Notes: a model not told the origin generated them from the sequence alone. DNA of 48,978 bases from Alphaproteobacteria bacterium (GCA_037127855.1 JBAXXO010000001.1:1-48978), one strand, 5' to 3'. Shown: positions 1 through 48,978, counted from the stretch's first letter. Numbers and translations are program-made.

Positions 1-230
1 TGTTCGAAGCCAGATGTTTGGTCACAGTATTCCGCGACACTCCCGTCAGCCGCGCGATCTCGCGGATCGACAGCTTCTGCCGCAGATGCATCCGTCGGAT
101 GATGTTCAAAAGTCCCATATGGATCACTCCGTTGCCCCCACCGCTCACAGCTTCGGGGGAAGGTTCACATGGCTCAGTTCTCAATGAAAATTACGCGCCT
201 ACCCGGCTCAGTTCTGGGTGAAAATCAACA
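1..230 (-). mobile_element. IS21-family insertion sequence, left end (element continues beyond the window start)
   Basis: The minus strand begins TGTTGATTTTCACC at 230. Repeated subterminal motifs GGCTCAGTTCT..TGAAAAT at 171 and 205 are typical of IS21 ends and precede an IstA-like N-terminus. Confidence 0.85.
2..118 (-). CDS. istA: IS21 transposase IstA, N-terminal part (cut by window edge)
   Basis: Manual translation MGLLNIIRRMHLRQKLSIREIARLTGVSRNTVTKHLASN is an HTH typical of IstA. GGAG RBS lies upstream. Confidence 0.85.
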   Translation of the reverse strand, partial: MGLLNIIRRMHLRQKLSIREIARLTGVSRNTVTKHLASN

Positions 231-326
231 GAATGTGCCGGTTAACAGCCCAACCGGCATAACCCCCGAAAACAACGGAAAAATCCGGCCGCAGCCGGAT
301 CGGCAGAACGCTTTGGCTAGGGTAAG

Positions 327-403
327 TGGCGACCCCGGCGTGATTCGAACACGCGGCCTACGGTTTAGGAAACCGTCGCTCTATCCAGCTGAGCTACGGG
401 GTC
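327..403 (-). tRNA. tRNA-Arg(CCT)
   Basis: Cloverleaf GACCCCG-TA-GCTC..GAGC-ACGGT-TT CCT AA-ACCGT-..GCGTG TTCGAAT CACGC-CGGGGTC-G-CCA; 77 nt with encoded CCA. Confidence 0.97.
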
Positions 404-417
404 GTTTCCACAAACGG

Positions 418-446
418 TTCGTAAAACGGTTTGCGAAAGCGGTCAA
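418..446 (-). promoter_or_regulatory. Putative sigma70 promoter of tRNA-Arg
   Basis: TTGACC-N17-TACGAA on the minus strand just upstream of the tRNA. Confidence 0.45.
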
Positions 447-573
447 CCATTCTGAGCAAATGCACGGTCATGGATCACAAGCACAAAAGCCGCCACTTGG
501 GAGGACGCCGCTCTATCCCTTGAGCCAAGGTGCCCCTGATCTAGCAGCCTGTGCAATCACCTGCGTCCCAAGC

Positions 574-1062
574 GCGATCGTGGCATCTGGCTATCGCAAC
601 ATTGCTTTTCTGGGAACGCAGATGGACGGAGATTTTCGCGCGCGCAGACGACTGGAGGGGTTCGAAGATGCGCTGCACCGTGCCGGAATGGCGCTGGCGG
701 ACCGCGACTGCTATTTGTGCGGTTCAGCCCTGCTGAAAGGGCGCGAGATGAGGGCTGCCGTGTTGGCGCGCAGCAGCGCGGTGGAGTTTCTGCATTACTC
801 TCGTGACATGATCAGGGCCGGGGGGCTGCTTTAGTGTCACGACAAAGGGCGTGATGTGCCCATCAATCTGGGCCTTGCCGGGTTCAACGGGTTGGAATTG
901 CTGGACGGGCTGCCGGTGCGGCTGGCGACATTGGATGCCTGCCGGTTGGAGATCGCGCTGCGGGCAGCGCAGATCATCGCAGCGCGCAACGCAGACCCGG
1001 CTTTGGGGCCCGAGGTGGTCGAACTGTTGCCGACCCTCCAGCCCGGCGATACGATTCGGCAT
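574..1062 (+). pseudogene. LacI-family regulator, C-terminal ligand-binding fragment
   Basis: GYRNIAFLG..DFRARRRLEGFEDAL..GLAGFNGLELL..PVRLAT resembles a LacI sensor domain. There is an in-frame TAG at 832-834 and no N-terminal HTH. Confidence 0.75.
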
Positions 1063-1230
1063 TTTTGGCACGCTGCTGAAGAAACGTTGAAGCGGGTCGA
1101 CCGGAGTCCACGAAACGGAACACCCTTCCCGGGACGGCACAAAAGACGCGAGTTTTCTGGCTGTTCTGGGTCGCAACCAGAACGGTTTGCGCCAGTGGGC
1201 AGGCGCAAGATCCTTTTTCAGCCGCCTGCC

Positions 1231-1450
1231 AGGCTCAGGACTCACTGACCTTATCCAGAAGATGAGCATGGCCGCTATGGCGATGAGCGACATGAGAGAG
1301 TGTCCCAGCGGTCGTAGCGGGTGTGGATGCGCCGCCAATCCTTGCGCTTGCCGAACTTGTTTTCGATTTCATGCCGCTTGCAGTAGAGCGCCCGGTCAAG
1401 GGGCATCTGGGTTTTCCTGTTGGATTTCTATGAGATGCAGGCTTCGATCC
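1231..1450 (-). mobile_element. IS5-family (IS427-group) remnant: transposase C-terminus plus terminal IR
   Basis: Minus-strand translation IEACIS*KSNRK..DRALYCKRHEIENKFGKRKDWRRIHTRYDR, frameshift, then LMSLIAIAAMLIFW. End motif GGCTCAGGACTCA at 1232. Confidence 0.8.
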
Positions 1451-1488
1451 TCTGATCGGCGCGGGTGTCGCAACCAGTCGGCGTCATG

Positions 1489-1548
1489 GACCAAGAGCGA
1501 GTTGCGTTCAATCAAGTTCATCTGACCCAACGCAACGCGCTCTTGGTC
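1489..1548. repeat. Palindromic intergenic repeat, copy 1
   Basis: Arms GACCAAGAGCGAGTTGCGTT and AACGCAACGCGCTCTTGGTC (1 mismatch). Shares AGAGCGAGTTGCGTTCAATCA with the copy at 7758. Confidence 0.8.
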
Positions 1549-1556
1549 AGATACCC

Positions 1557-1584
1557 TTGCCTTCGCACGTCAAAGCCCTATGCT
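1557..1584 (+). promoter_or_regulatory. Putative promoter of the FMN riboswitch/ribD operon
   Basis: TTGCCT-N16-TATGCT immediately before the riboswitch 5' end. Confidence 0.45.
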
Positions 1585-1590
1585 TTGCCA

Positions 1591-1740
1591 CAGTTCTCAG
1601 GGCGGGGTGAAATTCCCCACCGGCGGTAATGACCTTAGGGTCTAGCCCGCGAGCGCCTTGCGTTTCTTAACGAACGCATGGGTCAGCAGACACCGGTGCG
1701 ATTCCGGGGCCGACGGTATAGTCCGGATGGAAGAGAACAG
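1591..1740 (+). ncRNA. FMN riboswitch (RFN element)
   Basis: Conserved blocks TCAGGGCGGGGTGAAATTCCCCACCGGCGGT, GCCCGCGAGC, GTCAGCAGA..CCGG, CCGACGGTATAGTCCGGATGGAAGAGAA, upstream of ribD. Confidence 0.97.
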
Positions 1741-1820
1741 GCCTTGATGCACTGCCCCTGCTTGGGGCAGGCCTTTTGGTTTGTGCGCCCCTGACACGGT
1801 TGGGTGATTGGGGTTGGCGC

Positions 1821-2819
1821 ATGACGCAAATGGACACAGCACAAGGCAAGCGAGCGGCCAGTTTGGCGGCGGCGTTTCGCAATGCGATCGATCTTGCGGC
1901 GGCGCATGAAGGGGCTACGGCGCCGAATCCCTGTGTCGGCTGCGTGCTATTGGATGCTGGGGGTGAAACTTTGGCAGCCGCCGCACATCTCGGTGCTGGC
2001 CAAGCTCATGCTGAAGCGCGGGCGATAGCAATGGCGCAAGCGGCCGGCGTTGCTGGCAGGATCGCCACGGTGGTGGTCACGCTGGAGCCGTGCGACCATC
2101 ACGGCCATACCGGCCCCTGTAGTGACGCCATCCTGGCCACCCCGGCGCGCGAGGTTTGGTATGGACTTCTTGACCCCAATTCAAACGCCGCAGGTGGGGC
2201 CGAACGGTTGCGCCGGGCGGGTCTGACGGTGCGGTCGCTTGCGGAACTGCGCCACGCAGAACGTGACCGGTTGCTGACCGATGCGACGCGGCTATTGGCG
2301 CCATTTGCGACGCGGGTGCGATTGGGGCGGCCGTTCGTGACTGTCAAGCAAGCGGTGAATATCTCCGGCAGCATGATCCCGAACGCCGGGCAAAAGACCT
2401 TCACCGGACCGGACGCGTTAAGACTTGCGCATCGCTTGCGTCGCCGCGCCGACGCCATCTTGACCGGCTCTGGCACAATTCTGGCAGACCGCCCGGAATT
2501 CACCGTGCGCCATCTGCCTGACATACCGGGAAAATCGCGCATCTTGTGCATTCTTGACCGCAGGGGCAGGGTCGATGCCGCTTATCTGTCAGAGGCGCAA
2601 CGGCGTGGTTTTCGAACCAGGATCGAATCCGACCTTGTAACGGCGCTGCACGCGTTGGGCGATGCCGGATGCAACGAAGTTCTGGTCGAGGCCGGCCCTA
2701 CGCTTCTAAGCACGGTCCGCCAAGACGGGCTTTGGGACGAATGGGTGTTGATCGAGGCAGGCGCAGCCGGACAAAGCGACCGCATCACCTGCACCAACCG
2801 AAACCACCAAGCCAGATAG
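1821..2819 (+). CDS. ribD: Bifunctional pyrimidine deaminase/reductase RibD
   Basis: PNPCVGCV, HAE and TLEPC-x8-PC deaminase motifs; ADAILTGSGT..D.P and VLVEAGPTL reductase motifs. Start may be 1821 or 1830. Confidence 0.93.
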   Translation: MTQMDTAQGKRAASLAAAFRNAIDLAAAHEGATAPNPCVGCVLLDAGGETLAAAAHLGAGQAHAEARAIAMAQAAGVAGRIATVVVTLEPCDHHGHTGPCSDAILATPAREVWYGLLDPNSNAAGGAERLRRAGLTVRSLAELRHAERDRLLTDATRLLAPFATRVRLGRPFVTVKQAVNISGSMIPNAGQKTFTGPDALRLAHRLRRRADAILTGSGTILADRPEFTVRHLPDIPGKSRILCILDRRGRVDAAYLSEAQRRGFRTRIESDLVTALHALGDAGCNEVLVEAGPTLLSTVRQDGLWDEWVLIEAGAAGQSDRITCTNRNHQAR

Positions 2820-2830
2820 AGGGATACTGG

Positions 2831-3436
2831 ATGTTTTCTGGAATCATCGAAAAACTCGGTCGAGTCCGATCCGCTGTTCTAGCTGACGGCAACCTGACGC
2901 TTGATCTCGAAACCGGCTTTGGCGACCTTGACCTGGGCGAAAGCGTCGCGGTGAACGGCACCTGCCTTACCGTGGCGGGCTTTAGCGCGTCAGGCCTTGC
3001 GCAGTTCTACGTCAGCCCCGAAACGTTGGAGCGGACCAACCTTGGCACTTTGCGGGCCGGAGCAGCAGTCAATCTTGAGCGGGCGGTGGCGATGGCAACG
3101 CGGCTTTCGGGTCATCTTGTGCAGGGGCATGTGGATGGACTGGCACATCTTGACGCGGTCACGCCCGATGCGGGCGCATATCGGATCGAGCTTACGTTGC
3201 CACAAAGCCTTGCGCGCTATTGCGTGGAAAAGGGCTCGATCGCCCTTGATGGGATCAGCCTTACTCTGAATACTGTGACCGACCTGCCAGAGGGCGGGTG
3301 TCGGATATACCTTACGATCATCCCGCACACGTGGACGCATACCAACCTGCAAGACCGCAAGCCGGGCGACCTGCTCAATGTGGAATCCGATGTCATCGCG
3401 AAATATGTGGAGCGACTATGCAAACCATCCCTCTGA
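2831..3436 (+). CDS. ribE: Riboflavin synthase (alpha-chain type)
   Basis: MFSGII N-terminus, GESVAVNGTCLTV, VNLERA, GHLVQGHVDG, KGSIALDGISLT. Confidence 0.95.
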   Translation: MFSGIIEKLGRVRSAVLADGNLTLDLETGFGDLDLGESVAVNGTCLTVAGFSASGLAQFYVSPETLERTNLGTLRAGAAVNLERAVAMATRLSGHLVQGHVDGLAHLDAVTPDAGAYRIELTLPQSLARYCVEKGSIALDGISLTLNTVTDLPEGGCRIYLTIIPHTWTHTNLQDRKPGDLLNVESDVIAKYVERLCKPSL

Positions 3437-4083
3437 CGCCAAGGTCGCGGCGCAATGCGCGTTCAGAGGTCGAGTTCATCGCGGTGGCCGATCTGCCGAC
3501 CATCTATTCCGAACACCCGTTCCGCGCGCATTCTTTTCGCAGCCGAAATGACGGCACTGAGCATCTTGCGCTTGTGTCACCCGGCGTCACAACGGGTGTG
3601 CCGCTGGTGCGCGTGCATTCGGAATGCCTCACGGGTGATGCTTTTGGTTCTCTGCGCTGTGATTGTGGGCCACAGCTACAGGAAAGCTTGCGCAAGTTGG
3701 CCGAGTCGGCGGGTGGGATCCTGATCTATCTGCGCGGGCAAGAAGGTCGCGGGATAGGGCTGGCCAACAAGATGCGGGCCTATGCCTTGCAAGATGGTGG
3801 TATGGATACAGCAGAGGCCAACCACGCCCTTGGCCTGCCGGAGGATGCACGTGAATATGTCGAAGCCGCCGAGATTCTGCGGGCTTTGGGCGTGGCGCGG
3901 GTGCGGCTGTTAACCAATAATCCCGAAAAGGTTGCCGCCCTGCGTCAAAACGGAATTGAGGTGACCCGCGTCGAGCCGCTCGTGATTGCCGCGAACCCAT
4001 TTAACGCACGCTATCTGGACACCAAGGCGCGGAAGTTTGGCCACGCGCTCCCAATGTCGGGCACGCCACGAAGCGACGTCTGA
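3418..4083 (+). CDS. ribA: Monofunctional GTP cyclohydrolase II
   Basis: LVRVHSECLTGDAFGSLRCDCG, QEGRGIGL.NK, LLTNNP.K; no RibB domain. Confidence 0.95.
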   Translation: MQTIPLTPRSRRNARSEVEFIAVADLPTIYSEHPFRAHSFRSRNDGTEHLALVSPGVTTGVPLVRVHSECLTGDAFGSLRCDCGPQLQESLRKLAESAGGILIYLRGQEGRGIGLANKMRAYALQDGGMDTAEANHALGLPEDAREYVEAAEILRALGVARVRLLTNNPEKVAALRQNGIEVTRVEPLVIAANPFNARYLDTKARKFGHALPMSGTPRSDV

Positions 4084-4127
4084 CTGGGCAGGCCAACCGA
4101 TTGGGCTGGCATGCTTTTGAAAGCGGG

Positions 4128-4607
4128 TCAGGCGACCCTGCTCGCTACCTGCCTGGCGATCGACGCATTCAGATCCAGTATCTGGCGCACAGCATTGGCG
4201 GCCTCTTCACCTTTCTTGATGAAATGTTCGCGGAAAAAGCCAGTCAGCGCATCGACGGGCTGGAAATTGTGCGGGGTGAGCGAGACCGAAAACACAGGGA
4301 TTCCGGTGTCCATCTGCGCAGTCATCAGCCCGTTGACCACCGCGGCGGCCACGAAATCGTGGCGGTAAATGCCACCATCCACCACCAGCGCCGCCGCGAC
4401 AACCGCATCAAAGCGGCCAGTCTGCGCCAGTTTCTTAGCCAAGAGTGGCATTTCGAAAGCGCCCGGCACATCAAACGTTTCGACGAGCGCGCCTGGCATG
4501 ATCTGCGCCGCAGCTGCCTCAAAACCATCATGGGCGCGGTCCACGATCTCCTTGTGCCAACGCGCCTTGATAAAGGCGATTTTGATTGCTTCATACGTTT
4601 CAGTCAT
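4128..4607 (-). CDS. ribH: 6,7-dimethyl-8-ribityllumazine synthase, type II (RibH2-like)
   Basis: IAFIKARWH..IV, DVPGAFEMPL, LVVDGGIYRHDFVA, VFSVSLTPH, F..HF..KG.EAA match type-II signatures. Confidence 0.93.
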   Translation of the reverse strand: MTETYEAIKIAFIKARWHKEIVDRAHDGFEAAAAQIMPGALVETFDVPGAFEMPLLAKKLAQTGRFDAVVAAALVVDGGIYRHDFVAAAVVNGLMTAQMDTGIPVFSVSLTPHNFQPVDALTGFFREHFIKKGEEAANAVRQILDLNASIARQVASRVA

Positions 4608-4686
4608 TTTGGAACCTCTGCAAAGTGGCGTCAGTCCCAGAGCACGAGCCAAGACATATTCACTGCGCAAAGGGCGCATATGCCAA

Positions 4687-4820
4687 GGTTCTCTTCCATC
4701 CGGACTATACCGTCGGCCCCGGAATCACACCGGATCTGCTGACCCAAGGACTTCGTAAGAAACCCAAGGCGCTCGCGGGCTATACCGCCGGTGGGGAATT
4801 GCGCCCCGCCCTGAGAACAC
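4687..4820 (-). ncRNA. FMN riboswitch (RFN element) upstream of ribH
   Basis: Minus strand GTTCTCAGGGCGGGGCGCAATTCCCCACCGGCGGT..GTCAGCAGATCCGG..CCGACGGTATAGTCCGGATGGAAGAGAAC. Confidence 0.97.
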
Positions 4821-4954
4821 TTAGAATGTAACACGCCAAAAGGCGCAGGCCAAGCCTTTGAGTGCATCTTGCAGGTGGTCTGATGCCAGATGGGCAAGAG
4901 CCCCGTCCACCTCAATTTGAAACTCGCTTGGCGTGGCCGTGGATCGTGTCCAAT

Positions 4955-5207
4955 TTTGTGGTGTGGCTTCGGGGGCGCAAACTGGTCCCACCGCCGCAGG
5001 TGGGTCGAGACGAAGATGCAGTGCGTCAAACTGCTGGGCCGGCGGCTGGCAACTCGGGACTTTGACACTCAGATCGCAAAGGCTCATGTCAGCTCTGCCC
5101 GTGCCGAATGGCTTCACCGCGCTCGGCTTTCCCCTCACGCAAGCCGTGGGATAGGTCGGTCCGGGAATAGGGACCTCCGCCAGTCAACCTCTTTGTCCAT
5201 CATAGTT
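4955..5207 (+). mobile_element. IS5-family (IS903-group) remnant: transposase C-terminus and degenerate right end
   Basis: SHRRRWVETKMQCVKLLGRRLATRDFDTQIA, frameshift, then NGFTALGFPLTQAVG* matches IS903-group C-termini. Confidence 0.8.
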
Positions 5208-5356
5208 GGGCGCAGGTCAAAAAGTCTTGCGGAGTTGGCCCAGATCAAATACTCACCAACCTCGAAGATCGCCACGGGTGGTCGGGACAGTGTTACGGTG
5301 TTGAGGGTGTTTCTCCGCGTGTTTGAGTTGAGAAACAGCGTAAAGGAGACGATTGA

Positions 5357-6832
5357 ATGACGATATCAACCGGCCGGAATGCCACGTTGATCGCGATGTT
5401 GCTTGGGATCAGTATTTCGTGGCATGGCGTGGCTTTCGCACAGAACAATCCGGTCACCGAGACCGAGATCGAACGCGGATTATCCGACGCTGCAGTGCTT
5501 GACGATACCACGCTGGACGCGATGACCTCGCCGATTGCCTTGTATCCGGACACCTTGCTTGGGCAGGTTCTGATCGCCGCAACCTATCCGATGGATGTGA
5601 TGAAGGCGGATCGTTTCCTGTTGGCGAATGCGGCTTTGACCGACCGAGAACGGGCGGCAGCGGTCAATGATCAGGACTGGCCGGATGCGGTGAAAAGTCT
5701 TGCGGCCGGGTTCCCCGAGCTTGTCAGCCGCATGGCTGAACATATCGACTGGACCGAAACCATGGGTCAGGCCCTGATTTCGCAGACCGATGACGTTCTG
5801 GCCTCGATCCAGCGACTGCGTGCGCAAGCGAAAGTCAATGGATATCTGGACAATAATCCAGCGATGACGGTCGAAACCGATGTGCAAACCCAAAACATCA
5901 CCATAACGTCGACGAACCCAAACATGGTCTATGTTCCGGAATACACCAACGTTGTGTATTCTCAACCGGCGCCGCCGACATCCTATTACGTCTATGATAC
6001 GAACAACCCAAACTATTACTGGGGTGATGCTCTGGCGACTGGCGTGGTGGTCTGGGGTACTGTCGCAATCATCGATAACATTTTTGACGATGACTGGGGC
6101 AATGGTTGGGATAACGATTATTGGCATGGGAACGGCCACGGCGGCGGCAACTCCATTGACTGGGACGGCGATATCAACATCGACAATGGTATCAATATCG
6201 GCAACGGCAATATCGGCAGTGGCAATCGCCCAAGCATCGACAAGAGCGGCATGATAATCGGTGGTGACAAAATTACCGGAATAGACAAGTCGAAACTGAC
6301 CAATATAGACAAGTCGAACATGGCCAATATAGACAAGTCGAATTTGACCAAACTTGATCGTAGCAACATTGGAAATGGGGCGCAGATCGGGGCCGTGGAT
6401 CAGGACCGTCTGGATCGTGCCCGTGATACGAATTTCAAACCGACGGCGACCGATCGGGACGCTGCGCGCGCCAAATTGGCCAGCCGCGAGGCGTCTGGAC
6501 GTGACCTGTCGACGCTACCGCCAGCGAGGGGCGTCAAACAGGGCGCTAAGGATTACGCGCCTGCGGCGACGACCAAACTCGCCACGAGACCAGCTGAAAA
6601 GCCAACGACCAAACCGATCGCAAAACCTGCGGCCGTAAAACCTGCGGCGGCAAAGCCCGCAAATTCGGTTTCAGCGAACAGACCGACGCCCAAAGTCTCT
6701 AAACCCAACTTGCCCTCCAAACCGCCAAACAGGCCCAAACCCGCTGCAAAAGGGGCCATGCTTGAACAGCATGGTGGGTCACGTGCAGGGGCCGCATCTG
6801 CACGCGGAAATGCAAGCCGAAAGGGGCGTTAA
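5357..6832 (+). CDS. Exported DUF3300-domain protein with low-complexity G/N/D- and K/P/A-rich tail
   Basis: Signal peptide (AFA-Q); LDAMTSPIALYPDTLLGQVLIAATYP, W..AVKSL, WT..G.A...Q..DV..SIQRLR..A, VYVPEY are DUF3300 motifs. Confidence 0.85.
   Translation: MTISTGRNATLIAMLLGISISWHGVAFAQNNPVTETEIERGLSDAAVLDDTTLDAMTSPIALYPDTLLGQVLIAATYPMDVMKADRFLLANAALTDRERAAAVNDQDWPDAVKSLAAGFPELVSRMAEHIDWTETMGQALISQTDDVLASIQRLRAQAKVNGYLDNNPAMTVETDVQTQNITITSTNPNMVYVPEYTNVVYSQPAPPTSYYVYDTNNPNYYWGDALATGVVVWGTVAIIDNIFDDDWGNGWDNDYWHGNGHGGGNSIDWDGDINIDNGINIGNGNIGSGNRPSIDKSGMIIGGDKITGIDKSKLTNIDKSNMANIDKSNLTKLDRSNIGNGAQIGAVDQDRLDRARDTNFKPTATDRDAARAKLASREASGRDLSTLPPARGVKQGAKDYAPAATTKLATRPAEKPTTKPIAKPAAVKPAAAKPANSVSANRPTPKVSKPNLPSKPPNRPKPAAKGAMLEQHGGSRAGAASARGNASRKGR
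6281..6366 (+). repeat. Intragenic 24-bp tandem repeat (IDKS-x4 octapeptide)
   Basis: ATAGACAAGTCGAA at 6281, 6305 and 6329; the protein reads IDKSKLTN IDKSNMAN IDKSNLTK LDRSN. Confidence 0.85.
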
Positions 6833-6833
6833 G

Positions 6834-7760
6834 ATGAAAATGAACGCGATCAAAACCAGCACTGCCGCCGTGATCCTAGGCGTTTACGGTTTTTCTGCCC
6901 TGGCTGCCCCTGCCAACTACCCCGACCCGGCTGCGGCTGTCGATGCTTTTGTTGCGGCACTGACGGCAAGCGATCAGGCGGCATTGCTGATGGTCATGGG
7001 GACAGAGGCGCAGGATCTGATCTCTTCGGGTGACAAGGCGCGGGATATTGAGGCGCGCGCGCTTTTTCTGACGGCATACGAGCGGTTCCATGGTCTGACC
7101 GAGATCGCTGACAACGAACGGGAACTGGTTGTCGGGCGGACACTGTGGCCATTTCCTGTACCGTTGATCAAGGGCGATGCCGGTTGGCATTTCGACCCTG
7201 ACGCGGCCCGGGACGAGATTGTGTCACGGCGCATCGGTCTGAACGAGTTGGATGTCATAGACGTTCTGCACAAGGTGGCGGGTGTCCAATCAGCCTTTCA
7301 CGCCATCGACCACGATGATGACGGCGTCATGGAATACGCATCTTCCATTGTGTCAACCCCGGGGCACCGTGATGGCTTGTACTGGCCGCCTGAGGAAGGC
7401 ACTGAAGTCAGCCCGCTTGGTGCCAATATCGCGCTGGCGGCAGCAGATGGGATCGCTATCGACGGTGTTGACCAGGAGCCGGTCCCCTATCTTGGTTACT
7501 ATTTCCGCATCTTGACCAAGCAAGGCCCAGACGCGCCGGGTGGTGCCTATAGTTACATGATCAATGGCAACATGGTGGCGGGTTTTGCAATGCTGGCTTA
7601 TCCCGCCGCACCGGGCAATACCGGGGTCATGAGCTTTATCGTCGGCAGCAACGGCGTGATCCATGAGGCAAACCTTGGCGATGACACGCTTGCTATCGCC
7701 GCAGACATCCGTTCGTTCAATCCCAACAAGATGTGGACAAAGGTCGAAGATCTGAACTAG
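6834..7760 (+). CDS. Exported DUF2950-family protein
   Basis: Signal peptide; WPFPVPL..W.FD, EI..RRIG.NEL, DGLYW, PY.GYYFRIL..QG..APGGA..Y, GFA..AYPA..G.TGVMSF. Usual partner of DUF3300. Confidence 0.88.
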   Translation: MKMNAIKTSTAAVILGVYGFSALAAPANYPDPAAAVDAFVAALTASDQAALLMVMGTEAQDLISSGDKARDIEARALFLTAYERFHGLTEIADNERELVVGRTLWPFPVPLIKGDAGWHFDPDAARDEIVSRRIGLNELDVIDVLHKVAGVQSAFHAIDHDDDGVMEYASSIVSTPGHRDGLYWPPEEGTEVSPLGANIALAAADGIAIDGVDQEPVPYLGYYFRILTKQGPDAPGGAYSYMINGNMVAGFAMLAYPAAPGNTGVMSFIVGSNGVIHEANLGDDTLAIAADIRSFNPNKMWTKVEDLN

Positions 7761-7809
7761 AGCGAGTTGCGTTCAATCAGGTGAACCTGATTGAACGCAA
7801 CTCGCTCTA
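7758..7809. repeat. Perfect 52-bp palindrome (copy 2) containing the stop codons of both convergent genes; probable bidirectional terminator-like hairpin
   Basis: TAGAGCGAGTTGCGTTCAATCAGGT-GA-ACCTGATTGAACGCAACTCGCTCTA, with 25-bp perfect arms. Confidence 0.9.
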
Positions 7810-8784
7810 ACGCTTTTCGCTATGTCCAGCAAAGCGAAGCAGAGACTTCTCCAAATCTTCAGGTCGGAAGCCGCGGCCGATGAATACGATGGTGCCATCT
7901 TCGCGCTCGCCCGCTTGCTCGGGCAGGATTTCAGGCGACTGCACGACCTTGCGCACTGTTTGCAACAAAAGTCGCCCGGCCGGCGTGCGTAGCACACCTT
8001 TGACCCGGACCAAATCATTGCCGCGCGCATGTAACAATGCCGACAACCACATGGCAAAGGCGGACCAGTCGATAGACGGGGCAATCGTCAGGCGGGTTGG
8101 AAAGATCGCCCCGCGCATGTCCTCTTCGGACAATGGTGGCAGAGCTTCGGTTTCAACCTCTTCTGGCAGCACAGGCAGCGCGATTGCCTCACCCAGAAAT
8201 GCGCCCGATTGGGGTGCGGCAGGTGTCAGGCTCCGAAGGGTGGCGCGCAGACGAAGCAGGGCAACGGGATCCACGGCATCGCATTTGGACAGGATGATCC
8301 GATCCGCCGCGCCAATTTGACGGCGCCCCAAGGATTCGGTCTGCAACTGCGCCAGCCCGTGCAGGGCATCAACGATCACGATAGTCTCATCTATCACGAT
8401 ATGATTGACCAGAACCGGGTCGCCCTGAACGGCAGCCACAATCGCGCCGGGGTCTGCAAGACCGCTCGTCTCCAGCACGATACGTTGCAGGCGCGTCGCA
8501 TTCGACAGGATCCGGCTGCGCTGGTCACACAAATCACGCAAGGCGCGGATCAGGTCAGCCTTGCCCGCGCAGCAGCAACAGCCACCCGCCAGCAATGTCA
8601 AGCCAGCAGCGCCGCCCAGAAGGGCATCGTCGACAGCCGTCTCAGCCGCCTCGTTCACCACGACATGGACGGGTCCAAAGCTGCCGACATGCAACTGATG
8701 ACGCAGCCATGTGGTCTTGCCAGAACCCAGATAGCCGCCCAAAATCGTCAGCCGCATCCGTCCATCTGCAAAGTCAGTCATCAT
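7807..8784 (-). CDS. COG0523/CobW-family G3E GTPase (putative metallochaperone)
   Basis: GYLGSGKTT Walker A, VVNE, GCCCC metal motif, LETSG, SKCD, and LVRVKG in the C-terminal domain. Confidence 0.9.
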   Translation of the reverse strand: MMTDFADGRMRLTILGGYLGSGKTTWLRHQLHVGSFGPVHVVVNEAAETAVDDALLGGAAGLTLLAGGCCCCAGKADLIRALRDLCDQRSRILSNATRLQRIVLETSGLADPGAIVAAVQGDPVLVNHIVIDETIVIVDALHGLAQLQTESLGRRQIGAADRIILSKCDAVDPVALLRLRATLRSLTPAAPQSGAFLGEAIALPVLPEEVETEALPPLSEEDMRGAIFPTRLTIAPSIDWSAFAMWLSALLHARGNDLVRVKGVLRTPAGRLLLQTVRKVVQSPEILPEQAGEREDGTIVFIGRGFRPEDLEKSLLRFAGHSEKR

Positions 8785-9067
8785 TCAGGAACGCTGGATC
8801 CAAAGGATCAATAGGGTGGCCCAGCAAACGCTCCGCCTCGGCCCACAGCGCACCAAGGTCTGGCAAGATGGTCTGATTTCCGGAAAGTGTGCCAAGTTGA
8901 ATGCCCGGAACCATGCCGCCGTCATGTGCGGTCAGCCCATATGGGCGCAACAGATTGTCAAGCAGGCCAGCCCGGTGAAAGCGGGCACGAAGCCGGTCGC
9001 CTGGCGTCGCAGCGCCCGCCTCGGTCCAATGGCCAGGAACGGATGGATTGCCGCAGGCATTGCACAT
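8774..9067 (-). CDS. Small hypothetical protein with N-terminal CxxC and His-Trp (97 aa)
   Basis: MCNACG..HWTE; overlaps the COG0523 start and lies in the same operon. Confidence 0.75.
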   Translation of the reverse strand: MCNACGNPSVPGHWTEAGAATPGDRLRARFHRAGLLDNLLRPYGLTAHDGGMVPGIQLGTLSGNQTILPDLGALWAEAERLLGHPIDPLDPAFLNDD

Positions 9068-9117
9068 CTTGCACCCTTTCGGAATGCAGGTGCCGGTTGC
9101 CCGACACCCGCAGTTTA

Positions 9118-10020
9118 TCAGATCACTTCCGGACGCGCAGCGCCTGCAAAGGGGAAGCGCACGCGGAAGTCGTTGGCAATGTCTTCAAACGGGGCCCATT
9201 CGACGCCGGAATGCCGCGAGATATACTCGATCAGACGCTCCAGCATCAGCAGAACCTGTGGGCGACCCGCCACGTCGGGGTGGATGGTGAAGGCAAACAC
9301 AGCATAATCCATCTCACGGTAAACCCAGTCAAACTGGTCACGCCACATTTCCTCAATATCGCGCGGGTTCACGAAGCCGTGCGAGTTCGGGGCCTTCTTC
9401 ATGAACATCATCGGCGGCAGATCGTCGACATACCAGTTGGCCGCGATATCGACCAGGTCGATCTCCGTGCCATGCTTCAGCGGGTGCATCCATTCCTTTG
9501 CGGTCTTGGAATAGTCGATGGTGTTCCAGCTATCGCCCACCTTGGCGTAGAAGGGCTGGAAATCCCGGTAGCCTTGGCTGTGGTCATAGGTGAAGCCGTG
9601 TTTTTGCAGCAAGGCAGCCGTCGAATTCGACATTTCCCACCAGGGCGCCACATAGCCACGCGGGGCGGTGCCGGTCAGACCCTTGATCAGCTCGATCGAC
9701 TTCACAAGAACGTCTTCTTCCTGCGAGGGCGTCATGGCGATGGGGTTTTCGTGAAGGTAGCCATGCGCGCCAACCTCATGGCCGCCAGCCACGATCATCT
9801 CCATCTCTCTCGGGAACGTTTCAAGGCTGTGGCCGGGGATGAAGAAGGTGGTCTTCAGGTCATACTTCTTGAACAGGCGCAGCAGGCGCGGCACGCCGAC
9901 TTCGGTGGCGAAGATGCCGCGCTGGATGTCTGACGGCGAATCGCCGCCGCCGTAGGAACCGATCCAGCCGGCGACCGAGTCGATGTCGGTGCCAAAGGCG
10001 CAGTAGATCTTTTTAGCCAT
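9118..10020 (-). CDS. Polysaccharide-deacetylase (CE4) family hydrolase, PuuE/HpPgdA-like
   Basis: [48 protein letters not shown]. Confidence 0.9.
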
Positions 10021-10041
10021 GAGGGTTTCCTCCTAAGATTT

Positions 10042-11220
10042 TCAGATTGCAGGCCAATTCGGGTCGGTCAGCGCCAAGGGATAGGCGATGCCATAGTCAA
10101 GCGGCGGACGGACCACGTATTTACGGTCGAACGCCGCCCAGTCGTAGGGCGCACCAGAGCGGACGATATAGGGCCAATCGGGCTGGGCAAAAATTGGGCG
10201 ACCGATAGCAACCATGTCCGCCGCGCCGTTGGTCAGGGCAGCTTCAGCTTGCGGGCCGTCGGCAATGCCGCCGTTGGTGATCATCGGCAGGCCCGATGCG
10301 TTTCGCAGCACTGTGGGCATGGGCCGGGCGTCGTCAGCTTGACGATTGTCGAGATAGTTGAAGCTGGCCCAATGCAGCGCATCATAGGCCGACCCCTTCA
10401 GGGCCGCACCAATGGCCTCGGCATAGGCAGTACCGGGCCAGGCGCCGACGAAATCATCCACGCCGTCCTGCGACAGGCGCAAGACGATCAGCTTGTCCGG
10501 ACCGATTGCAGCACGCACCTTGTCGCCCACCAGCTTGGCAAAGCGGATATTGTTTTCGGCCGAACCGCCAAAGTCATCGGTGCGCAGGTTGGTCTTGGGG
10601 TTGATGAACTGCCACAGAAGATAGCCGTTGGCACCATGAACCTCGACCCCATCCGCCCCGGCATCTACCGCACGCTTTGCGCCAGAGGCAAAGCCATCCG
10701 CGACCTGGTGGATTTCCTCGACCGTCAGGGCACGGGCGGGGCCGAAGGTGACTTTTTCCCAAGGCCCATCGATCGCACGGATCTGCTTTTCGTAGTCGTT
10801 GTCGGTGTACAGCGACCAACCACCACTTTGCGTGGCCGAGGCGCTGACAGGGGGTTGTCCGTTCAGAACACGCGGATCAGAAACCCGGCCACCATGCATC
10901 AACTGGACGATGATCTTGCAGTCATGCTGATGCACGGCGTCAAAGACCTTGGCCCAACCGGCCTGATGGCTGTCATTGGTGATACCGGGTTGCGACAGGT
11001 AGGCGCGGGACTGGAAGCCGTCCTGTTCATAGGTGCCTTCGGTAATGATCAAACCCAGACCGCCGCGGGCACGGCGGGCGTAGTAGGCGACCATCTCGTC
11101 ATTCGGTGTGCCGTCAGCCTCGGCCATCTGACGTGTCAATGGGGCCATGGCGATGCGGTTACGCAGGGTCAGCGGGCCCAGTTTGATCTGTGAAAACAAG
11201 GTCGGAAACGTTTCAGCCAT
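10042..11220 (-). CDS. NADH:flavin oxidoreductase (old yellow enzyme family)
   Basis: LRNRIAMAPLT, YYARRARGG.GLIITEG, QLMHGGR, EVHGANGYLL.QF..P..N.RTD.FGG. Confidence 0.92.
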   Translation of the reverse strand: MAETFPTLFSQIKLGPLTLRNRIAMAPLTRQMAEADGTPNDEMVAYYARRARGGLGLIITEGTYEQDGFQSRAYLSQPGITNDSHQAGWAKVFDAVHQHDCKIIVQLMHGGRVSDPRVLNGQPPVSASATQSGGWSLYTDNDYEKQIRAIDGPWEKVTFGPARALTVEEIHQVADGFASGAKRAVDAGADGVEVHGANGYLLWQFINPKTNLRTDDFGGSAENNIRFAKLVGDKVRAAIGPDKLIVLRLSQDGVDDFVGAWPGTAYAEAIGAALKGSAYDALHWASFNYLDNRQADDARPMPTVLRNASGLPMITNGGIADGPQAEAALTNGAADMVAIGRPIFAQPDWPYIVRSGAPYDWAAFDRKYVVRPPLDYGIAYPLALTDPNWPAI

Positions 11221-11223
11221 CCT

Positions 11224-12573
11224 TCATCCTCTGACAATCTGTTCTATGGCCAGGCCTGCAGCCAGAACCGCCCGATCACGCCCATGTTGAGCAGAGATCA
11301 TGAAACCAGTGGGCATCTGTTCGGCGTCAAACCCGTTCGGGATCGACAGCCCACACCAATCAAGGAAATTCCCCAAAGATGTGTTGCGCAGGGTTAGACC
11401 ATTGTGGCGGAAGAACACCTCTTGGTCGGCCTCCAGCGGGGCTATCGGCATCGCAACCGTCGGCGTTGTGGGGCAAATCAGCAAGGCGTTGCCAATCTGG
11501 TCGGCAACGGCGGCGATCAGTCGCTTGCGTTCGCGCAGCAGGATTGTCAAATCCACGGCTGAGGTATTGGCCGCGTTCATGATCCTGCGCACCACACGGG
11601 CATCTATCCGGGCGGCATCGGGTCCGTGCATGCGGTCCCAATGGACATCCAGCGCCTCAATCGCCACAAGAACGGCGCGGTGTGTGATCAGCGCAAGCGT
11701 CTCGGCCAATTCGGGCAGGGCCACCCGGCGCACTCTGGCACCTGATTGCTCCAGCCGGGCCACGGTGGCGTCGAAATTCGCGGCCACGGAACTTGAAAGC
11801 GTGTCCATCATCACTGCATCCGGAATGATGAAATCCAGTGTGGCAACCGGTGCGGCGTGAACGTCGGGCGCCGGCAGACCGCGCAGCACGGTATCGGCCA
11901 ACACGCAATCTTCGACGCTGTGTGCCAGCGGGCCAAGCGTATCAAGCGAGCGAGACAGTGGGAAAACCCCGGCCATCGGATAGTGACCGGTGGAGGTCTT
12001 GTAGCCCACCACCCCATTGAAGGCTGCGGGAATGCGGATCGAACCACCGGTATCGGTGCCAAAGGCGATCGGCACGATGTCATTTGCCACAACCACGCCA
12101 CTGGCCGACGATGACCCCCCCGGAGAGCGCGCTGGCCCTGTTCCGTTTGGGTTGCGCGGGGTTCCATAATGCGGATTCAATCCGATTCCTGAAAACGCGA
12201 ATTCCGTCATGTTCAGCGCGCCAACCGAGATCAGCCCTGCCCGCGCCCCTGCACCTACCAAGGCTGCGTCCTGTTCTGCTGGCGGATTGGACAAAAGAAC
12301 GACCGACCCCGCCGTCGTCACCCGACCTTTAAGGTCGAACAGATCCTTCCATGCCACCGGCACACCATCCAAAAGGCTGGCGGGATTGCCGGTCCGCAAG
12401 CGTTGGCGGGCGGCGCGTGCCTCGGCCTCGGCTCTCGGGCGCAGGGTCTGGGTGAAAATGGCCTTGTCACCAACCTCTTCGATCCTGGCGAAAACCTGAT
12501 CCACCAGGTCGAGCGGGTCAAGTCGCCCACTGCGCAGATCGCGCGAAAGGGCTACGGCAGATGTCTTGCGCAT
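11224..12573 (-). CDS. Amidase-signature family amidohydrolase
   Basis: WKDLFD, PGGSSS, GTDTGGSIRIP (Ser-cisSer-Lys triad). ATG at 12573 follows a GGAGAGG RBS. Confidence 0.92.
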   Translation of the reverse strand: MRKTSAVALSRDLRSGRLDPLDLVDQVFARIEEVGDKAIFTQTLRPRAEAEARAARQRLRTGNPASLLDGVPVAWKDLFDLKGRVTTAGSVVLLSNPPAEQDAALVGAGARAGLISVGALNMTEFAFSGIGLNPHYGTPRNPNGTGPARSPGGSSSASGVVVANDIVPIAFGTDTGGSIRIPAAFNGVVGYKTSTGHYPMAGVFPLSRSLDTLGPLAHSVEDCVLADTVLRGLPAPDVHAAPVATLDFIIPDAVMMDTLSSSVAANFDATVARLEQSGARVRRVALPELAETLALITHRAVLVAIEALDVHWDRMHGPDAARIDARVVRRIMNAANTSAVDLTILLRERKRLIAAVADQIGNALLICPTTPTVAMPIAPLEADQEVFFRHNGLTLRNTSLGNFLDWCGLSIPNGFDAEQMPTGFMISAQHGRDRAVLAAGLAIEQIVRG

Positions 12574-12589
12574 GAAATGCCCCCCTCTC

Positions 12590-13690
12590 CTAATGCTTGA
12601 TGACCGTCGAACGTGCGGCCTGCCACGCCACAAAGCCCTGCGAACCGGCCGCAAATTGCCCACGATATTTGTCGGCGTGACCCTCGACCGCGATCGTGTC
12701 GCCGTTGGGAAGCTGGACGGCCATCTGCAGAATGTGACCAATCAGTTGCGCCCGGGTGATCTTGCAGGGGATCACGTTGGTACCATAAGTCTGTTGCGCT
12801 TGCTGGCGTGAGATCGTATCTGGCAGGATATCGACAGCCTCGGCCGGCAGTATCAGCGAGGCCTGATCGCCTGCGGCCAGATGATCATTCTTCTCACCGC
12901 TCAACATGCCAATGGCGGTTTCCAGAACCACATCATCGCTGCCCATTTGGGTGATCTTGCCCGCGATCAGGGTGTTGGCACCGATGAAACGGGCAACGAA
13001 CAGGCTTTCAGGGCGGGTATAAAGCTGTCGCGGTGAGCTGATCTGTTCAACCCGGCCAGCGTTCATCACGACGATGCGGTCAGACAAGGCCAAAGCCTCG
13101 GATTGCGCATGGGTCACGAATACAAAAGTGATGCCAAGCGCGCGTTGCAGCAGTTTCAACTCGTGCTGGATGCTCTTGCGCAGGTTTGCATCCAAAGCGC
13201 CAAGCGGTTCGTCCAACAGAAGAATATCGGGCTCTACCACCAGCGACCGGGCCAGCGCTATACGTTGGCGCTGACCGCCCGACAGGCGGCTGGGGCGCGC
13301 ATTGGCGACATCGGTCAGGCCCAGCTTGTCGATAATGCGGTCAACCTTGCGGTCGGCATCCTGCGCGGGCATGCCTTTGACTTCAAGTCCGAAGCGAATG
13401 TTCTGGCGCACATTCATGTGTGGAAACAGCGCGTAGTTCTGAAAGATCATCGAAGTCGGGCGCTTTTCCGGCAGCAGGTCGTTGATACGCTTGCCACGGA
13501 TCATAAGATCGCCCGAGGTTATGGTCTCGAACCCAGCGATCATGCGAAGAGTCGTGGTCTTGCCGCAGCCGGATGGGCCCAGAAAGGCGATGAACTCGCC
13601 CTTATCCACATCAAGGTTGAAGTCGATAACAGCCGGAGTGCCGTTGTCATAAACCTTGCCGATACGGGAAAGCTGCAGGTCGTAGGCCAC
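12590..13690 (-). CDS. ABC transporter ATP-binding protein (PotA-like, TOBE-type C-terminus)
   Basis: GPSGCGKTT, LSGGQRQR, LLLDEP, VTH. Confidence 0.95.
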   Translation of the reverse strand: MAYDLQLSRIGKVYDNGTPAVIDFNLDVDKGEFIAFLGPSGCGKTTTLRMIAGFETITSGDLMIRGKRINDLLPEKRPTSMIFQNYALFPHMNVRQNIRFGLEVKGMPAQDADRKVDRIIDKLGLTDVANARPSRLSGGQRQRIALARSLVVEPDILLLDEPLGALDANLRKSIQHELKLLQRALGITFVFVTHAQSEALALSDRIVVMNAGRVEQISSPRQLYTRPESLFVARFIGANTLIAGKITQMGSDDVVLETAIGMLSGEKNDHLAAGDQASLILPAEAVDILPDTISRQQAQQTYGTNVIPCKITRAQLIGHILQMAVQLPNGDTIAVEGHADKYRGQFAAGSQGFVAWQAARSTVIKH

Positions 13691-13716
13691 TTGGCAAAAT
13701 CCTTGACGTTCTGGTT

Positions 13717-13740
13717 CGGTCGGGGATTGCTCCCCGACCG
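13717..13740 (-). terminator. Stem-loop downstream of the binding-protein gene (partial terminator or mRNA stabiliser)
   Basis: CGGTCGGGGA-TTGC-TCCCCGACCG, a perfect 10-bp stem. Confidence 0.55.
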
Positions 13741-13755
13741 GCAGGTTTTTTCAGA

Positions 13756-14976
13756 TCAGGCAGACAGGAATTCGTCCCACTTCGTCATCAGCAGGTCGTA
13801 CTCATCCGGCCACTGGTGCCAGTAAGCGACGTTCGCGGCACGGGTTGCCAACGAGCCACCATCGCGCAGATCACCTTCGTTGATGCCACGATCAGACGCG
13901 CCAACCCACGGTTTGCCTTCGTACCAGAAGCCGTACTTTTCGGGCGACATAATCGCCTTGACCTTGTCGTTGGGCGAGTAGTAGCCCTGTTCCGACACAG
14001 CCACAGCCGGACCACCCGACAGCCAGTAATCGGCATAAGCCGTCACAGCGTCGAGGTTCGGCGAGGATTTCAGCGCCGAAACGCCTATGGCCCAAGCGCG
14101 ATAGCCGTTCTTCATGGTTGCGTAAGAGCATTGGACGCCCTGCGCTTTCACAGCCATCACAGCAGGCTGCCAAGCGTCAGCCAGAACCATTTCGCCCGAA
14201 GCCATCAGGTTAACCAATTCACCAAAGTCACCCCAAAGAGCGCGGAACTGGCCTTCTTTTTTCTTCGAGATCAGGAACTTGGCTGCTTCTTCAATCGAAG
14301 CCGCATCTGCGTTGCCCGGATTCTTCACTTCCAAAAGACCCAATTCGTTCATTGCCATTACGGCCTGACCGAAAGCGATCAGCGGGTCGACGTTCAGACC
14401 TGTCTTGCCCTTGAACTTGGGGTCAAACAGCGAGGACCACATCGAGGCCTCTTCCGCCGAGACGAGGTCAGGGCGATAGCCGATCGAGTCGAAGTTGTAG
14501 ACGGTCGGGACCATGTTCAGCGCCGTCATCGTCTCGTCGGTGTAGATCTGGCCAACGATCTGCGCCTTGGCATCCCACTTCGGGTCGGCCTTGACGAAGC
14601 TTTCGCCTACGCCGGTCCAGTTCTTCAGCGCCGAGGTGGCGATGGGCGAAACAAGGCCGGTCTGGGTGATCGAGGGCAAACGCTCGCCGATGGTTTCCCA
14701 GCAGTCATAAGCGGTCGAGCCAGACAGCAGTTCGGTCTGGGTGTTCGGGAAGATGTCGGCTTTGCCTGACACTGCCTTGACGCCCGAGACCTTCTGGAAG
14801 TCTGCCAGAATGCGGTCTTGCACGGTCACCGACAGACCCACGGTGCGCAGTTCCTGCGAGGCGAGGTCAGCGGCGAAAGCTTGTTGTGCGCCTAGGAACG
14901 GCAAGCCGCCCGCAGCGATTGCTGCGCCGGCCGTCCCTTTCAGGAACCCGCGCCGGGATAGTGAACTGTGTATCAT
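13756..14976 (-). CDS. ABC transporter substrate-binding protein (PotD/PotF-like), Tat-exported
   Basis: SRRGFLK Tat motif, hydrophobic region and AFA cleavage site; SIGYRPDLV, W..LFDPKFKGK. Confidence 0.92.
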   Translation of the reverse strand: MIHSSLSRRGFLKGTAGAAIAAGGLPFLGAQQAFAADLASQELRTVGLSVTVQDRILADFQKVSGVKAVSGKADIFPNTQTELLSGSTAYDCWETIGERLPSITQTGLVSPIATSALKNWTGVGESFVKADPKWDAKAQIVGQIYTDETMTALNMVPTVYNFDSIGYRPDLVSAEEASMWSSLFDPKFKGKTGLNVDPLIAFGQAVMAMNELGLLEVKNPGNADAASIEEAAKFLISKKKEGQFRALWGDFGELVNLMASGEMVLADAWQPAVMAVKAQGVQCSYATMKNGYRAWAIGVSALKSSPNLDAVTAYADYWLSGGPAVAVSEQGYYSPNDKVKAIMSPEKYGFWYEGKPWVGASDRGINEGDLRDGGSLATRAANVAYWHQWPDEYDLLMTKWDEFLSA

Positions 14977-15019
14977 TTCAGTACCTCTATGTTGATTTCG
15001 TTCGTTTCTTCCTGCTGGA

Positions 15020-15775
15020 TCAGTAACGTCCGACCAGCAAACCACCGTCGACCACCACGACCTGACCCGTCATGTAACGGGAACCGTGGGAAGCGAGGAA
15101 CAAGGCGACATCGGCAATCTCTTCAGGTCTACCGATGCGCCCCATGGGGATGAACTCCCCAGCCTTCTCCGCAGCTTCCGGGCCGAGGGAGTGTTCCTTC
15201 GACAAAAGCTGCGCTGTCCGGATGTAGCCTGGCGCTATGCCATTCACCCGAATGCCGTCGCGTGCCAATTCCACCGCAAGGCCGCGCACCAAGCCCACCA
15301 CCCCGGCTTTCGCCGCCGAGTAATGTGCATGTTCGTCCCAGCCATAGGCCACGCCCATGATCGAAGACAGCGCCACGATGGCCCCTTTCTTGCGCGCCTT
15401 CATCCCCGCCAAGGCAGGACGCACGACGCGGAAGATGCCCTTGAGGTCGATGTCGAACGTATGATCCCACTTTGCATCGGTCATCTCGGCCAGTGGCACA
15501 CGATGCGCAATGCCGGCATTGGCCACGATGACGTCGATGCCGCCGTGCCTGGCCTCTGTTGCCGCCACAACGGCATCAGCGGCCTCGGTCGAGCGCACGT
15601 CGAGCATGTGGAACTCTGCCGACCCACCCTCGGATAGGATTTCGGCAACCAGCGAGGCACCTTCCGACACCAGAACGTCAGTTGCCACGACATGGTAGCC
15701 TGCCTTGGCAAAGGCCTTGGCTGTGGCGCGGCCAATGCCTATGCTTGCGCCGGTGATCATGACCGTTTCGCTCAT
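15020..15775 (-). CDS. Short-chain dehydrogenase/reductase
   Basis: TGASIGIG, ANAG, YSAAK, VNGIAPG. Confidence 0.93.
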   Translation of the reverse strand: MSETVMITGASIGIGRATAKAFAKAGYHVVATDVLVSEGASLVAEILSEGGSAEFHMLDVRSTEAADAVVAATEARHGGIDVIVANAGIAHRVPLAEMTDAKWDHTFDIDLKGIFRVVRPALAGMKARKKGAIVALSSIMGVAYGWDEHAHYSAAKAGVVGLVRGLAVELARDGIRVNGIAPGYIRTAQLLSKEHSLGPEAAEKAGEFIPMGRIGRPEEIADVALFLASHGSRYMTGQVVVVDGGLLVGRY

Positions 15776-16488
15776 AACATCACATCTCCCGAATTGGGGC
15801 CCAGGGTCTGGCCCACGAACAACGCGGCCTCAGGCGAGCAGAGAAACGCCACGGTATGGGCGACCTCTTCGGGTTCACCAAATCGACCAAGCGGCAGTTC
15901 GGCGGCCTTTGCGCTCTGCCAGTCCTGCGACAGGCTGCGCACCAAAGGCGTGTTGATCGGGCCGGGAGCCACGGCATTGACCCTTACACCCTGAACCGAC
16001 ACTTCGCGGGCCAGAGCCTTGGTCATGCCAATGATGCCTGCCTTTGCGGCAGAATAATGCACCAGCTCGATCCCGCCGATCTGGCCCAGTTGCGAGGCGA
16101 TGTTGACGATGCAGCCCGAACCCCGCGCCAGCATCCCCTTGAGCACCGCACGGGTGCAAAGGAAAGTGCCGCGCAGGTGCACCGCGATCATGCGGTCGAA
16201 ATCGGACACGCTCAGGTCGGTGAAGCGTGCCTGATGGACATGGCCCGCACAGTTGATAAGGTGCGTCACCGGTCCAAGCGTCTCGGCGGCAGCAACCATC
16301 GCCGCAACATTCGCCTCGACCGAAACATCCCCGCCGATGGCCTTTGCTCCGATCTTTGCTGCCGTGGCCGCTGCGGCCTCGGCCCGGAAATCGTTGACCA
16401 GCACCCTGTAGCCCTCGGCGACAAGCCGAACAGCAATCGCCTGACCGATCCCAGAACCTGCGCCTGTGACAATCGCAGTCATGGTCAT
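15772..16488 (-). CDS. Short-chain dehydrogenase/reductase (FabG-like)
   Basis: TGAGSGIG, NCAG, YSAAK, VNAVAPG. Confidence 0.93.
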   Translation of the reverse strand: MTMTAIVTGAGSGIGQAIAVRLVAEGYRVLVNDFRAEAAAATAAKIGAKAIGGDVSVEANVAAMVAAAETLGPVTHLINCAGHVHQARFTDLSVSDFDRMIAVHLRGTFLCTRAVLKGMLARGSGCIVNIASQLGQIGGIELVHYSAAKAGIIGMTKALAREVSVQGVRVNAVAPGPINTPLVRSLSQDWQSAKAAELPLGRFGEPEEVAHTVAFLCSPEAALFVGQTLGPNSGDVML

Positions 16489-17342
16489 GTGATATCCTCC
16501 TGCATGGCCATCTTGCGGGCACGACGAACCGATAGCCCCATCAAGATGCCGTAGACTGACAGGAGTGCAAAAGAAAACAGCGTGGTCAGCACCCCGAAGG
16601 CGAAAATGTTCGGGTGAATCTCGACCGAGAAGGTACCGTAGATCGCCAAGGGCAGGGTCTGATCCTCGCTCCCGCCAGCGGCAAACAGCGAACGGGGAAA
16701 TTCGTCAAGGCTGAGTGTGAAGGCAAACAGCATGGCCGACAAGACACCCGGGAAGATCAGCGGGAAAGTGACCTTGCGGAATGTCGTCCATGGGGTGACG
16801 CCCAACGACCAGGACGCCTCTTCTACCGAGCCGTCAAAGCGGTTCAGGATCGCAAGCATGACAAGGAATGCGAAAGGAAAGGTATAGGCAACATGGGTCG
16901 CGAATGCCGTGGTGTACCAATGCCGTGTAATCCCGATGACATTGTTGGCCAGAAGCGAGGTGCCAAGCCCCGTCAACACACCCGGCACCATCATGCCAAG
17001 CACGATCAGATAGAACACAAAGGTCGACCCACGGAACTTGCGGCGGAACGCCTGCGCTGACATGACACCCAGCACCGTCGAGGTGACCATGGTCATGAAG
17101 GCCAATACAAGCGAACGGATCAACGCCTCGCCTACCGGCAGAGGCGCGATGCGGGATGGCGGGGTCAGGCCAAAGATCTGCCGATACCAATAGGTCGACC
17201 ACTCGGTGATCGGAAATTGCGGCCCACCATCCGGCCCCTGCTGGAACGACAGGATCGTCAGCACGAAAAACGGCCCATAGAGGAACAGGATGAAGGCCAC
17301 CACATAAACGGCGAGGATCGGTTTTAGAACGCGCGATTCCAT
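16485..17342 (-). CDS. ABC transporter permease (PotC-like)
   Basis: Hydrophobic helices; EEASWSLG EAA loop; FTLSLDEF. Confidence 0.93.
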   Translation of the reverse strand: MESRVLKPILAVYVVAFILFLYGPFFVLTILSFQQGPDGGPQFPITEWSTYWYRQIFGLTPPSRIAPLPVGEALIRSLVLAFMTMVTSTVLGVMSAQAFRRKFRGSTFVFYLIVLGMMVPGVLTGLGTSLLANNVIGITRHWYTTAFATHVAYTFPFAFLVMLAILNRFDGSVEEASWSLGVTPWTTFRKVTFPLIFPGVLSAMLFAFTLSLDEFPRSLFAAGGSEDQTLPLAIYGTFSVEIHPNIFAFGVLTTLFSFALLSVYGILMGLSVRRARKMAMQEDIT

Positions 17343-17345
17343 CGC

Positions 17346-18221
17346 TCAAAGCTCCTGCTTCAGGTCAACGATCCGCAAGAACGCTGCAATCACCATCCCC
17401 ATCACGACAGTCAGGATAACGCCTGTCACCGAAGCCATCGCCCATTTCAAGGAACCGACCTGGGTGACGATGATGTTGCCCAGAAGGTTCACCTTGCGGC
17501 CCGACAGCGCGCCGGACGTGGCGAATTCACCAAGTACCATGACGCTGACGAAGATGGCACCGACAATGACGCCGGGCAGAGAAAGCGGGAAGATGATCTT
17601 CCAGAAGATCCGCCCAAAGCCTGCGCCAAGGTCACGCGCCGCCTCAATGATGTTGCGGTCAATACGGCCCAGCATAAAGGCGATGGGGCCCACCATGAAG
17701 ACGCAGTAGATCTGAGTCATGCCAATGATGACCGAAAGCTCGGTGAAAAGCAGCACCTCGATCGGATGGCTGATGATGTGCAGTTTCATCAGGATGATGT
17801 TGATGGCACCTTCCTTGCCCAGCATCGGTCGCCATGCCAGCACCCGGATCAGGAAAGAGGTCCAGAACGGAATGACGCAGATCACCAAAAGCACGGTGGA
17901 CAGGGTCTTTGACTTGACAAACAGCCCCACGAACAAGGCGGTCGGGTAACCAATCGCGAAAGTTGTAAACAGAACAATCAGCCAAATTCGGACAGTGGTC
18001 CAAAGGGCACCGGTGTAGGTGTCAGAGGCAAAGAACTGCTTCCAACTTGCCAGCGTCGGCGTGGACGAGATGTTGAACGTGGTCTGCGTCCAGAAGGATA
18101 CATAGCAGATCATCAGGATCGGCAAGACCATGAACAGGGCCATCCAGATGATCCCCGGCAGAATCAGCCAGCTTGACCCTCGGCGATTTGGGACCGCTAT
18201 TGCATCAGTTGCATCAGTCAT
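17346..18221 (-). CDS. ABC transporter permease (PotB-like)
   Basis: PFWTSFLIR..AW; EAARDLGA EAA loop. Confidence 0.93.
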   Translation of the reverse strand: MTDATDAIAVPNRRGSSWLILPGIIWMALFMVLPILMICYVSFWTQTTFNISSTPTLASWKQFFASDTYTGALWTTVRIWLIVLFTTFAIGYPTALFVGLFVKSKTLSTVLLVICVIPFWTSFLIRVLAWRPMLGKEGAINIILMKLHIISHPIEVLLFTELSVIIGMTQIYCVFMVGPIAFMLGRIDRNIIEAARDLGAGFGRIFWKIIFPLSLPGVIVGAIFVSVMVLGEFATSGALSGRKVNLLGNIIVTQVGSLKWAMASVTGVILTVVMGMVIAAFLRIVDLKQEL

Positions 18222-19300
18222 CGGTTGCTCTCCTGGCCGAAAACGATGGCCTGATCCGGTGTCCAGGTCAGAATGTAGTCCTGCCGTGCCTCAAACGTTT
18301 CGGGTGCGCCAAGGCTCAGATGGTGTTCCACCTCGACAACTTTGCCGTCCGGGGTCTCAAAAAAGTTCATCACCGACGAACCAAGGTATTCGCTGGCGAT
18401 AAAGGACGCCTGCAAAGCCGGGCCGTTGGTCACCGAGCCAAGCGGCCGCGCGCGCACCCGGTCATATCGGATCGCGTAGACATCCTCCAAAGCCCTCGTG
18501 GTTTTCGGGGCCGGCACAGTGCCGAAGGGGCCTGTGAAAAGGCCTTGCGACAACTTGCCCGAGAACAGATTGAACCGGTTCAGGAAATGCGCGACGGCCG
18601 GGCTGGCTGGATTTGAATAGACATCGTCCGGTTTGCCCGCCTGAATTATCCGGCCCCGGTCCAGCACAACCACGCTGTCACCCATTGCCAAGGCCTCTGT
18701 TTCGGACCCGGTCACATGCAGAAAGGTCACGCCCATCCGTTCACGAATGGCCCGCAATTCGTTGCGCATCCTGCCGCGCAGGTTGGCATCCAAGGCACCC
18801 AAAGGTTCATCCAGCAAAACCAGCTTTGGCTGCATAATCAGGGTCCGCGCCAAAGCCACGCGCTGCCGTTGCCCGCCCGAGATCTGATCAACGCCACGAT
18901 CCTCCATCCCGGACAGACCGACCATGTCGATCACCGCTTGGGTGCGCGTGTCGGTCTCGGCGGCGGACACCGTAGTCCTGCCATGCATCAGACCGAACGC
19001 CACGTTCTTGCGAACCGTAAGATGCGGGAAAAGCGCAAAGCTTTGGAACACAAAGCCAATGCCCCGCTCGTGGGCAGGGACGTCGGTAATGTCGCGGCCT
19101 TGGAAATAGACGCGCCCTGCATCCGGCACCTCGAACCCGGCGATCACGCGCAGTAGGGTCGTCTTGCCGGACCCAGAGGGCCCCAGCAGCGACATGTATT
19201 CGTTCACCCCTGCCTCCAGCGTAACGCCATCGAGGGCTTTCACCCCCCCGTAGCTTTTGGTCACGCCGTCGATCCGAAAGATTGCCGCGTCCGTTATCAT
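18218..19300 (-). CDS. ABC transporter ATP-binding protein with degenerate H-loop
   Basis: GPSGSGKTT, ISGGQRQR, LLDEP; switch region reads VTGSETE instead of VTHDQ. Start taken at ATG 19300. Confidence 0.9.
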   Translation of the reverse strand: MITDAAIFRIDGVTKSYGGVKALDGVTLEAGVNEYMSLLGPSGSGKTTLLRVIAGFEVPDAGRVYFQGRDITDVPAHERGIGFVFQSFALFPHLTVRKNVAFGLMHGRTTVSAAETDTRTQAVIDMVGLSGMEDRGVDQISGGQRQRVALARTLIMQPKLVLLDEPLGALDANLRGRMRNELRAIRERMGVTFLHVTGSETEALAMGDSVVVLDRGRIIQAGKPDDVYSNPASPAVAHFLNRFNLFSGKLSQGLFTGPFGTVPAPKTTRALEDVYAIRYDRVRARPLGSVTNGPALQASFIASEYLGSSVMNFFETPDGKVVEVEHHLSLGAPETFEARQDYILTWTPDQAIVFGQESNR

Positions 19301-19409
19301 TCGCCCCGATCTCGGGACCGCACAAATCGCGCGGCCCGTCCCCTTGTTCTTGCCGTTCGGTGATGCGCCGAACGTCGTATCCGCCGCGCCGATCTTTGTG
19401 CAAACTGCA

Positions 19410-19472
19410 CTTCGTATAACATAGCGGTCTTGGACATCTGTCAATCGAACTTTTGTTATCTCTTTGTTATCT
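19410..19472 (-). promoter_or_regulatory. Putative promoter/operator of the ABC-SDR-amidase operon
   Basis: TTGACA at 19444-19439 (minus strand) with an AT-rich TATGTTATAC downstream; direct repeat TTTGTTATCT at 19452 and 19463. Confidence 0.45.
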
Positions 19473-19576
19473 TGCTGTGCCCGCTTTGCGCAATATTAGA
19501 CGCGTTCGGGCAGAAAATACGCTTGACGCAAAGTTAGTGGCGATTCAATAATTGAATAAAGAACGTGATATTCATT

Positions 19577-20563
19577 TTATTGAGGGCTAAGATAGGGGGC
19601 GAAACCCACAGCTTCGCTGATGACCGCCACAATCTTCATTCGGGCGAGATTCTTCGCAGCCATGATGTGTAGATGATCTCGCAAGTATTCAGCCGCAGAA
19701 TCAATCGGATGCCGCGCGATCAGATCAAAAAGTGTTCGGTATTGGTCCAGGGCGATCTCGTCCTTGGGCAGGCCAAGGCCGGTCAGGGCCCGGTTGACCG
19801 ACGTAAGCAGCATCTGGTTGTTCTGGATCATGCCGACCAACGCTGTGTTCGGTGCCTGCGCGATGCAATGCTCCATCAAGGCATCCTCAAGGTCCTCGGG
19901 CTTCAAGTTCGGGTCTGCGCCGATTCGGTCACGGATTTCTTCGATGCGACTGTAGTGCATAAAGGGGGCGGCTAAACGCAGCGCGGCAGGTTCGACGATG
20001 GCGCGCAACTCAAACTTCTCGCGCAGGTTGCGGGCGGTCAAGGGCCCCGCGATCCAATGCGAACTGCCATCTTTTCGGATCAGACCACGTTCGTGCAGCC
20101 GCGAGAGCACATCACGCACAACGGTGCGGCTGACGCCGAGATAATCGGCAAGCTCCGTTTCCACGATCCGGAATTCGCCAAAGACCTGGCAAGAGGCGAC
20201 CTGCTCTTCGACTTCGTCATAGAAGTGCTTCCAGGTGCCACGCGTTTGCAGGGCGGCGTCGACCTGCTGCGGGATATTCAGGTCAAATTCGCGGATGTCG
20301 CGGCGCAATGGGGCCACGTCTTTGCCAGCAAAGCGGACAAGATAGCCCCGCCCGTCAAACCGATGCACCAGACCTTCTGCCGAAAGTATGCGCAAGGCGG
20401 CTTGTACCGGTATTCGGCTGGTCTGCATCAGGGCAGCAATCGGCCCTTCCAGCAGCACCAAACCTTCGGGAAGCGCACCGCTGAGAATGTTGTTGCGCAA
20501 CACCTGCGTGATCAGTTCATACCGGGGTTCATGCGCCAGAGGATTGTTCTGCCGTGCCATCAT
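19577..20563 (-). CDS. GntR-family regulator with two wHTH domains and an FCD-like domain
   Basis: HTH1 YELITQVLRNNILSG..SRIPVQAAL..EGLV; HTH2 ETELADYLGVSRTVVRDVL..GLI; FELRAIVEP. Confidence 0.88.
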   Translation of the reverse strand: MMARQNNPLAHEPRYELITQVLRNNILSGALPEGLVLLEGPIAALMQTSRIPVQAALRILSAEGLVHRFDGRGYLVRFAGKDVAPLRRDIREFDLNIPQQVDAALQTRGTWKHFYDEVEEQVASCQVFGEFRIVETELADYLGVSRTVVRDVLSRLHERGLIRKDGSSHWIAGPLTARNLREKFELRAIVEPAALRLAAPFMHYSRIEEIRDRIGADPNLKPEDLEDALMEHCIAQAPNTALVGMIQNNQMLLTSVNRALTGLGLPKDEIALDQYRTLFDLIARHPIDSAAEYLRDHLHIMAAKNLARMKIVAVISEAVGFAPYLSPQ

Positions 20564-21846
20564 TTCTGCACATCATTCACCCGTCGGACGAAACGATCCC
20601 AAGCGCGCGCCGCATAGTTGTATTCCTCCATCACAGTGTTCCAGACGGCGATGCGGTTGGCCCGGTCCAGGTAGGTGCCACCGGCACGCCGTGCACCCGC
20701 CTTGACAACGACCGTCCCCGACGGACCCAGCAGGTCCCGAGCCGCCGCTGCGCCTTGGTACCAATAGGCCCATTCTTCGGGTGCAAGTGCCGTTTTGGTG
20801 CGCTCTGGTGCAGACATATAATAGCCCTGCCGCGCCATGACGGCCCCCGCATAGCCATCCAGCCACCAGTTCAGGTATTCGTATCCCATGTCCAGTTGCA
20901 CGCCTGTCAGATGACGCGACAGGCTGGCCCCGCCATGCCAGGCGCGATATCCTTCGATCGGAGCAGATTCGACAAAAGTCTCGGCCATCTTGCCCATGTG
21001 ACCATAGACCGGCGACCACATGCTTTGCACCGACACACGGTCCTCATGCACCAGCGCGGCCGCCTCTGACGCGTTGCGCCAGGTGGCGCAGAAATAACCC
21101 TGCCGCCGCCGATCCTCTAGCAGCGCCATCAACGCGTCGATTTCGGCGATGGTCAAGTTGCTGATATCGCAGAACTGCAGTTCGCCGGAAGCCTCGGCCG
21201 CCAGAGCGGCATCAAACATGCCAATGGCAGGTTCATCGACCAGCGCGATGCGGCCTTTGGCGCGGCGGTCCAGCAACCAAGACCAACTGGAAGCCCGAAC
21301 ATCTCCACCCGCGAAAACCCTTGTGTCGAAGCCGAAACTGTCCAAGTTATGGACGGTCGGCAGCATCGAGATGTAACGCCCCTGCTTGGGCCCCAAAAAA
21401 CCGCCCGGTTGTACATAAAGCTTGCGAACCGGTGCGTCGCCATGGCCACGCCAGGCATATTTGCTGATGCCGCCTGCCTTGGAAAGGTCAGTGATCTTGT
21501 CCCAATCCGCGATACGGTGGGTATCTATCGGTTGCAAGGCACCCCAGAACCAGACGATGTCCAGATTGTGAAAACACTGCTCGTAGATATCGTAGCCTTC
21601 CGGCTCCATCGCCGAAAGCCGTTGACAGGCGATAAAGTCCAGCAGTTCATACTTCACATCAAAGCCCAGATCGGATTGTGCCCGTTCGCGGACTTCTTTC
21701 AGCAAGGTGATTGAGGTGCCGCGCACCCGCAGTTGATGCCGCTCCACATGGGGCGGGGCGGCCAGGGTCCCGGTCGTGCTAGGTTGGTCGAGCAGTTCCA
21801 AGATATTCCTTTTCGTCCCGCCGGTTCCGATTGAACTTGGCGACAC
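20560..21846 (-). CDS. Substrate-binding-protein paralog lacking an export signal
   Basis: Shares PTV.N.DS.G, GYRAW, W..G......QGYY, WY.G and R.GG motifs with 13756..14976; no hydrophobic N-terminal segment. Confidence 0.8.
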   Translation of the reverse strand: MSPSSIGTGGTKRNILELLDQPSTTGTLAAPPHVERHQLRVRGTSITLLKEVRERAQSDLGFDVKYELLDFIACQRLSAMEPEGYDIYEQCFHNLDIVWFWGALQPIDTHRIADWDKITDLSKAGGISKYAWRGHGDAPVRKLYVQPGGFLGPKQGRYISMLPTVHNLDSFGFDTRVFAGGDVRASSWSWLLDRRAKGRIALVDEPAIGMFDAALAAEASGELQFCDISNLTIAEIDALMALLEDRRRQGYFCATWRNASEAAALVHEDRVSVQSMWSPVYGHMGKMAETFVESAPIEGYRAWHGGASLSRHLTGVQLDMGYEYLNWWLDGYAGAVMARQGYYMSAPERTKTALAPEEWAYWYQGAAAARDLLGPSGTVVVKAGARRAGGTYLDRANRIAVWNTVMEEYNYAARAWDRFVRRVNDVQK

Positions 21847-21867
21847 CTTGGGGTCGCCAAATCACGA

Positions 21868-22839
21868 TCATGCAAGCGATGCGGCGATAGTATCCAGGGT
21901 TTTGCGTCGGTCTGCCCGAGCCTGAAGCGCCTGCTCCATCGTCACCTTCACGAAGCGCGTCGGCGTGTGCGGCTGCAACTGTCCGATCAGGTCCATATCC
22001 GCCGAAACCACGGTGCCGATCATCATGTAGCCGCCACCCGAAACCGCATCGCGGTGCAGCACGATTGGTTCCGTGCCGGATGGCACCTGAACCGAGCCGT
22101 AAGGATAGCAGGCATCCACGATGTTCGACGGATCAGACCCTGCGCCAAATGGCGGGGTCCGTGGCACGAAATCCAAGGGCCGTCCGGCCTTGAAGCGATA
22201 GCCGATGCGGTCGGCTTCGGGTGCAACCTTCCAGGTATCCTCAAAGAACGTTTTGCCGGCCTGTTCGGTGATCCTGTGCCAATACAGCCCCGGCAACATG
22301 CGCAATTCCGCGGGCACGCCTGGGGCACGTCGCAACGCCTCGGATACCGAGCGCCCAGCGGCAGCCAATGCGGCCGGCCCCACGGCAAGCACGTCGCCTG
22401 CCGCAAGTTTGCGCCCCTCGAACCCGCCCAAAGCCCCTAGGGTATAGGTCGAGCGTGACCCCAGTACCACCGGCACGTCCAGTCCGCCCGACACCGCGAT
22501 ATAGCCGCGCGCGCCCTTCTTCAGGAAGCCAAAGGACAGGATCTGCCCCTTCTTCACGGTAAAGGCTGTCCAACCTGCTTGCTCCACGCCGTCAACCTTG
22601 GGCGGCAGATCAGCGCCGGTTACGGCAACGGTAGCATCCTGAGTGAACTCCAACTCCGGCCCCAGAAAGACCGCTTCCAGCACCGCCGCACCCGCCTCAT
22701 TGCCCACAAGCAGATTTGCAGCGGCCAGCGACAGGGTGTCCATCCCACCCGAGGTCGGGATGCCGATATGATAATAACCCGGACGACCAAGGTCTTGCAC
22801 TGTGGTGGACAGGCCCGGTTTGATGACTTTAATGGCCAT
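21868..22839 (-). CDS. pxpC: PxpC/allophanate-hydrolase-subunit-2-like carboxyltransferase domain protein
   Basis: PGLSTTVQDLGRPG, SGGMD, ANLLVGN, LGSRSTY, DRIGYR, GSVQVP, GGY. Confidence 0.85.
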   Translation of the reverse strand: MAIKVIKPGLSTTVQDLGRPGYYHIGIPTSGGMDTLSLAAANLLVGNEAGAAVLEAVFLGPELEFTQDATVAVTGADLPPKVDGVEQAGWTAFTVKKGQILSFGFLKKGARGYIAVSGGLDVPVVLGSRSTYTLGALGGFEGRKLAAGDVLAVGPAALAAAGRSVSEALRRAPGVPAELRMLPGLYWHRITEQAGKTFFEDTWKVAPEADRIGYRFKAGRPLDFVPRTPPFGAGSDPSNIVDACYPYGSVQVPSGTEPIVLHRDAVSGGGYMMIGTVVSADMDLIGQLQPHTPTRFVKVTMEQALQARADRRKTLDTIAASLA

Positions 22840-23704
22840 GGAGAGCCTCCATCACGCGGGCGTTGGTGCCGTCGATGTCGCGCCGAAACTCCTCCAGCGA
22901 GAAGGTCACCGGAGCGATGCGGGGCTGCCAGCGCCCTGCGTCCACTTCGGCCACCGTGTGATCATATTCCGCGCGGCCAATCGGCTTCCATTTCACGATG
23001 TCACCCGGTTTGAACAGGCACATGAAGTCGCTCAGGTAACTGGTCTTCTGGTTCGGGTCATAGATCGGCATCGGCGTGATGCCGAACATCTGATAGCCAC
23101 CCGCACCGCGCACCGAATAGATACAGGCAAAGCAACCCCCGTGGCCAACGGTCAGACGCGGGGTGTCGGTACGTGGGCGCAGGTATTTTGGTGACTGTAT
23201 CTGCCGATCACGGTCCACCATCTGATACAGGAATGGCAGTCCCGCCACGAAGCCCACCATGGACACGAACCACGGCGCGCCAGAGTGCGCCTTGATAAAG
23301 CCGTCGATGCCGTCCAGATGATTGATCCGGGCCGTGTATTCGATATCGGTCGAGGCCGGGTCCTGATGCCTTTCCCGAAAGCGCTGCCCTGTCTCATGCG
23401 TCCATGGATCATTGTAATAGACCGGGACTTCGATGATCCGCGTATTCAGCGTCGAAGGCGCCGACTGGGCCACCGCCTCCATCGCTTCAAGCTGACGCAT
23501 CATCTCATCGGGCGCGATCAAATCGGGGTCAAACCGCACCTGAAACGACGCATTGGCCGGGCAAATCTCGGTCACGCCCTTGATCTTAGCGTCACGCAGG
23601 GCGTTGGTGATCGACAGGCCCTTGAAGAAGGCGTCCAGCGACATTTCCTCGCTGCACTCCACAAAGATATGTTCGTCACCGCCAAAGGAATATCGGGTTG
23701 TCAT
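22829..23704 (-). CDS. pxpB: PxpB/allophanate-hydrolase-subunit-1-like carboxyltransferase domain protein
   Basis: FGGDE, EVPVYY, MVGFVAGLPFL, PRTDTP..TVGHGG, GAGGYQMFGITP. Confidence 0.85.
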   Translation of the reverse strand: MTTRYSFGGDEHIFVECSEEMSLDAFFKGLSITNALRDAKIKGVTEICPANASFQVRFDPDLIAPDEMMRQLEAMEAVAQSAPSTLNTRIIEVPVYYNDPWTHETGQRFRERHQDPASTDIEYTARINHLDGIDGFIKAHSGAPWFVSMVGFVAGLPFLYQMVDRDRQIQSPKYLRPRTDTPRLTVGHGGCFACIYSVRGAGGYQMFGITPMPIYDPNQKTSYLSDFMCLFKPGDIVKWKPIGRAEYDHTVAEVDAGRWQPRIAPVTFSLEEFRRDIDGTNARVMEALHGH

Positions 23705-25083
23705 AGGGCTTTGCTCTCCTCACCCAGCATATGTGCGTTCTGTTCCAGCCATGGTTCCAACCAGCGTGTGTCAAATTGCCCGGCCTGCACGCCAGCATCC
23801 CGCGCCAGCGCCTGATGCAGCGGCTTGGTCGTGGGCAAACCACCCACCTCAAGCTCTGCAAGTGCGCGGGCCATACGCGTCAGGGCCATTGCACGGGTCT
23901 CATCCCAGACAATCAGCTTGCCGAGAAGCGAGTCATAGAACGGCGGAACAGTGTAGCCTTGATAAAGCAACGTGTCAAAGCGCACCCCCGGCCCACCGGG
24001 AACCTTCAGGTGGGTAATCGTACCCGGACCGGGTTTGAAGCCCTGCGCCGGGTCTTCCGCACAAATGCGTGCTTCAATCGCATGGCCGGTCAGGTGTACT
24101 TGGTCTTGAGTGTACCTTAACGGCTCACCGCCCGCGATGCGCAGCATTTCGCGCACAAGGTCGATGCCTGTGATCATTTCGGTGATGGGGTGTTCGACCT
24201 GAATCCGCGTGTTCATCTCGATGAAGTAGAAATGGCTGGACGCGTCATCATACAGATATTCCAGCGTGCCGGCACCACGATAGTTGACGGCTTTGGCCAA
24301 GGCGACTGCCGAAGCACACAGTTTTTCGCGCATGGCCTGCGGCAAGGCGGCCGAGGGCGCCTCTTCCCACACTTTCTGGCGACGGCGCTGCAAGGAGCAT
24401 TCGCGTTCAAAAAGGTGGATGACGTTGGTGCCATCGCCCAAAATCTGCACTTCGATGTGGCGGGCACGTTCGATGACCTTTTCCACATACAAGCCACCGT
24501 CGCCAAAGGCGGCCTTCGCCTCGGCACTGGCCTGCGGCAAGAGGCGGTCAAACTCTTCCATGTCATGGGCAATGCGGATGCCCCGGCCACCGCCACCGGC
24601 AGCCGCCTTGATCATCACAGGAAAACCGATTGCCAAAGCGATGCTGCGGGCCTGAACGGGATCGTCAATCCGCCCGTCCGAGCCTGGAACCACCGGCACA
24701 CCGGCCGATTCCGCCGCGACCCGAGCAGCCACCTTGTCGCCCATCACCCGGATCGCATCGCCCTTTGGGCCGACCCAGATCAGTCCTGCGGCTTCAACCG
24801 CATCGGCAAAGTCAGCGTTCTCCGCCAGGAACCCGTAGCCCGGATGCACCGCATCCGCGCCGGTGTCTGCGGCTGCTTTCAGGATGCTGGCGATATTGAG
24901 ATAGCTTTTCGACGCCATCGGTGGCCCGATATTGATCGCCTCATCCGCCATTTTCACGGCCAATGATTCGGCATCCGCCGCCGAATGAACCTGCAAGGTC
25001 GCAATACCCAGTTCCTTTGCCGCGCGGATGATCCGTACGGCAATCTCGCCCCGGTTTGCGATCAGAAGTCTCTTGATGGCCAT
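23701..25083 (-). CDS. Biotin carboxylase (AccC-like, ATP-grasp)
   Basis: LLIANRGEIA, HPGYGFLAEN, KAAAGGGGRGI, RECSLQRR.QK, EMNTRIQVEHP, YDSLLGK. Confidence 0.95.
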   Translation of the reverse strand: MAIKRLLIANRGEIAVRIIRAAKELGIATLQVHSAADAESLAVKMADEAINIGPPMASKSYLNIASILKAAADTGADAVHPGYGFLAENADFADAVEAAGLIWVGPKGDAIRVMGDKVAARVAAESAGVPVVPGSDGRIDDPVQARSIALAIGFPVMIKAAAGGGGRGIRIAHDMEEFDRLLPQASAEAKAAFGDGGLYVEKVIERARHIEVQILGDGTNVIHLFERECSLQRRRQKVWEEAPSAALPQAMREKLCASAVALAKAVNYRGAGTLEYLYDDASSHFYFIEMNTRIQVEHPITEMITGIDLVREMLRIAGGEPLRYTQDQVHLTGHAIEARICAEDPAQGFKPGPGTITHLKVPGGPGVRFDTLLYQGYTVPPFYDSLLGKLIVWDETRAMALTRMARALAELEVGGLPTTKPLHQALARDAGVQAGQFDTRWLEPWLEQNAHMLGEESKAL

Positions 25084-25085
25084 CG

Positions 25086-25322
25086 TCAGTCCAGTTCGAT
25101 CAACGGTTGGCCCGCCATGACCGGCTCTTCATCTTCCGCGATGAAGCCCACCAACGTGCCGGCTTGATCGGCCATCACTTCGTTGAAGGACTTCATCACT
25201 TCGATCAGCCCGATCACGTCACCCACGGCGACCGCGTCACCAACCGCCTTGAAGGCCGGCTGATCAGGCGACGGCTTGCTATAGAACGTGCCGGGCAGGG
25301 GAGAGAGGATTTGTTTGCTCAT
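25086..25322 (-). CDS. Stand-alone biotin carboxyl carrier protein (78 aa)
   Basis: SPLPGTFY, IEVMKS biotinylation motif, GQPL. Confidence 0.9.
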   Translation of the reverse strand: MSKQILSPLPGTFYSKPSPDQPAFKAVGDAVAVGDVIGLIEVMKSFNEVMADQAGTLVGFIAEDEEPVMAGQPLIELD

Positions 25323-25335
25323 GGTGGGGGCCTTT

Positions 25336-26064
25336 TCAGCGCGTTGCGTTAACGGGAGAGATGGCGTCACGAACCGCTTGGGCAAGCGCGACGGCATTGG
25401 GCGTGTCTGAATGCACGCAGATCGTATCGGCGCGCACGGTCACGTCAACACCGCCGACGCTGGTGACCCGCCCCTCTTGCATCGCGCGAACGCAAGCGGC
25501 AGCAGCCTTGGCCGCATCCTTGGCCAAATGTTCGCGGGTGATGATCAAGCCGCCAGCGTCGTTATAGTCCAGGTCGGCGTAGAATTCCGAGACGAACACA
25601 TGGCCGCGCGCCTGATAGATCGTCTCATGCAATGTGCCGATCATGCCGAACAGGGGCACCTTGAAGATATCAGCGGCATCACAGACGGCGTGGGCAATGT
25701 CTTCCATCCGCGCGGCCATCCCGTACAGCGACCCGTGCGGCTTGATATGGTTCAACTCCATCCCCTCGGCCTGAAGGAAGCCTTTCAGGGCGCCGATCTG
25801 GTAAATGATGCAATTGGTCATTTCTTCGCGCCCGATCTTCATCTCGCGGCGGCCGAAGCCTTGCAAATCGGGCAGCGACGGATGTGCACCAACCTTGACG
25901 CCATGGCTTTTGGCAAGTCGCACGGTGGACCGCATGTGGTTGTAGTCCGAGGCGTGAAAGCCGCAGGCGACGTTGGCCACATCGATCAGCGGCATCAGTC
26001 CGGCATCATCCCCGATGTGATAAAGGCCAAAGCTTTCGCCCATGTCGCAGTTCAGCAAGGTCAT
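25336..26064 (-). CDS. pxpA: LamB/YcsF family protein (5-oxoprolinase subunit A-like)
   Basis: NCDMGESFG, ANVACGFHA, GAHPS.PD..GFGRR, HIKPHG.LY, ICVHSD. Confidence 0.9.
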   Translation of the reverse strand: MTLLNCDMGESFGLYHIGDDAGLMPLIDVANVACGFHASDYNHMRSTVRLAKSHGVKVGAHPSLPDLQGFGRREMKIGREEMTNCIIYQIGALKGFLQAEGMELNHIKPHGSLYGMAARMEDIAHAVCDAADIFKVPLFGMIGTLHETIYQARGHVFVSEFYADLDYNDAGGLIITREHLAKDAAKAAAACVRAMQEGRVTSVGGVDVTVRADTICVHSDTPNAVALAQAVRDAISPVNATR

Positions 26065-26077
26065 TCGAGTGTTCCCT

Positions 26078-28159
26078 TCACGCGTCGATCATGTTGACAA
26101 GGTAGACGCCGCTCTCGTGCAACTCTGCCTCCCAACCGGGTTCGATGACAAGGGTCGTGGTCACTTCCTCGATCACGGCGGGCCCGGTGATGCGGTCTCC
26201 CGCCCCCAGTCGTGCCCCGGCATAGACCGGCGCATCCTTGGCCGCACTGCCCGCGTCAAAGATCATTGGACGAGTACCTTCAAGGGCATGGTTGGCACCT
26301 TTTCCTTGGGCGACTGACATACGGTTGGGGCGATCGACCCGCCCCCAGATTGCGCTTTCAACGTTGACGATCTCGACCACGCTCTGACGCTCGGAGTAGG
26401 TGTAAAGTTCCTCATGCCGGGCATGGAAGGCTTCGATGACATTGACCAGCGCGTCCTCATCAATCGCGAAGGCGTCAATTTCCACAGTGCATTCATGGAC
26501 TTGCCCGACATAGCGCATGTCCAGACTGCGGCGTATGGTGATGCGGTCCTCGCTGAAACCATCGCGTGTCAGATCCGCCACGCCTTTTGTCTCAAGCCCA
26601 GTGAACAGCCCATTCAGCTTTTGCGCAGCGCCGATGGAATCAAGCCGGATCGGTGCTGGGGCCATGTAGTTGTATTTGACGTCGGAAATAATCTGCCCAT
26701 AAGCGCACAGCCCGGATGCCAGCTTTGAGATCAGAACGCGCCGTATGCCCATCTCGCGCGCCAGCGCCGTGATATGCGCCCCAGTCGCACCGCCCGCACA
26801 GTTCAGCACAAAATCCCTTGGGTCATAGCCGCGTTCGACCGAGACGCGACGGATGGCATTGACCATGTTGTTGTTGACGATGTTGAACATGCCATAAGCC
26901 GCTTTTTCGACCGACAGGCCCAAGGGGTCTGCAATGCCCGCCTTGATCGCCGCCCGGGCTTTGTCGGCGTTCAGCGGCAAGCGGCCGCCCACCAACCCAT
27001 CGGGATTGATATAGCCCAGCACAAGATTGGCGTCCGTGGTCGTCGGTAGGTTGCCACCCTGGTCATAAGATGCAGGACCCGGATCAGACCCCGCCGATTG
27101 CGGCCCCATCTGCATCAGGCCCATATTGTCGATCCAGCCGATCGAGCCGCCCCCAGCACCCAGCGTCTCGACCTGAATCATTGGAATGCCAATCCGGTAG
27201 CGCAGGAAGTCGATGTTCTTTGACACATTTGCCCGCCCATCCCGTGTCAGGGTGATATCGAACGAGGTGCCGCCCATGTCCACGGTGATGATATTCGTCA
27301 TCCCCCACGGCTCTGCGATATACAGCGCAGCCTGGGGGGCCGAGGCCGGGCCGGAGTTGATCGCATAGACCGATTGGTCCGACACCACGGACCCCAAAGC
27401 CAGACCCCCGTTCGACTGGAAATAGCGCACCGGGTGCTTTGCCCCAAGGCTGCGGAAATAGCCGTCCACCGCTTCGACATACTTGGTCAGGATCGGGGCA
27501 AGGTAAGCGTTCACGATCGCGGTGGAGGTGCGGGTATACTCACGCACCTGCGGGTAAAGCTGGCTGCCCACGGTCAGGCGGACATTCGGCATCATCTCAC
27601 GCACAATCGCGGCGGCGCGCAGTTCGTGTTCGGGATGCAACACCGACCAGACAAAGGAAATCGCCACCGAATCGACACCTTCACGGATGAAGTGGCGGCA
27701 AGCCTCGCGCACGTCCTCCTCGTCCATAGGCGTGTGGACAGCACCCGTCGAAATTACCCGCTCGGACACGCCCCGGCGCAGATAGCGCGGCACCAGCATC
27801 GTGGCGGGCGGGTATTCCGGGTCATAGCGATAGCCATCTTCCTTGTGGCCAAGGCGGATTTCGATGGAATCCTCATGGCCCTTGGTGGCGATCAGACCGG
27901 CCTTCGCGCCTTTGTGCTGGATCAGCGCATTCAAACCGACTGTCGTGCCATTGATGCACAGGTCAGCGTTGGAGACAATCTCGGTCGCGGAAATGCCAGT
28001 TTCCTCTTCGATCAGCTTCAGCCCGTTGCGGATGGCAAGCGTCGGGTCTTGGGGGGTCGACAGCGCCTTGAAGATGCGAACGTCGCCCTTGCGGTCGGCA
28101 AGGATAAAGTCGGTGAAGGTGCCGCCGGCATCAATGCCCAGACGATATTGGTTTTGCAT
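26078..28159 (-). CDS. capA: Hydantoinase A/oxoprolinase family protein, caprolactamase alpha (CapA/OplA)-like
   Basis: YRLGIDAGGTFTDF, GTTVGLNAL, SGPA, DMGGTSFD, GAGGGSI. Recalled similarity to Pseudomonas CapA. The family call is certain; the ortholog call is less so. Confidence 0.8.
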   Translation of the reverse strand: MQNQYRLGIDAGGTFTDFILADRKGDVRIFKALSTPQDPTLAIRNGLKLIEEETGISATEIVSNADLCINGTTVGLNALIQHKGAKAGLIATKGHEDSIEIRLGHKEDGYRYDPEYPPATMLVPRYLRRGVSERVISTGAVHTPMDEEDVREACRHFIREGVDSVAISFVWSVLHPEHELRAAAIVREMMPNVRLTVGSQLYPQVREYTRTSTAIVNAYLAPILTKYVEAVDGYFRSLGAKHPVRYFQSNGGLALGSVVSDQSVYAINSGPASAPQAALYIAEPWGMTNIITVDMGGTSFDITLTRDGRANVSKNIDFLRYRIGIPMIQVETLGAGGGSIGWIDNMGLMQMGPQSAGSDPGPASYDQGGNLPTTTDANLVLGYINPDGLVGGRLPLNADKARAAIKAGIADPLGLSVEKAAYGMFNIVNNNMVNAIRRVSVERGYDPRDFVLNCAGGATGAHITALAREMGIRRVLISKLASGLCAYGQIISDVKYNYMAPAPIRLDSIGAAQKLNGLFTGLETKGVADLTRDGFSEDRITIRRSLDMRYVGQVHECTVEIDAFAIDEDALVNVIEAFHARHEELYTYSERQSVVEIVNVESAIWGRVDRPNRMSVAQGKGANHALEGTRPMIFDAGSAAKDAPVYAGARLGAGDRITGPAVIEEVTTTLVIEPGWEAELHESGVYLVNMIDA

Positions 28160-28173
28160 GGGTTTGATCCTTG

Positions 28174-29928
28174 TCAGGCGGCAGTTGCGCGCAGTGCGGC
28201 GGTGGCGTGATGATCGACCTCAAGGGCCACAAAGTTGGCAAAGACCACACCATAGTCCAGCCGTGCGCCCATCTCGCTGACCAATCCATTGCGTACATCG
28301 TCCACCACACGGCTGACATCCCGCTGAAAGGCGATGCCAAAGCCGCCCCCGCCGGGGTTGCGGTTGGCGGCGCGTTCGCCGGGTTGGATGGTTTCGATAA
28401 CGTTGTTGGTGATCACTTCGGTCTTGCCATGGCGCGTCAGTTCCAAAGAGCCGACCTTGGGTGCCACCATGGCGGATTTGGCCCCAGCCGCCCCCATCGC
28501 GGGAATACGGCGACCCTCGCCAAAGGTGATAAGCGTCATCGGGCTGTCCAAAGGCTCCACCTCCCAGCACGTGCCTGAACCGCCGCGGTTGCGGCCGGCG
28601 CCCCCTGAATCGACCATCAGCGAATAGCGGTGGATGATGATGGGATAGCTGTGCTCCAGCATTTCGATGTCGCCCGAGGTCAAGGCGCCAAAGCAGCACT
28701 CGGGTCCGCAGGCGTGCCAGCCGTCTTGGTTCGCAGTGGCCCCGGCACCCGAGATGATCGAGGCAAGCACCATCGTCACATATTCCTCATCATGCCGCTT
28801 GTCCCAACCGGCGATGTTGCAGCCGTTGGCATGGCCCCAACTGGCCGAGACTTTGTCGGGCGCTGCCTGTTCAAGGGCCAAGCGGACGGCATCGGTCAGC
28901 GTCTCCATCGGCGTGGTGGTGCAGTTCATGTGCGGCGCGGGGGACTTGGCGTTACAAAGCGTCCCCTTCGGTCCCATGTCGGTGGTGACGCAGCGGTACA
29001 GCCCCTCATTATAGGGTGGCGGCAGTTGGGCGAACATCATCAGGCCAAGATAGACGCCAGAGTGGCTGTTTCCTTCATAACTGTTGATGAAATAGGGGAT
29101 CTGCGGCGGTGACTGGATGGCGATGTGGCAGCTGTCACCCTTGATCGTCACGGTGGCGGTAATGTCGAAATCGCCAAAGCCGTGGCCCGCGTCTTCAAGG
29201 ACCGCTGTGCCGGTATAGATTCCGTCCGGAACCTTGGCGATCAGGCTGCGCATATGCGCCTCGGCCATATCCAGCAGTTCAGCGATGCACGTCAGCACGG
29301 TATCCTTGCCGTATTTGTCCATCAGTCCGATCAACGCCCGCGCACCGACCTTGCAAGCCCCGATCAACGCGTTGAAGTCGCCCTGCTGGTCACGACGGGC
29401 GCGCATGTTGGACAAAAGCAGGTTAATGACATCGTTGCGCGGCTTGCCCCTGTCCCACAGCTTCAACGGCGGAATGCGCAGGCCCTCAGCGTAGATTTCC
29501 GTCGCAGCAGGGTTGTAACCGGCGGGGACCGGGCCGCCGATGTCGGTCAGGTGGCCCTTGCAGACCGTCCAGAACACCAGTTCACCCTGATAGAACACCG
29601 GGTAATACATGCAGGTGTCGATGATGTGTGACCCGCCGTAGTCCGGATCATTGTGCAAGATCAGATCGCCGTCGTGAATATCGCCCTCGAAATACTTCGC
29701 CACCGACTTCATCGCGGGGATAAGCGAGCCCAAATGGATCGGGATGTCCTGTCCTTGCAAGATCATCTCTGGCGTCGCGTTGAACAAGGCGGTGGAATAG
29801 TCATGCGCCAGGTTGAACACCGAGGACCGCGCGGTCTGTTCCAGCGTCAGGGTCATCTCTCGCTGGGTCGTCTCCAGCACGCCGCGCACGACAGAAAGTG
29901 TAATGGGGTCAACCTTGGCTTGGGACAT
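28174..29928 (-). CDS. capB: Hydantoinase B/oxoprolinase family protein, caprolactamase beta (CapB/OplB)-like
   Basis: DPITL, RSSVFNLAHDYS, QGQDIPIHLGSL, HNDP..GGSH..D, CKGHLTDIGGPVPAGYNP, PGGGG. Recalled similarity to Pseudomonas CapB. Confidence 0.8.
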   Translation of the reverse strand: MSQAKVDPITLSVVRGVLETTQREMTLTLEQTARSSVFNLAHDYSTALFNATPEMILQGQDIPIHLGSLIPAMKSVAKYFEGDIHDGDLILHNDPDYGGSHIIDTCMYYPVFYQGELVFWTVCKGHLTDIGGPVPAGYNPAATEIYAEGLRIPPLKLWDRGKPRNDVINLLLSNMRARRDQQGDFNALIGACKVGARALIGLMDKYGKDTVLTCIAELLDMAEAHMRSLIAKVPDGIYTGTAVLEDAGHGFGDFDITATVTIKGDSCHIAIQSPPQIPYFINSYEGNSHSGVYLGLMMFAQLPPPYNEGLYRCVTTDMGPKGTLCNAKSPAPHMNCTTTPMETLTDAVRLALEQAAPDKVSASWGHANGCNIAGWDKRHDEEYVTMVLASIISGAGATANQDGWHACGPECCFGALTSGDIEMLEHSYPIIIHRYSLMVDSGGAGRNRGGSGTCWEVEPLDSPMTLITFGEGRRIPAMGAAGAKSAMVAPKVGSLELTRHGKTEVITNNVIETIQPGERAANRNPGGGGFGIAFQRDVSRVVDDVRNGLVSEMGARLDYGVVFANFVALEVDHHATAALRATAA

Positions 29929-30149
29929 GGGGCGATCTCTTTCCAAATGGGTCGGGACCAGCCCGTTCAGGAGTCAGGCTGCACTTTTTGACAAACCGGG
30001 TCTTGCGCCACAGTGAACAAGCTTTTGTCAACCGGCGCACTGAATCCGTTCGCGCGGAAAAGGGCTGGGGGTTGGAACTTGATTCTCTTTGCATTAGGCA
30101 TCGTCTTTGGCGAAGGTGCTGAAAATCGGCTGCGCCCGGGGGCATTGCG

Positions 30150-31100
30150 ATGAATCTCATGGCCCACAGCACGAACCGACTGCCGCCTGCGGCGCGGGCC
30201 GGGTATTGGAACGCCGTCATAGCCGAGACTTACTTCCCGCTGCATTTGACCTTTCGCGACGCGTCAGCGTTTGATGGCCGTCTGGAGCAGCAATCGCTCG
30301 GCGAGCTGTCCCTGTCGCGCCTGCAAACCGAACCCGTGCAATACGAACGCCACCCTCGCCACATCGCTGGCGCTTCGGAAGAGCAGTACCTGATAACCAT
30401 CCCGCGCCGCTCTCCGGTAGAGTTTCGCCAGTTGGGCCGTGAAGTGCGCTGCGATCCCGGCGGTTTCATCATTGAACGCGGGGATGAGCCTTATCGCTTT
30501 TCCTATGAATCGGCGAACGACCTGTGCGTGCTGAAAGTTGCCAAGCCGGTTCTGTCCAACCGACTGCGCAACCCGGACCGGTTTTGCGCCCAGGTGTTCA
30601 ATGGGCGTGAGGGTTTGGGCGGGCTGTTCGTCACGATGGCTCAACATGTGCAAGCGCAGTCCGCTTTGGACCCTGCTTCACGTGCCGTCCTGGAGCGGCA
30701 GTTGATCGAGTTGTTGACGCTGGCCGTTGATCGCGCCTGTGACACGGCCGATATTGCGCAAAGTTCGGTCCGGGCAGCCCATTTGAAACGGGCCGAAGAC
30801 GTGATCCGGCGCAACCTGTCCAACCCGGACCTGTGCCCCGATCTCGTGGCCGAGGCCTGCGGCATCTCCAAACGCTATCTTCATGAAATCTTTGCCGACG
30901 GTAACGGTACGGTGTCGCAGTACATTCGCGAACAGCGTCTGATCGCCGCGCGCAACCTGTTGCAAATGCCCAATCCGGGTCCGATGTCTGACATCGCCTA
31001 TCGCTTCGGGTTTTCCGATCAGGCGCAGTTTTCGCGTCTGTTCAAGGCAATGTTCGGCCAGACCCCCAGCGGCTATCGAACTGGCCAGACCGGGCGCTAG
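30150..31100 (+). CDS. AraC-family regulator (OplR/FeaR-like), divergent from capB
   Basis: N-terminal W...I...YFPL ligand domain; C-terminal VAEACGISKRYLH and IAYRFGFSDQAQFSRLFK..FG.TP. Confidence 0.92.
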   Translation: MNLMAHSTNRLPPAARAGYWNAVIAETYFPLHLTFRDASAFDGRLEQQSLGELSLSRLQTEPVQYERHPRHIAGASEEQYLITIPRRSPVEFRQLGREVRCDPGGFIIERGDEPYRFSYESANDLCVLKVAKPVLSNRLRNPDRFCAQVFNGREGLGGLFVTMAQHVQAQSALDPASRAVLERQLIELLTLAVDRACDTADIAQSSVRAAHLKRAEDVIRRNLSNPDLCPDLVAEACGISKRYLHEIFADGNGTVSQYIREQRLIAARNLLQMPNPGPMSDIAYRFGFSDQAQFSRLFKAMFGQTPSGYRTGQTGR

Positions 31101-31120
31101 AGGGGGCGCTAAACAGGGCG

Positions 31121-32044
31121 CTAAACGCGGCCCAGCCACGCACCAGACTGCAGCAAGCGTTCGATATGATCCCTGATCAACTGCACCACGGCCCGCGTCG
31201 CAAGCGCATTGGCCCGCTGTGGCGCATGGGCCAGGATCAGTTCCCGACTGATCACCGGGTCTGTGATCTTTTGCACCACCAACTCGCCACTGTCGAGGTC
31301 TGCCTGCACCGCAGTTACTGGAAGGATGGTGCGGATGGTGCCGTTGCTGACAAGGCCGCGGATTGTGGGCAAAGTCTCCAACTCCATCGCGACGGTCAGG
31401 TTGATCTGGGCGCGCGCGCAGGCCTCGTCGACCAGAATACGCAGGCCGTGCGGGACACCCGGCAGGGCAAGGTCTTCGCCCTCCAGGTCGCGCAGGGCAA
31501 CTGTCGCGCCCTGGCCCAAAGGTGGCGCGTGACGGGCCGAAACGAGGTACAAGTCTTCAAACAACAAATGCTCGGCATCGGGGAAGGTTCCAGCGCGGAC
31601 CTTGTACAGCACCGCCAGATCGACCCGGCCACTTGCCAGCCATTCAGCCACATAACCGCTGAACCCCTCAAGCACACGCATCTGGATGCCGGGGAAATCG
31701 GCCCTGACCTGCTGCAACAAGGGCGCCAACAACACCAGACCGACCGATGGCGGAACGCCCAAGGTGACCACGCCCTGCACCGTCATGCGGCTGGCGGTCA
31801 GGTCGTGTCTGATCTGTGCCACGTCGGCCAGGACATGGCGCGCGCGGGTCAACAGCGTCTCGCCCATCTCGGTCACCACAACGCCGCGTCCGTTGCGGTA
31901 GAACAAGGTCACACCAAGGTCAAGCTCCAGTTCTCGGATGCGCCGGCTAAGGGCCGATTGCGCGATGTTGTGCGCCAGTGCGGCTTTGGAAAAGCTGCCC
32001 GTCTCGGCGATCGAGATGAAATACCGAAAGTCGCGCAGGTCCAT
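31121..32044 (-). CDS. LysR-family regulator
   Basis: MDLRDFRYF..IAETGSFSKAA..IAQSALSRRIRELE..LGVTLF.R. Confidence 0.95.
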   Translation of the reverse strand: MDLRDFRYFISIAETGSFSKAALAHNIAQSALSRRIRELELDLGVTLFYRNGRGVVVTEMGETLLTRARHVLADVAQIRHDLTASRMTVQGVVTLGVPPSVGLVLLAPLLQQVRADFPGIQMRVLEGFSGYVAEWLASGRVDLAVLYKVRAGTFPDAEHLLFEDLYLVSARHAPPLGQGATVALRDLEGEDLALPGVPHGLRILVDEACARAQINLTVAMELETLPTIRGLVSNGTIRTILPVTAVQADLDSGELVVQKITDPVISRELILAHAPQRANALATRAVVQLIRDHIERLLQSGAWLGRV

Positions 32045-32131
32045 GAACCAAGCCCCCAAGCGTTAATGCTGCGGCGGCAGGGCAGGTCCGCCGCCGCGTT
32101 GCTTGAAGGGAAGGACGTGACGCCCCGCGTG

Positions 32132-33904
32132 TCAAGCTGCCATGGTGGCGCGCAGCTTGGCGGTGGCAGCAAGGTCAAGTCCCCACTGATAGCCATTGGT
32201 GACGGGCTTGACCACCACGCCGTAAACCTCTCGCGCATGGTCGGGGGTTATGTAGCCGTCCAGCAGGTCATCCAGCACCTTGGCGGGATCACGTTTCAGG
32301 CTGGGTCCGTAGCCACCGCCGCCAGGCGACAGATAGGTGATCACATCCCCCACCTCGGCCCGCAGGCCCGAGAATTTGGCCGGGACGTCAACCGGGGGCG
32401 TACCTTTGGTGTGGTTGTGCATGCGCACTGCCGCCGTCACCCCCTCACCCCCGCCAAAGATGCCCCAGGGTATATCTTCGTTCCGGTCGCTTTCATGGGT
32501 CATGAATCCCGGCACCAGAAAGCGTTGCGATTTCACCACGCCCATGCCGCCGCGGAATTCGCCGGCCCCGGGGAACACGTCGTCGCGGATTTCATAGCGG
32601 TCACAGATGACCGGCAGATGCATGCCAAGGTCTTCCAACGGGTTGTTGCGGGTGTTGCGCATCAACTCTTCGATCGTATCCGGGCCATCAGACTTAGGAC
32701 GCCCGCCCATCGAGGCCTCATTCACCTCGATCAGCACCCAGTAATCCCCGTTGTCGCGCACGCCCGAGTAGCTGGCAAAAGACAGGCAGGCCGCGTTTCC
32801 GGCGGTGCATTTGTCGGGCAGAACCGGGGCAAGGGCCTTGATGATCAGGTCAACGATGCGCTGAATCTGATTAAAGCGCGCCTCGCAAGCCGCAGGGGCA
32901 ATGGGGTTGAAGATGCAGCCCAAGGGCGCTGTGACCTTGACCGGGCGGAACGATCCTTCGTTTTGCGGGATGTATTCGGTGTTGGTGTAGGTATCCAACA
33001 GCAAGGCCCGAAAGGCGAAATAGCAGGCTACCTTGGTGGAACCTTCGAACGGCACATTAAAGGCCGTCGGCACCTGCGGCGACGACCCCGTCAGATCAAC
33101 CTCGACATCGTCGCCCGTGACCCGAACCGTCACTTTGATCGGAAGGTGAACGCCTCTCGTGCGGCCATCGTCATCCATGAAGCCTTCGGCAAAGTATTCG
33201 CCATCCGGGATCTTGGCGATCTCGCGCCGCAGCATCCGTTCGGAATAGTCCATCAACTGCTTGGTGGCTTGCTCCACCACAGCGCGCCCATAGGTGTCCA
33301 TCAACTCGCAGAACCGTTTGACGCCCAATTCCGCCGAGGCGATCTGCGCCTCCAAATCGCGCATCACCAGCCCCGGCACGCGGGTGTTTCCGCTGATATA
33401 GCGCCAAAGCGTGTCGTTGCGTTTGCCTGCCTCGACCAGTTTCAATCCGTTCAGAAGCATGCCTTCGGCAAAGACGTCCGGCACATCGATGATCAAGCCC
33501 GGAGTCGCCGCCCCGATGTCCAGATGGTGCGCGGTGTTGGCCGAAAAGCCGACCAGTTCGCCGCAATAAAAAATCGGCATGACGATGCCGATATCGGGTG
33601 AGTGGCTGGCACCGAAATAGGGGTGATTGTGGATCACCACATCGCCCTCGTGCCAGTCGCTCAGGGAAATGCTTTTTTCGATGCCGCGCAGATAACCGGG
33701 GATCGAGCCGATATGCATCGGCGTGGAATCGCTTTCGCACAGTGTGTTATAGTCAAGGTCGAACAGTCCTGCGCCAAGATCCTGACTCTCTCGGATGATG
33801 GAGGAATAGGACATGCGGTAAAGCACGTTGCCCATCTGTTCGGCAATCGCATGCAGCGCGCCGCCGATGACCTGCAGCGTGATCGGATCAATGGTCTTGC
33901 TCAT
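32132..33904 (-). CDS. Hydantoinase B/oxoprolinase family protein (second copy)
   Basis: DPITL, SYSSIIRESQD, HNHPYFGASHSPD, AHHLDIG, GAGEFRGG, PGGGGYG. Confidence 0.92.
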   Translation of the reverse strand: MSKTIDPITLQVIGGALHAIAEQMGNVLYRMSYSSIIRESQDLGAGLFDLDYNTLCESDSTPMHIGSIPGYLRGIEKSISLSDWHEGDVVIHNHPYFGASHSPDIGIVMPIFYCGELVGFSANTAHHLDIGAATPGLIIDVPDVFAEGMLLNGLKLVEAGKRNDTLWRYISGNTRVPGLVMRDLEAQIASAELGVKRFCELMDTYGRAVVEQATKQLMDYSERMLRREIAKIPDGEYFAEGFMDDDGRTRGVHLPIKVTVRVTGDDVEVDLTGSSPQVPTAFNVPFEGSTKVACYFAFRALLLDTYTNTEYIPQNEGSFRPVKVTAPLGCIFNPIAPAACEARFNQIQRIVDLIIKALAPVLPDKCTAGNAACLSFASYSGVRDNGDYWVLIEVNEASMGGRPKSDGPDTIEELMRNTRNNPLEDLGMHLPVICDRYEIRDDVFPGAGEFRGGMGVVKSQRFLVPGFMTHESDRNEDIPWGIFGGGEGVTAAVRMHNHTKGTPPVDVPAKFSGLRAEVGDVITYLSPGGGGYGPSLKRDPAKVLDDLLDGYITPDHAREVYGVVVKPVTNGYQWGLDLAATAKLRATMAA

Positions 33905-33907
33905 GGT

Positions 33908-36007
33908 TCAGTGCCCTTCCACGTTGCGGCTGATCACAATGTCGCCCAAGCGCATCACCAGCGCGGTGTAGCCCTTGGGGATGACGGTGGTGGAGTTTTG
34001 CTGGGTGACGATGGCAGGCCCGGTCACCACGTCGTCGGCTTTCAATTTGCTGCGGTCAAAGCGCGGGGTTTCCAGCGTTTGGCCATCGTCAAAGGTGGTC
34101 AATCGGGAATACAGCGCCGCGTCAGACGGGTTACGGCGCCCGCCCTTGTCAAGTTCCGGCAGGCGCAGGGTGTCAGCCGAGGCGGTGCCGATGACGCGCA
34201 GGGTCACGACCTCAACCGCTTGATCCTCAAAGGCATGGCCGTATTCGGTACGATGGACCGCATAGAAGGCCCGCGCGACACCGTCCGCGGTCGCGGCCGT
34301 AAACGGCCCCTCCGGGACATCGACGCGCAGTTCAAAGCCTTGCCCAACATAGCGGCATTCCGCGATGCGCGAGAAGCGTTGCGCCTTGGCCGGGACGCCG
34401 TCGCTGTCCAGTTGCGCCTTGGCCTCGGCTTCCAATCTGTCAAAGATCGCTCCAAGGTTGGCGAATGTGTCCATATCCCCCGCCTGCAGGATGGCCAGCG
34501 CGGACCGGGTGAATTCATAGCGCGGTTCGGTGACCAAAAGCCCCATCGCCGCCGTGATGCCGGGATGCAGGGGAGAGATGACGTTCTTCGCCCAAATCGC
34601 CTCACCCAGTGCCACGCCATGCAAAGGCCCGGCACCGCCAAAGGCCATCAGGCTGAAGCCCCGCGGGTCAATGCCCCGCGCAACCGAATTGGACGCGATC
34701 GCCAGCGCCATATGGTTGTTGATGATGCGCAGCACGCCCAAGGCAGCGTCCTTCACCGACAGACCCAACGGTTCCGCCAGTTTTGAACGGATCGCTGCCT
34801 CTGACAAGGCCGGGTCGATCTTCAACCCACCACCCAGGAACTGATCCGAGTCCAGACGCCCCAGCACCACCTGCGCGTCCGTCACCGTCGGCTCTACCCC
34901 GCCTTTACCATAGCAGGCCGGTCCCGGCTCTGCCCCGGCCGAGCGCGGACCGACACGGAAGGCACCACCGCTGTCGACATAGGCAATCGACCCGCCGCCC
35001 GCCCCGATGGCATCGATGTCGATCATCGGCACCAGCACCGGCATTTCGGCCACTTCGGTGTCACGCGGGTTCTTGATGGTCAGGGCACCATTGCGGATGA
35101 CCGAGATGTCGGCAGAGGTCCCGCCAATGTCGATGGTGATGACTTGGCCCTGACCGCAGGCCTCTCCTGTCCAGCGCCCGCCGATCACGCCACCCGCCGG
35201 ACCGGACAGAAGCAAACCGACCGGGTTCTTGCTGGCTTGCTCCACCGTCGAAACCCCACCATTCGACTGCATCATGCGGACATAGGCAGTCACCCCAGCC
35301 TCTCGCAAACGGCGTTGCAGGTTGTCCAGATAGCCAGCCGTGCGCGGCCCGATATAGGCGTTCATCGCTGCGGTCGAAAACCGTTCATATTCGCGCATTG
35401 TATTCACGACTTCAGACGAGGCGCAGATGAAGGCGTCCGGCATGACACGCTGGACGATTTCTTTCGCTTTAAGTTCGTGCTCGTTGTTGAGGAACGAGAA
35501 AAGGAAGCCGATCACCACAGCCTCTAGCCCGCGCTGGGCGAAAAGCTCTGCCGCCTGTTCGACCTCGTCCAGGTTCAACGCCGTTTCCACCACGCCCGTC
35601 GGTGGCATGATCCGTTCGGTCACGGCAATGCGGTTGCGGCGCTTGATCAGCGGCGCGCTTTGCCATGGCACATCAAATTGCAGCGAAAAGTTGTGGGGGC
35701 GTTTGTGCCGCGCCATATGCAGAATGTCACGGAAGCCCTTGGTGGTGATCATCCCGACCTCTGCCCCGTCACGCTCGATCACGATATTGGTGGCGACCGT
35801 GGTGCCGTGAAACAGCGCGTCGATCTGGCCTGGCTGGATGCCAGCGATGGCGCAAAGCTGCACCACGCCCTGCACAACGCCAATCGACTGGTCTTTTGGC
35901 GTACTGGAGACTTTGTGTACAAAGACCTGCTGGCGGCCATCCGCCCCCACCGCCTCCAACACGAGATCGGTGAAGGTACCACCCACGTCAACGCCTACCC
36001 TGATCAT
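33908..36007 (-). CDS. Hydantoinase A/oxoprolinase family protein (second copy)
   Basis: GVDVGGTFTD, HGTTVATN, SGPAGG, DIGGTS, GAGGGSI, GP.SAGA.PGPACY. Confidence 0.92.
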   Translation of the reverse strand: MIRVGVDVGGTFTDLVLEAVGADGRQQVFVHKVSSTPKDQSIGVVQGVVQLCAIAGIQPGQIDALFHGTTVATNIVIERDGAEVGMITTKGFRDILHMARHKRPHNFSLQFDVPWQSAPLIKRRNRIAVTERIMPPTGVVETALNLDEVEQAAELFAQRGLEAVVIGFLFSFLNNEHELKAKEIVQRVMPDAFICASSEVVNTMREYERFSTAAMNAYIGPRTAGYLDNLQRRLREAGVTAYVRMMQSNGGVSTVEQASKNPVGLLLSGPAGGVIGGRWTGEACGQGQVITIDIGGTSADISVIRNGALTIKNPRDTEVAEMPVLVPMIDIDAIGAGGGSIAYVDSGGAFRVGPRSAGAEPGPACYGKGGVEPTVTDAQVVLGRLDSDQFLGGGLKIDPALSEAAIRSKLAEPLGLSVKDAALGVLRIINNHMALAIASNSVARGIDPRGFSLMAFGGAGPLHGVALGEAIWAKNVISPLHPGITAAMGLLVTEPRYEFTRSALAILQAGDMDTFANLGAIFDRLEAEAKAQLDSDGVPAKAQRFSRIAECRYVGQGFELRVDVPEGPFTAATADGVARAFYAVHRTEYGHAFEDQAVEVVTLRVIGTASADTLRLPELDKGGRRNPSDAALYSRLTTFDDGQTLETPRFDRSKLKADDVVTGPAIVTQQNSTTVIPKGYTALVMRLGDIVISRNVEGH

Positions 36008-36080
36008 CCTTGCATCCCTTGTTGTTAACGCCCTGTCGTTCGCGGCCCCGCGCAGCTATCGCCAAGCCTTTGTTTTGCAT

Positions 36081-36929
36081 TCACTTCCAGGCGGCCTGCG
36101 CCTCCATGCACAGCCGCTCATCGTCGGCAGCGGTCCACAGATGCAGCCCCTCTGCCGTTTCATCCGCGTTGACGGTAAAGGCCGCGCCGTCGATCAGCGG
36201 GCTTATGCCGCGAAACGCGAAGGTCGCAGGCGGTGCGCCCCGCAGGCGGGCGGCGTATTCAAGCATCAGTGTGACTTGCAGCGGGCCGTGGACCACGAGG
36301 CCCGCATAACCCTCGGACTGGATCGCATGATTGCGGTCATAGTGGATGCGGTGGCCGTTGAACGTGATGGCGGAATAGCGAAACAACAGCACCGGGTCGG
36401 CCATGACGCTGAACGACCAGCGCGCCTTTGGTGCCTGCGGGATCACCGGCGCGGGGGCATCGGGGTCACGCGGGGCACGATAGACGATGTCGTGCCGCTC
36501 GGTCAGGATCAGCCCTTGCGCGCTGGTGAACGCGTGATGGACCGTCACAAAGCACAGCGCCCCGCTGCGGCCCGTTTTCACAACCACGTCACGCACGGTC
36601 GATTGCCGCGTAACCACATCGCCGACCTTGAAACGTCCATGCAGGTCGATCTGTCCACCCGCCCACATCCGGTGCGGCAATGGCACCGGCGGCAGCAGTC
36701 CGCCGCGTTTGGGGTGCCCGTCCAGCCCAAGCTGCGACATCGGACGTATGGCGGGTGCAAGGCACCAATGGATCGCCAAGGGGGCTTCGTCGCCAATGGC
36801 GCGCTCTGGGGTGGGGTCGTCCAGTATGGCCAGATAGCCTGCGACCAGCCGGGCTGAGACGGTATCCTCGACCGTTTCGGTCCGGCCGATCCATTGGCGC
36901 AGGTGGTCAATGTCCAGGAGGCCGGTCAC
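36081..36929 (-). CDS. Double hot-dog (MaoC/FAS1-like) acyl-CoA hydratase, itaconyl-/mesaconyl-CoA hydratase-like
   Basis: LRQWIGR, LG.DGHPKRGG.LPPV, RMWAGG, LFRYSAITFNGHRIHYD, LVVHGPL. GTG start overlaps the upstream TGA. Confidence 0.85.
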   Translation of the reverse strand: MTGLLDIDHLRQWIGRTETVEDTVSARLVAGYLAILDDPTPERAIGDEAPLAIHWCLAPAIRPMSQLGLDGHPKRGGLLPPVPLPHRMWAGGQIDLHGRFKVGDVVTRQSTVRDVVVKTGRSGALCFVTVHHAFTSAQGLILTERHDIVYRAPRDPDAPAPVIPQAPKARWSFSVMADPVLLFRYSAITFNGHRIHYDRNHAIQSEGYAGLVVHGPLQVTLMLEYAARLRGAPPATFAFRGISPLIDGAAFTVNADETAEGLHLWTAADDERLCMEAQAAWK

Positions 36930-38038
36930 TTGGAAAACTCCGCCCGGATCTGATCGGTGTGTTCGCCAAGCTCTGGAACAGGTCCAGCCACCAGATCGCG
37001 GCGCAACGCAGACACCGCCCCGCTGAAGCTCCCCCCCGCCACACGGCCTGCCATCCGGCGCAACGCCGGGTGTGCGGACAAATCCGCCACGGTGCTGACC
37101 CGCGACCAAGGCAGGTCTGCGGCCTGCAGCACCGCAATCATTCCGGCCTGGGTCTGGGCCGCGAAAATCGGGCCGATAAGGTCATCCAGCGCTGCGCGAT
37201 TGACCACGCGGGCCGGGTTGCTGGCAAAGCGGGGGTCTTGCGCAAGATCCGGGCGTTGCAGGACCATGTCGCAAAACCGCACCCACTCTTGTGGGGTTTG
37301 CACGACGGCCACCACGTCGCCGTCAGCGCAGGCATAGGCGCCATAGGGATAGATCGACGCGTGGCGCAGCCCCACCCGCGGCGTGTCCCGCTGGCCATAG
37401 TCGTGGTGCAACAAAGGCACCGACATCAGATCCGCCATGGCGTCAAACATGGCGATCTCGATCACTTTGCCCCGCCCAGTCTGCCCGCGCTCCAACAAAG
37501 CCTCAAGGACGGCTGCATGTGCCGTCATACCCGTCGTGACATCGGCCAGCGAGACACCGACCTTTACCGGGGTTTCGGCCGTCCCGGTCACAGAACACAG
37601 CCCGCATTCCGCCTGGATCAGCATGTCATAAGCGCGCATCGAATGTGCTGGGGTGTTTTGTCCGAAGCCGACGATATCGACAGCAATGAGGCCAGGATAG
37701 CGTGCCACCAGGTCAGCCGCCCCCAGACCCAGCCGCGCAGCGGCACCGGGGGCCAGGTTCTGCACAAACACATCGGCTTGCGCGACCATAGCCTCGACCA
37801 GGGCGCGGTCCGCTACGGCCTTGATGTCAAGCACAGCACTTTGCTTGCCGCGGTTCAGCCAGGCGAAATAGGCGCTGGTGCCGTGGACGGCGCGGTCATA
37901 GTGGCGCGCCGTGTCACCGGTTTCCCGCTCGACCTTGATGACGCGCGCGCCCGCGTCGGCCAGCCGCACGGTGCAGGCAGGTGCCGCAACCGCCTGTTCG
38001 ATGGCGACAACCAGCAGCCCTGTCAGCGGACCCGCCAT
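36926..38038 (-). CDS. Class III CoA-transferase (CaiB/BaiF)
   Basis: PL.GL.V..IEQAVAAP, LADAGARVIKVE, LNRGKQS, AYD..IQAE.G. Confidence 0.92.
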   Translation of the reverse strand: MAGPLTGLLVVAIEQAVAAPACTVRLADAGARVIKVERETGDTARHYDRAVHGTSAYFAWLNRGKQSAVLDIKAVADRALVEAMVAQADVFVQNLAPGAAARLGLGAADLVARYPGLIAVDIVGFGQNTPAHSMRAYDMLIQAECGLCSVTGTAETPVKVGVSLADVTTGMTAHAAVLEALLERGQTGRGKVIEIAMFDAMADLMSVPLLHHDYGQRDTPRVGLRHASIYPYGAYACADGDVVAVVQTPQEWVRFCDMVLQRPDLAQDPRFASNPARVVNRAALDDLIGPIFAAQTQAGMIAVLQAADLPWSRVSTVADLSAHPALRRMAGRVAGGSFSGAVSALRRDLVAGPVPELGEHTDQIRAEFSK

Positions 38039-38039
38039 T

Positions 38040-39212
38040 TCAGTAAGACCTTGGCAGGCCAAGCACATGCTCGGCCAAATGAGACAAGATCAGGTTGGTC
38101 GAAATCGGCGCAACCTGATACAGCCGTGCCTCACGGAACTTGCGTTCGATGTCGTATTCTTCGGCAAAGCCGTAACCGCCGTGGGTCTGCACGCAAGCCT
38201 CGGCGGCGGCCCAAGAGGCCTCGGCAGCCAGCATCTTGGCCATGTTCGCCTCTGCGCCACAGTCCTTGCCCGCCTCGAACAGGCCGGCTGCATGTCGGAC
38301 CATCAGGTCAGCGGCGCGCATCTGCGCATAGGCACGCGCGATGGGAAACTGAACGCCCTGATTCTGGCCAATCTGGCGGCCAAAGACCCGGCGCTCGTTG
38401 GCGTAAGCCGTCGCCTTGGCGATGAACCATTTGGCGTCGCCGATACATTCCGCAGCGATCAGCACGCGTTCTGCGTTCATGCCGGACAGGATGTAACGAA
38501 AGCCACGGCCCTGCTCGCCGATCAGGTTTTCGGCCGGCACCATGACGTTGTCGAAAAACACCTCGGTGGTGGAGTGGTTCATCATGGTCCGAATGGGCCG
38601 GATCGTCATTCCGGCCTGAAGCGCCCGTTTCATGTCGACGATGAAGACCGAAAGCCCATCCGTTCGCTTGGCCACTTTGTCCTTGGGCGTCGTTCGGGCC
38701 AGTAGCAGCATCAGGTCGGAATGTTCGGCCCGACTGGTCCAGACCTTTTGCCCGTTGACCACGTAATGATCGCCGCGCTTTTCGGCAAAGGTGGTGATCG
38801 AGGTCGTGTCCGTGCCGCTGCCCGGTTCGGTCACGCCAAAAGCCTGAAGCCGCAAGGCACCTGATGCAATCTGCGGCAGGTAGCGGGCCTTTTGCGCATC
38901 GGACCCATGCCGCAAAAGACTGCCCATGATGTACATCTGCGCATGACATGCCGCGCCATTGGCCCCGGCTTTCTGAATCTCCTCCAGCACGGCAGCCGCC
39001 ACACTCAAGCTTAAGCCGGCACCGCCATAGGCTTCGGGGATCAAGACCGAAAGATAGCCCGCTTCGGTCAGGGCCGTCACAAATTCGGTCGGATAACCAG
39101 CCTCGCGGTCAAGCTTGCGCCAGTATGTGCCGGGAAACTGTCCGCAAAGGCGCGCCACAGACACGCGGATCTCGCGGATTTCGTCGCTTTCGTCAGGGTT
39201 TTCGTAGGGCAT
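38040..39212 (-). CDS. Acyl-CoA dehydrogenase
   Basis: LIPEAYGGAG, AFGVTEP.SGTD, NGQKVWTS, FG..IG..QGVQF, QTHGGYGF..EY.IER. Confidence 0.93.
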   Translation of the reverse strand: MPYENPDESDEIREIRVSVARLCGQFPGTYWRKLDREAGYPTEFVTALTEAGYLSVLIPEAYGGAGLSLSVAAAVLEEIQKAGANGAACHAQMYIMGSLLRHGSDAQKARYLPQIASGALRLQAFGVTEPGSGTDTTSITTFAEKRGDHYVVNGQKVWTSRAEHSDLMLLLARTTPKDKVAKRTDGLSVFIVDMKRALQAGMTIRPIRTMMNHSTTEVFFDNVMVPAENLIGEQGRGFRYILSGMNAERVLIAAECIGDAKWFIAKATAYANERRVFGRQIGQNQGVQFPIARAYAQMRAADLMVRHAAGLFEAGKDCGAEANMAKMLAAEASWAAAEACVQTHGGYGFAEEYDIERKFREARLYQVAPISTNLILSHLAEHVLGLPRSY

Positions 39213-39286
39213 CAACGGACCTTTTTGGATTACATCGGATAAGACACACAAGGCAAAGCCGGGCAGAAGCCTGGATCTGCCGATTT

Positions 39287-39311
39287 CAGTTATGCCGGAT
39301 CGGCATAACTG
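39287..39311. promoter_or_regulatory. Perfect palindrome, putative operator (LysR-type) upstream of the acyl-CoA dehydrogenase operon
   Basis: CAGTTATGCCG-GAT-CGGCATAACTG; contains a T-N11-A core; lies in a divergent intergenic region. Confidence 0.55.
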
Positions 39312-39388
39312 CTTGCAGACCTGCGCGGGTGCACCTGGCCCTGGACGAATGCTAGGCTTGTGCGCCGCGTGGGGAAAAGGGGCCGGGG

Positions 39389-40051
39389 ATGACGCTTTCG
39401 ATAGACCTCTTCTGGTCGTTTCGCAGCCCCTATTCCTATCTCTTGCTGCCAAGGATCGTTTCCTTGAAGCGCGACTTCGACATTGATGTCGATCTGCACG
39501 TCGTCCATCCTGCGGCACTTAGAAATCCGGCGTATTTTGCCCGCATGGACCCGTTGGCCCGCCCCTATTTCCTGGCTGACAGCGCGCGGGCGGCGGCGTT
39601 TCTTGGCCTGCCCTTTCGCAGGCCCGTCCCCGACCCTATCAGCCAGGACCCGATCACCTTGGCCATAAGCCGCGACCAACCGCTTGCGATATGGCTCGGC
39701 CGTCTTGGCGTCGCAGCGACAGAGCGGGGCCAAGGGCTGGCCTTTGCAGATCAGGTTTCGCGCCTGCTCTGGGATGGAACCGTGACAGGCTGGGACAGCG
39801 GCGATCATGTGAAGCGGGCCACGGCGCAAGCCGGGCTTGATCTTGCGGACCTGACGGCTTTGGTTGCGGCAGATCCCGCGCATTACGACGCGCAGCTTGC
39901 GCAAAACAACGCCCTGTTGCGGGCGGCGGGACATTGGGGCGTCCCCAGCATGGTCTTTTCCGGTGAGGTTTTCTTTGGGCAGGATCGGTTTGACGTCTTG
40001 CTGTGGCGGCTGCAGCAGGCGGGGCTTGCGCGACGTGGCGTCACTCGCTGA
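39389..40051 (+). CDS. 2-hydroxychromene-2-carboxylate isomerase / GST-kappa (DsbA-like) family protein
   Basis: FWSFRSPYSYL; GHWGVPSM..GEVFFGQDR. Confidence 0.88.
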   Translation: MTLSIDLFWSFRSPYSYLLLPRIVSLKRDFDIDVDLHVVHPAALRNPAYFARMDPLARPYFLADSARAAAFLGLPFRRPVPDPISQDPITLAISRDQPLAIWLGRLGVAATERGQGLAFADQVSRLLWDGTVTGWDSGDHVKRATAQAGLDLADLTALVAADPAHYDAQLAQNNALLRAAGHWGVPSMVFSGEVFFGQDRFDVLLWRLQQAGLARRGVTR

Positions 40052-40223
40052 CCGCTCGACCTTTTTTCAATCGCTGACGCGCCTCCCGCATCTGGCCTGC
40101 GCGGGCAATGACGGGTGCAGCCACCATTTGCCGCCGCAGCGCGAAAAGGGCACCGCCGCCCACGTGCAGCGCCGCGATGGTGTCATCGGTCAATGTCATG
40201 CTGAATGGGGCAGCACATGGTGC

Positions 40224-41540
40224 TCATGACGCCCGCAGAAGTTTGCCCAGATCGGATGCTGTCCGCGCGTCCAGTTGGACGACCGCTTGCCACAGACCTT
40301 CTGCCTCGGCTCCCAAAAGCCCGGTTGCCTTGGCGCGCAGGCTTGCTTCCAGCACGTCGGGGCCAAGAGGGGCTGCAAGGTCATGTCCGAACCGCAGCAC
40401 CACGCCATCGGTCAGCACAATATCGCCCACTGCCTGCATATCGCTGACCTTGGCGTCGCCCGTTACCGTAATCTTGCTTGCAAATGCCGTCAGTTCAAGG
40501 TCGGCAGCCAACGCGTCGGTATAGCTCCGGTCGGCAGCGGTCTGACGGTCCAGCAGTACCATGCCTGCAAGCCAGGTGTAACTGAACTTGACCTCCAGCC
40601 CGGTGCGCGGCGCTTTGATATCACAGACCGACAGCCAGCGTGGGCTGGTCCGCAGGTGGATCGCCGCCACCCGTTCCGCCGAAAGTTGATGCAAACGCCG
40701 AGCGGCTGCCAGCCCCTCGATCATCGCATGGGTGCCGTGACAGCAGGCGTGCAGTTTGTATTTGATCTGCTCGAACACAAAGGTGCCGGGCGGTGGTGCA
40801 TCCCAAACTCCGACCTCGGACGGCGCATCGGAATGCGTTGCCACAAAGCCCTGCTGCCCCATCACCCCATCGTCCGCCGAGGTAAAGCCCCGACGCGCCA
40901 ACCCCGCGCATTCCACCCCGTTGGCGGCGGCGAGCCCGGCGTTATAGGGTTTGCCCATCGTGCCGAACTGCGATTTCAGGCCCGAAGCACGGGTGGCACA
41001 CAGGCCCAGGGCCACACGCATCTGATCGCGGGTCAGATCATAAACCCGCCCCGCCGCGATGGTGGCACCAAAGGCACCCGCCGTGGCGGTCTGGTGAAAG
41101 CCTCGGTTGTAATGCGCCGAACCCAGCACCATCCCCAGCCGCACAGACGCCTCGGCCCCGATCAAAAACGCATCCGCGACGGTTGCAGCGCTGGCACCAA
41201 CCTCCTCGCCCACCGCCAGGGCAGCGGGATAAATCCCGACCGAGGGATGGCCCACATGGCCGAAATGGGTATCATCGTAGTCCAGCGCATGGCTGGTTGC
41301 GCCATTGACCAGGGCCACCGCCCGCGCCGGTGCCTGCCCACCGCCAAAGATTGACGCGACCGGGCGTCCGCCTTCTGCCGCCACATATTTGCGCAAGATG
41401 CACGCCAAGGGCTCATCCACCCCGGCGCGGCCGCATACCAACCAGTCGAATAGCGAAAACCGGGCCATGATCCGTGCACTTTGCGGAATCTCGGCTGCGG
41501 GCAGCGCAGCAAGGTCAAGCAGTCGCGAAAGGGTCGTCAT
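40224..41540 (-). CDS. MmgE/PrpD-family protein
   Basis: NGATSHALDYDDTH, GHPS, HYNRGFHQT.T.G.FGA, QFGTMGKP, K.HACCHGTH, LEVKFS. Confidence 0.92.
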   Translation of the reverse strand: MTTLSRLLDLAALPAAEIPQSARIMARFSLFDWLVCGRAGVDEPLACILRKYVAAEGGRPVASIFGGGQAPARAVALVNGATSHALDYDDTHFGHVGHPSVGIYPAALAVGEEVGASAATVADAFLIGAEASVRLGMVLGSAHYNRGFHQTATAGAFGATIAAGRVYDLTRDQMRVALGLCATRASGLKSQFGTMGKPYNAGLAAANGVECAGLARRGFTSADDGVMGQQGFVATHSDAPSEVGVWDAPPPGTFVFEQIKYKLHACCHGTHAMIEGLAAARRLHQLSAERVAAIHLRTSPRWLSVCDIKAPRTGLEVKFSYTWLAGMVLLDRQTAADRSYTDALAADLELTAFASKITVTGDAKVSDMQAVGDIVLTDGVVLRFGHDLAAPLGPDVLEASLRAKATGLLGAEAEGLWQAVVQLDARTASDLGKLLRAS

Positions 41541-41738
41541 GTCAGTTTCTTTCCAATGGAATTGGTGTAACCCGGCGCCCGGTATTGTCAGACCTATGCG
41601 AACCCGGCTCGGTTTTCCAGTCTGGGCAACCTGTCAGGCCTTTGTCATCTGTGTCATCGCCATCAGCGTGACCGGTTTTTGTGCGCTGATCTGTGCAATG
41701 GGCGACCCAATCTGGTGTCTTGCCGCCCGGTGGCGTGC

Positions 41739-41790
41739 TAACGCGTGTTGCGCCAAATCAGGTGAACCTGAATTCGGGCAATGCGCGTCA
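41739..41790. repeat. Degenerate 52-bp palindromic repeat (copy 3) ending in the metallophosphoesterase stop codon
   Basis: TAACGCGTGTTGCGCCAAATCAGG-TGAA-CCTGAATTCGGGCAATGCGCGTCA; shares the core AATCAGGTGAACCTGA with the 7758 copy. Confidence 0.7.
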
Positions 41791-42516
41791 TGGCAGCAGT
41801 GCCACCCTTCCCTTTGGGGTCAAAAGCCATGCAGCGCGCCCCTCGATCACCACGGCGGACAAGGGGCCGCCATAGGCCGCACCGGAGTCGATGTTCAGCC
41901 GGTTGCCGTAATGCGTCGCCTGATCGACCGAGGTATGGCCATGCACAATCAAGGCGCCATGGTCGCGCTGGTCGGTCAGAAATTCGGCCCGGATCCAGAC
42001 CAGATCCTGTTCCAACTGCGCCGCCAGCGCCACGCCGGGCCTTATGCCGGCATGAACGAACACCGCCTCGCCCCAGCGAAACAATGTGGGGCAGCGGTCG
42101 AGAAAGGCCCGGTGATCGGCAGGCACCGCCGCCACCGCTTCGGCATGAACCGGGGGCAAGGGGCGGTCAGCGGCATTGCGCACCCCGTAAGACGCAAGTG
42201 TCGCCGCGCCGCCGATCTTGGGGTGCAGATAGGCCATTTCGGGGCGCAAACCGGGGTCATGCCAAGCGGGATCGTCGAGAAAGCGGCTGAGCAGACGGTC
42301 ATGGTTACCTTTCAGCACCACCCAATCCTTGCCCGCCGCCGCACCGCGCGCCAGATATTCCACGACACCGCGACTGTCAGGACCACGGTCAACCAGATCG
42401 CCGACATGGATGACGGGTCCGGCACCATACAGGGCCTGATCGGCGCGGATCAGGTCATGGGCAGCCAGCAGCAGGTCGAGATGGCCGTGAATATCGCCGA
42501 TTGCATAGCTGAACAT
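41788..42516 (-). CDS. Metallophosphoesterase (PphA/ApaH-like)
   Basis: GDIHG, GDLVDRG, GNHD, FVHAG, HGHT. Confidence 0.93.
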   Translation of the reverse strand: MFSYAIGDIHGHLDLLLAAHDLIRADQALYGAGPVIHVGDLVDRGPDSRGVVEYLARGAAAGKDWVVLKGNHDRLLSRFLDDPAWHDPGLRPEMAYLHPKIGGAATLASYGVRNAADRPLPPVHAEAVAAVPADHRAFLDRCPTLFRWGEAVFVHAGIRPGVALAAQLEQDLVWIRAEFLTDQRDHGALIVHGHTSVDQATHYGNRLNIDSGAAYGGPLSAVVIEGRAAWLLTPKGRVALLP

Positions 42517-42570
42517 CGCATCTCCATCGGGTGGGCGGGCCGGTTCTAGCCATTGGTCCGGACCGTAGTG

Positions 42571-44166
42571 TCAGGCCACATCGAATTGCAGGGGCTTGAC
42601 CTGACTGAACACGCCCGTCGCTTCCAACATGTTGACCACTTTGGGATCAATGCGCTGATCCAGATAAAGGATCGCCAAGGCGTCCTGCCCCACGCCCGAG
42701 CGGCCAAGGGTAAAGTTGGCGATGTTGACGTTGTTCTTGCCCAGCGTCATGCCCAGCAGGCCGATGATGCCGGGCACATCCTCGTTGGTGGTATAAAGCA
42801 TATGTGCGCCGATCTCGGCGTCGATATTGATGCCCTTGATCTGGATGAATCGCGGTTTGCCATCCGAAAAGCAGGTGCCTGCGACCGAGCGTTCGCGTTT
42901 GTCGGTGACCATGGTGACCTTGATATAGGCGTCGAACACGCCGGTCTTGTCTTGGCGTGTGGTGGAAATCTGGATGCCCTTGTCCTTGGCGACAACCGGG
43001 GCGGAGACGAGGTTGATGTCGGGGTTTTGGGTTTTCAGCACGCCTGCAATCACGGCCGAGTTCAGCGCGGCAAGGTTCATGGCGGCCACGGTGCCATCAT
43101 AAAGGATGTTGATCGCCTTGATCGGCTCGTCGGTCATCTGGCCGATGAAGGCGCCCAGATGACTGGCCAACTTGATCCATGGCCCCATGACAGCCGCCTC
43201 TTCGGCGGTGACATTGGGCATGTTCAGCGCATTCGACACCGCACCGGTCAGCAGGTAATCCGACATCTGCTCGGCCACTTGCAAGGCGACATTCTCTTGC
43301 GCTTCGGTGGTCGATGCGCCCAGATGCGGGGTGCAGACGACGTTGGCCATGCCAAAGAGCGGGCTTTGGGTGGCGGGTTCAACCTCGAACACGTCCAGCG
43401 CGGCACCGGCGACATGGCCGCTGGTCAGGGCGGCGGCAAGGGCCGTCTCGTCGATCAGACCGCCGCGGGCGCAGTTGATGATGCGCACGCCCTTGCGGGT
43501 CTTGGCCAGATTTTCGGCCGACAGGATGTTGCGGGTCTTGTCGGTCAGGGGCACATGCAGGGTGATGAAATCGGCACGGGCGAGCAGGTCGTCAAGCTCG
43601 ACCTTGATAACACCGAGGGTCTTGGCGCGCTCGTCGGACAGAAAGGGGTCATAAGCCACCACCTTCATCCGCAATCCGACGGCGCGGTCGCAGACAATGC
43701 CACCGATATTTCCGGCACCGATCACGCCGAGGGTCTTGTTGAACAGTTCCACCCCCATGAAGCGCGACTTTTCCCATTTGCCGGCTTGGGTGCTGGCGTT
43801 GGCCTCGGGCAGTTGGCGGGCGACGGCGAACATCATGGCGATCGCATGTTCGGCGGTGGTGATCGAGTTGCCGAAGGGCGTGTTCATCACGATCACCCCC
43901 TTTTTTGAGGCTGCGGGAATATCGACATTGTCGACCCCAATTCCGGCGCGGCCGACGACCTTGAGGTTCGTGGCGCGGGCCAGCAGCTTGTCAGTCACCT
44001 TGGTGGCGGACCGGATGGCTAGCCCGTCATATTGGCCGATAACGGCCGCAAGGGCGTCCTTGTCCCTGCCCAGTTTGGGCAAATAATCCACCGCAACTCC
44101 ACGGTCGCGAAAGATCTGAACGGCAGTTTCGGAGAGTTCGTCAGAAACGAGGACGCGGGGGGCCAT
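42571..44166 (-). CDS. serA: D-3-phosphoglycerate dehydrogenase
   Basis: GRAGIGVDN, NTPFGN..TTAEH, GAGNIG, NCARGG, PHLGAST.EAQ, C-terminal ACT domain. Confidence 0.97.
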   Translation of the reverse strand: MAPRVLVSDELSETAVQIFRDRGVAVDYLPKLGRDKDALAAVIGQYDGLAIRSATKVTDKLLARATNLKVVGRAGIGVDNVDIPAASKKGVIVMNTPFGNSITTAEHAIAMMFAVARQLPEANASTQAGKWEKSRFMGVELFNKTLGVIGAGNIGGIVCDRAVGLRMKVVAYDPFLSDERAKTLGVIKVELDDLLARADFITLHVPLTDKTRNILSAENLAKTRKGVRIINCARGGLIDETALAAALTSGHVAGAALDVFEVEPATQSPLFGMANVVCTPHLGASTTEAQENVALQVAEQMSDYLLTGAVSNALNMPNVTAEEAAVMGPWIKLASHLGAFIGQMTDEPIKAINILYDGTVAAMNLAALNSAVIAGVLKTQNPDINLVSAPVVAKDKGIQISTTRQDKTGVFDAYIKVTMVTDKRERSVAGTCFSDGKPRFIQIKGINIDAEIGAHMLYTTNEDVPGIIGLLGMTLGKNNVNIANFTLGRSGVGQDALAILYLDQRIDPKVVNMLEATGVFSQVKPLQFDVA

Positions 44167-44190
44167 ATTGGACTCCATTATCAAGGGGCA

Positions 44191-44243
44191 GGTGGGTTGG
44201 CACCCACCCTTCATGTGGGGGGCAGGATGGGTGCCAACCCAGC
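44191..44243. repeat. Inverted doublet of REP-like palindromes between serC and serA
   Basis: GGTGGGTTGGCACCCACCCT and its near reverse complement AGGATGGGTGCCAACCCAGC. Confidence 0.6.
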
Positions 44244-44249
44244 ACTCTT

Positions 44250-45398
44250 TCAGCTTTGCGCCGCGATTTCCGCCGCATAGGCATAGGCGATCCACGGCAG
44301 CAGGGCGGCGACATCTGCCGCCTCGACCGTAGAGCCGCACCAGACCCTGAGACCGGGGGGCGCATCGCGGTAGGCGCCGATGTCCAGACCGGCACCGGCC
44401 GTTTCGATGCGCTTGGCGACGGCTTTGGCAAAGGCCGCGCCATCCTTGATCCGCGGGTCGGAGAATTTCAGGCATACGCTGGTGGTCGAGGCGATGTCCG
44501 GCGTCTCGGCCAGATTGGCGATCCAGTCATGGGCGGCGCAGAAATCCCACAGCGATTGCGCATTTGCCGTGGCGCGGGCGATCAGACCGGGCAGGCCCCC
44601 GACCGATCTGGCCCATTTCAGGGCCACAAGGTAATCCTCTACCGCCATCATCGAGGGGGTGTTGATCGTCTCACCCTCAAAGATCCCCTCGATCAGTTTG
44701 CCCTTGCTGGTCAGGCGGAAAATCTTTGGCAAAGGCCATGCCGGTGTATAGGTCTCCAGCCGTTGCACCGCGCGGGGCGACAGGATCAGCATGCCATGCC
44801 CCCCCTCGCCACCCAACACCTTTTGCCAAGAAAACGTCACCACATCCAGCTTGTCCCACGGCAGGTCCATCGCAAAGGCCGCCGAGGTGGCATCGCATAC
44901 GGTCAGCCCCTTGCGGCTTGCCGGGATCGCATCGCCGTTCGGCAGTCGGCAGCCCGAGGTGGTGCCGTTCCAGGTGAACACCACATCGCTGTCAAAATCG
45001 ACCAATGCCAGATCGACGATCTGGCCATAGGGCGCGACCCGGACCTTGGCGTCGAGCCGCAACTGCGTGACGGCATCGGTCACCCAGCCTTCACCAAAGG
45101 ATTCCCAGGCCAGCATCTCGACCTTGCGGGCGCCCAGCAGCGACCACATCGCCATCTCGACCGCGCCGGTATCAGAGGCGGGCACGATGCCGATACGGTA
45201 GTCAGCGGGCACGCCAAGGATCTCGCGGGTCAGATCGATGGCCTCGGCCAGTTTGGATTTGCCGACGGCCGAGCGGTGTGACCGGCCCAGCGGCGCATCG
45301 GTCAGCATCTCAAGGCCAAAGCCGGGAATCTTGACGCAGGGGCCACAGGAAAAGCGCGGGTTTTCCGGGCGCAACGCCGGGGCGATCAGATCAGCCAT
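44250..45398 (-). CDS. serC: Phosphoserine aminotransferase (alphaproteobacterial type)
   Basis: PRFS.GPC.K, LGRSHRS, PASDTGA.EMA.W, WNGTTSG, DATS, FSWQK, TINTPS. Confidence 0.96.
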
Positions 45399-45399
45399 T

Positions 45400-45450
45400 G
45401 TATCCTCACAGATAGATGCCCTTCGTTGGGGAAGGGTGTCCCAAGGCCGC
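45400..45450 (-). ncRNA. serC leader RNA motif
   Basis: Minus strand GGGACACCCTTCCCCAACGAAGGGCATC.. directly before the RBS/start of serC, matching the alphaproteobacterial serC leader. Confidence 0.75.
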
Positions 45451-45530
45451 ACCTACAAAACCCCTGAAAAAATAGCAATGGCCGATGATGCGTGCGCGGA
45501 TCACATCGCAGGTTCTGGCATGATCTTGCT

Positions 45531-45545
45531 GAACGGAACCGGAAC
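45531..45545. promoter_or_regulatory. Putative alphaproteobacterial LexA (SOS) box
   Basis: GAAC-GGAACCG-GAAC (GAAC-N7-GAAC). Confidence 0.5.
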
Positions 45546-45580
45546 AGACGGGGCAAAGTGGTACAAATCTGACACAATTT

Positions 45581-45595
45581 GTTCTATGTCTGTTC
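45581..45595. promoter_or_regulatory. Putative alphaproteobacterial LexA (SOS) box overlapping the start of the first satellite-like gene
   Basis: GTTC-TATGTCT-GTTC (GTTC-N7-GTTC). Confidence 0.55.
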
Positions 45596-45945
45596 ACACT
45601 ACCAACGCGGACACCGGCGCGCTGGCGGGCGCAACCGGTGCTGATCTGCGTTTGGTAGACTTTGTGGCGGCACAAACAACCGCAACCGGGCTCAGGCCGC
45701 AACAGCATTGTGCCTGGCAATCGGCGAAAATAACCCCGGCGACGCCTGCGAAATCATGCAGGCGGCGTTTCTGGACCTTGGGGCCGGTTCGCAGATCCCG
45801 CCTTTGTTCGGCGTCATGGACGCGGCAACTGATTGGGCCGAGTGGTCATCGACCGCCGAACTGAATGCCTATGCGCTGGACTGGTGTAACCGTGCGCCCT
45901 GCGGATCGCACCGCCTTTCTGACCTATGTCGATAGGGTGGCGTGA
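45586..45945 (+). pseudogene. Phage-satellite-type hypothetical protein, frameshifted
   Basis: NADTGALAGATGA.., then in other frames AIGENNPGDACEIMQAA..DAATDWAEWSSTAELNAYAL and ADRTAFL. Recalled from rhodobacteral satellite elements. Confidence 0.45.
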
Positions 45946-46129
45946 TGCACGATGGCGCATCTTGCGCTCTCGGCAAGGCTGACCCCAAGTCTGCAACGTC
46001 TGGCAGATGGCGCGTTGGCGACCGGGCCTATAGCCTGATCCATGACGTTGACGGCGAAACTGTTCGCATCGACGGGAAGGACATCTGGCTTAGCCCCGAT
46101 GAGAGTGGCCGGAACGGTTGCACGAATCC

Positions 46130-46554
46130 AATATCAAGCGGGATTGGTCGGCGTCATGCCGCGCCCTGTGCTTGAGGCACTTGATGCCCGTTCGCTGCGG
46201 CCCGCCTAGGCCGAACTTGTTGTCGATAAGGGCCTTTTGTCGGGGCCAAAGGCTGTTCGCCACGTTCTGGCTGGGAATGCGCTGACCCCAACAGAGTGGG
46301 CCGATCTGCCGCAGCAGATCAGGAATGGACGAGCCGTTTTGTTGGACAAAAAGACAGGAATTTTGATCTTCATGGTGGGGCCTGGCAGGCAAGGCAGCCA
46401 ACTGACTGTCGGCGTCCGATACTTCATGAAGAAAAGACAGCTTGGCGAACGGCAGACCAATGGCATCGTATCGGCCTTTGAGGTGCCGTTGACCGACATC
46501 GAGGGGCGGGTGAAGGGCGGGGAGCCGGAAATCGTATGGGGGAATTTGAAATGA
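46130..46554 (+). pseudogene. C-terminal fragment of a Mu gpF/SPP1 gp7-like head morphogenesis protein
   Basis: LVGVMP..VLEAL..*AELVV..GLLSGPKA.RH..AGNALT..EW..LP..RAVLLD..TG; in-frame TAG at 46207; sits upstream of a gpG-like gene as in Mu-like phages. Confidence 0.45.
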
Positions 46555-46645
46555 CGGAAGGCCGGGCGTCCCTTCACGCACCACCAATTTATGTCAGTGT
46601 GACGGATCCCGAGTTGCCGCCGTCGTCATGGGGAACATGATGGTC

Positions 46646-46965
46646 ATGATCACCATCGATATCAATGACGACCAGATTTCTGCCGCCCTGGCCAGTGCGC
46701 TGACCCAGTTGGACGAATTGTCGCCCGTGATGAACGAGATCGGCGCGCGTTTAGGGGGATACAACCGAGGAACGGTTCAAGACCGGAACAGGCCCGGATG
46801 GCACGGCTTGGGCTGAAAGATCGCCCGTCACGCTGGCACGGTACAAGAAGCTGGGCCTGAAGCCCGGAGCAAAACCGTTGACGTTGTCGGGTGGCATGTC
46901 GAATTCGGTAGTCGACTGTTACGGCCCGGACTTTGCGAAAGTCAGTTCGAATGCGATCCAGGCTG
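46646..46965 (+). pseudogene. Phage virion morphogenesis protein (Mu gpG-like), frameshifted and truncated
   Basis: MITIDIND..L..L.ELSPVMNEIG, frameshift, then TTEERFKTGTGPDGTAWA..SP.T..KPLTLSG.M..NAIQA. Confidence 0.7.
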
Positions 46966-47150
46966 GCCGCTATCCCATTGTGCATCTGACAGACACGCTG
47001 CCCATCGGATGCGGATCACATGTCCCGCGCAACTGGCCGCTAACCCGGCGTCACTGCCCACTGACGTTCTGATGGCAATCGCTGATCAGATGGCCCGCAT
47101 GTACGACCAAAGCGGCGCGTGCTTTGTCGCGGGCCTGCGCTGTCACCGCA
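46966..47150 (+). pseudogene. Head-tail connector (gp6-like) C-terminal fragment
   Basis: RIT..A...PASLPTDVLMAIADQMARMYDQ.G resembles the gp6-like C-terminal helix motif. Confidence 0.45.
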
Positions 47151-47169
47151 TACCGCGCGCGTCATGGCC

Positions 47170-47685
47170 CGCTACCGGAGGGCGCGTCTGTGAAATGGCC
47201 TCATTACCCCAACTTCCGAGCGCGGGCGGAACCGTGTGTGTGGCACCGTCGCGCCTTGAGCAATTCGCGGCGCGGGCCTTCTCGGCCAAGATCGGCGGGG
47301 CCAGTGATATGCATTTTTTGGCCCAACATGACTTTGCGCACTCGCTGGCCAGCCGATCCGCTGGCAAGCTGAAATTGCGTGACACCCCATGGGCCTTGGA
47401 ATTTGACGCGACCGAAACGGCAGACATGGCAGGCACCACATGGGCGCGTGACTTTATCGCAGCCAATGCGGCGGGCCTGATCAAGGGCCTGTCACAGGGC
47501 CTTCGCGTGGCACCGGGCGGCGACACGGTGAAGAGGCGCGGCGATGGCATTCTGCGCACCGTAAAGGCGGCCGACCTGATGGAGTTATCAGCGGTCACTG
47601 TCCCGGCCTATCCCATGGCGCAGATCAAGGCGCCCAACTGGCAGGCGCGGGCCTTTAACGAGCTTTGGCACGGTGGAGGTTACAG
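47170..47685 (+). pseudogene. HK97-type prohead protease, N-terminally truncated
   Basis: E.FA..AF, HFLAQHDF..SLASR.AG.L.L.D, GLS.G, L.ELSAVT.PAYP. Confidence 0.75.
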
Positions 47686-48813
47686 ATGCAAAGAAATGCT
47701 CAAACGCGAAAGCGGGCGTCCAGTTAAACCGCTGACCTGATGGCCCTGCGGTCCAGCTGCATCGGCGGATCATCCGGCAGTGCCGAACTGACTGCGACGG
47801 TGCAAGCCTGTGTGACGCTGTGGGAGGGCGCTCTGGCCCTGTTTGAAGCGAAGGGCAACCCCGAGACCTGGCGGATCGACGCACCATGGCCCTGCTGGCG
47901 CGCTCTCTGGCGCTGCGTGGTGAATCTGTGTTCCTGATCACTGACACGGGGCTGTTGCCTTATGCCGATTGGGACCTGTCAACCCGTGGCGGCATTCCGA
48001 GCGCTTACCGCCTGTCAGTGTCAGAGGCCAGCGGTCTCGTATCGCAAACCGCCTTGCCGGCGGAGGTGCTGCACTTTCGGATTGGGTCTGACCCGCCGAG
48101 ACCATGCGCCGGTCAATCGCCATTGCAGCAGGCACCATTGAGGGCAAGCCTGTTGAACGAGGTTGAATCGGCTTTGCGTGACGTGTACCGTGATGCCCCC
48201 ATCGGGTCGCAGATCGTGCCGTTGCCTGACAATGGCGGCGGCGCAGATTGGGCTGGGGCATTTCGTGGCTAGCGCGGCAAGACGCTTGTGATTGAGGGCA
48301 CGGCGCAAGCTATGGCGGCGGGGATGCACCGGCTGGCCAAAAAGTCCCCCCAGTCAACCTTCCCCCGATCTGTCGCGCGCAATGACGGCGGAGACGCCCG
48401 AGGCGGCGCGCTGGGCTATCTTTGCGGCCTTTGGCGTCCTGCCGGGTCTGTATGCCGTGGCATTGCAAGGGCCGCTTGTCCGTGAGGCGCAACGTCCTCT
48501 GGCCGGATGGGTGTTGCAACCGATCTGCGAATTGAACGCTGAGGAGGCATCGACCAATCTGGGCGGCAAGGTGGTGATCGACGTGGGCGGACCCTCGCAG
48601 GCATTCGATGCAGGCGGGCCGGTCAGGACACTGTCATCGCTGATCGAGGCCATGGGGCGGGCCACGGAATTGGGCCTGTCACCCGATCAGGTCAACATGG
48701 CGTTGCAAGTCGTCAACTGGAGCGGCGGTGACAATCTGATCCAAGGCATGGGGCAGAATGCGCATCGACGGAGTCATGGCCAAAGCATCACGATGAGACG
48801 GCGGGTGCGATAA
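47686..48813 (+). pseudogene. Phage portal protein, inactivated
   Basis: GGAGG RBS; AELTATVQACV.LWEG, ARSLALRGE.VF, EVLHFRIG, AFGVLP, GPLVREAQR, LQPI. In-frame stops at 47725 and 48270 plus frameshifts. Confidence 0.75.
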
Positions 48814-48978
48814 CACCGTCATGGCGCGGCTTTGACTCTTTTCAGGGCGCGGCGCAGCTGAAGACACCTGAAAAGCGGGCCGAGTCGAGGGGCCATGCCA
48901 TTCGTGACGCTGGCGTGGCCCTATAGCGTGTCTGGTTTTCATGGAAACAGGCCAATCGAAAAACGCGTTCGAGCCTTG

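Follow-up and report, generated by a model that had tools for sequence, protein, structure and literature searches.

A conserved and reshuffled alphaproteobacterial gene cluster with likely roles in the import and opening of lactams and cyclic imides

The window (the whole stretch of 48,978 nucleotides that was analysed) harbours a cluster of 30 genes within positions 7807..41540, the products of which likely import small nitrogen-containing rings (lactams, cyclic imides) and open them by four predicted routes for nitrogen and carbon. The reading preferred here, to which a probability of roughly 0.55 is given, is that the cluster serves to scavenge small cyclic amides with rings of five or six members and of several oxidation levels, the end products being omega-amino acids and dicarboxylates of the succinate type. 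Directly seen are the gene content, the family memberships, the intactness of the catalytic motifs and the repeated co-occurrence, and no description of the whole cluster was found in the literature. Twenty-eight of the 30 genes lie on the minus strand, to which all coordinates below refer unless indicated otherwise, the exceptions being the genes of an AraC regulator and a DsbA-family protein. The intergenic gaps mostly range from -11 to +87 bases, with wider ones before the gene of ABC ATPase 1 (276), before capB (221) and around the DsbA-family gene (172-176).

The original prediction had described a largely co-oriented set of linked genes for the breakdown of cyclic amides, including three systems that open rings with ATP, and had held that the substrate cannot be read from the sequence alone; both statements are supported. 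All of the elements that it listed were found between 7807 and 41540, including two different hydantoinase/oxoprolinase pairs (the HyuA/HyuB pairs are 29-34% identical to each other), an amidase, a CE4 hydrolase, an old-yellow-enzyme (OYE) ene-reductase, two SDRs, a Pot-like ABC importer, CoA-dependent enzymes (CaiB, ACAD, MaoC, PrpD) and three regulators (GntR, AraC, LysR). It had missed a biotin carboxylase and a biotin carboxyl carrier protein (BCCP) inside the presumed Pxp set, the second of the two importer ATPases, a second binding-protein homologue and a 97-aa gene next to that of the CE4 hydrolase. The single pathway from uptake to dicarboxylyl-CoA that it proposed is, however, too simple, as the cluster consists of at least three separately regulated blocks, and the CE4 hydrolase and amidase, taken as accessory, belong to a predicted ATP-independent imide route that is the most conserved part.

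The most conserved core comprises the importer, two SDRs, the amidase, the CE4 hydrolase, a small Cys-containing protein and a CobW protein. The CE4 hydrolase (9118..10020) scored 480 bits against PDB 3QBU, the H. pylori PgdA/HP0310 (PMC3084791), with 201 of 290 columns identical as counted by eye (about 69%), and keeps all ten of the active-site residues that Shaik et al. named (D12, D14, Y23, H86, H90, W127, W128, W196, L201, H247). Full-length high identity, together with the Zn and buried-pocket residues, places it in the HpPgdA/HxnM type, and on sequence grounds it is predicted to be a cyclic imide hydrolase. H. pylori PgdA is annotated as a peptidoglycan deacetylase, whereas the CE4 protein of the cluster lacks a signal peptide and is encoded in a catabolic operon; HpPgdA itself has a buried site and showed no activity towards polysaccharides, N-acetyl polyamines, N-acetyl dipeptides or allantoin. 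Assignment as the allantoinase PuuE was rejected (TIGR03212 score of 77, cut-off 425). In 23 of the 24 class-level CE4 loci fetched, the gene forms a triad with those of the 97-aa protein (8774..9067) and a CobW/COG0523-type GTPase (7807..8784; PF02492 and PF07683, GCCCC and Walker A motifs), the latter being a likely metal chaperone for the CE4 enzyme. The 97-aa protein starts with MCxxCG and is homologous to the product of a rhizobial gene in the same place; it has no Pfam family, and its Atlas matches are unnamed clusters only.

Upstream of the triad are encoded the OYE (10042..11220; PF00724), which has no close solved relative (best match 208 bits), and an amidase-signature amidase (11224..12573; NF004766 score of 586 bits, cut-off 559) with intact K/S/S motifs, predicted to be a half-amidase. 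Domain/profile matches identified SDR2 (15020..15775) and SDR1 (15772..16488). OYE, SDR, HpPgdA-like CE4 and amidase-signature amidase are also the families of HxnT, HxnW, HxnM and HxnN of A. nidulans (PMC9304392), which convert a pyridine ring to hydroxyglutarate, with hydroxylactam, imide and glutaramate as successive intermediates (PMC9304392; PMC8478523). HxnM, the activity of which was inferred from metabolite accumulation in mutants, is reported to be 64% identical to a homologue of the P. putida cyclic imide hydrolase; the links of the cluster to HxnM/N/T/W and to the P. putida enzyme are by shared family, the HpPgdA bridge or layout. In contrast to the nicotinate lower pathway of A. 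nidulans, the cluster has no upstream pyridine hydroxylases or monooxygenases and includes a bacterial ABC importer and two SDRs. By analogy, an unsaturated ring of the maleimide or pyrrolinone type would be reduced by the OYE, a hydroxylactam would be oxidised to the imide by an SDR, the CE4 enzyme, metal-loaded by the small protein and CobW, would open the imide to the half-amide, and the amidase would release ammonia and the diacid.

The importer is encoded by genes for ABC ATPase 2 (12590..13690), a TAT-type periplasmic binding protein, SBP1 (13756..14976; PF13416 and a weak TAT match), PotC-like (16485..17342) and PotB-like (17346..18221) permeases and ABC ATPase 1 (18218..19300), the ATPases and permeases being recognised by domain/profile matches, with homology in addition for ATPase 1. 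A sequence search of the PDB with SBP1 gave no match, and its fold, a polyamine-binding one, matches PotD/PotF at about 20% identity. A PotABCD polyamine importer was rejected, as all PotA-D equivalog cut-offs were missed and the likeness is one of fold only; polyamine importers near HpPgdA homologues have been noted before (PMC3084791). Alignment of orthologous intergenic regions revealed a predicted core-block promoter (19406..19444; TTGACA followed by ATACGAnnTRCA). The latter motif, present in 31 of 38 such regions and in one exact copy in the window, is a candidate operator of the GntR regulator (19577..20563; two HTH domains and an FCD domain). The GntR gene overlaps that of SBP2 (20560..21846), which shares 25% identity with SBP1 (E 4e-31), has neither a Pfam match nor a hydrophobic N-terminal stretch or signal peptide, and is a candidate cytoplasmic ligand sensor. 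Rings would enter via the PotD-fold importer under GntR control, with SBP2 sensing them in the cytoplasm.

The first ATP-dependent pair is a caprolactamase (CapAB) family member as judged by its sequence, both CapA (26078..28159; NF050156, 1216) and CapB (28174..29928; NF050157, 1096) exceeding the cut-off of 1000. CapA carries the ASKHA ATP-site motifs DAGGTFTD, DMGGT and GSDPGP, and CapB matches PDB 6YRA_B with 909 bits and aligned Zn ligands (D43, H101, D104, H126). Both equivalog cut-offs, the B-A gene order, the ATP and Zn motifs and an adjacent regulator are shared with CapAB of Pseudomonas jessenii and OplBA of P. putida (PMC8453981, PMC6061476, PMC11033972). In P. jessenii, capAB is clustered with omega-aminotransferase, dehydrogenase and beta-oxidation genes, whereas here the pair shares its transcript with a biotin system and no aminotransferase accompanies it. 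The AraC gene (30150..31100, plus strand) is divergent from capB and travels with it in other loci; six- and seven-membered lactams might be opened by CapAB, induced through AraC.

What had been described as a PxpABC-like set is a five-gene biotin-dependent system. The LamB/PxpA-family hydrolase (25336..26064; PF03746, NF003814 score of 266, cut-off 226) and both carboxyltransferase (CT) halves are indeed present, but the PxpB and PxpC cut-offs are failed and the system has its own biotin parts. The CT A/B subunit (21868..22839, PxpC/KipA-like) passes TIGR00724 and scores 224 against NF045499 PxpC (cut-off 500), and the CT C/D subunit (22829..23704), a long PxpB/KipI-like protein of 291 aa identified by profile and alignment, scores 68 against TIGR00370 PxpB (cut-off 146) and aligns nearly full-length to the CT domain of urea carboxylase. 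The dedicated biotin carboxylase (23701..25083; NF009471, 767, cut-off 686) has a housekeeping paralogue of 53% identity on contig C149, and the minimal BCCP (25086..25322) passes NF005457 and carries an EVMKSF motif. A canonical PxpABC 5-oxoprolinase of three subunits is ruled out by these scores and by the coupling of the biotin carboxylase and BCCP genes to the CT genes; a single-chain urea/guanidine carboxylase is likewise rejected, its parts being four separate genes, each far below the TIGR02712 cut-off of 1304 bits. K173 and Y196 of the CT align with the CT residues K1605 and Y1628 of urea carboxylase, with no Asp at the position of D1584. A LamB/PxpA hydrolase with CT_C_D and CT_A_B domains is shared with PxpABC, P. 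putida PP_2920-2 and A. nidulans LamA/LamB, of which LamA is presumably urea-carboxylase-like; biotin carboxylase and BCCP complete the domain set of urea carboxylase, but split into separate proteins.

The genome also encodes a Pxp-type set apart from the cluster (C42) and a urea carboxylase in fused form (C12). Regulator-LamB-CT-CT sets without biotin genes, at 43-44%, 65% and 62% identity, occur in three genomes of one genus and fit the published PP_2920-2 layout, a link by layout and not by sequence. Among 15 stand-alone biotin-system loci, biotin carboxylase was found in 14, BioY in at least three, a class III aminotransferase in at least four and CapAB in two. OplAB of P. putida has no more than trace activity towards butyrolactam (PMC11033972), and the butyrolactam hydrolase of this species is a Pxp-like three-gene set (bioRxiv 10.1101/2021.12.09.472016). 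The biotin system may N-carboxylate a lactam poorly handled by CapAB, most likely 2-pyrrolidinone, which LamB would hydrolyse to GABA, to be removed by an aminotransferase encoded elsewhere.

The second pair, HyuB2 (32132..33904) and HyuA2 (33908..36007), does not reach the caprolactamase cut-offs (546 for HyuA2 and 222 for HyuB2, both cut-offs being 1000). HyuB2 scores 603 bits against PDB 7HK5, an N-methylhydantoinase and the nearest characterised relative of the pair by sequence, versus 207 against CapB. The P. denitrificans pair shares 59% and 65% identity with HyuA2 and HyuB2, and its lengths (692, 596) fit the values of 692 and 594 given in Table 1 of PMC8453981. A quick tree of 42 rows, including one from a creatinine context, places HyuA2B2 in a separate supported clade, sister to N-methylhydantoinase; this position and the lack of creatinine genes in the window speak against a creatinine-pathway N-methylhydantoinase. 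Unlike that enzyme, the pair travels with ene-reductase, amidases and a methylsuccinate-type CoA module. Its best plasmid match among 72,556 records (HyuB2 query) was an Aminobacter plasmid that also carries ACAD-CaiB-MaoC and was the sole match for the OYE at E<=1e-80. Amide hydrolases, which belong to three families, lie within 10 kb in 10 of 13 distant orthologue loci (70-85% identity) and an aminotransferase in one, so that the HyuA2B2 product probably still carries an amide.

It is unlikely that cyclic ureides such as hydantoins and modified pyrimidines are the main substrates, with the OYE reducing the ring, HyuA2B2 or CE4 yielding the N-carbamoyl acid and the amidases acting as carbamoylases. 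The sister group of HyuA2B2 (about 65%) does occur in creatinine contexts alongside creatininase, deaminase and an amidase of the isochorismatase family, close relatives of which adjoin some HyuA2B2/OYE loci, as does a protein of the nitrilase family that weakly matches N-carbamoylputrescine amidase, and some CE4 loci carry a dihydropyrimidinase. The window, however, lacks creatininase, deaminase, dihydropyrimidinase, M20 carbamoylase and sarcosine oxidase, allantoin is not a substrate of HpPgdA, and dicarboxylate and hydroxylactam chemistry fits the Ich/Mcd-type module and the SDR pair better; the Atlas comparison does not separate carbamoylase from half-amidase.

The CoA module consists of an itaconyl-CoA hydratase-like protein (Ich; 36081..36929, 205 bits to PDB 8KHG), a family III CoA-transferase (Ict-like; 36926..38038, PF02515) 60% identical to CaiB of a Mesorhizobium itaconate-type cluster, and, recognised by homology, an acyl-CoA dehydrogenase (ACAD; 38040..39212). 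The ACAD is 76% identical to that of a LysR-ACAD-oxidoreductase-CaiB-MaoC-lyase-MmgE cluster and is predicted to be of the methylsuccinyl-CoA dehydrogenase type. The Nac-like LysR regulator (31121..32044), identified by domain/profile matches, shares 37% identity with the LysR ahead of the Mesorhizobium cluster. An inverted repeat between ACAD and DsbA (39289..39309) is a weak candidate LysR site, its pattern matching 3 of 241 loci, all close kin. The DsbA-family protein (39389..40051, plus strand; PF01323) lacks CxxC and is presumably of the HCCA isomerase/GST-kappa type. The MmgE/PrpD-family protein (40224..41540) is likely a dicarboxylate isomerase; its best PDB match is IDS epimerase (151 bits), it is 30% identical to MmgE of two itaconate-type clusters, and closer relatives adjoin an ACAD homologue in other records, as PrpD lies near ACAD here.

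Hydratase, CoA-transferase, ACAD, MmgE/PrpD and LysR are shared with the Ict, Ich, Ccl, Mcd, Msi cluster (PMC12290011), the likeness to C. necator Mcd/Msi being by shared family or gene layout. Four of the five families of this itaconate/methylsuccinate set are present; the window lacks Ccl, whereas a Ccl-like gene occurs in two relatives (G024, G026), PrpD is of a different subgroup, and, unlike in the known clusters, the module is joined to a ring-opening enzyme. Among 13 distant HyuB2 loci and 30 long OYE loci, only 2 and 4, respectively, have an Mcd-type gene within 10 kb; the OYE counts are too high, OYE having served as a query. HyuA2B2 would use ATP to open a related ring (an imide or N-acylurea), after which the Ict/Mcd/Ich/MmgE-type module would activate and oxidise a branched product, for example methylsuccinate; the citramalyl-CoA lyase for this would be encoded elsewhere in the genome. 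A domain search found no aminotransferase, semialdehyde dehydrogenase or citramalyl-CoA lyase in the cluster; lactam products must therefore leave it, and the route is not self-contained. No lactam hydroxylase joining the lactam and imide branches is encoded in it either.

The cluster is a conserved, reshuffled functional unit and not a chance mosaic. Gene order is kept for 27 genes in genomes G007 and G010 (80-97% identity) and for 29 in G026, while the flanking genes of the window (ribDEA, DUF3300/2950, serA/serC) had no match in 11 stretches, some with flanks of a few kb; order kept over so many genes with differing flanks is more than chance. The same orthologues occur together in Rhodobacterales, Rhizobiales and low-GC metagenome contigs, and shuffled versions of the cluster recur in distantly related bacteria from water and soil. 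SBP2 is followed by GntR in all 41 SBP2 loci found, many loci counted being close kin; where at least 8.5 kb of downstream DNA was available, the importer and both SDRs were present in 30 of 31 and the amidase in all 31; the biotin set was found in 29 of 34 with enough upstream DNA, and a HyuAB pair in 27 of 31. On R. johnstonii 3841 pRL12 and in Shinella HZN7, core and biotin set are again found together but arranged differently. In locus L222, the three ATP systems, OYE, BioY and CE4 triad form one differently ordered run, and in G167 (L112 and L236, about 49% GC) all three occur together with importer and SDRs. G145 and G167 possess importer, SDRs and amidase, but neither gave a CE4 match at E<=1e-100. 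Independent occurrence of the sub-operons, named beforehand as an argument against a unit, was observed for each module, yet the modules re-assemble repeatedly in distant lineages. Class-wide, CE4 was found in 34 and the CT subunit in 22 of 400 genomes; both occur, unlinked, in three, which is close to the number expected if independent (about 1.9).

That a single complex natural compound, e.g. an N-substituted or polyamine-derived lactam, is processed by all the enzymes in turn, with the ATP systems opening the ring and CE4 and amidase then removing acyl groups from the open-chain product, appears rather improbable. De-N-acylation is the usual activity of the CE4 fold, the importer has a polyamine-binding fold, a HyuAB pair lies near CE4 in 16 of 24 CE4 loci, and several loci (L222) hold all parts in one run. 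Against this, the HyuAB partners come from several distant clades replacing each other, blocks are gained and lost separately (the core of L049 is without CapAB and biotin set; for L068, L071 and L076, the upstream DNA covered contains no ATP system), and HpPgdA does not cleave N-acetyl polyamines or N-acetyl dipeptides. An integration hot spot of unrelated nitrogen-scavenging operons, linked by descent only, is very improbable: modules stand alone in many genomes, motifs differ between blocks and flanks vary, but the same orthologues come together again, differently ordered, in Rhizobiaceae, Aestuariivirga, Roseobacteraceae and low-GC contigs, and in G024, G446 and G447 the same role is filled by alleles of CaiB and MaoC that share only about 50% identity.

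As a probable scavenging system for small cyclic amides, the cluster offers a direct test bed for several enzyme families without known real substrates.

The original prediction placed three ATP-dependent ring-opening systems, an amidase, an importer, CoA-dependent enzymes and three regulators in one block (7807..41540) of nearly uniform orientation, and every part was found (Pfam, NCBIfam), with 28 of the 30 genes on the minus strand. Read along transcription, the block opens with MmgE/PrpD, a DsbA-family gene (+), ACAD, CaiB, a MaoC-like gene, HyuA2, HyuB2 and LysR. These are followed by AraC (+), CapB, CapA, LamB, BCCP, biotin carboxylase and the carboxyltransferase (CT) halves CT_C_D and CT_A_B, then by SBP2 (428 aa, no family), GntR, an ABC ATPase, two permeases and two SDRs, and finally by SBP1, a second ATPase, the amidase, an old-yellow-enzyme ene-reductase (OYE), CE4, a 97-aa protein and CobW. 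Catalytic motifs are unbroken at every place checked in these genes. The assembly is real, conserved and made of known enzyme kinds, and is apparently so far undescribed: literature searches returned no paper on the whole cluster, though parts of the neighbourhood are possibly depicted in Fig. S1 of PMC3084791, and protein-atlas searches with the cluster proteins gave generic names only.

The source genome amounts to 3.57 Mb (97% complete), the window being its contig C1, and the nearest related loci are labelled Cypionkella, Pseudorhodobacter and Rhodobacterales. Left of the cluster lie tRNA-Arg(CCT) (327-403, -), ribD-ribE-ribA (1821-4083, +) and a DUF3300-DUF2950 pair (5357-7760, +), none of which adjoins the cluster in the relatives fetched. 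A tRNA-anchored island was rejected, since no tRNA-Arg repeat of at least 14 bases occurs elsewhere in the window and the GC content of its blocks (0.60-0.64) lies inside the range of the genome. Near the contig end, 47009-47740 (+) weakly matches an HK97-type prohead protease (Pfam S78 over the cut-off, TIGR01543 below it) and is possibly a phage remnant.

Pair 1 is assigned by sequence as a caprolactamase, CapA and CapB scoring 1216 and 1096 against NCBIfam cut-offs of 1000 and CapB matching PDB 6YRA with 909 bits; the caprolactamase CapAB is described in PMC8453981 and PMC6061476. According to PMC11033972, the P. putida orthologue (OplAB) prefers valerolactam and has only trace activity on butyrolactam/2-pyrrolidinone.

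The third system had been described as a PxpABC-like set, which holds for LamB, as it passes the PxpA subfamily model, but not for the CT halves, which fail PxpB and PxpC and are accompanied by biotin genes of their own: biotin carboxylase and a minimal BCCP sit between LamB and the CT halves (NCBIfam). Judged by this gene content, the system is biotin-dependent. Canonical PxpABC and urea carboxylase were both rejected as below cut-offs; the source genome also encodes a separate Pxp-type set (contig C42) and a fused urea carboxylase (contig C12). Compared with K. lactis urea carboxylase, the CT subunit retains Lys at 1605 and Tyr at 1628 and lacks the Asp at 1584. Stand-alone CT loci (15 of 22 at class level, retrieved together with their flanks and scanned for selected ORFs) have biotin carboxylase adjacent in 14 cases, LamB in 12 and CapAB in two; at least three carry BioY and at least four a class III aminotransferase. 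Three genomes of one genus show the order regulator-LamB-CT-CT with no biotin genes (CT identity 62-65%), which is the layout of P. putida PP_2919 to PP_2922, the likeness being one of layout. Knockouts in that region reveal the butyrolactam hydrolase of P. putida (bioRxiv 10.1101/2021.12.09.472016), and lamB of A. nidulans is given as a 2-pyrrolidinone utilisation gene in PMC3412718. We infer that the third system is a lactamase acting by N-carboxylation, with 2-pyrrolidinone as its most likely substrate.

Pair 2 was rejected as a second caprolactamase (546 and 222 bits against cut-offs of 1000). The nearest relative of HyuB2 is the N-methylhydantoinase PDB 7HK5, and P. denitrificans has a pair, with 59% identity to HyuA2 and 65% to HyuB2, whose lengths fit the N-methylhydantoinase match in Table 1 of PMC8453981. 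Relatives at ~65% identity are located among creatinine genes, and the group of the window's own HyuB2 (≥70%) forms a separate branch with support of 98 in a quick tree of 42 rows with long branches. Within 10 kb of this group, at 26 distinct loci, lie OYE (18/26), an ACAD of the methylsuccinyl-CoA dehydrogenase type (13/26), an amidase-signature amidase (12/26) and an aminotransferase (1/26), OYE having served as the query for many loci and flanks being incomplete; 10 of 13 more distant loci have some amide hydrolase and two have ACAD. Since amide hydrolases, and rarely an aminotransferase, accompany HyuA2B2, the opened ring probably still bears an amide or ureido group, and such a product points to an imide or N-acylurea as substrate rather than a plain lactam. 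Further HyuAB genes were encountered elsewhere. Contigs C115 and C54 of the source genome carry a pair 43-47% identical to HyuA2B2, both contigs ending inside HyuA, and C115 also holds a related ABC importer and a dihydropyrimidinase-like gene. At L022, L130 and L132 (genomes G021, G447 and G446) an additional pair, 63% identical to HyuB2 and grouping weakly with the creatinine-context enzyme in the quick tree, brings the ATP-dependent systems at one locus to four.

CE4 shares ~69% identity with H. pylori PgdA, and 10 of the 10 residues named in the structure paper are conserved in it. According to PMC3084791, HpPgdA has a buried site, showed no activity on anything tested, and has homologues near polyamine importers. 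The HpPgdA-like HxnM of A. nidulans has been proposed to open 3-hydroxyglutarimide, with the OYE HxnT and the SDR HxnW acting before it and the amidase HxnN after it (PMC9304392 and PMC8478523); the core of the window holds the same four families in one block. The triad of CE4, the 97-aa Cys protein and CobW recurs at 23 of the 24 class-level loci fetched (34 genomes had a match), and a HyuAB pair lies near CE4 at 16 of the 24. The 97-aa protein (8774-9067, -) is unannotated, begins with a Cys pair and is a candidate metal-delivery partner. A cell-wall deacetylase was rejected for CE4 in view of the missing signal peptide, the buried-pocket residues and the catabolic context; the allantoinase PuuE and, for the importer, a true Pot polyamine system fell below cut-offs. 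PDB sequence searches gave no match for SBP1 and no close solved relative for the amidase; the predicted structure of SBP1 (pLDDT 91, modelled with the signal peptide and without the last 34 residues) assigned the fold and gave no indication of the ligand. At L098, L102 and L107, CE4 triads adjoin an HMG-CoA lyase-like gene and a family III CoA-transferase, which is another diacid-activating module.

The CoA module is similar to the itaconate/methylsuccinate cluster described in PMC12290011. The MaoC-like protein matches itaconyl-CoA hydratase, and a complete Mesorhizobium cluster holds counterparts of ACAD (76% identity) and CaiB (60%); ACAD has no close solved relative in the PDB search. PrpD belongs to a different subgroup, 30% identical to MmgE of itaconate-type clusters, and its relatives also adjoin such ACAD genes. 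A citramalyl-CoA lyase (Ccl)-like gene lies inside the module in genomes G024 and G026 and is absent from the window, Ccl-like genes of the source genome being on contigs C56 and C272. The C56 lyase is part of another module, with a distant CE4 (27%), two PrpD, ACAD, two CaiB and an amidase.

In 31 of 38 loci the DNA ahead of ABC1 contains a conserved motif, placed after a TTGACA hexamer. The motif was not found upstream of capB, where a different stretch is conserved, and the palindrome ahead of ACAD is confined to close kin. Because the upstream motifs at these three places differ, at least three blocks are probably under separate control. A single GntR regulon for the whole cluster was rejected: the only exact motif copy precedes ABC1, with five one-mismatch matches elsewhere (6 in total against 2.4 expected). 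SBP2 and the double-HTH GntR are overlapping genes (19577-21846, -); SBP2 precedes GntR in 41 of 41 loci, which is not so in two rhizobial plasmids. Homologous to SBP1 and having no signal-like stretch, SBP2 (single-sequence fold, pLDDT 33) is a candidate cytoplasmic sensor paired with GntR, AmiC being the model for the analogy. Similar SBP2-GntR pairs occur in the more distant paralogous loci L096 and L147.

Conservation of the cluster as one unit received a divided answer: orthologues regroup in distant lineages, but in class-level genomes CE4 and CT genes are mostly apart, and blocks are missing at some loci. Gene order is constant across the genus, with flanks that vary. Among the 41 SBP2 loci, many of them close kin, the importer and SDRs are present in 30 of 31 with long downstream DNA, the biotin set in 29/34, some HyuAB in 27/31 and CapB in 15/31. 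Distant cases carry more weight. R. johnstonii 3841 and Shinella HZN7 have the core and biotin set in a different order; an Aestuariivirga genome combines the biotin set, CapAB, ACAD-CaiB, the core and HyuA2B2; Aminobacter pUSP2 carries HyuA2B2, OYE, SDR, amidase and ACAD-CaiB-MaoC; and in Paragemmobacter straminiformis CAM-8 the core occurs with all three ATP systems and a CoA module. A search with OYE yielded 47 metagenome loci, and the 30 of these that are at least 11 kb long and have an OYE identity of at least 50% contain SBP1 (21), CE4 (19), HyuA2B2 orthologues (15), CapB (8), the CT subunit (7) and ACAD (4), and locus L222 joins the CE4 triad to all three ATP systems in one run. Core genes and OYE also lie on metagenome contigs of GC 0.39 and 0.29 (L226, L228), so that the system reaches very different lineages. 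Among 400 class-level genomes CE4 was found in 34 and the CT subunit in 22, with both in only three, unlinked there. Three Ruegeria loci have the core and no ATP system in the upstream DNA examined, CapAB and the biotin set are gone from the core locus of L049, and in G145 and G167 the core is present but CE4 has no match.

The pattern is that of a conserved core with interchangeable ring-opening cassettes, and its best reading is multi-entry scavenging of small lactams and imides (probability about 0.55). That the main substrates are cyclic ureides seems rather doubtful, even if OYE orthologues at L199, L219 and L220 adjoin an ornithine cyclodeaminase/alanine dehydrogenase-family gene, and those at L199 and L219 also an isochorismatase-family amidase, which may favour ureides. 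One complex substrate is unlikely, and a neutral mosaic very improbable.

Chlorophyll or haem breakdown yields maleimides, hydroxy-pyrrolinones and pyrrolinones. Degradation of such pyrrole/tetrapyrrole oxidation products by the cluster is a long shot: OYE, the SDRs, CE4, HyuA2B2, the amidase and the lactamases would cover all oxidation levels of the five-membered ring, the CoA module taking methylsuccinate-type acids. If true, aquatic and rhizosphere bacteria would have a sink for nitrogen from pigments, methylsuccinate would gain a natural source, and the HpPgdA family could be given its substrate class.

The cluster brings three questions within reach of experiments on cultured strains. One is what the HpPgdA ("peptidoglycan deacetylase") family acts on: its substrate has eluded assays, which may have needed the conserved small protein and CobW. 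Another is whether lactams are opened through biotin-dependent carboxylation by a split urea-carboxylase-like enzyme, and the third is the origin of environmental methylsuccinate, a source described in PMC12290011 as unclear until recently. The cluster also offers enzymes and sensors as candidates for work with nylon-monomer and solvent lactams.
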